The position numbers were made by a program, and so were the translations under genes. From NCBI GenBank assembly GCA_021432655.1, contig MU271412.1:1-64000 (forward strand): a DNA stretch of 64,000 bases, written 5' to 3'. Below the pieces are notes generated by a model. It searched no databases. It was given only the letters and a program-made list of their open reading frames with translations, and was not told the origin of the DNA. The stretch's first letter is position 1. Every line of letters starts with the position of its first letter. Positions 1-64,000 of the stretch are shown piece after piece. This DNA is from Atractiella rhizophila. Its lineage: Eukaryota.

Positions 1-95
1 ACCCTAACCCTAACCCTAACCCTAACCCTAACCCTAACCCTAACCCTAACCCTAACCCTAACCCTAACCCTAACCCTAACCCTAACCCTAACCCT
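1..95. repeat. Telomeric repeat array (CCCTAA)n / (TTAGGG)n, chromosome end
   Basis: Perfect ACCCTA hexamer repeats run from base 1 to ~95, followed by unique sequence; the C-rich strand is at the 5' end, as expected for a left chromosome end. Confidence 0.98.
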
Positions 96-242
96 TGTCA
101 ATGTCATCCCTCCTGGAAGATTCAGCATTTCGCTCCACCTATCCATTCCCCCCTCTTTCCTATCTTGCTTGCCTCCGCAAATTCACACCCTCCGACTCAC
201 TTTTTCTTATCTCCTTGTTTCACGTATCTTTCTCCTGCGCGC

Positions 243-2033
243 ATGCCCTCGAAATTGTCCTATTTGTCACTTAACCGCTTAGAAAATGTGCAGGCGGAGG
301 ACGGCATAGTTCATCTTTGTGTCACGTTTCACCACAAAAATATCACCGTAACCCCTATAGACGCCGGATTGCATGCAAGTACTGTAGATTTGTCTGTCGA
401 GTTGTCTCTCGGTTCATCCGTCCATCTGTCCCTTGGAATCTGATGGAAAATCAAAGGACAAATCGGACAAATCGGTCGTCAAACGAGAAATCAAACTAGA
501 TATTATTTGAGACAAGCTACATGTCGAGTCAGACGCTCGCGTCAAGTCAAACCCCGAATCAGATGTAACATCAGATTTTGATTACGTCGAATCAGATGTT
601 GATTATGCCGATTCGGAGTTGGTGACGACGACTCAGAGGAGATACCGATTTCGATGTCGATTCAGAGTTCGAATCAGATAAATTAGATTTCGATTCAGAT
701 GCCGACTCAAATGTCGCTTCATATGAGGATCCACGCATCAATCCATATCTTCATTCAAGCAATATTCACTCGAACGTTTCCTCTCCAGGAACTTCCATCT
801 TCGCCCCCACGCCTTACACTCCAGAGGCGAACGGTTCTTTGTCCCTATTAGTGACGACATATCGTTATCCCTCCCATCCCAGAGCACCGCAAACGTCATC
901 CAACTCTCGCTCTCCTCACCTTAAGGGGTCATTTCAAGCTCAATTTCCTGTTTGCCCTTAAAACTCCTTACTTTGATCTTCGGTTTCCTGATCCTCGAAG
1001 CCGATGCTGATAACAACCTCATCCGATTCGAGGCAGTTTCCATCCTGCCCGATGTCTGCCAGCTCTGGAGGTCTGTTCCAGCTCCTTATTGGGACAAACC
1101 TGCTTCGGCGACTGAGGGTCATGCTCGCTTGAAACTTATCCTAGTGCCGGACGTCTATGGAAAACACTGAGATTCCAAGAAAATATTAGCCTTTGGTCAT
1201 CATGAGGTCGCCGAATGTTCGAACATTGTAAATGCATCTTGGAATGAAGGGGAAGCGAAGATGGTACTGAGATCAATTCAAGAGGGGTTGCAAAGTGGGA
1301 ATTCCATAACATTTAGTATTGTTTGAGAAGGTGGAGGAAGGTGGAGGTGGAGAGCTTTATGCAGGGGATTAAGCGGAGGATAGTGGCGTCCAAAGCTCAA
1401 GAAGTAGATGACTCTTCTCCTCTGGCTATTCCGCTATTCCGCACCAGCAGGCCTTCGATTTTATCCAGGCTTCAAATTCTACGGCTTTACAGGTACCCAC
1501 CTCTCCCATCGATCTCCCTCCGTGCGGCCTCAGGACCTTGTCTCTCTCACATCTCTGTCCGCTACCTCGCTCAATATCGGACTACCCTTTGCCGCCTCTC
1601 CTAGAACAGCTGAAGGTCGTGCTCGCCCCCTTCTCCGCTGGTGGAACGACCTCGACCCTATCGTCTCCGCTCGATTTATCACATCTCACCAAGCTCACTT
1701 ACCTAGAGCTCGACGGCGGAGAAGAAACTTCAGACCTTGCTTCACGCCGATTCTTCAGCACTCTCAAAAGTGCGACGGCGATATATAATATCAGTCTAAC
1801 GTACTGTGGACTCGTCGATTTCCCAGATTTCGTCCACTAGTTCTTTGGGACTAGCAGGTGAGAGGTGCCGTAGAGCAGGAAGGTGGCCCAAAAGGTGGAT
1901 CTGAACGGGAGGGAGGGATCGTAACCTTCATTTGTTTTTTGGAGACTAGCATGAGGGGGAGATCGGGATTGCGAGAAGGGCGATGGCAGAGTGTGAGGTG
2001 AACAAGTTCATGACCGTAGAACTCATGGAATAG
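243..2033 (+). pseudogene. Disrupted F-box/LRR-like gene, paralog of the 26819-28294 gene
   Basis: Fragments in different frames align by eye, in order, with the 26819 protein: 'VTPIDAGLHASTVDLSVELSL' vs 'LIPLSETSHACDLSVYLPL'; 'LPLKLLTLIFGFL..VCQLWRSVPAPYWDKP..ARLK/YPSAGRLW' vs 'MPVELLEVVFSFL..VSKRWRAVAAAYLPEP..SRLRAYPGAGRRW'; 'LTYLELDGGEETSDLASRRFFSTL' vs 'ICELVLDGLHENSNLLPYDFFTQL'; 'LFFGD*' vs 'NFFGQW'. Several frameshifts and in-frame stops. Confidence 0.8.
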
Positions 2034-2379
2034 TGCGCTGCAAATTAGGCCACTTTCGGTGGCTCATGAATGAATAAAACAATTCACGAAGAGTCGTAGT
2101 CTGAAATCGCTGCGAGACGACAGCTGCCCCCAACATAAAAGTGCTTTAGCCGAAGTCGCACTACTGTTAAACTATTCTGCAAGGCAAGTATACAATGAAT
2201 TAACCGTGCGTCCGTTGCAACCCAGACCACGCCGCAGGTTGTGCCTGATGATGTGTGAGAATCAATGCAGAAGTAGGATAAGAAGAAATGAAGAAGAATC
2301 TGTAATATTAATGAACACAGAATGAAGTTTCAAAAGGTATATACACTCGCCACAAATAACTCTTGATTTACGGCATCGG

Positions 2380-3471
2380 TGGCAAAGTCAAGCTCATGGA
2401 GAATGGAAACGAACAGCGGACGACGGGGACGGGACCAGGAACTCGATACGTTGTCAACGCCTATTTTCCCAGATTGGATCGGATTCATCTGTAGCAACAA
2501 CCTTCGGTGATCCACAAGAACCATTCATCTTGAGAAAAGTTGCCGAGTAATAGGAATGAACTATGCCCACACGAGAGTGTATCAGGTAATGTCAATTGAT
2601 TTGAGACATCCTTGGAACACCTTCTCGGCTACATCCGTACTGTATTGGACTCTCCAGTTTCGCCTAACCCCAGTGCGCCCCTTGCCTTGATTGTTTCAAT
2701 ATATTGAGGGTTAACTATAATCCTAGTGCTCATCGCTTCCGATGAGAAAAATGAACGAGCTAAACGGACCCTCTTCTCGAGCGTTAATATCGTGGAAAGT
2801 CTACAAAGCAGTTTGACCAAATAACCTCAGGAAGGATATCAAAGTTCAGAAAATTAGAACGAGATTTGTTTGTAAAGTAGACGAAAGAATAATGAAGCGT
2901 GAAGGAAAATTTGAACAAACTACTGTAAGCGCACAGAGTAGGAAAAGAGCAAAAGTGAAGAGCTTATCTTATTGGGGCATTCATTCTGGATGAAGGTAAC
3001 CCCACCCAGTTCACTGCAGTAAAGGCGCTGTTTCGGGCTCGGAAAAGGCAAAAAAGGAAGAATGACATTTGGGCAGTTGGGCTGGACGGGTGCGACACAA
3101 TGGTTCCAGTAACATCGATCCGTGGCCCTGAGGCGAGACTTAGGGTTATTGAAGCCTGGCTGAATATTATACACCCCTTATCACTGCTGGCAACAATGTC
3201 AGATGGATCGACAGCCTGTGCTTTATGCCCCCTATTCCCAGCGACTCGACTCGGACATCGGCTGTGTGTCCTTGCTGAATGCACAAGAAACGCACCTCAT
3301 GACCCCACTCCGGATCGTTGTGTTCACACCTGGACTCTTAACCTCGTTCTGGAACTTCTCCACAATCTTGATCACCTAGAAACAATAAAAGCCCAGAAAA
3401 CAAAATTCTACTACTGTTCCTTCGCGACGGAACTGTTCTGTCAGTCAAATTTGGCTGGGGAACGGAGTTAG
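2380..3471 (+). pseudogene. Possible degraded gene of unknown function (Cys/His-rich 3' part)
   Basis: Protein-like reading segments (KDIKVQKIRTRFVCKVDERIMKREGKFEQTT followed by a GTAAGC donor; AFILDEGNPTQFTAVKALFRARKRQKRKNDIWAVGLDGCDTMVPVTSIRG...CALCP...CVHTW) are broken by stops; no recognisable family. Confidence 0.25.
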
Positions 3472-3745
3472 GGTCAGGGCCAGGGTGATTCCCGTCAGCC
3501 CGAGAGGCGGACGGAAAGGGAAGGGGATTAATATTGCAAAAGGAAATGTGAAACAGACTGGAATTTAAATTGTACATTACACTAGTTTATCCCAGAGCTG
3601 CGTGTCTGAGCGCTTAATCATGCAGATCTGAGCCAAGAGCATATAGGGCACAAGGCGCATAAATACTTCCTTGTTTGAGTCATTTTGGCAATTTGGAATG
3701 GTTCGAGACTAACGATGAAGCTCTAATCGCAGGAACTCAATCATC

Positions 3746-5423
3746 ATGGTTGCAGCCCAGATCAGCCAATGCCTCGACTCCTTCGCGCTCCCTGTCCAAC
3801 CCGTAAGCGATGAGCGTGAGACCGCTAACACCCAGACTGCTCGTCTCACGACTATCGGCATCAGTGCAGCATCAGTGCACATGTCATCCCTTTTCACATC
3901 GCTCAGCACGTAGATTTGGTTTCTGATATTCTCGCAGCGGTCGATCAATGGTTCTCCGTGACACCACACGAAACCCCACTGTTGACGCCACTTTTCCAAT
4001 TCGTTCCGATACTCATCTTCAATTAATTCGGAAAAAACACTTGGGGTCAGAGGTTGAGGCTGACCGTGCTTTTGACAGTTGGCTGTCGGCACTAGATATC
4101 TATCGAGGAGGGAGAAGCCAAGTGCGCAACGATTGTGACGACTCTGGCTATGGCATCCAGTGCGATGGAATATTGACATTTCAAGATGAATCAAAATCCA
4201 TTCTTGAGTTCAGGTCAACGGCTGCTTTCAACCACTATGCACCAAGGATAATTAACCTTGCTCGTGGAGAGGACAATCAAGGAACTGCCTTACGTATTAG
4301 TAATTGTCTAGAGAGTGACGAAAGGTCTATCATCTTCAAGGTCCGCGTCTCACTTACAGAGAGATTGACGTCTTCTCAACCCGTTCCTCCTTCGTCTAGC
4401 TCGGCATAAAGACGATACACAAAGGAACGAGATTTGGATTACTGTTCGATGGTCTCCATGCCATTGTTTTGGAGAAAATCTACTTTCCAACCCAAGAGAC
4501 CCTACCTCGGTTTTATCTCGCGTGCTCCGATGTCTACTCCATCGTGAATACCTCATTGCTCAAACTGCTCTTCGGGCTGTCCTTGGGAGATGACCTTGAC
4601 ATCCGACGATATACAAATGGCTTCGTTCCGCCAGTCCCTGCACCACTGCCGCCGACTAACGAGAAACCTTTGACACGACTCCGACCTTCTTCCTCTTCAA
4701 CGACCCGTTATAATTTACGGTCCAGTCGCAGGAGACAGCAGGCTTTCACACTTGTATGTCTCGAAATAAGCACCGTCAGATTTCCGGCATCTTGTTATCC
4801 TGAGCATGCATTCCAGTTGACAGATGTTTGGCCTGAACGGAAAGGTCGTGGAAATTGTGTTACTCAGTTGGAAATTTGGTCATTTCAGGCGAGAGGTGGC
4901 GGTGGCGTGGTTTATGAAGGCTATATTATCGATGGAGAAGGCTACTCCATGCGAGTGGCAGTTAAGCTCTTTGACCAGACGAAGCGCGATTGCTTTGAAC
5001 GCGAGTCGATAGCTTACCGCCTTTTGGAGAACTATCATGGGGACGCCGTGCCGACGGTTTATGGCATTTACACCTTCGCGAAGGGTATGGGATTAATTGT
5101 TATGAAATTTTAGAAGGGGCATCGGAATGCCAGGACGGGAAGGTTGTGACATCGCAAAGGAGGTTAGTACGCAGACCCCCTACAATTGTTCTAGAGACAT
5201 AAATTAGTCACAGGTTGGAACTCATCACAGCGATCAAGAAAATCCATGCTTGCGGAATTCTTCATGGCGATGTGGAGATGCGCAACGTGTACTTGGAGAG
5301 TCAAGAAACTACTTTTACGACTTCTCACATTCATGGACGGCTAAAAGGGTTGCAACTCCGGCAGCGATGGAGCGAGAAATAGAACATTTGGAGACCCTGC
5401 TTGAAATGGACGAAGGCAATTAG
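3746..5423 (+). CDS. PD-(D/E)xK-like domain + C-terminal protein-kinase-like domain (frameshifted in this assembly)
   Basis: Kinase motifs: GGGGVVY, VAVK, FERE, VPTVYG, IHACGILHGDVEMRNV (~5243-5290), YDFS. N-terminal 'GIQCDGIL...ILEFRS...HYAPRI'. Introns at ~4341-4399 and ~5163-5213. Four single-base frameshifts fall in homopolymer runs. Confidence 0.7.
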
Positions 5424-6166
5424 TATGTGCTCATTCGCATTCCTCCTATAAAATTCATTATGAATTTTTAAAGATCAATCAAGGATCGCCACGAATTCCC
5501 CGCCTCCTTCCAGTTATTGCCTAATATTTGTACACATTCTGTCATTATAGCTGCATGGCACGACGCATTGAGAAACTCTTTTTGTGCAAAATCAAGCATA
5601 AGGTTCTCATTTTCATAAGTCATATTCACTTTTGTCGTCTTACTGTCATCTTGTCAATCTTAGTTTTGCCATCTACTAGTAACTGCATTACCAAACTTAC
5701 AAATAACACCCCTCTTGCAATATCCTCTTCCCTCTCCTACTGTCCGACCACATTCTCGTCCCTCACTTTCCATTCTCTCCCTCTTCCCTCCCTTCTCTCC
5801 GGCACCCACGCCTAATCGTCCCACCTCATCTCGGCCGCTCTCCCTCTGCTGGTGGAGTGGATGGAGGAAGGGAAGAGTGGGAGGAAGACGGGTCCGGACG
5901 GAGGGAGACGCTGGGTCACAGGGCACTGGCAGGGAACAGGGGAAGGCACTATTTTTGGGTGCCATTTGGGAGTGATGGTCACTAAAGCATACCTGATGTA
6001 AAAGTGATGAGTTACAGATCCAAAACAGACGTAGTTTACAATGGATAGAGGAACAAACGAAAGAACGCTTTGTGTATACGTAGAGAAAGATGAATAATGA
6101 TGATGGACGGGATGACGATAATGTGCGAGACACAAAAAGCTTCCATTCTCCCAAGGAAGACAGGTA

Positions 6167-9100
6167 CTACTTGGGAGGCGCTGCTGGCGCCTTCCCTTCT
6201 CCCCTTCGCTGCTTTTGAAGCTCCTTCCTCAACACCTCGGTCCATAGAGGTCGCTCCGGTATACGCTCCAAAATATTATCTTTCAGTTTCGCCATCCACT
6301 CCCGCTTCTCTTCATCAGTCCCAGCATAAAAATGAACCTCGCTCTTATCATTGAATATGAGACGGAAGGAACGAGGCACATGCATGTACTCGTCGTCGTC
6401 ATCGTTCGCAATCGAAGTGAGCAACGTGAGGTTATTGTCCTCGATCGCAACGACTTTGAGAAGGTCAAGCTGGAAAAGGGGGGAAGTGACGACGTCGTTG
6501 AAGGCTCGTAACCGCGCGCCTTTCAGTTGCATATACTGGCGTCTCCAAGTCTATGCCGAAATCAGAAATTACACCTTGTGGACAGTGTGCCTTACCAAGT
6601 CTCGCCTGCGATGGTTGAGGAATCCCTCATGAAAGACTGTGTCATGCCATACCAGGCTCTTAAGCCCGAACATGGCCTTGTCCAAGTTGATGGGACCAGC
6701 GTTGCGACCAATTCCAGGAAGGTAAGGCAGGCGCAGAATCTCTAATTCCACGTGTCCAATGGGTTTCTGATCTCCCTTCCTCATGGGTTCCCCATAAGAG
6801 CTGCTAACCGCGGTACTGGATCCACTGGAGGAACTTCCGCTGCTCTGTGATTGGGCTTCAATGACCGTGAACGCAGTGTCTTGTGAGACGCGATAATTTC
6901 CACTGATAGGTGACATTAGCGGCTGAAGGATTCTTCGTTTTCGTAGGTAAGAGCCTTGCAGTTGTTCTGTCGAGAAATCGATGACAGTGCGAGCGAACAC
7001 ACCGTCGTTGCGACAGTGGTATAAGAGGGGTTCCCTTGAGAACGATGGTGGAATCGGTTCTCGGGCTGGGGAAGATTTTGCGGCCTTCTTTGGCGAGCCA
7101 AAGAGTCTGCCCAACCCAGAACGATGTTTCGATTCTGTGGATGTTGGAGTGACTGGTCGAGGGGGAAGGAGGTGAAAATCGCGGTTAGGGTCAATTTGGA
7201 GTTGGAACCGGAGAGAACATGTCAGACGGGGGGCGTAGTTACTGTTACTTGTGAGATTAGGAGCAGGGGTGGTAATTCCAACTCACAGTTCCCATTCTTG
7301 ATTCAAGCGAACATCGTGCGCCAACCGAAACGTATCCTTTGTCGAAACGTCTGTTTCTCCATTTGACATGACACAGGTGAAAAAGGTAGGTTTTGTGGGT
7401 ACGGGTAGACCAGCAAGTCCCATTTTTATGACTGCCACTGGCTGAGTAACCAGTCTGTGAATAGCAGAGACGACGCACGTTTGACGAAAACTACCCCATA
7501 TCTGCTGCGTACAGTCTCCGCTCGCTGAAGTCGAAGTTGCTCAGTCATCTCGCTCTGTCCCAGCTTCAACGACAGTTCTGACCCAAAAAGATGAAACCTA
7601 CAGCATCGCTGGAACGAACTTTCTTCCATACTTTCCCACAGTCAACATCTCCAGCGTTTCCTACAGTACCAACAGTGTCCGCAGCAAAAATGACCTCTCG
7701 CTCGACGGCGCGATACTTTTTCTATACAAATCAATTAGGCATTAGACAAGAGACGATACCAAAGAGGCGTACGTCGCTACCATCTGCGACACGCTCAAAT
7801 TCTCTCCTCAGATTTTCCACAAATGCCGGTCCAGGAGTAGGTAGAAGGACGTCAGGCAGTATCGCGGGTTCGTCATCTGTTCGGGGAGCAGAGGTAGATG
7901 GGGCGAGTGAGACTGTAAGTTCCTCTTCTTCTACTGTTGGGTGGCGAGTCTGTCCGCAAGCTTTGAGTTCGCAATAAAGAATGAGAAAATAGAGGAAGCA
8001 CGAACCTTCTGTACCTGCATATCCTCCGCATCCCCAGTGCTGAGACTCCTTCTTCCCCTTCCCTTCGCCCTCCTACGCGCAATGATCTCCTTCTCCCTTT
8101 GCCCAGGCGTCATTGCTCCAACCCTTGCAGCCTGCGCATTACCGCCACCTCCTATTCCGGACAGATTGCTCTCCTCGCTGACTGTTCGATGATGACCTCC
8201 CATATCGCTGACCAGCCTTTCCAGCGGAGATTCGGCAGTAAGAGGTGTGAGTAACGACGAGTTTAGAGGAGGAGTTTGCAGAGCTACAGGCTGCGGAGCA
8301 GGCGCGTCAAGCAGCTGAGGCGAAGGCACTGGAGATGGTTTAGGAGGCAGAGGGGGCACACGGGCATCGGGTGCTGATTCAACATTGTAGTTCGCGAGTG
8401 AATCCACGAGACCAGCTTCCTCCAACCTCTTTCGCTTCATCCGCTCATGAATCCCATCCCTCGTAATCCTCGCACGTCCTCTAAAGCTTCCTCCTCCACC
8501 TCCACTACGCGAAAGCGATGACTGAAGCACAGAATTTTTGCGCTCCAAAAGTCCTCCTAAATCCCCAAGTCCACCGCCTGATAACGGATCCAGGTCCGGC
8601 AGAGAGTAAAGTGAGGACATCGAGAGGGATTTTGGCATGTGCGCATAATTCGTGTTGGGAACGGAAGGAGCGTTCGAAACCTTGGTAAGCGAATCGAGTG
8701 AGGTGGATGATGCAAGGGGGGCTGGCGGAGCGGAAGAGTTGGGAAGGCGAGGGAGAGGACGTTGTGTTGGTGGGGAAGAAGACATGGGCTGCGCCTGTGA
8801 CGCGATTTCGTCCCGCTGGTGTTCCTCGATGGCAAACTCGATGATACTACCGTCACCCGCTTCTTCCTCTTCTCCATCCTCCAAGTTTCTGAGGTCTACT
8901 TTCTCACTCCTTCTTAATCCGAGACCAGAAAACTGGCCATCTCCCTCTTCCCTAGGACGTGGCAGGCCCTCCAAGACTTTAGCAGGTGACGAAGGGCGGG
9001 ATGCTGTTTGAGAGAGAGTCGGGCTGAGAAGTTCTCCATGAAGGAGATCGTCAACCATCCTCTCCATCGAGAACCGCGAATCATCAAACGAACCCATCGA

Positions 9101-10850
9101 GGAACGCGAACCATTCGAGCGGAAAGAGACGTATGAGGAGTTGCCTTCCTCTTCGGCATCGCGACGCTCGAACTGTGGCAGGGATAAGGAGTTTCTATCC
9201 CTCGATCGATCAATTTCCGAAGGCGGACGGTCGATGGATAGCCGCTGTTCGTTTCTCGGAGACGGAGGCATCGGTGAGAAGCTGCGCTCTTGGTGCGCGT
9301 CCATCGTCGGCGTGGGAAGGTCTATCTTCTGCATCGGCGGCGAGACCGTTTCCTCCCTCTCCAACCTCCAACTCTCCTCTCTGCTCGCCTCGAGGACAGT
9401 GCTAAGCTCTACTCCGCCTATGCGCTCAACCTCTTCCGCACTCAGTCGACCGTAGAAGTCCACCAATTCGTCCACTCCTCCTTCCTCCACTCCCTCCACA
9501 CTCGCAGCAGAGTCGCGCGACCCTCCCGACTCTCCTGATCCCGCAGAAGACGAAACGACGCTACTGGCCCAAGACACCTCTCTCTCATACTCGACTACCT
9601 GCTGTAACACCTCATCCGGCGCAAACGTGACTGTCTTTCTTCTTGGTCTCCCCAGTCCCAGTGCCTCTTGGCCCATACCGGGAGAAGCGCCTGGAGAAGA
9701 GGGGAAAGCGATTCCTTCGAGCGGAATCGGGGTAGAGGAAGGACGGGCAGGTGGACGTGGACCGTGCAATCCACGGGATGGCCGCGGATCCTTGATTATG
9801 CCTTGCGGAGTAGGCGATGTGAGGTTCACAGATGCGGCGGAAAGAGGAGGAGTCGGCGAAGGCTGAGGGACTACAGATGGGGACGGAGACCTGATTTCCC
9901 TGCTCCACGTTGACCGAGGAAGGTCCTCTTGCATCTCTTGAGAGGAAGAGGAGTCGGTTTGAAGGAAAGGCGAAGCGCTCACCTTTCCCGCCTGTTTCAA
10001 TCCTCCCACAGATGGCCTGCCAGCACCCATGTTGCGATGAGGACGAGGTGCTTCTTCTGTCATCCCGATGGAAGAAGAATTGCGGGCGAAGGAATGGGGA
10101 CGCGGCGTGTTGGCAGCCGTTGTCGACGTCGTCGTGCGCGACGGCGTGAAGGCGCTGAGAGGACGTGTGTGGGGGACGGGAGTGGTGCGATCAAGTGAAG
10201 ATCTAGATGATGATGGCGTCATAGAGGGAGGTGGAGGTGAGACGGATGGAGGAATGACGGGAGAAGGGGAGGGAGAGATGGAGTTCCATGAATTAGACTT
10301 TGGCATCGTCCCTCCTGCTTCTGAAGGAGACGGATCTTTCTCCCTAGGAGGCTGCGGACGAAGGGACGGCATGGACTTCTTTTCTTGCACGGCTGCTCCA
10401 CCTGTTCCTACCAATGAAATCCTCAATCCCATCCTTCTTCAGAAGTTGCTAAGGAATGCAAGACTCACCAGTCCCGCCGCCATCCAGGAGTCCCAAACTT
10501 CGAAGGGCCATCTCTCTCTGCGCTCCTTCTCGCTTAACCGGAACAAAAGCTTTTCTCTCTCCCACTCCAACGCCCTTCCTCTCCTCATCGCGATCGCGGG
10601 GTGGGAAGCCGCTAGACGACTGTTTGAAAATAGAATTGGAGACGAGCGAGTTCGTCTTGACGTGACTGAACGAGTTCGACGTCCTCCTCGCGACCAACGG
10701 CGGCGACTTCGCATCGCTGCTCGCGGCTGCGGGAGAAGACGTGGGAGAGCCGCTGGAGGAGGTGCTGTTGGTGGAGCGGTGGAGGCGGAGGGGTGCCCAG
10801 CCAGAGTGGGAGGAGGACAGGATCTGGGCTGTCGTTGGGGCGGGTGCCAT
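6167..10850 (-). CDS. Bud4/Int1-like anillin-related septin-associated protein (long Ser/Pro-rich N-terminus, C-terminal PH domain)
   Basis: Multi-exon gene. The C-terminal 'HEGFL...|TWRRQYMQLKGARL..F..SFRLIFNDKSEVHFYAGTDEEKREW' is the PH pattern typical of fungal Bud4 homologs, preceded by an 833-aa low-complexity exon. Confidence 0.8.
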
Positions 10851-11941
10851 GACTAATGCGTGCTTAGAGTGTTCGTGCGTGTCGTGAGTGATGAAACGGC
10901 GTGAGAAGAGTGTTTTGGAGAAAGACGAAGTGATCTTTGTGATCTGGCTGGTTGTTGTCGTTCGTTTGGAGCGCGTTGTTTCCGCACGTGATTGCCACAA
11001 CGCATCAACCATCATCTTCACTCTACTAACAGTAGGAGGGTATGGTGGCATCCCTCAAAGATAACGTGAATTGTCTGGTGCTGGTTGAATATGAATAACG
11101 GGACGTCGTCGTGGTGAGCTCATCGAGCTTGGTTTCATGACCGTGACGCTGGCAGGGATGCAAGTCCCTCTTTCGCAGGAGTGCACCACATGCAGAGTGA
11201 GAGTGATTCAGAAAGTGCTGGCTGACGAGTCCGCAAATCGATTCAAGAACAGTTAGTACTCAGTCCCCTTTGTTGACCCATGGACAGCAGTCGCTCCTCT
11301 GTTGTGCGCGACGAGCATGACCGGGAGGATCCATCAGGATTTCTACACAGCCTTGTTCTAGTCCTTTCCAGGGTAGAATATAGCTGGAGTTCCCACCTAC
11401 TCGTAATGCCCGTTGAATGCCGAGTCCTCCTTCAGGCTGCCATGTGCACTGTTCTGCGTTGTTTAACACACACATCTGATGAACCAAAGGGTGATGATGG
11501 CTGAGGCTCTGAGGATTCACATTCACGCACCCGCCTGAAGAATGGTGACGTTGAAACCATATTTAGCTCTCTTTCTGGCTCGATACATGGATGCTTCGCA
11601 GTTCACGATATCAAGAGCGTGGTGACTCCATCTCGGAATGTCATGGGCTTCGATCTCCCCTTCAATATTTGGTCGCCGTTGCTCCGCGCACTGTACTGCA
11701 GATCCTCCCTCTCACCCACTGATCCACCGAATATTCGGTGCTACCAATATTGGCAACTGAGCTCGAGGAGGCAGCTCACCTTCTCTGCACCGAGCTTCCT
11801 TGAGCATTACGAGGGTGACTGAGCCATGTATACAGAGTATGGGCAAAGGAGGAAGATATAAAAGACACACTTTGACCATGTTCAAATTCCCATAATAAAG
11901 CAGCTACAACACAATCGCAAGCAACCATTAATATTCCCAAT

Positions 11942-12650
11942 ATGAAGGCCATTCAACTCGCAGCTTCAGTTTTTCTGGCGGCTTCAGCTCTCGCCACTCC
12001 TCTCAATCTCGTCAAGAGGCAGAGCTTCCCACTCACATACGAATACGACGACGCCGACCAATTTATCACCTACAGCAAAGGGTGGACCCATCTCTGTGAG
12101 TTCCCGTTCTCCCTATTCGAATCTTCATTCTCAAATTGATTGTTTGCTTCAAGCCAATCAAGGCGACATTGATCGCAAAGGGACTGAATCTTACACCAAC
12201 GATCCCAATGCGTACGCTCTTTTTTCACTCACCAGGGTCTTGCATGACAGTGGTTATAATGTTAGGTACCTCTCCTTTCCAGCGCAGGCTGGCGTAGAGC
12301 AATACTACAATGTTACCATTTGGGCCGGAAAGAAGGCCGACAGAGGTGACTTCAAGTTTTACGTCGATGATCAATATGTCGGCACCGGACACGAATACGA
12401 TGCTGCAGCTCACGACGCTACAAAGTCCGGCATCGTATTTAAAAAGGATGGGTTAGTCTCTCTCTTGCTTTTCTGTTACAGAGTCGTCCTGACGTTGGCG
12501 AGAAGCATCAAAGCTGAAGCGGACTCCAAATTTGTTCTCAAGAACGGTGGTTCGCACTACATCTCTTTCGACTGTGAGGAGTACCACTTGTCTGTTCTGA
12601 ATCCAAACTGATCATGAAACAGACGTCGTTATTGAGTATTACGGCCCGTG
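11942..12650 (+). CDS. Small secreted protein with galactose-binding-like (jelly-roll) domain
   Basis: Signal peptide MKAIQLAASVFLAASALA; Kex2-like KR; 'YDDADQFITYSKGW' and 'RGDFKFYVDD' motifs; several short GT-AG introns; TATAAAA upstream at ~11857. Confidence 0.7.
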
Positions 12651-13201
12651 ATCAGAGAAGAGAATGCCTACTATTAAAGAACGGACTTTCTGATTTAAAT
12701 CTGCAATTTCACACTCGTTACATATAATCATGTTACAATGTCGTCTCAACAAAAGCAAAGACCTTAGACGCGGTATGACGACGAGCACTACGCGACAGTT
12801 TCCTAAACGTCAATTCATCACCAAGACCTGTACCAATAAACTGTAGGTTATGGACGCTTTTGATCGTGAAGAATGATAACAGCAGCAGAGTGTGTAGATC
12901 AACTGAAGTCAGCCTTTGCAATTCCACGATACAGTCCATGATAGTAGACAAATCAGAATTGACAACGCTGACGCGTATTGACAGGATGCATTGAGGCAAT
13001 CAAATACCACAAGCTGTTACGACAACGTTATTATAAAGATTGCATTGGTAGAATCGGTACCCAACATCACAAGATTTTCAGAGTTGAGCACTATGGAACA
13101 CACGAGGCAGGAGATTAGGACATGATCTCTCAAGTTAGAACATAGCTGTCTAGGACCAACCGGCACACCTGAACATATTTTCAAAATTCGTTGACAACAG
13201 T

Positions 13202-14765
13202 ACAGTTTATGGTCAACATAGGCTTCCTCTTGACTATCACGACAGCAATAATATGCCGCTTCTCATCCGGTACTTATGACAAGTCGTTAATTTGAGATCA
13301 ACAGATTACCCATTGGAGGGCTTGCATGTACCCATTCGCATACCCTGCAGACGAGCTGTAGGGTCATCAATGGCACAACTAGTAAGGCAACACGTCTTCT
13401 CAACTCCCCTCCGGCTGTCAACGTACATTCCATGTTCTACTCCCCTAATTAGTGTTTTCCAACCTCAGCGGAATATTGCAGCCATTGCAACAGCAATGAA
13501 TGTACTGAAAGCTTTTCTGTCTAGACATGAGTAAGTCACTTGTTGAACCGACCATCTGTCCCGTAGGTTTCGCTGCCCGTGGTAGCCTGAGCTTGTGGCA
13601 GCATCGACGTGCTAAAAGTCACATAAAAGTAATGTCATACACACCAAATGCCAATGATCACACTATTACAATGGCGCAGTTTCCACATCAATATCCGGAG
13701 GACTATGATCGTCCCCATGTCTCTCTCTCGAAGCATTGTAACTAAATAAGTAAATCTGTCTATAAATCCCATCTACTGAGTGAGATGGAATCTCATACAA
13801 ATCACATAGCCACCATTTAATTTCCTGAGCATTTTCCCCACCGCTACTACATGTCGAACGATTATTTCTTTGGAATCCATGACGACATTCCTACTCGCCA
13901 TTCTCAGGGGTCTCTCACTGAAGAACCTACATCAACTACGAGAGGTCCGGCTATAAGTGGCACATCACTAACACTTGGTGGTATCAGGTTCCACTGGACG
14001 GCATCTGGAGTCGAAATATTGATACCGTGGTAGGGGCAATAACGTATGCCACTGGCATTTACAATCATGGATATAGTGTTATTTTGCTCATCTAGAGTGC
14101 GGTATCAGTGCCGAAACGCGTATCATATCTATATGAAGCCTTACATATAGAAATATAGGTAATGGTTGTCGAATCCATTTCAGGAGTCCAACCACGATGA
14201 AACCAAGACGTATATGTGATCGCTAGTGACAGCTTAGCGAAGTGAGTGGACGACATTGGGTTCGACGTTGACGAGTAGAGTCAGTGGATGCACTTGTACG
14301 AGCAGCAATGGTGTGAATTTGGTGTTAGTATTTCGTCAAAGTCAAACCAAGCAGTTGTTAGGTAACTAATCTTTCACGTTTGTGCTAAAAAACTGATCAA
14401 AGCGCCGTCTACTGTGTCCAAAGCGCCTGTGACAAGTACCATCAGCAGCTGACGGAAGATTTATCAACGCGAACCTTCGACCCATCCCTTCTTCGCAGCA
14501 ATCCCCTCTCCAATGATCCAAACGTTTTCATCCCGTCCAGCTGCGTCACCGCTCGTCGCCCATTCCTACACCAATACTGGTGAGCCGTCTCAATCTCAAA
14601 GGGAACGCACTTCAAGGTCGTGCTTATTGAGGCCTCCCAGCGAGGGCAAATGGTTGCCACCGTCCTCCCAATAGGCATACACGCACTCCACAGCCGAGGG
14701 AACGGTAATATTTGAAAATATGTATTGTAATTGGTCTTTCAGGTCTGCGTGTATCTGTTCCGGAA
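13202..14765. repeat. Tandem duplication, copy 1 (~1.57 kb; includes an orphan copy of the oxidase 3' exons)
   Basis: Aligns with 14773-16339 at an offset of ~1571-1574; an A10 run lies at the junction (14764-14773). Confidence 0.95.
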
Positions 14766-14772
14766 AAAAAAA

Positions 14773-16339
14773 ACAGTTTATGATCAACGTCAGCTTCCTC
14801 TTGATTATCACGACAGCAATAATATGCTGCTTCTCACTGGTACCTGTGACAAGTCATTAAATTTGGGATCAACAGATTACCCATTGGAAGACTTGCATAT
14901 ACCCATTCACATACCCTGCAGACGAGCTGTAGGGTCATCAATGGCACAACTAGTAAGGCAACACCTCTTCTCACCTCCCCTCCGGCTGTCAACGTCCATC
15001 CCACGTTCTACTCCCCTAATTAGTGTTTTCCAACCTCAGCGGAGTCATGCAGCCATTGTAACAGCAATGAATATACTGAAAGCTTTTCTGTCTAGACATG
15101 GGTAAGACACTTGTTGACCGACCATCTATCCCGTAGGTTTCGCTGCCCGTGGTAGCCTGAGCTTGTAGCAGCATCGACGTGCTAAAAGTCGCATAAAGTA
15201 ATGTCATACACACCAAATGCCAATGATCACAACTACTACAATGGTGCAGTTTCCACATCAATATCCAGAGGACTATGATATTCCCCATGTCTCTCTCTCG
15301 AAGCATTGTAACTAAATAAGTAAATCTGTCTATAAATCCCATCTACTGAGTGAGATGGAATCTCATACAAATCACATAGCCACCATTTAATTTCCTGAGC
15401 ATTTTCCCCACCGCTACTACATGTCGAACGGTTATTTCTTTGACATCCATGACGACATTCCTACTCGCTATTCTCAGCGGCCTCTCACTGACGAACCTAC
15501 ATCAGCTACGAGAGGTCAGGCAATAAGTGGCACATCACTAACACTTGGTGGTATCAGGTTCCACTGGACGGCATCTGGAGTCGAGATATTGACACCGTGG
15601 TAGGGGCAATAACGTATGCCACCGGCATTTACAATCATGGATAGAGTGTTGTTTTGCTCATCTAGAGCGCGGTATCAGTGCCGAACCGCGTATCATATCT
15701 ATCGATATGAAGCCTTACATATAGAAATATAGGTAATGGTTGTCGACTCCATTTCAGGAGTCCAACCACGATGAAACCAAGACGTATATGTGATCACTAG
15801 CGACAGCTTAGCGAAGTGAGTGGACGACATTGCGTTCGACGTTGACGAGTAGAGTCAGCGGATGCACTTGTACGAGCAGCAATGGTGTGAATTTGATGTT
15901 AGTATTTCGTCAAAGTCAAAGCAAGCAGTTGTTAGGTGACTAATCTTTCACATTTGTGCTAAAAAACTTATCAAAGCGCCGTCTACCGTGTCCAAAGCGC
16001 CTGTGACAAGTACCATCAGCAGCTGACGGAAGATTTATCAACGCGAACCTTCGACCCATCCCTTCTTCGCAGCAATCCCCTCTCCAATGATCCAAACGTT
16101 TTCATCCCGTCCAGCTGCGTCACCGCTCGTCGCCCATTCCTACACCAATACTGGTGAGCCGTCTCAATCTCAAAGGGAACGCACTTCAAGGTCGTGCTTA
16201 TTGAGGCCTCCCAGCGAGGGCAAATGGTTGCCACCGTCCTCCCAATAGGCATACACGCACTCCACAGCCGAGGGAACGGTAATATTTGAAAATATGTATT
16301 GTAATTGGTCTTTCAGGTCTGCGTGTATCTGTTCCGGAA
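14773..16339. repeat. Tandem duplication, copy 2 (contiguous with the full-length oxidase gene)
   Basis: Direct repeat of 13202-14765; the ORF track gives identical 78-aa translations at 14442 and 16016. Confidence 0.95.
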
Positions 16340-17887
16340 TGAGGGCAGTCATGGCCGCGGCCCAATGGCTGGCACCGGGCACTGAACAAAGACCATCAGA
16401 GTATGCGACATGCAAAGCTACAACGCCGTCAGCTAACTCTTTGTCCCATGGAGTTGACAAAGACGGACCTGCCTCCCCTTTTGCTCCTCTCCCTTTATAC
16501 GGGGTTACAGCTCCTAACTGTTTTTCGTAGCTAAGTCTTTTTTGAGAACTTCCAGAGGAGGGACGAACACAGGTTGAGTCGCTACTCAAAATTTCGTCAT
16601 CTCGCAACCCGAAACCGTCAAAGGCACCCTCCCACCACGCACTCTCATAAAGACATCCGGCCTTGAAATTCGGATTGCTTTGCGTGCCTTTCTGGATTGT
16701 CTGAAACAGAGTTTTCGTGAGCTCGCCATCGATGCGAGATATTGCCCGTGGTGGAAGCGCCAACACCAATTTGCTGGTAAAAATGCGTGAACGTCCGTTT
16801 GAAGTGCTGTCATAGGTCAAGGAATACCGGGGGAGAGCTGAGTGGATCCTGGGGACGGGGTGTATTGATGACACTGTCGTTGATGAGTAGATTTTTACAT
16901 TGGAGTTTTCATTCCCCTCAATCTCATTTTGAAGAGCACGGATGATTGACGACATCCCTACTCCGTTGTTCGTTGATGTCAATGTAACCAGGGAAAATCA
17001 TACCTCCAATGGGCCGATGGTAATCGCCAGTGTCGACGCTTCTGCTTCTCTTGCCTGTGTTTGGGATCTCTCCATTGTCCGTATCTCCCAGCATTCCTAA
17101 CTCACTTGTTAGATGGTGCCATTGGACAAATGCAAACAAACCTTTCAGGTCGAACGGCACATCAAAAAGAGCTCTGTAGCCTTCCAAACTCGCTCGGAGG
17201 AACTCCAATGCCTCATAACCCCATGTTCTACCCGCAATCGAGCGAACATCTAGGAACCTCCTTCCGCTCTCCTTCTCTCCCTCTAAAAGGGAAGCGATGA
17301 GCCCTAAAACGCGAGCGAAAATATTGTTCACTTCTCCCGGTTCGTGCTTTCTGTCATACATGTCGTACACAGGATGACCAGGTTGAATAGTGGGGAACTT
17401 GGCCTTCAGGACTTCGAGCGCGCTGGAGCCCACCATGCCTCTTGCCTCCGTAGGTCCATCAGATTTGACCCATGAATACATCGATACATTGTGACGATCC
17501 AATATCTCCAGCACACGAGCATGACCAGAATCAACTCTCCAAGCACCTGCAAAACAATCAGTTTACAGTAAATGGAAGGGAGAGAGCCTTGAAATACCTA
17601 AACCAACAGGTTCAATATCACCATCACCCAACTGCACATCGTATACTCTGCCTCCCAACCGCCCTTCCTTCTCCAGGATGCATACCGATCCTTCGAACGA
17701 AGCGTTCCTGGCAAGGGAGGCAGCAAAAGCGAGTCCAGAAGCTCCGGCTGTCGTCCGCATTGAATATTATTCTCATTCGGATGGCAGAACAAAACGAACC
17801 CCCAATAATCACAGTCTCGCAATACCGTGGTAGGTGGTAGGGACTGGTAGAACTTCCAAACAATCCCAACACGAACTGCTTCAGCAT
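15948..17887 (-). CDS. Flavin-containing amine oxidase / L-amino-acid-oxidase-like protein
   Basis: Spliced FAD-binding 'VIIG|AGASG', 'ILEKEGRLGGRV', 'RPIGG', 'LVLALPP', 'YESAWW', and C-terminal 'NVWIIGEG..KGWVEG|AL'. Confidence 0.85.
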
Positions 17888-18469
17888 CTTTGCAACCTCC
17901 GTGGTCTAGGGAGTGGCGGACACTGGGAAGGGAGCGACTTTATAGTGGAAGGATGGAAGCGCGGCCACGCCGAAACTTGAACTTGAGGTGTTGTTTGCGG
18001 ACCGAACATACAGGGTTACTCCTTCAAAATAAGTACTGTCAGTCAGAATTTGTGCCAAAGGGTTTCGAGGAGAACACGGTCCAACCCGCATTCTCTTACT
18101 CGTATGAAATCTTAGGTGTTGAATGTGCTATTCCCGCGGAGTGTTGTTTGTTGTTGTCTTCCCTCATGACGAAGGCCACTGTCCGTCCATGTCAACGTCG
18201 CACTTTTCGGCGCGGAGCATTTGTGAGGTCAATATCTGTTAGCCGAACTAGGTAGCCTTCACACGGATTAAGGAGGTTGAAGGAAATTGAATATTGAACG
18301 GGTTCTCACGTGGACGTCAACGATGCTGCCACCGCGGGACAAGGGGGAGTTCGATTCGGCCAAAAAGAGGAGACTCGATGCAATTTTCTTTCATCAGTAG
18401 AAATACTGCTTCCCATCAGCTCAATCCTTTTATCCCCGGCGAACTCACCAAGCTCTGCATACCCGAAAA

Positions 18470-20157
18470 TTAAACCACCCACTCCTCCTCCAACTTCCAA
18501 TCATCCACTCCCTCCATCCTCGCCTTCCTTCTCTCCACTGAACTTCCAGTCCCATGTTTATCCTCCTCCTCCCCTCCCTGTGCTTCACCTTGTCCTTTTC
18601 GTTTCTTTCTCATTGGCTGTCGGCGGGTGGACGTCGACGATAAGACGGATGCTCCTCTAACGCTACGAGAGGAAGGACGAGAAGCGGTGGATAAAACGGA
18701 CGCTCCTCTCGTTCGTCGAAAAGCTGTGGAGGCAAGAGAAGCACCTCTTCTCTTCCTTGGCTCGAGTCGGTCATACCTACTTTATCAATAATAGTGAACT
18801 GACCAGCAGGAGGAAGGCGGACAACCAACCGCTCCTCCTCCTCTGAAACATCTTCGGACGCAGCTTCGTCATCGAGTACCACCCTCTTCACCCTTCGACC
18901 ACTCACGCGGGGCAAGCTACATATGAGCTCTTCTGTGCTGAGAGGTTTTAATGCCTTCTCCTTGGGCTCGATGCCGCCAGTTTTGCCTTTGCCTTTCTTC
19001 TTCTTCCCAGCATTCTCCATCCCACCCTCCTCTTGCAGCTCTCCAACTGAGTGCTCCGGAGCTACAATAGGAGGAGAGAGTATTTCGGCAGCTGTGGGGA
19101 GGTAGTCGGGGGAAAGAGGGGCTGTAATCGAAGCTGGCACTGCTGGAGATGGAGGGTGATGGTTGTCAATATACAATCCCTCTTCATCCCACGCCTCTCT
19201 CATTTTGCCAGCCGTATCCATCTTCCCCATTCGTTCCTCACTCTGCTCTCTCTTCCCTTGCTCTTCTTTACTCTCCGAACGAACTGTCATCGGAGGATGT
19301 TTTCTTCTGAAGTCCTTCACAGACTTGATGATTCCAAACGGGTCTTCTCCCTCATCCATTTCCATCTCTTGCTCTGTGGGAAAAGTAGTCATCCCCCTCA
19401 ATGTCATCTCATAGTCTACAAACGCGCTTCCCCTGGGTATCTCTGGTGTGCTCTTCCGTTTTCTAGTTCCCCCTCCCGTCATCCTGGAACCTGTCGTACT
19501 TCCTCCCGCACCTACTCCCGTCCCCTTCAAATTTCTGGGAGAATAAAAGGAACCTGATGGTGCGGGGAAGTAGGATGGGTCGATGATGTGAGGGTGGGTT
19601 GGATCTTGCTCGGGTATGACGCGAGGAGGTGGTGGTGGAGAGGACAGCGATTGGTTGAGTTGCGATATGGAATCGGACGGATGGAGAGAATCGTCATCCT
19701 TACCCTGATTTCTTCCACCTCTGTCAATGCTGCCATGCTGCAGTAGCGCTTGGCTGGTTCTCTGACGTAAAGAACGCGGTGGAGTAACCTGACCAGCTCG
19801 ACGATTTGATGGACGAAAATGAGAGAGAAGGGCTGGAGAATGACGATCATCCCTTGTCGAAAAAGATATGCGAGAGCGTGACGCAGAAATTAAGTCGGTA
19901 CGCCGCTTCTTTCGAGGAGAGGAAGAAGGGGACCTCGCGCTCGCAGTGTTTCCTAACTTCTTCCTCTTCCTTCCCTGCCCATCGCTTTCATTGCGTTCAG
20001 CATCATGCTGAGATATCACATCTCCATCCACTCTTTCGCCTTTTCCATTCCATTCCTCGTCCAACTCTGGAATAGAAGGCACGTACCCAGCTCCTCCCAT
20101 AGCCTTCTCTTTTGCCCGCTCGAGCACTTGTTGGATTGACTTCGACACCCGCGACAT
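18470..20157 (-). CDS. Hypothetical low-complexity, probably nuclear protein
   Basis: 515-aa ORF with several basic NLS-like clusters; an intron near 18.77-18.82 kb leads to a last exon ending '..VDDWKLEEEWVV*'. Confidence 0.65.
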
Positions 20158-20777
20158 TTCGATCTCTCCAGCTTTTGCCTACCTTTTTTGCCTTTACAGC
20201 AGATTCTGAATCGTGTTGAATCTATGTTGGAGGTATTCAGGTCAAAAGAGCTGGTTGGAAGAAGGTATTGGAATTGGTGAGCTCTCTGTTCATGATCAGA
20301 ATTGATCCGAAGAAGTTGAGCGCGCGTAGAAGTTGAATGGTAACACGTGTAAAAACGCGTTCTCGTTTCCCATTTGCGAAATTTATCTGCATGGGATTAT
20401 CATTCAAAAAAAAACAGCAAGCAAGAACATCATTACACCCGAGTCTTCAACACGTAGTTATCGAGCGCCGATACTATGAAAAATCAACAATAACCTGTGT
20501 TGCTCTTCATTTAACGCAATGCAGAGATAAACCGAGAACGAACAATGGGTTGTAATTAAGCGAGCCTCCTAGCCCGATAATAAGGGAATCCTTCTGCCAT
20601 GAGGTCTTGATAAGGTAGGCAAACGCCGCTTCCAAAACTGCTTCTCCTCATCTCAAAATGCACCTTCACATGAACCCGCATGACCCACGATGACTCCGCT
20701 TCTCCCATCTCTCTACTATAAAGGCACTGGATATTCCAGCAAGGAATCCAAACCCGGTCATCATCGAAAGCAACAAG

Positions 20778-21464
20778 ATGCCTCCTCCACCCAAACACGT
20801 CTTTACCTCTCCAGACTACGTTCCCGATCCTACGCTCCAAGTCACACTGTCCGCCCTGTCTCCCTCACCCCTCGTCCAATTCTCCACTTGGTTAGAGATT
20901 GCGCGCAACGACCCCCGCGTCCCAGAGCCTGGAAACTTCGTCTTATCCACCTCAACTCCCAGCGGTGTTCCAAGCTCTCGCGTTGTTCTTCTTCGACATG
21001 TGGACGACCGCGGTTTCGTCTTCCTGTCCAACTACTCTTCTCGGAAGGGAATGGAAATCGAAAGCAACGAAGGCTGGGTGGCGATGAACTTCTTCTGGTA
21101 TGACCAGAACCGACAGGTTCGAGTGGTCGGGAAGGTGGAAAAGGTGTCGAGGGAGGAGAGCGAGAGGTATTTCAACTCGAGGACTCTGGACAGCAAGGTT
21201 GGGGCGTGGGCAGGGAGGCAAAGTGAGGTTGTTCCTGGTGGTGGGAGGGAGTGGTTGGATGAACAAGTCGCGCAGGCAGAGGCGAAGTTTGCCATCAAGG
21301 AAGGGAACACAGATATCCCCGTTCCTGATTTCTGGGGTGGATATCGGGTTCTTCCTACCGAAGTTGAGTTCTGGGTAGGACAATCCAACAGGTTGCATGA
21401 CAGGTTCAGATATTTGAAGGCAGAAGGGAAAGAAGAATGGGAGATCGAACGGCTGAGTCCATGA
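20778..21464 (+). CDS. PDX3: Pyridoxine/pyridoxamine 5'-phosphate oxidase
   Basis: Motifs PSSRVVLL, SNYSSRKG, RQVRVVG, YFNSR, WAGRQS, PDFWGGY, EFWVGQSNRLHDR, IERLSP; single exon. Confidence 0.95.
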   Translation: MPPPPKHVFTSPDYVPDPTLQVTLSALSPSPLVQFSTWLEIARNDPRVPEPGNFVLSTSTPSGVPSSRVVLLRHVDDRGFVFLSNYSSRKGMEIESNEGWVAMNFFWYDQNRQVRVVGKVEKVSREESERYFNSRTLDSKVGAWAGRQSEVVPGGGREWLDEQVAQAEAKFAIKEGNTDIPVPDFWGGYRVLPTEVEFWVGQSNRLHDRFRYLKAEGKEEWEIERLSP

Positions 21465-21772
21465 ATGTCCAATGAACGGTACGCCTGCACACTTTGTGAC
21501 CAACGGACTGTCTCTCATTACTCATTAGTTAAATGCACTAGTCTTAGACGAAGGCACTGGGGTGTGAGATATTTAACGGCTGCCTGACGCTGTTCAGAAG
21601 CACTTCGTCACATTCGAGTGAAATGAAACAACAGTCACAGGGTTTCCACCAGGCAAATACACGACACAATAGATTTACGTCGCAATGAGGATGTTAGAGA
21701 GGAAGATTTCTCTCTAAAGTCACTTGAACCAGCAAAAAAATTGGAGAAAGTAAGCATCGATCGAAAAAAAAA

Positions 21773-21858
21773 CACCCTAACCAAGGATCGAACCTGGAAT
21801 CTCCCGCTGGCTACACAAGTGTAGGAGGCGGACACGTTAACCATTGCGCTATTAGGGC
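21773..21858 (-). tRNA. tRNA-Arg(CCT) with ~13-nt intron
   Basis: GCCCTAA acceptor stem, TAGCGCAATGG A-box, anticodon arm TCCGC-CT-CCT-A[intron]A-GCGGG, GGTTCGATCC B-box, followed by a T9 Pol III terminator. Confidence 0.9.
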
Positions 21859-22011
21859 GAGAACGGCTGAAACAATAAGGAATTTGTATTATATCACATG
21901 AGTAAGAAGGTCCCTGCCTGAACGATTATCCTATGGTCTGAAAATTAGATAAACTGTTTGCAATCTCTCATAACATTGATAAGAGTACTCCAGGAGAGGG
22001 TAGCGCACAAT

Positions 22012-22093
22012 GCCGCGGTGGCGCAATGGGTAGCGCGTCAGCCTTCTATCTTTGTGAAGCTGAAAGTTGTGGGTTCGATCCCCACCCGTGGTG
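22012..22093 (+). tRNA. tRNA-Arg(TCT) with ~9-nt intron
   Basis: GCCGCGG/CCGTGGT acceptor stem, TGGCGCAATGG A-box, TCAGC-CT-TCT-A[TCTTTGTGA]A-GCTGA, GGTTCGATCC B-box, followed by a T5 terminator. Confidence 0.92.
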
Positions 22094-22462
22094 TTTTTGT
22101 AACCCTCTCCTTCTGGGACTTGGTTTTTCTCTTACGTGCCCGTTTTGTCCCTTTTTACAACCTTGTTTGTGATAGCGCCAGGGTGATTGATCCACACTAT
22201 TTTTGTAGAAATCAAAGAACGTTTATTCCGCACAGGACCGTGTAAGTCTACTAAACATAACGTAATAGATACGAAAGACGCAACTCAAAGACGGGAGAAG
22301 CTAGCTCAGACCGCAATTACCAATTATTCCAGTTGTTATTGTACCAAAGAAAAAAGGCGTCACTCCTCACTGAGAGGGAACCAAACAGTCTCAGACCATC
22401 ACGAGCCACATCCTTCATACCACTTGGCTTCCAACATAATTGTCTGTGGCTGCGACAGACTT

Positions 22463-23419
22463 TCAAAAACTCTCTTCCGCTTTAGAATTCCCGTTCGCCC
22501 CTCTCGCCCTCTTCATTTTCAACAACTCGCTTAAAATCTGATACCTGGGCCAAGCGGGGATGGCGGGGCTCAGCCCATTCTCGCAAAATCCCTTGAGTGC
22601 GTCCTCTTCAAGTCCGAGGATCTGCTCGATGTCATCCGCTTTTTCCTTCACAAAAACCTCCGTGTACTTTCCCACGCTGCCCACGACGTTAGGGTGTCCT
22701 TCAAAAGCCTTGAGGAGGAAAGCATGGATGCTCGAACTCCCAAAGTCGACGCTGATGGATCCAGTCACGGAAGGGGACAAGGAAGCGCGGGAGGAGGTAC
22801 GGAAGATACTGCTGGTTCGCTTGGGATTGGGGGAGACGGAGGGGTTGCTCATGGCGGATGGGGGAGGGTTTAGGATTGATGGATCACCGTGGTCGACATG
22901 TAGCAACTTGGTGATCTCCCAACAGTTAGACGTCCAGTTACGAGAGGCGAGGGCTTGAAATCTGCGCCAGGACATCAGCATTGTACTCAAAGGACAAATG
23001 GTCATAGAAAACATTCTGGGAGCGAGCAACATAAGGATGGTTAAGACAGGAAGGAACCACCGTGAGCCGACAAACCTAGCGCTTCAGTATAAAGTGCAAT
23101 GTTTTTATCTTCTCAGAATTGAGACAACGATGAACTTCTTACACTCGAAACTTGAAAGAAAGGCAAGAACAGGAATCGATCACACAACTCACCTACATCC
23201 TTCCGCAGTGCACTTCCACAACCCGGCATTAGCCCCAATCTTACTCCCCAAATTGTCTTGTTCCACAGTATGACTAGCACCAGCGAGGGCAGCGATCTTG
23301 ATGAACGCGGCGTCGAGCTCTTCCTTCTTGGTGAAGGTCTTCCGCAACGCCGGGGGCAGTTGGTGCCGGGGGACGGGGGGGAGCGTTATGTTCCCTGCTT
23401 GGAGCGTGAGGGAGGACAT
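22463..23419 (-). CDS. Putative WRKY/FAR1-like zinc-finger protein with C-terminal SAM-like domain
   Basis: Splicing the GTGAGT..GCGCAG intron (22962-23192) joins two ORFs in frame: WKCTAEGCR|FQALASRNWTSNCWEITKLLHVDH. The C-terminus 'KYTEVFVKEKADDIEQILGLEEDALKGF..PRYQILSEL' is SAM-like. Confidence 0.6.
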
Positions 23420-23835
23420 GCTCGGTTACGGCGCGAGAGAAAACTGGAGGGAGCGGGAGCGGGAGGTGAGGCTGGAAAGGATTGTGGTGGATGGATGAAA
23501 CGCGGACGATGATGATGATGATGCGGGAATCCGCCAAAATAAGATCAACTCAAGAGCCAAAGCCGATGTGCTTATCTGGCAAAAGAAAGGTAGAATCCAT
23601 GAGAGTGACGCCGTAGACGTCTGAGAGGTCGTTTGGGACAATAACCGATGAAATTACAGGGACCACCGATGATATCACAAGCATATGAACCCCCACTCCA
23701 AGTCACCTCCATCCAATTTGGATGCTCGAGAACAATCACACTTAAACCACTAGCCATCCAGAAACTGTCAATAGTGCATCATAAAGGAAGAATGTGGGTT
23801 AAGAGCTACACACATTCTCGTCAACCCTTGCGTTA

Positions 23836-24731
23836 CTAAACGGGCAACAGATTCGAGGCTCCCCGCAGCGCTGTCGCCACATTCAGTCTGTACTCCAAGC
23901 TTCTGTCCTGTAATGAAAATAAGACATACCAATCTGTCCTCCGAACCTCAGAGTCTGGATCCCTCCCGGGAAGTACGCGACGAAATAAGAGACAAGGGCT
24001 ACGACTTGGACCAACCCCGCGACAAGAGTGCCGAAATATGATTGAGACTATAAAAGAAGTTCAGCCTTTGTGGGAGAACGAACAAAGAGAAGAAGCCGGC
24101 ATGTGTGGTGACGAAAGAACGAAGAGGGATGGACATACCACGAGGGCGAAATATAGGGTGAGGAAGAGAGAGAGGAGGTAGGCAGCTGTAAATGGGAGAC
24201 GTTCGCGGGAGAAGAGATGTTTGGCTTGATTCACCGGTCCGTTTAAGATGACGAATCTGTTGCGTTTAATGCCTAATTTCAGCATTGAAACGGTAGGAAA
24301 CATGAGAGAGGGACGAACCCAAGCATGACCAACAAACTGCCAGCGCAAAACGCCACCGCGAACTTGGATGGCTTGATTAGTATCAAGGGAAGACCGATGA
24401 AGAATCCTATAGCGAAGCAGGCTGCACCACCGAGACAACAGATGATGAAACCGAGTAGTCGCTCCCAACGAGAGAGGGCGAAGAAGGCTTCCTCCTCGTT
24501 CGTCCTCGCGTTTGACCGTAAGGGAATATATCCTGAAAACCCGGAGAGGAATCCCGTTCGTTCAGAAGCGCCACCCGAGGAAGATGAAGTCGCTGGCTGG
24601 GACTGAGGAGAGGAGGCCCAACGAACTGTTTCACATGGCCAGCGAGATGATCAGAGTGAAGACGGCTGAGAAGGGGACAACCAACAGTTCGCCATGCTAG
24701 CTTTCCAGTTTGCCTCGGATTGATTTGACAT
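23836..24731 (-). CDS. SFT2: SFT2/Got1-family vesicle transport protein
   Basis: 'EEAFFALSRWERLLGF', 'LNGPVNQAKHLFSRERLPFTAAYLLSLFLTLYFAL', 'SYFVAYFPGGIQTLRFGG', C-terminal 'LLPV*'. Confidence 0.9.
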
Positions 24732-25594
24732 TATTCCACGTTTGCGATAGCTGAGATGGAGAGATTACTAGGAAGTGTCTAGCTGAAAGAGCTGGCACTG
24801 AGGAGTAGGTCGTGTCGTCGGTGATGCTGCGCCGGAAGGCCTAGTCCTTCTTTAGTTCCTAGTGATGTGTGCACTGTAGTGATGGAAGTATTTTGATGTC
24901 AAAGGCAGAGATGCCAGAGAAAGGCATTGGAAAAGGCTGGGAAAGGTGGATCGTAGTGCCTTGTGTCCCGTAGAAGTTGTAACTTAACAAGTGGACTGGC
25001 CCAAAGCCTCTGATGCACGATGAGTGTCGCTTCTCTCTTCTTTCAGCCATTTTTGATGCTCTCGCAAAGTACAATGCAAAATGATACAACCTCATAATTT
25101 GCTGAAATCAGCTTGGTCGCCGTGCTACATGTTCAAAACATTGATATAAACCGTACAACCACCGAATGCACAATGTTTGGCCTTGCACTGGCAGCTGTGT
25201 AGTTGCGCGTGTGTTTCCAGCAGCCAGAGAGTCGCCAGGCTTTCTACTTTCATACCCAGTGCAAACATTGCATGGCGAGCGAGCGATCCCAATCCAGCGG
25301 CGTGCCAATGTCACTGAGTTCTCGACAAGTCAAGCACACGACTGTAGGAAGGATCCACAACTACCAAACGAGCCATTCGACATATTTTGTGCTGTATAGA
25401 ACAGCTAAAGGAAGGAATGACATCTAGCAACTTCACTGACGCATAGAAAGCATGAATAATGCTAGCATTCCTGGAGTTTCACTTTAAAACAGGTTATTGA
25501 TTGCACTCTGAAGATGCAAGGGTGACGTCGGAGTCCCCTTTTGTTTGTTCCAACAGGCCTTAGCATGTATGTATCGGTTTTGTAACCCTATCAT

Positions 25595-26395
25595 TTATCT
25601 TCTCTTCGAGATGTATACATGTTTCCTCCAACAAAGAACTTGATATCCCGTGTACAAGAAAGTCTCTCGCCCGCTCCATGGGAAGGAAGCACCGTCAAGG
25701 TCTTCTCCAACTTGACCCGGTAGCTAATGGTTCATGTGAGTTCCAACTGCTTCTATCTTGGGTAGCTAACCTTGATGCGGTGTATATCAGTGAGCGCATG
25801 GAATAACCGTCCGTTACTATCGTATCCACCATCAATCATTCGATCTTCCCAGCCCTCTGGAGGTGCGCCATAATTGGCTTCTACCCAACACATATTCTCT
25901 TCCTCCCACAAAAGGATATCAAAAGAGTCTTAGGAGGTGTCATTCCATTTTCTTTCGATGCTATCCAAAATACTGACCGGATGTTAGCTCTAATTGATTC
26001 CCAGATATGGTCGTTGTTGGTGGCGTCTTGATCCCCACTCTCCCAGGGTAGATGCCCGTCTTTGTGACGATTGAACACATATAAACAGGATCTCCTTGCA
26101 TGTCCACTGTTGCGTGAGAGCCAGGTATTTTGTCTGTCTGCCAGATTAGAAATCTTACATTGTTAGGATCAGTCATACCGAGTTCAAGGCTAGGGAATAC
26201 TTCGTAGTTCTGACAATGAACCCTGCCTTCAGCTCTTGGTTACAGTTCGATCTCAAGCTGTTTGACAAACCTGATACCTGCAGGTGGCTTGTTTAGGTCG
26301 TCCTCATCCTCAGATGAATCTATCGGATCTTCTTCAGGTCGATAATCCGTGGCCTCAACTGTGGCTTCTGCTTTCAGCTTTCCCTCTCCACTCAT
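25595..26395 (-). CDS. DM9-repeat (DUF3421-like) protein
   Basis: Spliced product contains 'GDPVYMCSIVTKTGIYPGRVG', 'FDILLW...WVEANYGAPPEG...GGYDSNGRLFHA', 'PGQVGEDLDGASFPWSGRE..YQVLCW'; acidic N-terminus. Confidence 0.7.
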
Positions 26396-26818
26396 AACAA
26401 CTGTTTTTTTTCCAGATAGGGCCAGACGAAAGTGAAGGTGCTGGCGCGCCAAGTTTGGTATCACGCACATCGATGCGGTCCACAAAAACGGACAGCCCAT
26501 GTCAGTGTACGCCTTCGTGCGCGGCCCGCCCAGCAGCATGATTGATTGTAGGAGCACCACGAAACGGCGAACGTAGAAGTAAAATGTTCCTCAGACTATG
26601 AAGAGATAGATAAGGCCATCGAATACTTTCGCCCCTTCGAAATGGCTTCGATTTCAAAAGGTACCTCGAATCCGGTGCGTTCTGTCATGCGTGATCTCAA
26701 TGACTCTGATGTATCCCGTGCATTTCTCTAACAGCCAGATCTTTGCCTGTACACTATTGATACTCGCGTTTCAAGCTTCGCTACTCCACAGTGCATAACA
26801 CTTGATACGTCCCAATGC

Positions 26819-28294
26819 TTGCGAGGCCATGGGTATCGATCAATCAAGCTCTTCGTTCCCCGAAGACACCATCTTTACCAGCGAACCGTTATTTCCCACG
26901 TTGACCTTATTCCGCTTTCCGAAACGTCCCATGCTTGTGACCTCTCCGTCTACCTTCCCCTTACAGACAATCGCTTTTATACTACGACAGCATCTGATCC
27001 TCAGGAGAAAAGACAATTCTTAACGGCCAACGGATTGCACGCCAAGATGAAAGGCTGGCTCGAAATTTCACCTGAAGCCCATTGCACGGAGGCCGTCTAT
27101 GATTTTCGCGCTCAGCGCTATTTACCTGCTGATGCCCCGGAAGTCAATCACGATTTCATTGTGCGTTTAGCTCCACAGCTCGCGACCTCACAGGTCTCTG
27201 AGATGCCAGTCGAACTTTTGGAGGTCGTATTCTCTTTCCTTTATATTTCCAGTTCCCGAGTCGACCGCCATATAACTGCAGCACCACTTTTAGCTGTCTC
27301 TAAGCGGTGGAGAGCGGTCGCAGCTGCTTATCTTCCTGAACCTCGTGGAATCCAGCAAAAGGTGTCACGACTACGGGCCTATCCTGGAGCGGGCCGCCGT
27401 TGGACAGATTTTTTTGTAAACTCTTATTTACCCATGGAAGAATTGAAACTTGTTGCCGACAGCAGCCATCAAATCAAAACCACCATCTTCACTGTTTCTG
27501 ACGTACATTGGTCGAAAGCAGAGCGGGAAGAGTTGATGTGGAGCATGTCACGATGGAAAACCCTCTACAAACTAACTTTCGATCGCGGTTGGGAAACGGA
27601 CGACATGGAACTGTTTTTCGCAAATACCCAATCGCTACAAAGTCTTGCTATCATCACGGGAAGAATGATAACTCCGTTTGATGACGCAATAATATACAAA
27701 GGCCTAGATATCGAACTTCCTCGACTCTACACTTTGCATCTGTACCATAGTCCAATCGAGGGTACAGTCTGGCCCGGTGTCATCAAAGCTAGCGCGAATC
27801 TGAAGAACCTACATTTATATTTCTGCGCACCCATACCCAACTCTCTGGTCACCGATTCGTTGCTTCTCCGCTTAACGTGGTTTCACCTTGATTTGAGGAC
27901 TGTAATTGGGGAAGAGGATGCCGCTCTCAAGTTCAGAGTCCCATATCCGTTGCACCACACTAACTTCCAAAACATTTGCGAGCTTGTTCTCGATGGATTG
28001 CACGAAAACTCAAATTTATTGCCCTATGATTTCTTTACCCAATTGCTTTCCGATAAAGGCTTTCTGCGAGAATTCTTCAATCTTTGGCATCTCGATCTCA
28101 TTGCTCTGCATATCGGGCCAGAAGGTTGGCAAGAAGTCTTCGACTGGCTTTACCTCCCTGGGAGATTCTTCCGAGTTTCTAATTTCTTCGGCCAATGGGA
28201 CGATGCGACCATGAAAGGATACTCCCGTGTGATCAAGGAGCGAGAGGATCTCCCAGGACTTCGCTTAGGCATCGGTGAAGTGAACGAGAATTGA
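26819..28294 (+). CDS. F-box-like / LRR-like protein (lineage-expanded family)
   Basis: Single 491-aa ORF; 'MPVELLEVVFSFL...LLAVSKRWR' F-box pattern followed by LxxLxL repeats (LQSLAI, LYTLHL, LKNLHL, LWHLDL). The ORF start codon is non-ATG, so the true start is uncertain. Confidence 0.75.
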   Translation: MRGHGYRSIKLFVPRRHHLYQRTVISHVDLIPLSETSHACDLSVYLPLTDNRFYTTTASDPQEKRQFLTANGLHAKMKGWLEISPEAHCTEAVYDFRAQRYLPADAPEVNHDFIVRLAPQLATSQVSEMPVELLEVVFSFLYISSSRVDRHITAAPLLAVSKRWRAVAAAYLPEPRGIQQKVSRLRAYPGAGRRWTDFFVNSYLPMEELKLVADSSHQIKTTIFTVSDVHWSKAEREELMWSMSRWKTLYKLTFDRGWETDDMELFFANTQSLQSLAIITGRMITPFDDAIIYKGLDIELPRLYTLHLYHSPIEGTVWPGVIKASANLKNLHLYFCAPIPNSLVTDSLLLRLTWFHLDLRTVIGEEDAALKFRVPYPLHHTNFQNICELVLDGLHENSNLLPYDFFTQLLSDKGFLREFFNLWHLDLIALHIGPEGWQEVFDWLYLPGRFFRVSNFFGQWDDATMKGYSRVIKEREDLPGLRLGIGEVNEN

Positions 28295-28610
28295 TTTGTT
28301 CACCATGGTTGGCATCTCATGAGCATTCGTTTTGCATGTCGGCACATATGAAAAGCACGCGGCGAAGATTTTTGCACCAAGTTTTTGAAAAGCATTCGAA
28401 GATTAGTGGCTCCATAGAGACATTGTGACTTTAGCAGTTGCGCGTCGATGTCACAAATGCATTCTCTTGAAAATGACTTTTGCGGTTAGATATTGAGTAC
28501 ATTTGCATATCTGCAATCTCTGAACACTAGTTGACACAAAAATGGAGCTACTACTTCTCGACGGGTCGTATCTGCAACCGACAAGCTAAGAAGCGTTAAA
28601 GAACCGTTTG

Positions 28611-30472
28611 TTACTGCGAGAAGAGGAACATACCCATCGCCTTAGGCGTCACAAAGAAGTGTTCCTCCGGGTGCATGCTTTCCTCGTCTGTCCCTGGATG
28701 GAGACTAATGTAGAATCGTCTGACTAAGGCTCCCATTAAAACCCGCATCTCCAACCATGCCAGACTTGACAATAGTTATCAGCATTGTTAGTCAAATTGT
28801 ACAACGAGAGATCACACTTCATGCCAACGCAGTTCCTCGGGCTAAAGAATGTTAGCTCAAACCAATAGAAGGAGGAAAGTGTGTGCGTACCCATAACTGA
28901 AGGGGATAAACCCAGTCTTCATCTCAGCTGTCTCGTTCTCCCATCTTTCCGGCTTCAACGCCAGCGGGTCTGGGAAAATGTTGCGGTCTCTGTGTATGTC
29001 GTATGCTTGCATCGTAACCTCCGTGCCTTCAGGGAGGAATTTGCCGCCTAACATCGCCCCGCCGTTAGGGACAGAACGCTCCAGGGGACCAGGAAGTGTC
29101 GGCCATAGACGAAGAATCTCTTTCAAAAAGCCGTTGAAAAGTGGGAGGGACTCGAGATCTTTGCCAGAAGGGAAGGTGGTGGGAGTGTGCGCAACAGAGC
29201 GCAGCTCAGTTCTAATTGCATCCTGCAGTTCTAGGCGGCGAGCAAGTTCCCAGCAAGCGTAGGTCATCGCTGTCGATGCTACAGTAGCTGTTAGTATAAT
29301 CTCCACAAATTGTATGGATGAACAAATTACTTGTGTCACTGCCAGCGATCATGATTGCACCGGCCTGCATCCTCTAGCCATTCACAAACGACATCCTCAG
29401 AAGAAGCAAAGCGACACACCTCAGTAGCGACATGTTTCCGAGAAATTCGCTTATCTTGCAAGCTAGCCCGGTGCAGACTCTCGAGCAGGTTCGTACGGTT
29501 CCCGTCATCAATGTCGGTAATGGATCCGTCCTTCAGTCCATCCGCGTACGCCTTCTCACCGTAAGAGACAAACTTGCGTTCAGCTTGAGAGATATCCGTA
29601 AGTTTAGGGTAGATGCCAGAATTCGCCAAGTAAGACACGCCAGGGACGAAATCTTTCAGGACAACTTTATCATAGTCAGTCACAATTGCGAGGGTAAGGC
29701 AACGCGCACAGTAGATGTAGACTTGTTCCATCAACTCTACCAGTTTATTCGCCTTTCCTGTTTCCGTCATCTTCATGTCCAACCCGTAAGCGAGCTGACA
29801 GATGATATCGAAAGCCACCAGCCTGAGAACGGTCTTCATCAGCGCTCAAGTAGCTGTCCACGACGCAATAACATACCTCATCCACCTGAAAAAGTCCGCC
29901 GATCCCTCAACTTTCATCTCCCTCTCTACTCGATCCAAGAACACGTTCGTGTACTTGTGCAGTTCCGGTTCAAATCCTTCCAAGTTGCCCTTGTTGAAGA
30001 GCGGGAGGAGGATGCCACGGCGAGCTTTGACTTTGTCGAACTCGTTGAGGACGAGCATATGTTCCGTTCCATCCATGTGCTTGCCAAAGTAACGAGGGTT
30101 CGACTTGAGGAACTTCCCGCCGTAAATCTGTTTCAAAGCGGAAGGGTCGTTGATGGATACAAGCGTAGGGGAAATTCGAACTGCCGGACCTAAAGATCCG
30201 TTAAAATGAGAGAATCGATACAGAAGAGAATGCTCACCGTATTTCTGATGAAGATCATAGATCCAAGGACTCCTCCTGCCACTGGCTAGAGTTTGGTACG
30301 CGTCCACAGCTCCCGTGATTTTGCAGAGGAAAGGGCCAGGGACCTTGGAAAGTGGGCCAAGGAAAGCGATGTACAAGCTCCTCAAAACAGACTGGAGGAG
30401 GAAGAGAAGGGGGACATATACGAAGAGGCGAAGATTGGAAGGTAGGTAGTCGCTGACAGGTTCAAACAACAT
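28611..30472 (-). CDS. Cytochrome P450 (CYP53-clan-like)
   Basis: N-terminal TM anchor, PLSKVPGP, LHQKYG, VRISP, I-helix AGSDT, EILR, PERW, and the heme motif FSYG|PRNCVG split by an intron. Confidence 0.92.
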
Positions 30473-31741
30473 GGTGCTGTTTCCCAAACTTACGACTGCC
30501 CAGTGGAGAATAGTCGGTTTTTAACGACATTTTCTGACGAAAGGCTTGTTTTTAATCCTTCGCCTAGCCAACAGTCCGTCACACCCCGCATGCTGACCGC
30601 AGGCAAGAAAAACTGTGAAGGAGAAACAAAAGTGCCGGGGAAACTATGACTCATTGCTCTCACGAAATTGGCAAGTTCCATTGTAAGACTACGGTTGCTC
30701 TGCAAGTCGTCGAAAGTTGCCTTTGCAGGTGCTTCGCAGCCGTATTTTTGCCTCACGGTAGAGCTCAACACGTGCTCTGCTTGAGTGTTTTGAACTAGTC
30801 ACTACTTCTGGCAAGGGTTGTGTGCCCCCCATTAGTGATCTGAATTCCTCTGTAGTTTAGTGATAAAAACCGTACAGGAAGACGGATCTGGTGATATGGC
30901 AACGAATAATATGTACGCAGGAACATTGTGGTTGAACAACTTGGTCAGGTTCTATCAAAGTAAACAATCTAATCTGGCACGAGCGCGATCAGCCTGCCGG
31001 TCGTGCAATTTGAGCGCAGGGGTGATAATACCTCCAGGCAACAGTGGATAAGACACAGAGCAATATGTCAATGCGACTCGTGCACCATCCTGAGTGCCAG
31101 CAGCCACTTGGGCTCAATCGGATTGAGTGAGCACTATATCGTCCCGAACTCCCGACCTTCCTAACCGCGTCTCGAACTCGTTCCTTCGTACGTCATAAAG
31201 CACGTATTCGGACACGGTTGAGCTAAAGCTTCAAGCAGCCACGGATAAAGTGTCAGACTGATAAGGGAAAACCACTTGTCATCAAACCCCCAAACACACC
31301 CGTTCTTAGCCTCGTTTGATATGAGAATAGTTGGATAGCAAAACAAGTGAGCAGTCTTATTCACCCATGTAACTGTTGAAGAAAAGAGGAGATTTACCGA
31401 TTTACCGATCTCAAGACACTCCCCCACAACTCCGCTTCCCAACACCAGACTTTCGCTCTCTTTCTAGTTCTTTTAGCTATTATTCAACAACATCTTTTCC
31501 GAAGATTCATTAATTCCAACCTCATCTCAGCTTGCCACTCTCTCGTCGCTGGCTATGGTCGTTGAACACGCAGTTTCATGTTCAAGGTTCTTGATCAACC
31601 TGGCGCGTCTTGGCCATTCAAACGACACAACGAAACGACCACTCCTTCAGAAATATATACCCTTGCTCCTCGACCCAGCTGACATACACCTTCCCAAGAA
31701 CGAAACACTCGTTACTGTAACCGCAGGCGCAAACGCTGAAC

Positions 31742-33830
31742 ATGCCGCGCATCCCTCCTCTGCTCCCTCGCCTGCTCTTCCTCTCGCTCCTCCTCCTCCT
31801 TCCCACTCTTTACTATCTCAAATCACAGATACCTTCGTCTCCCGATCCAGAAATTGTTTACGATGTGCCAGAGGGGAAGGGGAGGGTTGGGGTGGTAGGC
31901 ATTGGAGGCTCTGGCAGCGTCTTGAAGGATGAGGAGGATGGGAAGGGGAAGGTGGAGTTGTTGGATTTGGATCATGAGGAGGTGGGGAGCGGTGGTGGAG
32001 GCGGCGGGAAGCATGACCATGGGGGAGATGGAGGAGAAAAAGATCTGCAAGGGATGGTTGGAGGCGTCGGAAGTGGATTGTGGGAAGGAGGAGTGATAAT
32101 GGACAAGATGGCGAATGAAACTGTGCGGTACGTCACTTCTTCTGTTCTCTTTCAGGGAAACGAGGGACGAGCATTTAGTTTAAACTTTTGAGGACTTGTT
32201 GTGAGGAGGCAGGCATGGAACTGCATTGCCAGTTTGCCACTCTCAACCCACGTAAACTGCCGTGTTAAGCATCAGCTTGCAGTCTCCATCCTGTTCCCGA
32301 ATGTGACCGGTCCCAATGGAATCATTGCTTATATTTCAAGCGCCAAGAGAAGACGTTTGGTGTTTCAACCTGCCAAGCAGCGCTAAAGATACGGTTGAAC
32401 GACCTGCACCAAGTTTTTGTCAATGAAAAGAGCCTTTTGTTTTACATTTGATGCTATTGTCTCATGATTTTATCGATCAAAGTTATTTCTGGAGGCTTAG
32501 ACGATAGCTGAGAAATAAAGATATGTCAGCAAACACTGAAGGAGGGAATGATTGAAATTGAAATAGATATATAATGTCTCGGGCTAACATTCCTTTGTTA
32601 AACATTGAACTAGTCTGTGATTCCAGTATGTGATATGCCTCGTCAGGCGACAGCATTCGAGTGGATATATGCCGTATAAATGTGCTCGTGCATCGTATTC
32701 TATATGCAAGAGTGATTGAGACGAGATTTAGGCCTCCTGGGACCTTAGCTCTCTTTGGGATCCAAGAATTAGGTCTTGCTTGTGTTTGAGCCAGGTTGGC
32801 ATAGGTTTCCATCAGGGTAAGAGTACCTTGCGATCTGTCGCTTATGCCATCCCCGCTACCCTGAAGGGTAGGGAACACTTACGTACACTACTTGTGTGGT
32901 TTATCTGCCCTTCTTCATGGAAGATGCGAGATACTTCTTGCTGGATGCTATATCCGATCCATTGCACACACGTCGTCTGCCAGTCTGCCGGGTTGTAATT
33001 TGTTGCATCAAAAAATTGGATAAATTAAATTTTGCTCGGGATCATGCAAAACCGCAGCCGCATTCCGTTGTGAAGCAACTCTAGAGTTCTCTCATAAGTG
33101 GAAAACTAATCAGAGAAGGACTGTAGGGCAGAACTTGGTCGCGCAACCTGGAAAGTGGGTGAAGCCTCTTTGTCTCAAATGGACCTTCGTTAATGAAACA
33201 TATAGCTTTTGCATACTATGGCACAGCGGTAAGCAATCGTCCTTCTCAAAATATCCAATACTGATAACTCTGCTACAGCTTCCCAAAAACCCCGACAGCC
33301 TCCGAACGGCAAACATTTGTCGACTTCTTCCACCTGCTGGGTCGGCTGTATCCCTGTGGCGAATGGTGGGATGCATTTTCCCAATTGAATAGAATCGCTA
33401 AAGGATGAGCAGTGCAGAGCATTTTCAATCGCTTCTTTCACAGTATCCGCCGCAAACAAGCTCTCGAGACAAAGCGGGACTTTGGCTCTGCTTCCTGCAT
33501 AACCAAGTATGCATCGGCTTTCCCTTAGTTATGTCGCTGAGATGGCTACAGGTGAACCTCTCCCTTAAAAAGGACGAATTCGATTGCAACGAGCTGGAAG
33601 GCAAATATGATTGTGGTTGCGGCGAAGAACCATCATCTTCGTCGACTACAGCACAAGAGACTTCAACCACAGCAGAAGAAAGCGCAGAGGAGACATCCAA
33701 CAAGATGGTTGTCCTCGCAAAGCCGGGAATTCAAGTCGCAAAGTCTGAACCAGAAGAGGAAGAGGACGATGACGATGAAAAAGGAGAGGAGAAAGGAGAC
33801 CTGTGGGGAGATGAAGCCCAAGAAGGATGA
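31742..33830 (+). CDS. ERV2: Erv1/Alr-family FAD-dependent sulfhydryl oxidase, ER type
   Basis: N-terminal TM; spliced 'GGVIMDKMANETVR|AELGRATW..LHTM..YPCGECAEHF...WLCFLHNQVN...YDCGC'; first intron 32128-33126. Confidence 0.9.
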
Positions 33831-34204
33831 ATGGCTTAAAGTGTATAGGTAAGTTGCGCTTATACTTGTTTCCGCGCACAGTATTCACAACTGAGCCTCA
33901 GGTGTTCGTTTGACATTGCCATTCCCTCTCTTCACAATAACTTATTTGTTCTTGGGTGCTTGGTCGCTGTGCATACTTTCGCAATCCGTACGTCAACGTG
34001 TTAATTATATTCCTTCCAATTCCAATCCAGTTCCTTCGTTACAACCCGACTGTGCCATGGAGGTCAACAACGAATCAGTGATGACGTAAGCCATCGATGG
34101 GACGATTGAACCGAAGAAGCATTCCGAGCCAGCATTCCTGTGTGGGTTTATTAGAAGGTATAGATATTAGACAGGGGTGGTGCATCATCAGGATTGCCAC
34201 AACC

Positions 34205-35299
34205 ATGACTTCCCCAAAGGTTTTCATTGTCACTGGAGGCGCCAATGGTACGTCAGTCTACCAAAGTTTTGACGAGCTGATCACAAACTCAGGTATCGGA
34301 GCGTTCATAACCTACCATTTAGCAACTGTTTTACCACAGCCCATGCGAATCGCTGTACTTGATTTGGACTTAGATGCCCTGAAGCTTTTCGAAGAGCGCC
34401 TGACTAGGTCGCCGCCAGAAGGTTGTCCAAAGCTTTCTGCCGATACGTTTCTGTTCCTTCAATGCGATGTCTCCAAAGAGGAAGAAGTTAGGCATTCAGT
34501 CGAAATAATTTCGAGGCAATGGGGCCCAGGTCTTGACGGTCTTGTAAACAATGCTGGTATCCCCTTTGCCTATGGTTACGCGAGTGAGAAAACGGACTTC
34601 ACCGACTGGACGGCCGAAGAATTCCTGCGTTATCAGGAAGCACGTTATACCCTCTCGTCCTAACGTTTGTCTGAACTGAAAAAGTTGGATAGGTTCATGT
34701 TTTGGGGAGCTTCCTGCTTGCGAAACATTGTGCACCTTACTTAGAGACGAGGAAAGGTGCCATCGTCAATATCAGTAGTGTGAGGGCACATTTTAGTGAT
34801 CCACTGCAGGAGGGGTATGCAGCGTCAAAGGGAGGAGTTTCGGCGCTCACTCACGCACTGGCAACCAGCATGGGCGCTAAAGGATTGCGTGTAAACTGTA
34901 TCTCTGTGCGTTTCTGCCATATCATCTCTACCACAACTGAAACAGACGGCAGCCGGGGTCGGCCAAATTATTTTATCTTCCATCCCTAACTGTCGCTCAC
35001 CAGGTACATCGACGTGTCGTCCGGCCGACAAAAGAGCATCACACGCTTTCCGCCAGCGGTGGACACACCTCCTGCTATTTCACTGCCTTACCATTTCCAG
35101 ATGCTGACAGGACGCGTTGGACGAGGGGAGGATGTTGCAAAGCTAGCTTGGTTTCTACTTGATAACGAGCAGAGCGGCTTCTTGACAGGACAAGACATCT
35201 GCCTTGAGTAATCTTTCCTCTGCCCTACCTAGCGCCAAATCTAACTGCACGTGTGTGTAGTGGTGGATTCACGAGAAGAAAACAGGACGAATTCCCTAG
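34205..35299 (+). CDS. Short-chain dehydrogenase/reductase
   Basis: VTGGAN|GIG, CDVS, LVNNAG, IVNISS, YAASK, RVNCIS, GRVG, FLTGQ motifs. Confidence 0.92.
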
Positions 35300-35575
35300 A
35301 GATTTGCAAGCCTCCCTCGCCGGACATGTGCCGAAATAGGTGTAAGCTTTTCCACAAATCTGACTTCGCTCATTGCAAGGTTGATCCAAGGTATCTCCTC
35401 AAAATTCCTTCGCGATTGACAAGGTTTCTAAGGGGTTTCAAGCGCACAAGGACATCTGTTGTACCCTTGCATCATGATAATAAAAACAAGATTGCCGATT
35501 CAGGACGATGTATATTCCCGACATCCATCGTCTCCCTTGTACCTTCGAAATTCCTGCTATTTCACTGCAAGATCA

Positions 35576-37987
35576 TTACTCCCTATTCTCCTCATACACC
35601 TTCAATCCTTCTTTCGCCTCCGCCGCCTCCTGCAATATTGTCTGCTTGATCTTCTCAGTCCTCGGCTCGATGACACATTTGAACTGGTATGGCCTAGTGT
35701 TGAAAGTGGGCTTGTAACCAGTCTCCATGCTGGTATCTGGATACTCTGGCTCTTTCGTCTCCGGATTGATGTAAGGCGAGTAGTTGAAGCCCCAAAGGAG
35801 ACGCGACCCGGTGAGGAAGAGAGAGCCTACATCAAATAGAAATGAATGACAGCGAAGTCATAAAAGTAGACAACAAACGCTCAGCAAAGTGTTGGCCAGG
35901 GCACACCCGTCTGCGTTCCGTCAATGATATGTTAGACGGTGTCAGAGCAGGACGTGGAGACGCACCGTCCCCATCCAAAAGAGCTGTGCCCACGATTATT
36001 TGTTGACGGGTACTCCTGTCCATGGAGGAAACGTTCGGGCTGTTCCATGATCAATCTTGTCTCAAACATCCAATCCTCAACAGTAACGTAACGTACGTCA
36101 AACTTCTCCGGATCAGGGTACACTTCCTTATTCTGGTGGATAGACCACATGTTTCCTTGCCTGTGTCACCTCTTCTGTCAGGTTCCGACATGCCTACAAG
36201 TAGGAGGAATAGAAACAAACACGATGGATCCAGCGGGGATGAAATACGTCTTTCCTTTGTGTTCATACCAGTCATCTGTCCCAATACAATGAGCAATGTT
36301 CTGTCTTTGAAGCATTAGCTCCTACCTTCAGTTGAAGCATGCGGGGTCCCTCCAAGGACTGCCACCGGTCTCCACCTCATCTGTGGGCGCACGTACCTCT
36401 TATCAGCGCGACCGTCTCAAGATTGAAGAAGGGGGCGAAACGTACAGTTTCTTTAATCACAGCTTCGGTATACACCAAATCATCCTTGTCGTTATAGTTG
36501 GGGCTCCTGCCATCCCCCACAACACGATCCATTTCTTCGTGGACCTTCTTCTGAACCTCCGGAAAGCTGACCATGACGAGGACCAACGACTGGAGGATGG
36601 AAGAAGTGGTGTCGATTCCCGCTCCGAAGAGCGAAGCAGGCATTCCATTAAAATCTGACCATCAGTAATCGAATCAGCATGGCTCTCAACAATTCGTGGA
36701 GGGAAAACAGGAGGAGAGACGAACCGATGTCATCTAACCCCAGTTCCTCCCACCCCAGCTCGTTTCTAATCTCCAAAAGCTCTCGACAGAAGCTCTCTGG
36801 CGCATTTCCAGCCTTCACTTTCCTCTTTACCTCTTCTACTAGTTCCCTGGCGTTCTCGCGTCCCATCTCTCTGTATTTCAAAGCATCCCGTTTGAGAGGG
36901 ACGAGGAACGATGGGAGTTTAGCGAGAAATGGAAAAATCTCGAACCTTTTCCGAGCCGTTTTGGTAAGAAGCAGGGACGGTGGAAGGAGGCAGAGGAGCG
37001 TACCACTGAGCTCCAGGCACTTTGACGCGGATAAAGAAGGAGAGACTCTGATTGAGTTTCTGGTAAGCCTTGTCGGTCCTCGTGTCCGTGATCCTCCTTC
37101 CGTAAGAGATGCAAACAATGAGCGACGCGGTGTATCTGCAGATCCCAACCTCCTAAGCTCCAGTCTGCAACAAACACAGAGCGTGGACGGACCGATAAAT
37201 TTCTTCATACCAATCCTTCGCACCATCTCGGACGAGGTGCAGTGCCAGTTGCTTGCCTTCCATTTCCATGATATCTATTTACATTATGCAAACACAGTCA
37301 GTGAATTGTTGAAGAAGAGAATGGAGTGACAAGGTGGATAAAGAATAGCGTACGGAGGTACGAATCTGTCGCTTTTGGCATCATGGCCATGTGGAACACC
37401 TTCCTCTGTGCTCTCCAAGCATCTCCATACGGCGCGTGCACCTACAAACACTTCGTTCTCAGTCATCTGTTTCCGTTGGAAGATAAGAGGAAGAAAAAAC
37501 GCGCACCATCCCTTTACCTCCAAGCAGAAGCTCTCCGGCGGCGACGAAGCGAGGGCGGGAAGAATATTTGTGGCTTCTCCTCTCCAACAGGTCGATGGCG
37601 ACCTACTCCCGCTATCAGTTTAGGTCCTCGTGACAGTGAAAGATGAAAGATGAGGCGGACCTGAGGATGTCCAATTACTATTCTCGGGACGTTGGAATCG
37701 TAAACGGTGATGATATCCCCGTACTCATCGTTCATCTTCTTGAACCAAAGCCAACTCCTGGAAGTGGGTACCTTGAGCTTATGTCCAAGGAAGGGCAACG
37801 GTCTCGCCCCAGGGTACGGCGGGAGATTTCGAGGTCGGCGAAGTTCGACATAGATGCAAGATACGACGATAACCGCAAGAGGAACTGCCAGTATCCCCAG
37901 GACGTAAGACGATGAGGTCCAGATGGCATTCAGCATGACATTGACGCTGTCGGGTACTGGGAGGGCGAACGGCACGGCGGGTGCCAT
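35576..37987 (-). CDS. Cytochrome P450 (CYP64-like family)
   Basis: TM anchor, LPPYPGARPLPFLG, AGIDTT, KET(xR), YPDPEKF, PERF, FGWG|RRVCPG; many short introns. Confidence 0.92.
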
Positions 37988-38763
37988 GGCTTTCTGCAAT
38001 CTTGCAGCAAACTGGAAAACGACTTGGGTTGGAAGTGGTCAAGTAGGGGCTGATGAGTTTCAGCGCCGTTTTAGGAGGCGGCCGAGAGAGAAACTGTTCA
38101 GGAGGATCATCTCGTGTGCCGATGTGAGATCGTGGAGATGTTGGAGATGCCGAAGTGGCCAAGAGCTTTCGGCACGAGTAGAAGTATGAAAAAAGCGATA
38201 GAACAGGAGCAGAAGTGCGAAAGCGACAACCAGGGATTGGATATTGGATATTGGGATTTTGCTGCGGTTGGGGCTATTAGTTTTTGGCGTTACGACTTCA
38301 TAATGCGTCGGTACTGGTGGGTGCCACTGCTCACTTCTCCTACTAATCTACTAATCGATACTAATAGCTCAGGCTCGAAAATTAAGATCACGACGTTTCG
38401 AATTCGATATGTTGTCATATTAGCTTTTGTATCTGATGATCCTTCCCTTGTAACGAGCAACTTTGGCATTCGACTATCATTCAGCCGAGATTCAGCAACT
38501 GCATACTACATAACTCACTTCGATCTACATCGCATTTACATTAGTCCTTCCCCTCACCCTTCAAACTATCCCAGACCTTGACTTCGAAACTTGAAAACCA
38601 CATTACGTAGTCGAAATGTCGACGTGTTCCCAATGACGCCGCCGAAATTGGAACCGTGGGACGTCATGCATTCATGCAGCTCGCCCAACACAACTCTCCG
38701 TACATTATAATAAGGCAACATCCACTCTTAGCTCCTCAACACCAAGCTCACCCAAATATCGCA

Positions 38764-39824
38764 ATGGCTACGACGCAAGCAACAGCCCAGAAACCAACGA
38801 CTGGCATTCGTCCAGGTCGGCATGGAGCATTGCTCCCACTCGGGTTCTCACCCCTTCTCCTTCGCATGCATGGTTCAATCCTTCGCTCAGAAGGACTAAG
38901 AGGGCCAGTTCTCTTCTTTTCCTTGTACACCTACGTCCTTTATTTGCTTCAAGGCGTCCTCTCTCTCGGCGGTGCTGGCGGAGTAGTCGGGTTGCTGAGT
39001 CTCGTCGTGCGTCCTCAATAATATTCTCTCCCAAGTCTGAGGAAGAATCGATTGATTTGGACTATAAAGGTTGGATTGTTAATCAGCTTCCGGAGCAATT
39101 CTTCGAGCGACAGGTGGCACGAAGGCAGGAGGGTCTTTGCCGACTTGAGAGGGGAGATTCGCAACATTGTCCGTGGGCTGAAGGTGGAGAGAGAGGAGGT
39201 GTTCACCATCCTTGGGATGTATCCCCACGCCGTCAAGTACGTCTTTCTCTATCCGTATCCAACATTACATGAATACTGATGTTTATCAGGCACCACCTTC
39301 GCGGTGAAACCGGAACGGACCATCCCTCCCTGCAGCCGCTGAAATCCTTCAAGTTCTTCTCCCGCATCGATCGTACCACCTCTCTCCCTCTCTCCATCCT
39401 CTCCTATCTCCAATACGCCGCTCCCGAACTCTCCGGAAACGTATCCACGCTCTCCAACCTCCTCAACACCGCCGAAAAGATCAAAAGCACTCCCATCCCC
39501 CTCGCACTCGCCATCCACCTCCAACAGGTCCTCTTCCTCTACCTCCTTTGCGTACCTCTGCAGATAGTCCCCTCTCTCGGTCTATACGCCGTACCCGTCG
39601 AAGCTGTGACTGCTTTCGTGTTTCTTGGAGTGGAAGGAATCGCCAGAGAGCTCTCCGATCCGTTTGGCTACGAAGGTATGTGTTCTTTCTGGTCCGGCTT
39701 GGAGTTAAAGGATGCTTATAATAATCCAGAGAACGATTTGCCGCTTGAACTGTTTTGCACTGAGATCGAAAAGGACATCAAGGACGAAGTGGAGAGGAAA
39801 AAGTGGTTAGGCCCAGTATATTGA
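38764..39824 (+). CDS. Bestrophin-like (UPF0187/YneE-type) anion channel
   Basis: 'VGLLISFRSNSSSDRWHEGR', 'EKIKSTPIPL', 'GVEGIARELSDPFG..NDLPL' motifs. Confidence 0.85.
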
Positions 39825-39934
39825 TATTGATTCCATGTCCAACTGTGATGGAAATTGTAAATAGCATCGCATTTGTATCAATACATTCGTCTTCCGTTTT
39901 GTCTATTCCTGCTTGTCTCTTAGCCGTATCAAAT

Positions 39935-41396
39935 TCAGATAGCATCCAATAATTCTCTCTCCACCGGTCCAACAGTCTCACCGCACACAACAACCAAACA
40001 ATGCAACGGCTCGCCATAACTTTCCCCCTCCCTAGCAGCCAACCCCTCGATTGTACCACGACAAAACTGTTCCGTTTCTGAACCAACTCGTGAAGCGATT
40101 ATCACCTCAGTCTTCGGGGATAGCTTGGATAGGGATGGAGTGGATTCCCCGCCCGCTGAAGTCGATCGCACCTCGATGCATTCGAGCATTTGTTGCAACG
40201 CCGTCGTCGGATTCATGAACCGTGGAGGCTCGTAGATCTTCTTTCCCCTTCAATCATCAGAGGCGAAAACAAGAGTGAGCTATCTCTAGATTTTGCAGTC
40301 GAACAAGAGAATGGAGGAGAACAGAGCATCTAGGACAGACCTGGCTAGGTTCATCTCGCTGATCTCCTTCACTTTGATATCCAGCAAACAGAGCGTATGG
40401 CATCCTCTCTGCAGGTTCTGCTCGACCTTCTCGATCCATGAAGAAGGACGCCAGGTGTCCGTGAAGAAAGGAATTGAGACGGTTGGTCCGTAGTCATACA
40501 ACGGGAGACCTAAATTATCACCAGCCTTTGAGCGAAAGCCGGAGGGGGTGAGGATGGGACACACCAGCAGCACCTATCGCGTTCATTATTGATGCATTAT
40601 GAATGATCTCTACTCTTATTCGCGGTTCGTGTTTTCTCGCTCTCAGCAGGATGTCTGCGTGTGTCGTCGCACTATCCACACATGAGTGTCTACTTGGAGT
40701 CGATTAGAAGGGACCAGACGAACCCGAATGGATCCCCGACGACCAAGAACGAAACATCGTCCACATCAGCTCCGGAAAGGATGGAGTCGCAGCCTTCGTC
40801 GCTTTCGACCATTTCACGATCGGCGACTATCATTTGTTTGGAGTAGAATGATTCCTAGCTTTCCGATGTCACAACTTTGAATGTCATATAGTCTACCTGG
40901 TGGTGAAATGCAGCTAAAGCAAGTGTGATTGATCGAATGTGTATTCGATATCACCTAGCTATTTTCTCCTGAAACTGATGAATTGTATGTAACAACATTG
41001 AATCCACAGCCCGTATCTACGATTTGGGAGAGAGTAACACCATATGTCGTCTAGACCTAGTGAAGTAGAGTCCGTCTTTGCTTTACGCAAAAACTCGATC
41101 AAAAACTCTTGGGAGGTGAATTTGAAGGAAGAGACAACACCAATGTCGCTTTTTACGCTGCATCTATGAATCTGGGTAGAGTTCGATTACACAGCTGGGA
41201 AGGCACAAATCCAGGAGGAGGAAACGAGGCAAAGAACAAAAGCAGGAAGTGAACATACCAGTCTTTCCTTCCCAACCCCGAGAACACTGGTGTAGCTCTC
41301 TAGATAGACTCTCTTGCTCCTCCGAATCGCCTCTTCTCCTCTCAGAGTCACATCTTTCTCGGTAGCTAGGCCTAAACCTACAATATAGAGCACCAT
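39935..41396 (-). CDS. DPH5: Diphthine methyl ester synthase
   Basis: [72 protein letters not shown] motifs. Confidence 0.95.
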
Positions 41397-41488
41397 CCTT
41401 ACGTTGAGATGTCTTTGAAGTTTCGTGAAAAACTCAAGGGATCAGCTGCAGAGTTTGGCCCGTGACTAACTCAGCAGACTTCAACATC

Positions 41489-42819
41489 TTATGTAACTTC
41501 ATTCAGGTCTTTGGATAAATTCATACAATTGACAACACTAACTTGGCTCGAATTGACGAATACTGAGGTAGCGGCTGACAGGATGCCAGTGACAAAATGG
41601 AGACTTGCCCAGCTCTTCCGTTCCATTGATTCCCAGCTTCCCTTGCATTGACAGCTTCCGAGTCTTCGCACTTTGCCGGCCTCCGACTTACGGATTCGAG
41701 AAAATAAGAAATCATTCAGGTTCATATATCCTTTCTCATCGATAGCTATGCTTCCCCCATGCAAATCATTGTGGACGAGCGTAGCAGTGTGAAAATGTTC
41801 GTCGTGAACTTCGTGCCCAGACGAATCAGCCTGAATGAGGATAGGACTCTATATAATCTTCAAAAGCTTGGGGAACCTGGGCTCGAATTGCCGCAATGAG
41901 CGCCTCATCGATAGGTTCAAAATCGTCAGGAATTCGACAAGAGACTGCAACGATAAGCTCTCCTACAGGAGAGAGTGCAGGATCGAGACAATTGGAAGTA
42001 ACGAGAAGTGGTCGACGGCGACCGGGGACTTGGAGGTTTCGTAGCACAAGAAAGCTCTTCATGGTGTTCAGAAATGCATGATCAATATTTGTGAAACCTA
42101 GGATCGATGCCATCTATGTCCATGTCAGGAGTTAGCGCTCCACAGCAGCAGGTAAAAAAGAAGGTCCAAACCCTTGAGAGGATCGAGTCTGTCTCCGTCG
42201 TGTGTCTGAAGACTCGAATAGGTCTGGCACGAGTGGCTCGGTTCACGATTCTCGGGAAGTAATGATCACCGACTGGGGGGCTCTTCTGCTCGCATATGGC
42301 AATTCCCTCTTCCATCTTCGAACAGGATCTGATTAGCCCATCGGTCTTTATTCCTGTTTGCCCCCATGCTGAAGAATCTCGAAAAATCGCCTCGAGAGCG
42401 CTATACACTATGCCATCTTGACCCAGAGCAAAAAGAGCTTCGGAAACGAAGTCAACAAATGCGGAATGAAACGCTTGTCCGACGGTGCTATCTTCCGTCA
42501 AAAGCAGCCTGTTGCGCCGTCGTTCCCAGTCCTCGATATTCCTTTTCAGGTAGGTCAACTGTTCGTCGGACAGATTCTGATTCAGGTGCTGGTCGACGTA
42601 TCGCTCAAAACGATTGATAAGCAGCTGAGGCAGGGCTGCAACGTGAACAATGCGATCAGGGATGTTGGAGGCGTTTTGCTTGAATACAGCTGAATTAGGA
42701 TAGTACGCTTTCGTCCTCGGTTTCCAGTTTAGTTGCTTCTGAGAATACGTTAAGCGAGAGGCCACCGTCACTCTGTACCCTTTCAGGATGCCGAGAAGTT
42801 GCTCCTTGGCTGAATTCAT
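41489..42819 (-). pseudogene. Nuclease-like+kinase-like family member A (PD-(D/E)xK-like region present, kinase N-lobe apparently missing)
   Basis: 'GIKTDGLI...ICEQKSP..HYFPRI' followed by a kinase C-lobe remnant 'LVHNDLHGGSIAIDEKGYMNLNDFLFSR'; N-terminus clearly paralogous to the 45177 copy. Confidence 0.6.
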
Positions 42820-43897
42820 GTCTGTCACAATCACGACCGTGAATGAAGATTCAATCGGCTTTCCTTAGATAGCAGTCTAAGTCACAAATGCATATAAGCA
42901 GAGCTAAAGGCACAAACTGAGGATGCAAACTCGTGAAGCCAATCCTAGTGGGCAGTTCCTCCTTGTGATGGACAGGGCATAGAGAGGTAAAAGAAAAGAA
43001 GACAAGGAGAAGAATTCATGGAAAAGCTGCTATCAAATATCTTCATCAGGCAGAACAAGTCAGGTGGAGTGAAGCTCTACTGTAATGGCTCAGACACTAA
43101 AATGAAATATTTCTTTGTGCCTTCCCTCTAGCTACTGCTAATAGCTCGAACTGTATGAAGAGCGGTTGGAGCTGAAGGATCACCCTACAAGGTTCTTCAC
43201 GCTCAGCTCCTGCGCAGGCATGCATCTAGTGCGACGCCGACGGAAACACTGGAAAGCATGAAACTTCGAAGGACATGAAAACAGGCTACACAATGGGAAA
43301 GAGACTTGTGTAGACTGAGGGAAGACGCACCTAAGAATCGAGTTGGGGAAATCGAAAGCTGGATCCGATTTCAGGATACTCAGGAGTTATTCAAGCACAA
43401 ACGTGAACATTGTTGGCAAATTATAATTTATCGAGCTCGTGCTCTTTACAGACAGCCCCTTCGTTGCGCGTATTGTGTAACGGCCTACTTCTTCCCCTCA
43501 GGGACTGCGCTGCAAGCAGTACTGCTGTACTAGTAGACGCAAATCTGGTGATCAGGAACTGATATGAATTGGACGGAGGATCGTTGGTCAATTGGAAAGA
43601 CTCCAATGAAGTAACAGATAGGGTTTACCTTTTGTCAAAAGTGCGTTGCCAAATTGTACGAGACTCTCTCATGGTTTGCCGCGCGTTATCAAAGGTGGCG
43701 GATTGCACTGATGTGGACCGCTAGCTGGCGTTTGGAGAGTAAAACAGGCTACCTTCCTTGACAGATTTCTGTACCTTGTCGTTGCTCTAGCAATGCCTAC
43801 TCACATCTTCTGATAAAACCGTGTATGATTACAAAGCTGTCAACTTGCCAGGTCGTCAACGCCACTACAACAACTATGGTGACTTGGCTTTCTCTTT

Positions 43898-45177
43898 CTA
43901 CAACTGGATTCTTAGCTTCTTCCTCACATCTATGAGCTCTTCGCATTTTGATTCACCTGGGCATTTGTGCATTCGAGAGAACATGAAATCGATCAAATAA
44001 ACATTTCCTTGTTCGTCCATGGTGACGTTTCCTTCGTGTACATCATTGTGAACGACTCCTAGAGCGTGAATCTGGAGCAAAATGGCGTAGACTTTCTCTC
44101 TGTAAACATGTCAGAAAATCTCTAATAAGATCCGAATGATTAAAGCTTGCTTACTTCAAACCTAGATCTGAGAAGTCGATCCCACACTTTCGCAAGGAAG
44201 GTCCAGTGTGTTGGATGACAGTGACACCATTCTTGCCTGTGGTATTTATGAAAGCGCCGAAGAAAGCAGGGATACTGACGCCAGCAAGCGACCTCAAGCG
44301 CTTGAGTATTCTTAATTCGTGGATAACGTACTTCTTCCTTAAGGGCTTCACTACCACTAGTCCGTCCGACCGGTAGAATGAGGCGGAGAACACGAGGGTG
44401 GATGCGAGCTGCTCCTGCACTTCCAACAGAAGTGGTGTATCCCCAGATGCTATGGGCTCCGCCTGCTCGCGTCGGAACGTGAAAGTGTCTAGTGTTCCCG
44501 CATGCTTGGAGACAGCAGCTATAACTTGAGACTGTGGAATGCGATCCAACGCAATGACATTATGTGCGTATGCGCTGTGGCGATTTGCCATTTCAAGTCT
44601 TTCCATCTGTACCGATCTGTTAGAGACAGCGAAGAGACGAAGTGTAACTTGCCCCCTTAAATACCATTGCTAGTGTGTTTGTGTTTTTTAGATCAACTTT
44701 ACCTCTCCGCCAATTTAACAACTCGTTTGACTTCCGTATAAGCCGTATTCTGTCAATTTCGAAAGGGATTTCGTTCAGATTGTTCGTTGCGTCAAAAATA
44801 TGTGGAAAGCGTTCACCCTGATCGTCTGCCGTGACTGGAAGGTCATCTAATGAATTCGATTTCGTGGTTTTTTCTTGGAAAGATGGAAATCGTTCAGGGA
44901 ATGAGTTGAAGGCTGATGGATTAGGAAGAAACTCTGGAGCCATGTGCTGGTCGACACATCGCTCAAAACGATCGATGAGCAGCTGAGATAGTGTTGGCAC
45001 GTAAACAAGTCGATCAGGGATGTGAACGGCGTTCTCTCGAAACGTTACAGAATTAGGGGAACATGTGGGGGTCGTTGGCTCCCATGACGATCGCATTTGA
45101 GACGATGTCGGTTCGGAACGCATGGTCATTCGGTACCTTCTCAAGATGTAGAGAAATTGCTCCTTGATTGAATTCAT
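43898..45177 (-). CDS. Nuclease-like+kinase-like family member B (kinase domain present)
   Basis: 'LVVVKP..HELRILKRL..IPAFFG', 'IHALGVVHNDVHEGNV..YLIDF..CPGESKCEEL'; introns at ~44101-44155 and ~44610-44675. Confidence 0.7.
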
Positions 45178-45939
45178 GTTCGTCAGAATCAAAACCTAGA
45201 GCAAAAATTCAATTAACTTTCTTCGAACAAGGAGGTCATCGACATTAAGCAGGAGAAGAGGAATTAAAGCCCAAATGTTAGTGAGAAGGGTAATACTATA
45301 TGTTGATTTTGAAGGACCATGCATAGAGCGGTTAGGAGCAGATCCTCCTTTCTACCCTTCCCTAGGATCAACAGCCTTGAACAAGACATGAAGTGGTATC
45401 GCCGCTGTACAAGGGGAGGAGAGGGAAACCGTCCATTGCAACATGAGGATCCGAGAGACGGGAATACTAGTAGCCTTGAAGCCATTGCGGCAAAGTTCTT
45501 CCACGAGACGCCACGGCTCAGCCAGTGGGCAACTCTTGAGCGCTTTGAAGCGCAGCAAAGGCGCGCGCAAAGTACACCATAAATATAACAAGTTGGCCCA
45601 CTGGTCATTTTGGAAACTGATAATCAAGCAGAAGAAGTTCGCCTCCCAACACAAGGTAAACTTGAATAAGCTATTGTTTGGGGTGTGCAATGCACAACGA
45701 GGCTGAACGGCTGAAAAGAGATACGAGAGTGGTCTCGTCAACAGGATGAGAGGACTCCGAAGTAATGACAAAGGGACGCACCTTAAGAACCTAAGAACTA
45801 ATCCGAAGCAGGATGCAATGATGTGGCGATGTAGGAACTTGAAGTTGAATTGTACGGGGTCCAACATATGTCAACGCAACAAAAATATAAGATTGGTTCG
45901 ACTGACTGACTGAGACAGGCTAAAGAACTAAACTTTAGT

Positions 45940-47658
45940 TTACTCGTCCCACCAATCGTCACCCTCGTCCCTCTTCCGTTTCTTCTTCCTCGGTTCCTCC
46001 CGCTCATCCTCCTTCCCTCTGCCAGAAGGCACGACCTTCCCCGCCTTGTCTTTTCTCGCCACCTTTCCCGCCGCTTTCTTGGCCTTTATTCGAACCTTCA
46101 CCTCTTCCTCCTGGGCCACTTGGACGTTGAGTTTCAGGTTATCGTCCAGGAGTTTGGCCGCAACAGCTAAGCCGAGCGTCTTCGGCTTCCCCTCCCCTCC
46201 ACCCGCTCTCGCTTCTTGCAAGGCTCGTTCGCGCTTCTTCATACCTTCTTTCCAGGTACCCGTCTCCCATTCCTTATGAAACTTTCGATAAACAGCCATC
46301 GTGGCACGTGCATCGTCAACCTATCCCATGCACACACCATAGTGTTAGTAGGCACTCATAGGCACTCACACGGAGACTGAAGTTGGAAAACAGGAAGGTG
46401 CCGATGGATGACGAGTGCGACGCACAGATGAATGCTCCCCATCATTGGCGGTCTGGAACCCCTCAATCCCGAGCACTTTCTTTACCAGGACGCGCAGAGC
46501 TGGCACTTTCGAGCCTGCAACTTGACGAATTGGAGGGAACGTTTGTGTGTCGCGGGTCTGGGTACGAGGATGCGAGAGGAAGAGCGCCTGTTGAATGAAT
46601 CGGTTAGTATATGTAGGAGATCATGGAGGCTTTGGAATGACGTAAAGATGAAAGTTGGTCCAACATAGCTCTAGTGTTAACGAGGTTCGTAAGGCAAGCT
46701 GCAGGAATGCCATTGCGCACTCTCCGCTCTGCAGAGATGTCTTACGCTAAAGGAGCTAGAGCGCGGGATAATGTGAGCATGACACAACCTTTGGCTACTC
46801 GCAGATTGGGTACCTTGATCAACGGCGCTCTCTTCCGGCCTGATCCTTCTGATGGGATCACATTATCCATCATTCAGCAACGGTGCTTTGTGGGGTATGA
46901 TTTGAGTGCGGTTCCGCACAGAATAACAAACCATGAGCAAAAGCGAAAATAGGAACAGTATGAACTGCACGAATAATAGAGATAAAGGTCGTCCTACCCT
47001 CAGCTGAACCAGAAGGCAGTCCCTGCTGCAAAAGAAACGCTTACTTCTAAATCATTGTAAACCGCATGTCCCACCAGAATCACTTTCTTCTTCTTCCCGT
47101 CCTTCCCCGTCCCTCCTTCCAGCAAATCACAAACGAACCGTTGTGCCTCTTCAAGGTCCACCGCACCCTCCCCTTCCAGATCCCTCTCCCTCACGCCTGA
47201 CACCCACGTCCTATAATCAGTGACCTTCTCCTTCGTCCTCACAAAGGTATCATAAACGACCCTCCCCTCCCAATCCACGATAGATATGCGTGCGAGAGCG
47301 GATTGGGACCCTAGTGGGCCGACACCGACCATCTCACAGTCTATGGCATAGTATGAAGTGTTGTGGGAGCTGATAGGAGAAGTAGGCGGGAGATGGGAGA
47401 GGAGGAGGGAAGTCAGATCGCCTCCTTTCGCCGCTGTTGTCGAGGGAGACCTTGGAAGTGGTGCTTCGAGTTGTTTCGTGGGTTCAGATGGGACAGAAGA
47501 TTCTGAGCGCTTGCGTTTGCGATTGACTTTGGGAGGATTCGAGGAATTCGTGGGCTTCAAAGACTGCATGCAAAAGAATCAGTCAGTACGAGAGAATGGA
47601 CGAGAGCAGTCACTTTTTGCAGCTTCACCCAATTGCTTGATGCCGCACTTGCAGCCAT
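45940..47658 (-). CDS. REX4: RNA exonuclease 4 (DEDDh)
   Basis: SSNW N-terminal motif, AIDCEMVG, SALARIS, VTDYRTWVSG, LVGHAVYND, LSHP..RDT, HSS|VDDARATM. Confidence 0.93.
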
Positions 47659-49097
47659 TGGTATTCTAATATGGAGTGCCTGGTAGAGAGAGGCTCTCTC
47701 AGTCGTCGTCAAAGTTCTTTCTCAATCTTGCCAGAATGAAAAAGCAAAGGTGATCGAGATGCGAGAAAAACGACGAACGAACCTCATCGTCCATGTTTCA
47801 GACGGCAAACATATACTTGTGCGAGCGAAGTAGCATGGAGCAGGGTAGAAGAGATTGCAATAATGCGTGCTAGAGTGTCCCATGAACTTGCGAGAGGGGA
47901 AAGAGATGGAGAGGCGCCGTGGATGAAAGAAGTAACATGTTTTATTGCATCATACTTGTATGGATAGAGGTGCGTCCCTGAAAGCCTCTGCTAGCGGTTA
48001 CGCCCAAAATTTGGGGAGATCGCAGTCAAAGCGAGGATACTGTGATTGGATGGTTTCATGATCACTCTCTCTTGTCCAAAGATAACACAATTGGCATTGT
48101 GATGTGTACCAACTGTGTATCACGTGACCCTCCGCCTTATCCCTATTTCCTATCACTTCTGCTTCCAATTAGCTCTTCGTGTGCTATAGCTTGTTTTAAT
48201 GCAGCACAACCAAGAGTTTCGGTGTGTAACGCTAGTTTGTACGCAGTTCAACGGCACAGCGGTTCGTTCAAATGCAAGGCATGAGGAACTGGCAAGTGCG
48301 TTGCTACCTGCTTTATAACAGGATCAAAATATCTCCATGTGCTTGATCATTCCAGGCACTGTCCGAATGACTGAGGTTTCTTGCCCCACTTCTGCGTGCT
48401 GTGCAATTGGCACACTTGTCCTGCCTTTGTTTCTCTACATTATCGCCATGTATGTAAAGCGAAGGCAGAGATGGACAGTTTGTGCTGAGAAATGATTGCC
48501 GAAAAGACCTACCAGAAGAATGGTACCCGCCTCCGGGCTTCCCTTCTATAACTCCTGCTTGTATCCCGTCCTGTTCAAAACACTTCTAGACGCCTCCAGC
48601 AAGCTGTAGTCTGGGAAGAAACAGCGACGCGAGTAATGGATTGGACTTTTTCTCGGGCGGTGTTGACGATATCTCCCTTGTTGTATCAAACTAACCCTCT
48701 CCCTGAGACGCGATTCATCCTTCGTACTCAGCATCTAGAAGTTCAGAATCCAACAATTGGGAGAGAATGAAGGTAATGACAGTTATCAGGCGTAAGCTAG
48801 CAGAGATGCTATTACCTACGCCGAATCTAAGGAAATTACGAGACCGTACGTTTATCACTGAGCCTTCGAAGGCATCGAAGAGCTAATAGCTTTTATCTGT
48901 GTTTTAGGTCTTCGTGTCGATAAGGAAGATTGGGTTCGCAGTTTGGGCATCCTTGAGAGCCGCAACAGTGGGTTCCATATCTTCATCTCCTCTCTGCTGC
49001 ACCACTTACTAGGAAAGCAGCTCCAGACTCATCCTGCTTAGAATTCCATCACTTTCTCTTACTCCGTATCGAAATCAGACTACATATTGTCACGCTC

Positions 49098-50420
49098 GTG
49101 TCAATTTGTCCCCTGGTCTTAGCCTCTCTTCGAACCATTTGCCGCTCATTTGAGGCCTTCCTTACACCGTTGATCTTCTCTACTGTGACCTTTCCGCTCC
49201 ATTACTTGAAGCCGCCACACGATCCTTTCCTTCACAGGGACAAGAAACCTTATGCTCCCCACCTTCGACGTGCTCTTCATGGCTTGCTGCAGAACCCTTT
49301 GTCTGAACTCAGTGGAGAAGAATACGGATGGATCCGCGACATTTCTCACGGTTCCTTTCCGCATCGCCTTTATAAATATGTGCGTACCATCAAACTTATC
49401 GTATCGTTCGACCCTTTAGCGAAGAGCGGCGATCTCCTCTGCCATGATATGGTGACGAAGACACTTCTGAGTTACGAAGGACACGCGACGCGAAGAGTCC
49501 AGCAGGAGATGGAGGAATTTGTCCAGCTCGCTCTCCAGCATGGAGGGAGGATAACTTCTTTCGTATACTGTCGAGGTTGGAATCGTGCGAAGCTCCCAGG
49601 TCTCGATCTCACCAGAATTGTTCGCGGGTTGCCTTGCTTGCAGAGCCTGATATTACCTACGGGCTATGCGGACGTTTCAGAAAATCTGGATGTCGTCGCG
49701 ATAGATGCTAGATACTTTTACAAAATAGTTGCGTGGACGCCTGTCGCTCTTCGAGTGCTCTCTGTCCTAGTGAACTCCACCACCTTTGAAGGACTTCCTA
49801 GCTCTCTCAAGTGTCTCCCCCTCCTTCATGATCTGACGCTTCAAATTTTGGACACTAAGCCCCACGATCTCTTCTTTACTCGACAGCCCTGCTTCGATAT
49901 TTGGTCAACAAGTGTCAGACGATTGGAAATTGTTGTTTCGTCCGACAGCAAGAACACAATGCATATGTTGCAGAAGGCGATTGTCGCTTTCCCAGGCATT
50001 GATAACCTTTCCCTCAGCCTGAAGAAGGAGTTGTACGGTCTCCGCTGGACTACAACGAAGGGAATCACCCCTCTCTGGCGTGGCAGTTTGCCAAACCTCA
50101 ACCACTTCGAACTTTTCGTTCCTCCAACCCAAGTCAAGCACTTTTTGCAAATGTTCCACCAGGTTACGCCTTGGTTAGATCTTGTTAAGATAATCATTGA
50201 CATCGGTAACCCTGAAAATTTCACGATCCTTGACAAGGAGGAATTTGTGGATGGAGTTGTTGCAGACGTTGTCGAAGCATCCACGTGCAAACGACTCAAC
50301 TGCAGTCGCTTAGTATTTCGTATACAATGCGCCGACTTTGATTTCGAGTTGAAACAACTGGCTACGTCAGACTGGGAATCGGAGCACCAGCGGACCAGCG
50401 GACACTTAGCTTGGAGTTAA
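49098..50420 (+). CDS. F-box-like/LRR-like hypothetical protein (start uncertain)
   Basis: 440-aa ORF; 'LASLRTICRSFEAFLTPLIFSTVTF' resembles the end of a fungal F-box; LxxLxL repeats (LQSLIL, LRVLSV, LHDLTL, LPNLNHFEL). Confidence 0.65.
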   Translation: MSICPLVLASLRTICRSFEAFLTPLIFSTVTFPLHYLKPPHDPFLHRDKKPYAPHLRRALHGLLQNPLSELSGEEYGWIRDISHGSFPHRLYKYVRTIKLIVSFDPLAKSGDLLCHDMVTKTLLSYEGHATRRVQQEMEEFVQLALQHGGRITSFVYCRGWNRAKLPGLDLTRIVRGLPCLQSLILPTGYADVSENLDVVAIDARYFYKIVAWTPVALRVLSVLVNSTTFEGLPSSLKCLPLLHDLTLQILDTKPHDLFFTRQPCFDIWSTSVRRLEIVVSSDSKNTMHMLQKAIVAFPGIDNLSLSLKKELYGLRWTTTKGITPLWRGSLPNLNHFELFVPPTQVKHFLQMFHQVTPWLDLVKIIIDIGNPENFTILDKEEFVDGVVADVVEASTCKRLNCSRLVFRIQCADFDFELKQLATSDWESEHQRTSGHLAWS

Positions 50421-51779
50421 GGAAGAAGCTGCTGACTTTAATGGCTCGCAGCGCATTATGCAATGTATAATCAGATCAATAATCTCAACATGCTGACAAC
50501 AGCGGACAAAAACAGTGACGGACGAGGACGGATGAAGATTAATCCTCCATGATTCCTTGAGCTTGACGTGAGACTATTCACAGAATGAGTTACCTTTAAT
50601 CAGAGTCTTTCCAGCCGCGAGCAAAATAAACATGGGACTATGCCTTTCTTTCCTTCTCTCGTGCAGGTGAGCCAGGAGGGCGAATCTTCCCCCTACCATG
50701 GTTCTCGTCTGCAGTTGCTGCATCCCGGTGTTCAGCACGCGGCTCTTCTCCACTTCCTGGCTCAAATGGGAGCGACTTTCTCCTCCCACTCCTGTACAAA
50801 CTGTGTTAGAACAGCGGACCGTTCACTCACATAACTCCCATCACAATCGCCCTTCTCTTCCGTTACCCAGCAGAACTAGTATTCACAACTCGTTTGTTAC
50901 GAGTGCATTAAAGCAGGAGGTTCAATGAAGCAATGAAATCTAATCTGTTTCGGAGGCATGAGTGCGGCGCTTAGATAGAAACCGCACCCGAATGGAAGAG
51001 GTCGCTGAAGCAATAACCTCTTTGGTAGGACCAGAGCGAAAGGGACTTTGCTTCAGTCTATGCAGCGTGGTATTCTATCGATTTCCGCCGAGATGTAATA
51101 CGGCTGGGTCCCCAATGAGCTTATGTTTCTTTCCTGCGACGATTCTGCCCGATGTGCTTCATAACAAAATGGTCGTAACTGTTGGAGGATACCACAAAGG
51201 AACAAAGAGCAGTGATAGGGTACGACGAGAAAGCGAAGCGGAGGATTTAGAGCGAGATAGAGAGATTTAAAGATCTTGCAGGAAACCACGGAGTTGTCAT
51301 CTAGTCGTTTATCTATTAATTCGGAAGCTTATGCGTGTTCTAGGATGATCTCGTAGGGGAACTACCAGGCCCGGATTGCGAGAGGTCCAACCATCCTGCA
51401 TTTCCCCCGTAGCGATGTTGAGATGGGAGGTGGAAAAGTGGAGTATGTGCATGCAACAAAGGAGGAGAGCTGCATTTCTATAAGGGCAAGTTTTGGAGGA
51501 ACAGTGTTACCTCGTATATTTAAATTATTGATACTACCTCCAATTGGTCCGATCTTACTTTACAAGGGTAGTTCAAGCAGTTCAAGTAGGGTTCAAGTTG
51601 TTGTTCCTTCCCGCGTTCGGGTAGAAATACCTTCAACATTGCGGCTCAAACAGAAGCGAAGAAGCCGGGGCGGTGAGGATGGGCAGTCGACGGACAGCTG
51701 AACTTGAGCAGCTTAAACTTGCCTGAACGCTTGTATAACATATCTTGGTGGTTGAAGTTGTGACTGGGAGCTCGTGCAG

Positions 51780-53721
51780 ATGGATCCTCAGACGTTTAAT
51801 CACGCTTTCCACACTGTGAAGACGAGCGGGCATAGGTACCGTAAGTACTTCCTTTCTGGATGTGTGGTAGAGTGGGAATGGAGAAAGATTAGTCCATGCA
51901 ATACTCTTGTTTGAAGGCAGACCAGCTTTCTGAGAATCCTGCGTTCCCGGAATTGAAACTCAACACTTTACGACCTCAAACTACCTTCCTATATTAATAT
52001 GCATTTCTACTACTCGACTGTGGCTTTCGGAGTCCAAAGTGTCAACTTTCTTTGGGCTGTTCTACATTCTCTTCTGCTTGTGACATGCTCTCACAGTCAG
52101 GTGTTATGACCCAAAAGCATGCCAGGATCCACAATTGCCTTCCTCCCAATTCTCAATCATTACAACATAACGCTCATGACTGGTTACACAGATTACATTG
52201 ACGAAAAGCCTGCTTCATATGACCCGAAGAAGCATCCCACTATCCTATGTTGTCACGGCTTCCCTGAGCTCATGACTGGTTACACAGATTACATTGACGA
52301 AAAGCCTGCTTCATATGACCCGAAGAAGCATCCCACTATCCTATGTTGTCACGGCTTCCCTGACCTGTACGCTTATTTCCTTCCCTACCTCGTGTTCACT
52401 GACCATTCATATTCGTGCAGGTGGTGGGGTTACCGCTATCAGATTCGACCCTTCGTAGAACAAGGCTGGAGGGTTATTGTCCCCGACCAACTGGGATATG
52501 GAGGAACCGTACGCCAGTCCTACATGGAGAACTTACAACGCGAATCTGACAAATGGACAGGATAAACCGAAGGAGTTGGAGAAATACGGGTATAAGAGTA
52601 TTGCGAGGGATTTGAAGGAGCTTTTGGAAGATGGTGCTGGTTTAGCGAAAGAGGACAAGATATTGATTGTATGCCATGACTGGTACGCCGTCCCGGATCT
52701 ATTTCATCCTGTTCGAACCTGAAATTATGCAAGGGGAGCAATAATAGGACAACGTTTCTGGCTCTACTACCCAGACAAAGTCCAAGGCATCGTGTCGTTC
52801 GTCTTTTCATCTCGAGAGTATGCAACAGAAATGGATCAGGAATAGATAGCATCTGCGTTCCATTCACCCCTGCCTCGTCAGCCGTGAAAGGAGACTTTGT
52901 ACCTCTGGAAACAATGGTCAAGACTTCGGTGCCAACATTTGGGTATGTCCCTCCGCAAGGAATCTTCACTATCTGACACTCGTACAAACAGCTATCAGCT
53001 CTTCTTCGCTTCGAAAGCAGGCACCGAACTCCTTGACAAGGCACCTGCCACCTTCCTCGCCCCCTCGTTCGGATTCGCGAGCCACAGCAATCAACCGCAA
53101 GAGAAGAGCGGACGGTGGGCTTATGAAGGCGAGATGGAAAAGAACACAAGGAAACAGTTGGCGATGGGAAGAGAGGAAATGATTCTGAAATCCGGAGTGT
53201 TGGATAAGGATCCGGTATGCAGCTATCTTCTTCCACTGCACGTCTTGGACTGGCCGCTCATTGGAGGAAGTAGGAGTTGAGATACTATTATGAAAATTTC
53301 AAGAAAGGTGGATTCGAATATCCTCTCAATTACTACAGGAACCGAGAGATCAACTGGGATGATGAGAAGAGTACGTTTACCTTCTCCATTTACAAACCTC
53401 GCTCATAGGTCACACAACTCAGATCTTCCCGTCTCGTTCCCTCCCATTGCACCGGCTCTCTTCATCTCTCCCACTCACGACGGTGCCTTGCCCCTCGGGC
53501 TGTCGAAGGCCAAATCGATGTGGCGCGCTTTCCCATCCAAGAACCTGTGGTGGACAAAACTGTCGGATGGAAGCGACCATTGGGCGCTCCAGGATCCGCG
53601 ATTCAGGGATGAGTTAACGGACATCTTGATCAAGTGGAACAAGGGCGTATTGCAGGGAAAATGGAGGTCGAAGACTAATTTCTCAGAGGATAAGGACGGG
53701 AGGAGGGTAGCTAAGTTGTGA
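51780..53721 (+). CDS. Alpha/beta-hydrolase, soluble epoxide-hydrolase-like
   Basis: MDPQTFNH first exon, CHGFPD, YRYQI, VIVPDQLGYGGT, nucleophile CHDW|G, PLNYYR, catalytic 'DHW'; C-terminal AKL* (PTS1-like). Confidence 0.88.
52172..52363 (+). repeat. Exact 2 x 96-bp tandem duplication
   Basis: 52172-52267 is identical to 52268-52363 (GCTCATGACTGG...GGCTTCCCTGA). Confidence 0.97.
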
Positions 53722-53753
53722 GAAGTGGATGTGATCTTGGTATGATTGTGTCG

Positions 53754-54308
53754 TTAAAAGGAAATACTTGGAATGCAGCGACAATCAGTTACGTTTCCCT
53801 GATTTCTTCGGGTTGAGGTGTCAAGTCGGTCCCTCTGCCCACTAACAGGGTCGGAGCGGAATGGAAAGGGTATGGAGGAGAGGGCCGCTCGGTCTTGGAA
53901 ATATTGGGCAGACGAGCCAAAAGAGTATATTCCATGCGAACATTCAGGAACGAGGGTAAAGAACGGCAACAGGATGTTGAACATTGAATATTGAGCAACT
54001 TGAATAACGTGTGTGTTCGACCATCGAGATGGGTTTGGAGGACAAAGAGACGATACACGGGTGAACAGCATTGAAAAGTCCAAGTCTTGAGTGGCACCAG
54101 AACGAAATGTAAACAGCGACCCCCTTTCACTCCTTCCAAGGGCGAGGAGTACCGACCCACAGAACGCTGACTTCGTCATCGTCTCCCCGTTTCTCCTGCA
54201 AAAGTGTCATTGTCTCTCCCTTGCGAAAATATGAAGACGTACTTGGGGGATGACAAGGGCACTGACGGCCACGAGAACGGTGGTGAAGAGAACGAGTGAG
54301 AACTTCAT
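53754..54308 (-). CDS. Candidate small secreted protein (3' structure uncertain)
   Basis: ATG at 54308 encodes MKFSLVLFTTVLVAVSALVIP followed by a GTACGT donor; the acceptor near 54196 leads into the 54179-53754 ORF frame. Confidence 0.45.
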
Positions 54309-55079
54309 ATTACTCTTTGATCAATCAAGTCAGATGGGCAGCACATGGCAGCGATAAGACCTACGACGATGGATTGTTCTCTGCTAACGCTTAGCTTCGA
54401 AGATCTCGAGATGGGGCGATCAATTTGGAGGGGCTTCCTTTTTATGGTCGCCCAGTTCCAAGGTGCATTCCGTGACAGCTGAGCTTCTTCGATGCCAGGA
54501 TTTACTTGGCGCCTCCAGATTCTGAATTCCATCTGAAAGTGTTCAATCTCAGGACCTCGTTTGTATTGACCCTGAACATTTTGAATGTTGGGGAATTACA
54601 GGAATAATTTCAGGCAGCAGCTGATGATGAAGGAAGATCACAGGAATAATGTCTGAAATAGAAAAATGGCTGTTCTTCAGACGTTCCTTGATTAGAACAA
54701 TTGTTTCCATTTACTCGGCGTGTTCGGAGCCCACCGAACTAGATTAAATAGTACTGTAATTGTAGCGCCTCCTGCTGAAGCGCTGGAACAATCTTTGCTG
54801 TGATTGCGTGTCATGCATGGAGCTCAGTTTCTGAGAGTGAACTTGAAGTCGGCGCAAGATCTTCCCTTCCCTTCCCAATCAACAAGTTACCGTGCCAGGG
54901 GATGGTCTCCCCGCTTCGATGACCAAGCAATAAGCAACAGCTCCACCGGCCCAAGCAGAATCATCTCCTCCTGTGGTCTAAATAAAAGGCACCCTCTCAA
55001 TATTCCTACCTAGGTCACCCATTTACCTACTAGTGCTCATCAAACAGCTCGGAGAACAGAACAGCTCGACGCAAACTGA

Positions 55080-55674
55080 ATGGAGGATCCCAAAACCTAT
55101 CCCCGCCCTCCTAAGCTCGATCCATCTAGCAAGAGAGTACGAGTTGTATGGCATGGCAATGGAGAAGCTGAAGAAGTCGTCATCGTAGACACAACTCGAG
55201 CCGTTAGAGTGCTGGAGACGAACCATCCGCCAGCGTGGTACCTTCCTCCAGAAGATGTGAAGATGGACCTCTTGAAAGTGCACGAGGACAAAACGACTCA
55301 TTGTCCTGTGAGCTCTCCCTTCTGCACTGGCAACATAGATGATCAATCTGATTGCTGGACGCGTTCAGTGGAAGGGAGACGCGACTTATTATGACCTTGT
55401 GTTGCCTTCGTCCAACACACCGGCCGTTGAATCGCGCATCTGGAGCTACCACAATCCAATTCCAGATTTCAAAGAGTTAAAAGGGTTCTTGGCTTTCTAT
55501 CCCAGCTCTTCAAATCAAGGCAGCTCCGCTGGAGGCTGGAAAGCCTATGTCGATGACGAGGAGGTACAGTCCCTTCGTCCTGCTTCGAAGAGAGTTTTGA
55601 CCTAACGGCAGGTTCATGCTGAGGCGAACGAATACTACGGGGGCTGGTATACTCGAGATGTCATAAAGAATTGA
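55080..55674 (+). CDS. DUF427 domain protein
   Basis: YPRPP, RAVRVLETNHPPAWYLP, THCP|WKGDATYY, WSYHNP, YYGGW motifs. Confidence 0.88.
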
Positions 55675-56024
55675 AATAGTTTCTGTTTGACTGCAGAAAG
55701 CTGCCTGACGCTGATTGATTTGATCCGCTTTGAATTGGAATTATCCCAATCCCGATTGTAACTATTATCCATGTAATGTTAACGCTCTGTGTTCCAACGC
55801 GTATCCCTGCCAGCATCCAGCGGTGACAGTACAAGCAACAGCCAGAGTCTCAACCGTCGCTTCCACCATCCTATTGCCGATACAAGCCGATAGAAGAATC
55901 CCAATGACGACACCGTTTTCTGACATTACAGGACATTAGACAGCTGTTATAAAGGACGCACCTCCCACTATCCTCTCTGTCTTAACACGTCATCTAATTA
56001 GCTAAGACACAATCGCAAATCAAC

Positions 56025-57320
56025 ATGTCAGACAAACAAAGTGTATGGGCCGTTCTCGTGACCCAGGTACGTTCCATGAAAATGTCGAGCCATTGCTGAG
56101 AGCGGAAGAGTAGGAATCGTACATCCCCGGAGTTTTGGTCTTACATCACTCGCTGAAGGAGCAGAAGACGGTCTATCCCCTCGTGGTTCACGCACTTGCC
56201 AAGTTGCCACAGAAAGCGAGGGATGTACTTCAAATTGCAGGGATTGAGGTCATCGACGAGGAACCTGTTTTGCCTGTCCGTCAAACACCTCCCACCAAGT
56301 TAACTTTCTGACGAAGGCCACGTCAGGGCGGGAAGAACGCTCACAAGATCAACAACCTGTTCCGTCCTCGATTCGCAGATGCATACTCGAAGTTGAAGCA
56401 AGTGTCCTGGGACCAATACGCCGTATGTTTCTCCAACCTTCCGTCGAAAGACTTGACATCCAATATTGACAAGGAGCGGAGATAGCGTGTTGTAAGCCTC
56501 GACGCCGACATGCTGGCCCTTCAAAGCATTGACGAGCTCATGACCCTCCCCCTCGAGAAGGACCAAATCGCCGCTGCTCCCGATTGCACCTGTAACTTCA
56601 ATAAACACGAAGAGTTCCCGAGCGATTGGCAAGTTCTTTCTTATGTTACGCCAGCGCTGCGACATGGTACTAATTAGAGGGAATGCGAAGGACACCAACC
56701 AACTGTGCTTATGCTCAACCGCAGCCCCTTGTCTTGACGGCGGATTCTCACAGGTAGACAAATCCTCCAGCTGCTCTAGTAAACAACTGGTGATAACCCT
56801 CTTTTTCGCAGAAATCACCACATTTTCAACAGTGGCTGCACAGTCTACACGCCATCGAAGGAAGGATGGGAGAAGTTGAAGGATCGTCTGGACAACGACG
56901 ATACTGTTCCAGATCTCATATTCGGGGATCAAGGCATATTCATTCTTTCTGCCTTAGCAATGAATGGCTGACTGAAGTATATTTGGATAGAGTTCCTCCG
57001 GTTCCACTACCGCGGAAGATATGTCCCTCTCCCCTGGCAATACAATGCCTTGAAAACTCTATCCTTCACTCATCCTGAGGTATTCAACCTGCAAGAAGTC
57101 AAGATTCTGCATTATACAATGGACAAGGTTTGCCCTCTCCCCGTCCACAGGTATTCGAAGTTGATGAAGGGAGTAGCCTTGGGAGAGAAGACACCCTGTC
57201 GATCCAAGGCTGGAGAATCTGAATGTAATATGGAGAGAAGCTTATGCAAATTTTGAGAAAGATTGGAAGAAAGAAGGGAAAGGCATGTGGGAGTATATCG
57301 AGAGTTTGATTCACGAGTAG
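56025..57320 (+). CDS. Glycosyltransferase family 8 protein
   Basis: Spliced 'WAVLVT|..YIPGVLVLHHSL..YPLVV', 'FADAYSKL', 'RVVSLDADML', 'CTCN', 'FGDQ', 'LPWQYNALK', 'VKILHY..K|PW'. Confidence 0.85.
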
Positions 57321-58670
57321 ATGATTGAAGAGGAAACATTGTCTTAGAAGTGTCTAGAAAGCTGGGAATGCACGAACCTGTCTTTTTGTCTACAGTGGTT
57401 CTTCTACAGTGTTAATCAGAAACGGTCAGGGGAACGATCGATAAAACAAGCTCACAGAAGTAACCGCTTCCTTGACAGTTGACACAGGGCATAACATCAA
57501 TGATAGCCATATCCCATCTTCCGTGGACCTCCACGAAGCACGAAGAGATTGACTACACACCTGCCCACTAACTTCCTGTGCTGCCAGCATGGTCTAAGGG
57601 CGACCCACCTGGACGTCTCGTACTTTGGCTTTGGGAATTCGATCCAAATTCAACGAGCTTCCGGACGCCTCAAGTCAAGGTCCAAGCTGAACAAAAATCT
57701 GGTCCGCACGTGGCACGATCTCGATACGTCGCGTAGAATATCATTCAACGCTCCAGTCCCCGGGTCCCCACAGCTTCGACGTGCTCGACCATTAGTCCAA
57801 TGCCCAAATGCCCTCTTCTTTCCAACTCCTTTCTTGCACATCAGTCACGATCCCATCTCTATCATTCCCTTTTTCCCTACCCTGTATTCTCCCTCAAAGA
57901 TGTGAACGCAGCTGGTCAGGTAGCCGGAACGGCGAAGATACCGGTTCGAAGTGGAATTGACGGGTCTATTGGTTGTGCCTAGTCCAGGATGAGGGATGAA
58001 CAGATAGAGATTCATCCTCACCAAGGTAGGTTTTTCTTTTGAGTGTTGAGCCAAAAAGGGTGGATCCGAAGGAAGGAGTCTCCTTGGTGCTTACGGTTCC
58101 GTGCTTGATTGCTCGACTGAATGCTCAAGGTGAACTGCGAGTCTGAGGAGCATGAGGTACAATAACATCAAAATCTCTCAGTAATACCAGCACCCGTCTT
58201 GCTTCCTGGGGAACTGAATCCTTCTTAGGACCTTAGTCACTATTGGCTTTGATGACTTCCGCTCACTTCCGTCAAATTACTCCGAGGTGACATTAAAGTC
58301 GATGCCTTATGGTGAATGTGATCTATATCTGTCACTCAAACTGGCTGAAAACTATGAGTACGCACTGCAATATGAGCTTGTGCTTTTCAGCAGAGGGGGA
58401 AGCGGGATGATCAAGACAACGGCGCCGTCTTCCCACTTCGTTCCGTTCACCTGCAGAAGGAAGTTTACCTTCCTGCAAGTGTGCGGGGAGCCGAGAATGG
58501 TTGTATGGAAGACGTATTCAATGGATTGATGGGTCCAAGACCTCCGCCTTAAATGTGAAGCCATCCTGTGTTCAGAAGTTTTCGGATAAAATATTTCGCA
58601 TGCTGTCCATCCGTCACAAGTTAAATATTGGTACAAAGTGGCTGGCATCCCATCTAAATTGAAGGCAGAA

Positions 58671-59221
58671 TCAGGCTGATGATAATCGAATGTGATGCAT
58701 TCGTCCCTCAGAATCGAGGTCGTAGCGGGCAAAGACCCTGATCTCCTCTCTTGTCCCTACTGGCTTATCCGTGTCCTTCGGCAGAATGTTACCTCGCCCT
58801 GTAAAAACGTATTCGTAAACAAGCTCAGCGGCGCATCCAGCTGCTCTATAGTCAAGTATCATCCACTGTTCAGCACGACTCAGTGATGTTCTTCAATAAA
58901 AGGAACTCGCACATTTACTGTTGCCGTGTGGCTCCAAGTAATGTTAAAGCTCTTCAAATGCTCGATGATGACGTCTCTTCCAATGTATGTACGCTCTCCG
59001 CGTTGTTCTAGCGTTACTTGAGGGTTATAGAACCTCTAGGAATACGGGAACGTCAGCCGTCGGAGTGGCAGGTAACTTCCGCTCACCAGCCCCAGTTCGT
59101 CATACCTCTTTTCGTTGTAACAGTTGACATACTGGTAATAATCCTCCCTGGAGTGAATACCGACGCGATGATCAGGGATAGTCTCGCCCAAAATGTCGTG
59201 GAAAGTTACTGGTCGTGTCAT
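58671..59221 (-). CDS. SnoaL-like / NTF2-fold protein 1
   Basis: Spliced 'REDYYQYVNCYNEKRYDELGL|RFYNPQVTLEQ...GRDVIIEH...AAEL...FARYDLDSEGRMHHIR'. Confidence 0.65.
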
Positions 59222-59838
59222 TGAATGGAAGAAGTTGGTGCCACAGTAGTGTGTTCAAGTTAGCTGAATTGAAGGTGGATGCTGATCAGCTTTTTGAAGC
59301 TCGGATTCGCTTGTCCGTTCAATGACCAATCTAATGGCCGTTTAGCCGTTGTTTGCTGTTTCCGCTTCTGACAGGAGATCAGATCAATCAGATCTTACAT
59401 CCGTGACAGCGGGAGAAGCAGCTGTTGATCCTGTTGAGCAAGCATATTCTCTCCTGTCCACTTTTCGTCCGCACTCGTGATAAAACCAACACATTGGCAG
59501 TACCCCGGCTTATTTCAAATCACTCCTTATTGTACTATGGAGAATGAACGTTAATGAACTGGATACCGGCGTTTGGCCACTGCGATTCTTTAGAGTGTCC
59601 TTCTGTAGAATGTTCCCGTCCTCTCGATTTGAGATCAGAATAAACAGCAGAATAATTGTCTTGTTGTTGGTGACCTCATTCCATTAGACAACTGCCCAGA
59701 AGCACAGCCCTTAAGAATTTCAGAATTTTATATTACAGGTGGAACGCATTGCTCAATTATTCATGATCGGCAAGAAAGGTACAACAACACTCTGAAAAAC
59801 ATGTTCCTTTTTACGAAGAAGTTCGCAAATCGTTCCGT

Positions 59839-60800
59839 TCATGTGTTTTGGTCAAAGACACTTGCTCCGATGGTTCTTTCCGGTTCAGGGATCAACCTGA
59901 TCTTGGACACTCTTCTTTCATCATCCAGGTCGTAATGAGCCCATATCATCGTTGTTGAGCTCGTAATCTGGCCGGAAAGAAGTATCGAAGGACTCTGCTG
60001 TTTGCGAGACAGCTCAACCTCCACTTCAGCGGCGAGAGTTCGCCCGCCAGGATGGTAACCAAGCCACTGTTGGTACGTTCGTCATCTCGCATCGCGGGAA
60101 CTTTCTACCAAATACGAAATAAGAGCTTACCCTGATTCTACGAATTTGCCTATCCCAGGTTCGGCGGAATCTTTGCATAGTGACGATGAGCACGTCGACG
60201 CTGGAGAGTGTCGGTTGTCCTGGTTGACTGAAAGCGAGATTTCGAGCCCAGAACCTCTGCTGCCGTGTCAACGGAACGGCCGAAATACTACCCAACGAAC
60301 GAAAAACTCACAGTCCTCAGGAGTTCCCAATCTTCGCGATTGAGCGCAGCGACGTATTCGTCAAAGTCACTTGCGGACTGGATACCCACAGCAGGGGCGA
60401 CAGGCTGGTGGAGCAGATGTGCCAGGGAATGAGGAAGTGACATGGTGTCGAAAGCAAACGGCGAAAATTACGGCCGTTGACCCTCAAACTGCATTTTTAA
60501 AGCGTGGAAGTTCAGATTGGGCACAACTCAGAACGTGTTGGTGCTCTAATCACGATGACGAGAAGGTGTTGTCCTTTGACCACTGTTTCTTGGTCTCGTG
60601 AGCTCTCCGCCTGTACTTGATCGCTGCTTACACCTGCTCGCCATATTTCCCATCGTCATGCGTATGGATTGCGTGAAACTTACCATGTCCAGTGACTATT
60701 CGAGCAATATCTTTGCGACAAGAGATGAGCAGCGTCCAATAGTCCCTACTCGCCCGGGTGAATATCGCAAGATCTCATCTTGATCGGAAGTCCTTGTCAT
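59839..60800 (-). CDS. SnoaL-like / NTF2-fold protein 2 (5' exons uncertain)
   Basis: 'DFDEYVAALNREDWELLRT|RFWARNLAFSQPG...WAHYDLDDERRVSKIRL' parallels the neighbouring gene. Confidence 0.55.
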
Positions 60801-61250
60801 GTTGTCGGCGAGCTCCCTTTGCAATAACAACTGCTATTGACGAACGAGAAGACGACGAAGATGCAAGTTTTCGGAGCAGTCGATTTTTTTTTTGGCTCTA
60901 CTGCTCCCATGGGTCGACTGGTGTTTGAGGGGCAGTGAATAGCCTCAACTTTCTTAAAACAGCTACTGTATTTGGGTTATCGCTAGGAGTAAACTTGAAT
61001 TTCGAGGCCCATACATCCTGCTCCTTAAAATTTACGCGAAGGTTGATGTTTGTAGCGTCGGTCGATTAATATCATGCTCAGGAAGATAAACAAGTCGTCT
61101 CTTGGTGAGAGAGATTGACAGGTCGGCCAGTTCGGGTGAGTTTAGGGGGAAACGGATCGATTAACCAAAGCTACAAATCGATTATTCGACACGGGTCTAA
61201 CATAACATGTTCTTCTTACTTCGCTCCGAACTACCAGGTCGACAGCACGC

Positions 61251-63951
61251 TTAATCGACCCGGATCCTCGAGCTGTTCACAAGGGAGATCAGGAAAGCCT
61301 TGTACGAACGAAGGGGAAACGTAGACGCACTAAATTTTGGTAAGGAAGAAATAGGTGGCCAAGAACCCGATCGTTCCGGTGACCATGAAGTCGAGCAGGG
61401 AGATGAGGATGAGATAGCCAATGTAAAGGAATTTGCTCGCGAAACCTTCCAGGCTGAGTCTCGTTGCCCAATACACCAGTCCGTACCTGTCCACGCCGCA
61501 ACAGAACGTCAGCATGTTGCTCGCGGTCGCAAGTAAGGAGGAACAGGAACGAACCCAAAGAGCCAGAAAGCGCTGCCTCCACCAGTGACGAAAGCCCTCC
61601 AATGCCACCTATACTCCTCCCCACACAGGTGGAAGTAACACATCAAGATCGTGACGGTGGCGGTAGTTAGAGCGACGACGAAGAAGGTGAGGGCGAGGAA
61701 ACCAAAGGCATAGTAAGCTTTGGAGCCAAAGAGGGAGGAGAGAACGAAGAAGAGCTCGAGGAAGGCGGCTGCCCCAGGGATGTTAAGTATGAGTGACAAA
61801 GGGGATAAAAGTTATCAGGACGCACCGCCGAAGGGGAGTATGCCTGCTAACAAAGCTGAGGGGATGGGTTTGAGGTACCAGATCAGAGGAGGAATTTGCC
61901 TCGGAATTTGGTTGACTCGTGTAGGGTGGGAGATGGGCTGCAACATCAGAGACGAGGACAGTGTTAATCCGAAGTGTAACCAAACTGCCAAAGTGGAAAG
62001 TGAGCGTACCCCTTTTCGGATGCCGTATATGGATCCAATGACGGTGAGGGGGACGTTGATGAGGAACCACAGCGCGATGATGGCGATGAAAGTGCCTTCA
62101 GAGCAACATCAGCTCCACTCCTCACAATGCGGCAGGGGACCTACCGAACGGTACGGCACCGGAGCTTCCACTGGCAATCAAGACGAAATTGAGGGCATTA
62201 AGGGCAGCAAATAAGATCCTGAGCGTACAACAGGCCGTCAGATCGAGCTAGATGGAGGAGGATAGAGAAGAGACGCACGTAGGGAAGAGCAAGGAAGTCC
62301 ACAAGATGTTTTGCCTGATCTTCTCGCCTCCGAGGGTCAGATAGGTTCGGGAGGAAAAGTATCCTGCAACAGCGCCGAAGAAAGTGTAGCAGACGATCAT
62401 CACCGTCGATAGTGAACCGCGGTTGGAGGGTGAGAGGAAGCCGAGCAGAGCGAAAACTGTTGGGCCATCAGCCTTGTCCAGGTTGTTTCGGGGATTAGGG
62501 GACGAACAAAGTGTTACTCCCGACATAGCTGTCAACTGTGCTCCACTCCCAATGGTTATAGAAAGTAACATAGGATGGTCTGGCCTCCTGAACACTTCTC
62601 CATGTACAAGTTTCCATCCGAAGTCTTCCTGCACGTCCTCCTGCATCCGCGCACGTCAAGCGTCAAAAGCGGAATCAACAATGGGAGAGAAGGCGCGGGG
62701 TGACATACGGTCAAGTCAAAGGCGTTGTACCTAGAGATATCTCGATGGACGGTCCTCAAGAGAATCATGCCGACCATGACACAGAGGAAGACGGCGATGA
62801 CGATGGAGTTTATGAGCGAGAAGAAGTGGATCTTTGGGTCGAAGATGTGGAGATAGTTGTCCCATCTGGTTGCCCAAGGCGTTGCGCTTTCCTGTGCCCC
62901 ACCAAATGGTACGGCAGTCAGTCCATCGATCTTTGGCTTAAGACGGGTGACGCAGTCGGGGTAAAAGAGTAGGAAGGAGGGGTCTCACCGCCCAATAAAC
63001 GCTGTAAGTGATCCCATACTCTTGCACCGAAAACGCATTGTTGTTTGTCTGATCCAAACTGAAGGGTTCCGTCAGGTCACAATTAGCGGTGGGAGCTCCA
63101 TGGGGCATGGAATTGACGGAACGAGGGTAGACGAGAACGCCCACGACTCGTCGTTTACCGTCTGGGCGTACGTGGTACCTTTTCGTTGTACAATTCAGTT
63201 CAACCGTTTTTGTATGGAAAAGCTAATAGGGGAAGAGGGGAGGGACGGACTGGAGGTAGATGTCATAGTGGTTGTTGTACCACGGATTGGGACCGTCTGT
63301 GTTCGTGCCCAGCTCGAACCCGGTGGAATAGAAGACTTCCTGTGTCTTTTCTTCTCTCTTCATCTGCGCGGCGGGGAGGCCATCGACTAGCCTGTTTCAA
63401 ATGCTCGTCAATGGGACGAAGATGGAGAGGGAAACAAGGTGCAAACGACGAACCAATTAACCGCATAGCCCTCCCTAATTCGATCATTGATAAATTTTGC
63501 GTCCTTCCAATTGATCCTCTGCAAACATAAGGGCTTGCACGTCTCGTTCTTCCCCATCTTTATCTGAAAAGGGGAGCTCTCTATTCTGTCTCCAAAGAGG
63601 ATGCTCCCCAACGATTCCGATTGCTTCTTCGGGCCGTTCTTGGGTCGACAGAAGTGTAGCTTGGGATCGTAGTAGTCGTAGGAGAGCACGGAGCGGATGG
63701 AGGAGTCGCTGTTGATTAGGGGAGTAAGGGAATTGACCTGTTCCAACCTCAAGTCAGTATGTACCTCACCTGAACATGCAATGATAGGCATCCAACTTCG
63801 TGGGGACTATACATGTTCAGGAGAAACATACGTAGAGTGGGACGAGGTCTCCCTCGTCATAGTCGTGGGGTGCAGCACCTGGAAGATAAAAAGCGTTGAC
63901 GAGCGTCGAGAACGTCGCCAGGGCCGCGACTGGAGTCCACAACCGGACCAT
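61251..63951 (-). CDS. Transmembrane 9 superfamily (EMP70/TMN) protein
   Basis: Signal peptide + AFYLPG, SESLGSILFGDRI, RWDNYL, IHFFS, EDFGWKLVHGEVFR, FLSPSNRGSL, RVNQIPRQIP, EEYRWHWRAF, C-terminal 'RVD*'. Confidence 0.95.
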
Positions 63952-64000
63952 ATTTTTTGGGTACTCTTCTCAGACTTGGTGATTTCTGAGCGTGGTTGGG

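Follow-up and report, generated by a model that had tools for sequence, protein, structure and literature searches.

The sequence analyzed here covers 64,000 nucleotides of contig MU271412.1 from Atractiella rhizophila (hereafter the window), in which three genes had been predicted to form a family combining a PD-(D/E)xK-like nuclease with a protein kinase. We asked whether the three loci are really related, which of the two domains each of them still encodes, and which known system they resemble.

Three related loci

The relatedness of loci 1, 2 and 3 is real, but they are not three intact nuclease-kinase genes. With 10 exon pieces as tblastn queries, only these three loci were matched within the 64-kb window, in agreement with the proposed three-member family, and their kinase C-lobe pieces match one another with E-values from 7e-08 to 8e-04 (tblastn, window). 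We propose that genes 1, 2 and 3 are probably diverged copies of a single fungal gene type, Spok-like and decaying.

Two database proteins served for comparison: P0003, a 538-aa hypothetical protein of A. rhizophila taken as the reference relative for gene 1, and P0001, which is identical to the 311-aa gene 2 product. As far as sequence searches go, the family appears almost devoid of detectable relatives. Among 1.84 billion representatives, phmmer found for gene 2 exon 1 only itself and one repeat artefact (P0002), and the gene 3 protein is apparently absent from this library. Word searches recovered for P0003 only itself among 8000 scored candidates and, for gene 1 exon 2, no relative of similar length among 675 candidates; against longer proteins, P0003 was the sole match of this exon among 3735 candidates. 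Metagenome pattern scans confirmed none of 147 matches for P0001 and none of 82 for P0003.

Gene 1 is a subtelomeric pseudogene as assembled

The window opens with a telomere repeat and gene 1, 3.7 kb away from it, is thus subtelomeric.

1..95: telomere repeat, CCCTAA-type, period 6, 15.8 copies, at the window start
3746..5423, forward strand: gene 1, apparent pseudogene of a P0003-like protein with N-domain and kinase, delimited by tblastn of P0003
4341-4399 and 5163-5213, forward strand: introns of gene 1
3858..3879, forward strand: 11-bp tandem duplication, source of the first frameshift
~3957-3969, T-run 5108-5111 and ~5289-5292, forward strand: remaining frameshifts

Gene 1 is not an open gene as assembled. 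Residues 9-502 of P0003 align along it by tblastn in shifting frames (+2/+1/+3, intron, +2/+1, intron, +1/+3), with 51% identity over exon 2, and this alignment requires four frameshifts in the sequence as assembled. The ExK position reads E-F-R, arginine replacing the lysine. On account of the four frameshifts and of this replacement, gene 1 is read from the assembled sequence as a dead subtelomeric copy. A 5' intron that would rescue the start of the gene was sought by hand and fails in every phase.

A tandem pair, genes 2 and 3, keeps different halves

The two other genes lie close to each other on the reverse strand.

42583..45221, reverse strand: tandem duplication behind genes 2 and 3, direct repeats
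42819-41826, reverse strand: gene 2, 311-aa N-domain protein, spliced and transcribed
42172..42819, reverse strand: gene 2 exon 1, 216 codons, with D160 and E177-x-K179, identical to P0001
42354-42235, reverse strand: block common to genes 1 and 2, gene 2 side
42114..42171, reverse strand: gene 2 intron, 58 nt, GT..AG, phase 0, after ...SILSR; joint 42113/42172 in a 984-nt X3 contig
41826..42113, reverse strand: gene 2 exon 2, 95 codons plus stop (41826-41828), remainder of the N-domain and start of the linker
41687..41803, reverse strand: remnant of the gene 2 kinase C-lobe (HND-LHGGS ... NDF), in another frame, 3' UTR
45177-43898, reverse strand: gene 3, intact 392-aa reading frame, both introns seen removed in contigs
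44653..45177, reverse strand: gene 3 exon 1, 175 codons, no recognisable D..ExK
44607..44652, reverse strand: gene 3 intron 1, 46 nt, GC..AG; joint 44606/44653 in RNA run X6, and in X3 with a 1-nt ambiguity
44155..44606, reverse strand: gene 3 exon 2, linker and kinase N-lobe (VVVK with K262; HELRIL with E272)
44100..44154, reverse strand: gene 3 intron 2, 55 nt, GT..AG; joint 44099/44155 in X3
43898..44099, reverse strand: gene 3 exon 3, loop HND-VHEGN (343-350), DF (363-364), stop 43898-43900

Genes 2 and 3 are the product of a tandem duplication. The direct repeats (93 and 97 nt, 75-81% identity, 2358 bp from start to start) extend ~45 nt upstream of each ATG, and the first 79 aa of the two proteins are 56% identical (E 2e-28). 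Their neighbours encode a TP_methylase-type protein and an RNase_T exonuclease. The subtelomeric or accessory placement put forward for the whole family thus applies to gene 1 near its telomere, but not obviously to genes 2 and 3, which sit between housekeeping genes. As for a mobile-element origin, no marks of one were found, and the region 40500-47000 contains no inverted repeats.

Both genes are expressed in a root metatranscriptome. All three predicted introns are spliced out in X3 contigs, one of them in RNA run X6 as well, and X1 contigs retain two of the three, that of gene 2 and the first of gene 3. X3 coverage is absent between genes 2 and 3 and beyond both, a gap to which we attach no weight.

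Gene 2 is a transcribed and spliced copy in which the kinase is gone and the residues D160..E177-x-K179 are retained. The intron predicted right after SILSR is exactly that of the spliced contig (42171-42114, GT..AG). The reading frame ends at 41826-41828, ahead of the HND..DF remnant, and this remnant matches gene 3 exon 3 with a tblastn E-value of 1.9e-09. Because it survives at 41803-41687, gene 2 must descend from a kinase-bearing gene; the kinase N-lobe is absent, ~130 aa of linker and N-lobe having been lost. A second form of the remnant, with indels at 41685, 41754 and 41780, is present in the sequencing runs.

Gene 3 is a transcribed, spliced and intact copy with all kinase catalytic residues and no recognisable nuclease core. 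The intron expected after AMVFK is real but starts one codon later (...AMVFKG), with GC..AG borders at 44652-44607. When residues 80-250 were compared with the N-domain core of the other copies, the observed scores were reached by 193-364 of 500 shuffles, and the similarity is thus not significant. MAFFT offered two possible placements of this middle part on the core, and both were rejected since neither is significant. The block common to genes 1 and 2 is not contained in gene 3 either.

A predicted nuclease-like fold in the N-domain

The block shared by genes 1 and 2, on whose score the original prediction had made the family depend, holds up: 15 of 40 residues are identical between the first exons (BLASTP E 9e-06, single comparison), and a whole-window tblastn finds it with E-values of 0.002-0.004. 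A second colinear block, between P0003 and gene 2, has a score reached by 2 of 500 shuffles. The D..ExK residues, positioned by motif rather than by aligning any Spok protein, are D133/E147/K149 (P0003) and D160/E177/K179 (gene 2), a spacing (D-x13-ExK and D-x16-ExK, respectively) comparable to the 219-240 span of SPOK3. The motif is intact in two of the four family sequences (gene 2 and P0003), reads ExR in gene 1, and none was found in gene 3. What had been described as a family trait is therefore recognisable in one of the three copies, gene 2.

The ESM Atlas model of P0001 (pTM 0.83, pLDDT 0.76) resembles three SPOK2_N clusters with TM-scores by query of 0.64, 0.65 and 0.65 over 256-263 residues, a Crinkler+Pkinase cluster with 0.58 by query, and a bacterial HSDR_N cluster with 0.44 by query and 0.64 by row over 166 residues; these values come from one source, the Atlas, with predicted models on both sides of each comparison. 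Feature neighbours of P0003 in the Atlas include SPOK2_N+Kdo and Crinkler+Pkinase clusters (0.94-0.96). AlphaFold2 models of P0003 (4 rows, pLDDT 35.8) and P0001 (6 rows, pLDDT 41.2) are both of too low a confidence to be usable. With hmmscan and a Pfam-A copy possibly lacking PF27653, P0001 matched no family at E up to 10 and P0003 gave kinase matches only. The N-domain profile run against PDB sequences yielded one match at E 0.42 and otherwise a designed beta-propeller repeat artefact. Neither the Pfam nor the PDB profile search provided a sequence link between the N-domain and any nuclease family.

The reading as a restriction endonuclease joined to a kinase is thus supported in kind, by the fold predicted for the gene 2 product and by D..ExK, and comes without sequence-level family membership. 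On these models, the ancestral architecture would be best read as a restriction-endonuclease-like N-domain followed by a minimal kinase.

One could also assume that these genes form a lineage-specific family of atypical kinases with an ordinary role, in which the N-domain, with an old nuclease-like fold or none, would be a regulatory or scaffold part and D..ExK a coincidence. Such a family would fit the failure to reach any nuclease family by sequence, a motif intact in only two of four sequences, the housekeeping surroundings of genes 2 and 3 (TP_methylase-type and RNase_T exonuclease genes), and the expression of both in the root metatranscriptome. We consider this explanation unlikely, though it deserves attention: the structural neighbours of the gene 2 protein, over 166-263 residues, are SPOK2_N, Crinkler REase-kinase and HSDR_N models, the D-x13-ExK and D-x16-ExK spacings are comparable to that of SPOK3 219-240, and a conflict family would account better than a housekeeping one for copies that are so strongly diverged, have duplicated in tandem, have lost domains and, in one subtelomeric case, have become a pseudogene.

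A short kinase domain, apparently preserved in gene 3

Returning to the proposed Spok-like family, its kinase can be examined in gene 3, with K262, E272, H343-N-D345, N350 and D363-F, and in P0003, with the same K, E, HxD, N, DF set. Both display the features of the kinase-like superfamily (VAxK lysine, helix-C glutamate, HxD..N, DF(G)). In Pfam, gene 3 exon 3 matches ABC1 (E 3e-05), Pkinase (5.1e-05) and APH (1e-04); ABC1 is the sole family whose cutoff is reached (23.7 bits vs 22.9), the matches to Pkinase, APH, RIO1 and Kdo falling below theirs. The gene 3 kinase matches P0003 with an E-value of 7e-06, and residues 324-490 of P0003 align with the kinase domain of KSR2 (E 2.9e-04). PADLOC kinase families also match P0003 (E 3e-07 to 5e-05), with no other PADLOC matches. 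The fungal family FunK1 (Pkinase_fungal PF17667) was considered and rejected, its best match being one gene 1 piece at E 0.075 and 12.2 bits, versus a cutoff of 24.1. Only 29 residues follow the DF motif in gene 3 and 63 in P0003; the domain is short and thus closer to small kinases of the Kdo/RIO type than to full ePKs. The minimal C-lobe in which all three genes were thought to end is found in gene 3, whereas it is an out-of-frame remnant in gene 2 and can be followed in gene 1 only across frameshifts. Judging from these sequences, one copy of the three, gene 3, has a working-looking kinase.

Are all the copies then dead relics, genes 2 and 3 being transcribed pseudogenes with idle products? 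In favor of this, gene 1 has its four frameshifts, ~130 aa of linker and N-lobe are gone from gene 2, and gene 3 lacks the glycines of the glycine-rich loop and has its stop codon changed to GAG in X1 and X4. On the other hand, among the variants listed for four runs there is no indel in the coding sequence of gene 2 or gene 3, versus three in the 117-nt gene 2 remnant. The 20 variant sites listed for the gene 3 coding sequence comprise 11 synonymous and 9 non-synonymous ones, a count that concerns the sites listed, 31 further variant sites being present. Moreover, splicing is exact at the three introns and gene 3 keeps all five kinase catalytic positions. We find it very doubtful that every copy is dead.

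A possible path from one gene to two halves

For the Spok-like family that we favor, the ancestral form would consist of an N-terminal SPOK2_N or restriction-endonuclease-like fold with D..ExK, then a linker, then a short kinase-like domain ending ~30-60 residues past the DF motif. Such a layout would match both the spore-killer proteins (Spok) and the Crinkler REase-kinase modules. The family may formerly have been, and perhaps partly still is, a single-protein toxin/antidote element, and the present locus would follow the pattern of duplication, divergence and decay described for Spok genes. The toxin/antidote role, which the original prediction had also suggested, is drawn by analogy only, from the Spok and Crinkler precedents.

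The nuclease-kinase architecture itself is already known, and it is the neighbouring pair of half genes, 2 and 3, that is worth testing. In Spok proteins, the nuclease domain is the DNA-damaging toxin and the kinase domain the antidote. Spok1 damages DNA; the catalytic lysine is K240 (SPOK3), K240A abolishes killing, the kinase confers resistance and the 1-490 truncation of Spok3 is strongly toxic. One could imagine that genes 2 and 3 are a split version of such a system: the product of gene 2, as an equivalent of the toxic Spok3(1-490), would be a nuclease-like toxin without a kinase, and the antidote would come in trans from the kinase of gene 3, which lies 1 kb upstream and is co-expressed, the tightly linked pair acting as an addiction or drive module. 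We regard this scenario as quite improbable. The closest match of the family (P0003) is from a basidiomycete, a group for which our literature search found no description of such elements.

An active nuclease in the N-domain would extend the REase-kinase toxin architecture of Spok and Crinkler proteins to a lineage from which it is not known to have been described; an N-domain without nuclease activity would leave an ordinary fast-evolving fungal kinase family. The locus displays three end states of one gene type: a dead gene, a gene deprived of its kinase and a gene deprived of its nuclease core. Expressed neighbours predicted to be nuclease-only and kinase-only would offer the Spok field a natural experiment on the way in which the kinase keeps the nuclease in check, and on whether a kinase made as a distinct protein can achieve this in trans.

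Comparison with known systems

By features, the nearest proteins to the gene 2 product (0.94-0.95) are stand-alone fungal proteins of ~234-258 aa without a Pfam family, in Atlas clusters of 57-441 members, mostly from Ascomycota. These clusters are unnamed and were compared by features, so that kinship with gene 2 is a lead only; gene 2 differs in having descended from a kinase-bearing gene. A bacterial cluster of the N-terminal nuclease domain of HsdR (HSDR_N PF04313), a part of type I restriction enzymes, can be aligned with the predicted gene 2 model over 166 residues (TM 0.64 by row), but the TM-score by query does not exceed 0.44, searches by sequence gave no match, the N-domain has no QxxxY and the family has no helicase or motor part. 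QxxxY is absent from the N-domains of P0003, gene 2, gene 3 and gene 1 exon 2, the lone QxxxY of gene 3 sitting in the kinase. According to PMC6660238, HsdR is the best HHpred match for SPOK3 too.

The Crinkler/RHS-type (CR) effectors, such as Phytophthora CRN8, have C-termini with a REase and a protein kinase; PMC5289972 regards the REase as the presumed toxic moiety and the kinase as the regulator. That the present proteins are effectors of this type, delivered by the fungus into a plant or microbial partner, is hardly credible, despite a Crinkler+Pkinase cluster among the Atlas neighbours of P0003 (features 0.94) and P0001 (TM 0.58), a share of REase+kinase of about one sixth among Crinkler C-termini (PMC5289972) and transcripts in a root metatranscriptome, as no match to the Crinkler header (Pfam PF20147) was found in the family pieces, P0001 or P0003, and the four sequences examined have neither an LxLFLAK-like motif nor a hydrophobic N-terminus. 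The family thus differs from Crinklers by lacking header domain, translocation motif and secretion signal.

The closest parallel can be drawn with the Spok proteins of Podospora and Fusarium (SPOK2_N PF27653; InterPro IPR052396, as named in PMC12693581). With a Pfam copy possibly lacking PF27653, no sequence-level match linked the present family to them, and the Cys/His cluster of Spok, C-x3-C-x13-C-x5-H-x7-H, is absent from P0003, gene 2, gene 3 and gene 1 exon 2 even as a relaxed pattern. The present proteins are also shorter, with 392-538 aa versus 772 aa for the Atlas SPOK2_N+Kdo clusters, and the SPOK3 kinase domain extends to residue 700. The nearest relative here belongs to the basidiomycete Atractiella, whereas the Spok homologs described in the literature consulted are from Ascomycota, and our literature search found no description of Spok homologs in basidiomycetes. 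On the other hand, the predicted domain order is the same, an N-terminal region followed by a PD-(D/E)xK-like domain with a catalytic lysine, a linker and a short Kdo/RIO-like kinase, and the fold predicted for the gene 2 product resembles the SPOK2_N clusters (TM 0.64-0.65). A subtelomeric pseudogene and fragments keeping only the resistance part are known for Spok, and the present family behaves in a similar way: its members have duplicated and diverged fast, some retain a single function, and the one near the telomere is a pseudogene. What sets the present locus apart is that the nuclease-like and kinase parts survive here in two separate, adjoining genes.

Three loci of one family

The original prediction described three genes joining a PD-(D/E)xK nuclease to a protein kinase, as a candidate effector or defence system. 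It was partly confirmed. Using ten exon pieces as tblastn queries, we found in the window only the three family loci already named:

3746-5423 (+), gene 1
42819-41826 (-), gene 2
45177-43898 (-), gene 3

The sequence block claimed to be common to genes 1 and 2 is indeed shared, with 15 of 40 residues identical (E 9e-06, single comparison). A second colinear block aligns gene 2 with P0003, a 538-residue Atractiella rhizophila relative of gene 1, and no more than 2 of 500 shuffles score as high. Pieces of the kinase C-lobe, also predicted to be common, match between all three loci with E-values from 7e-08 to 8e-04, and the gene 3 protein, once spliced, is similar to the P0003 kinase (E 7e-06). 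The first 79 residues of genes 2 and 3 are 56% identical (E 2e-28), and direct repeats (93 and 97 nt) at a distance of 2358 bp extend about 45 nt upstream of their start codons; these two genes are therefore tandem duplicates. The three loci are homologous and belong to a single family, in which gene 1 and P0003 make up one subtype and genes 2 and 3 the other. The kinship thus stood, but not the picture of three complete nuclease-kinase genes, since gene 1 is dead, gene 2 lacks the kinase N-lobe and gene 3 has no recognisable D..ExK motif.

Genomic setting

The window is a chromosome end, as indicated by a telomere repeat with a 6-base unit (15.8 copies) at 1-95. Exons are short and introns small throughout, and searches turned up a single relative for gene 1, a protein from the basidiomycete A. 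rhizophila; together these point to a fungus, probably of that branch. Between telomere and gene 1 (1-3700) there is no Pfam-recognisable gene, and the open reading frames at 1412-1837 and 2959-3468 match no Pfam family. The proposed subtelomeric position is right for gene 1, but genes 2 and 3, 41.5-45.2 kb from the chromosome end, lie among ordinary genes. Their immediate neighbours are the following:

41187-41441, TP_methylase-type gene fragment, on one side
around 47003-47578, RNase_T exonuclease gene, on the other side

The wider window holds genes for PNP oxidase, Got1, P450, Erv1, short-chain dehydrogenase, bestrophin and EMP70. Derivation from a mobile element, also put forward, found no support, as neither inverted repeats nor other marks of such an element were detected in 40500-47000.

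Elsewhere in the window, the longest open frame (835 aa, 7934-10438, minus strand) matches no Pfam family at the E 1e-05 level and lies within the most G+C-rich stretch (0.57 at 8001-10000). At 52172-52363, a 96-base unit is perfectly duplicated in tandem (2.0 copies, 100% match), which lengthens by 32 codons, in frame, an open reading frame (52110-52562) with an alpha/beta-hydrolase Pfam hit; the duplication may have arisen recently or stem from the assembly.

Gene 1 is a subtelomeric pseudogene

Exon 2 of gene 1 is 51% identical to P0003 over its full length (E 4.3e-66). Residues 9-502 of P0003 can however be aligned to the window only with changes of frame (+2, +1, +3, intron, +2, +1, intron, +1, +3). 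Besides two introns, this placement requires four frame switches:

4341-4399 (+), intron
5163-5213 (+), intron
3858-3868 and 3869-3879 (+), 11-bp tandem duplication, frame switch 1
about 3957-3969 (+), frame switch 2
5108-5111 (+), T-run, frame switch 3
about 5289-5292 (+), frame switch 4

Gene 1 moreover has arginine in place of the ExK lysine. Judged from its sequence, gene 1 is a pseudogene. The change in the T-run could be an assembly slip, which is unlikely for the 11-bp duplication.

Genes 2 and 3 are expressed and keep different parts

We aligned Logan contigs from four sequencing runs to 41400-45300, which covers both genes. X6 is an RNA run, X1 was taken as DNA and the kind of X3 is not on record. 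Contigs of X3 omit 42114-42171, 44100-44154 and 44607-44652/3, and X6 also omits 44607-44652. On the minus strand these segments have GT..AG, GT..AG and GC..AG ends, respectively, so that all three predicted introns are real. Both the gene 2 intron and the first intron of gene 3 are retained in X1 contigs. The two genes are transcribed and spliced, and X3 is simplest to explain as transcript data. The introns had been predicted after an equivalent helix in each gene; that of gene 2 lies where it was placed, while intron 1 of gene 3 begins one codon later and is of the GC-AG type. With the confirmed introns, gene 2 encodes exactly the 311-residue database protein P0001 and gene 3 an unbroken protein of 392 residues.

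One X3 contig departs from the window sequence at 42876, past the start region of gene 2, where 15 letters do not match; strains may differ here, or the 5' UTR may hold an intron, as it does in Spok genes. In X1, two different contigs, each at about half depth, cover 41590-41810, 42860-43062, 44143-44203 and 44817-44881. They may represent two haplotypes (dikaryon or diploid) or a second genomic copy elsewhere.

The D..ExK motif is intact in gene 2 (D160, E177-x-K179; D133, E147-x-K149 in P0003). The gene 2 protein stops at 41826-41828, and a kinase remnant follows about eight codons further, in another frame:

41803-41687 (-), gene 2 kinase remnant, 39 codons

This remnant matches gene 3 exon 3 (E 1.9e-09) and reads HND..., with the catalytic-loop asparagine changed to serine, then NDF. 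Between these points gene 2 lacks some 130 residues that form the linker and kinase N-lobe in gene 3. Since an X3 contig continues past the stop into the remnant, the latter is now 3' UTR. A second form of this stretch, in X1 and X3, differs by nine substitutions plus two or three indels, which fits a loss of coding function. Among the variant sites listed, none of the indels falls in the coding part of genes 2 and 3.

Gene 3 keeps the kinase catalytic residues intact (K262, E272, H343-N-D345, N350, D363-F). On the other hand, its residues 80-250 have no significant similarity to the N-terminal domain core of P0003, gene 1 or gene 2 (shuffled sequences score as high in 193 to 364 of 500 cases), and D..ExK cannot be placed there. 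Half of the 40 variant sites listed (31 further sites exist) lie in the gene 3 coding sequence, 11 of these 20 being synonymous and 9 non-synonymous, one of the latter turning the stop into GAG. As random coding changes are mostly non-synonymous, this partial set suggests purifying selection. The stop codon concerned, TAG at 43898-43900, is GAG in X1 and X4, with the next in-frame stop 8 codons on, and the C-terminus of gene 3 therefore differs between strains.

A reduced kinase domain

Residues 324-490 of P0003 match KSR2 (E 2.9e-04) over the stretch of its kinase domain that runs from glycine-rich loop to DF motif. The Pfam matches are divided among Pkinase, PK_Tyr_Ser-Thr, RIO1, ABC1, APH and Kdo; only ABC1 on gene 3 exon 3 reaches the cutoff. 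Only 29 residues follow the DF motif in gene 3, and 63 in P0003. The C-lobe thus lacks its usual substrate-binding portion, as in small Kdo/RIO-type kinases.

Predicted fold of the N-terminal domain

Sequence methods were silent on the N-terminal domain: P0001 has no Pfam family even at E 10, PADLOC has no family for the domain, and a profile of its core against all PDB sequences gave artefacts only. Two AlphaFold2 models built from 4 and 6 rows (pLDDT 35.8 and 41.2) were set aside. The ESM Atlas model of P0001 (pTM 0.83, pLDDT 0.76) came with ten neighbour rows.

Structural neighbours of the P0001 model
Three SPOK2_N clusters: TM by query 0.64, 0.65, 0.65, over 256-263 residues
Two kinase-named fungal clusters (Ascomycota; Basidiomycota): TM 0.60 and 0.67
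Crinkler+Pkinase cluster: TM 0.58
Three clusters with no Pfam family shown (one hypothetical, two automatically labelled sialidase): TM 0.60-0.63
Bacterial restriction-subunit-R cluster with HSDR_N: TM 0.44 by query, 0.64 by row, over 166 residues

As P0001 has no kinase, these matches are not kinase-driven. The neighbours of P0003 by language-model features include SPOK2_N+Kdo and Crinkler+Pkinase clusters (0.94-0.96). The Atlas neighbours agree with Vogan et al. 2019 (PMC6660238), who describe SPOK3 domain 2 as a PD-(D/E)xK domain with an HsdR subunit as best HHpred hit. We counted this fold support as one source, with predicted models on both sides. The reading as restriction-endonuclease (REase) domain plus kinase thus appears right in kind, on predicted-fold evidence.

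Comparison with known nuclease-kinase systems

The nuclease-kinase architecture is already known. Two papers (PMC12693581, PMC5289972), both citing Zhang et al. 2016, recognise it as a conflict architecture. For Spok, the literature (among it PMC6660238 and PMC12693581) reports that the nuclease lysine is required for killing and the kinase for resistance, and that a kinase-less truncation is strongly toxic and suppressed in trans by the wild-type gene. Spok killing is accompanied by DNA damage (PMC9972908).

By analogy, the present family probably works like Spok. The N-terminal domain would be a nuclease, harmful when unchecked, the kinase domain would hold it in check, and the family could spread or persist as a selfish toxin/antidote element. 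One could also imagine that gene 2, with the toxin part only, and gene 3, with the antidote part only, form a linked two-gene module, but we regard this as rather improbable. The family is of moderate interest, for its lineage and for genes 2 and 3 as a split pair that is co-expressed.

Podospora likewise has a subtelomeric Spok pseudogene and fragments retaining only the resistance part. In its predicted domain order and in this kind of decay the present family is like Spok, but the Pfam searches gave no sequence match to Spok, and it lacks the Cys/His cluster and QxxxY, as well as the header and motif of Crinklers. We therefore place it among the REase-kinase proteins as a distant member, outside the Spok and Crinkler families themselves.
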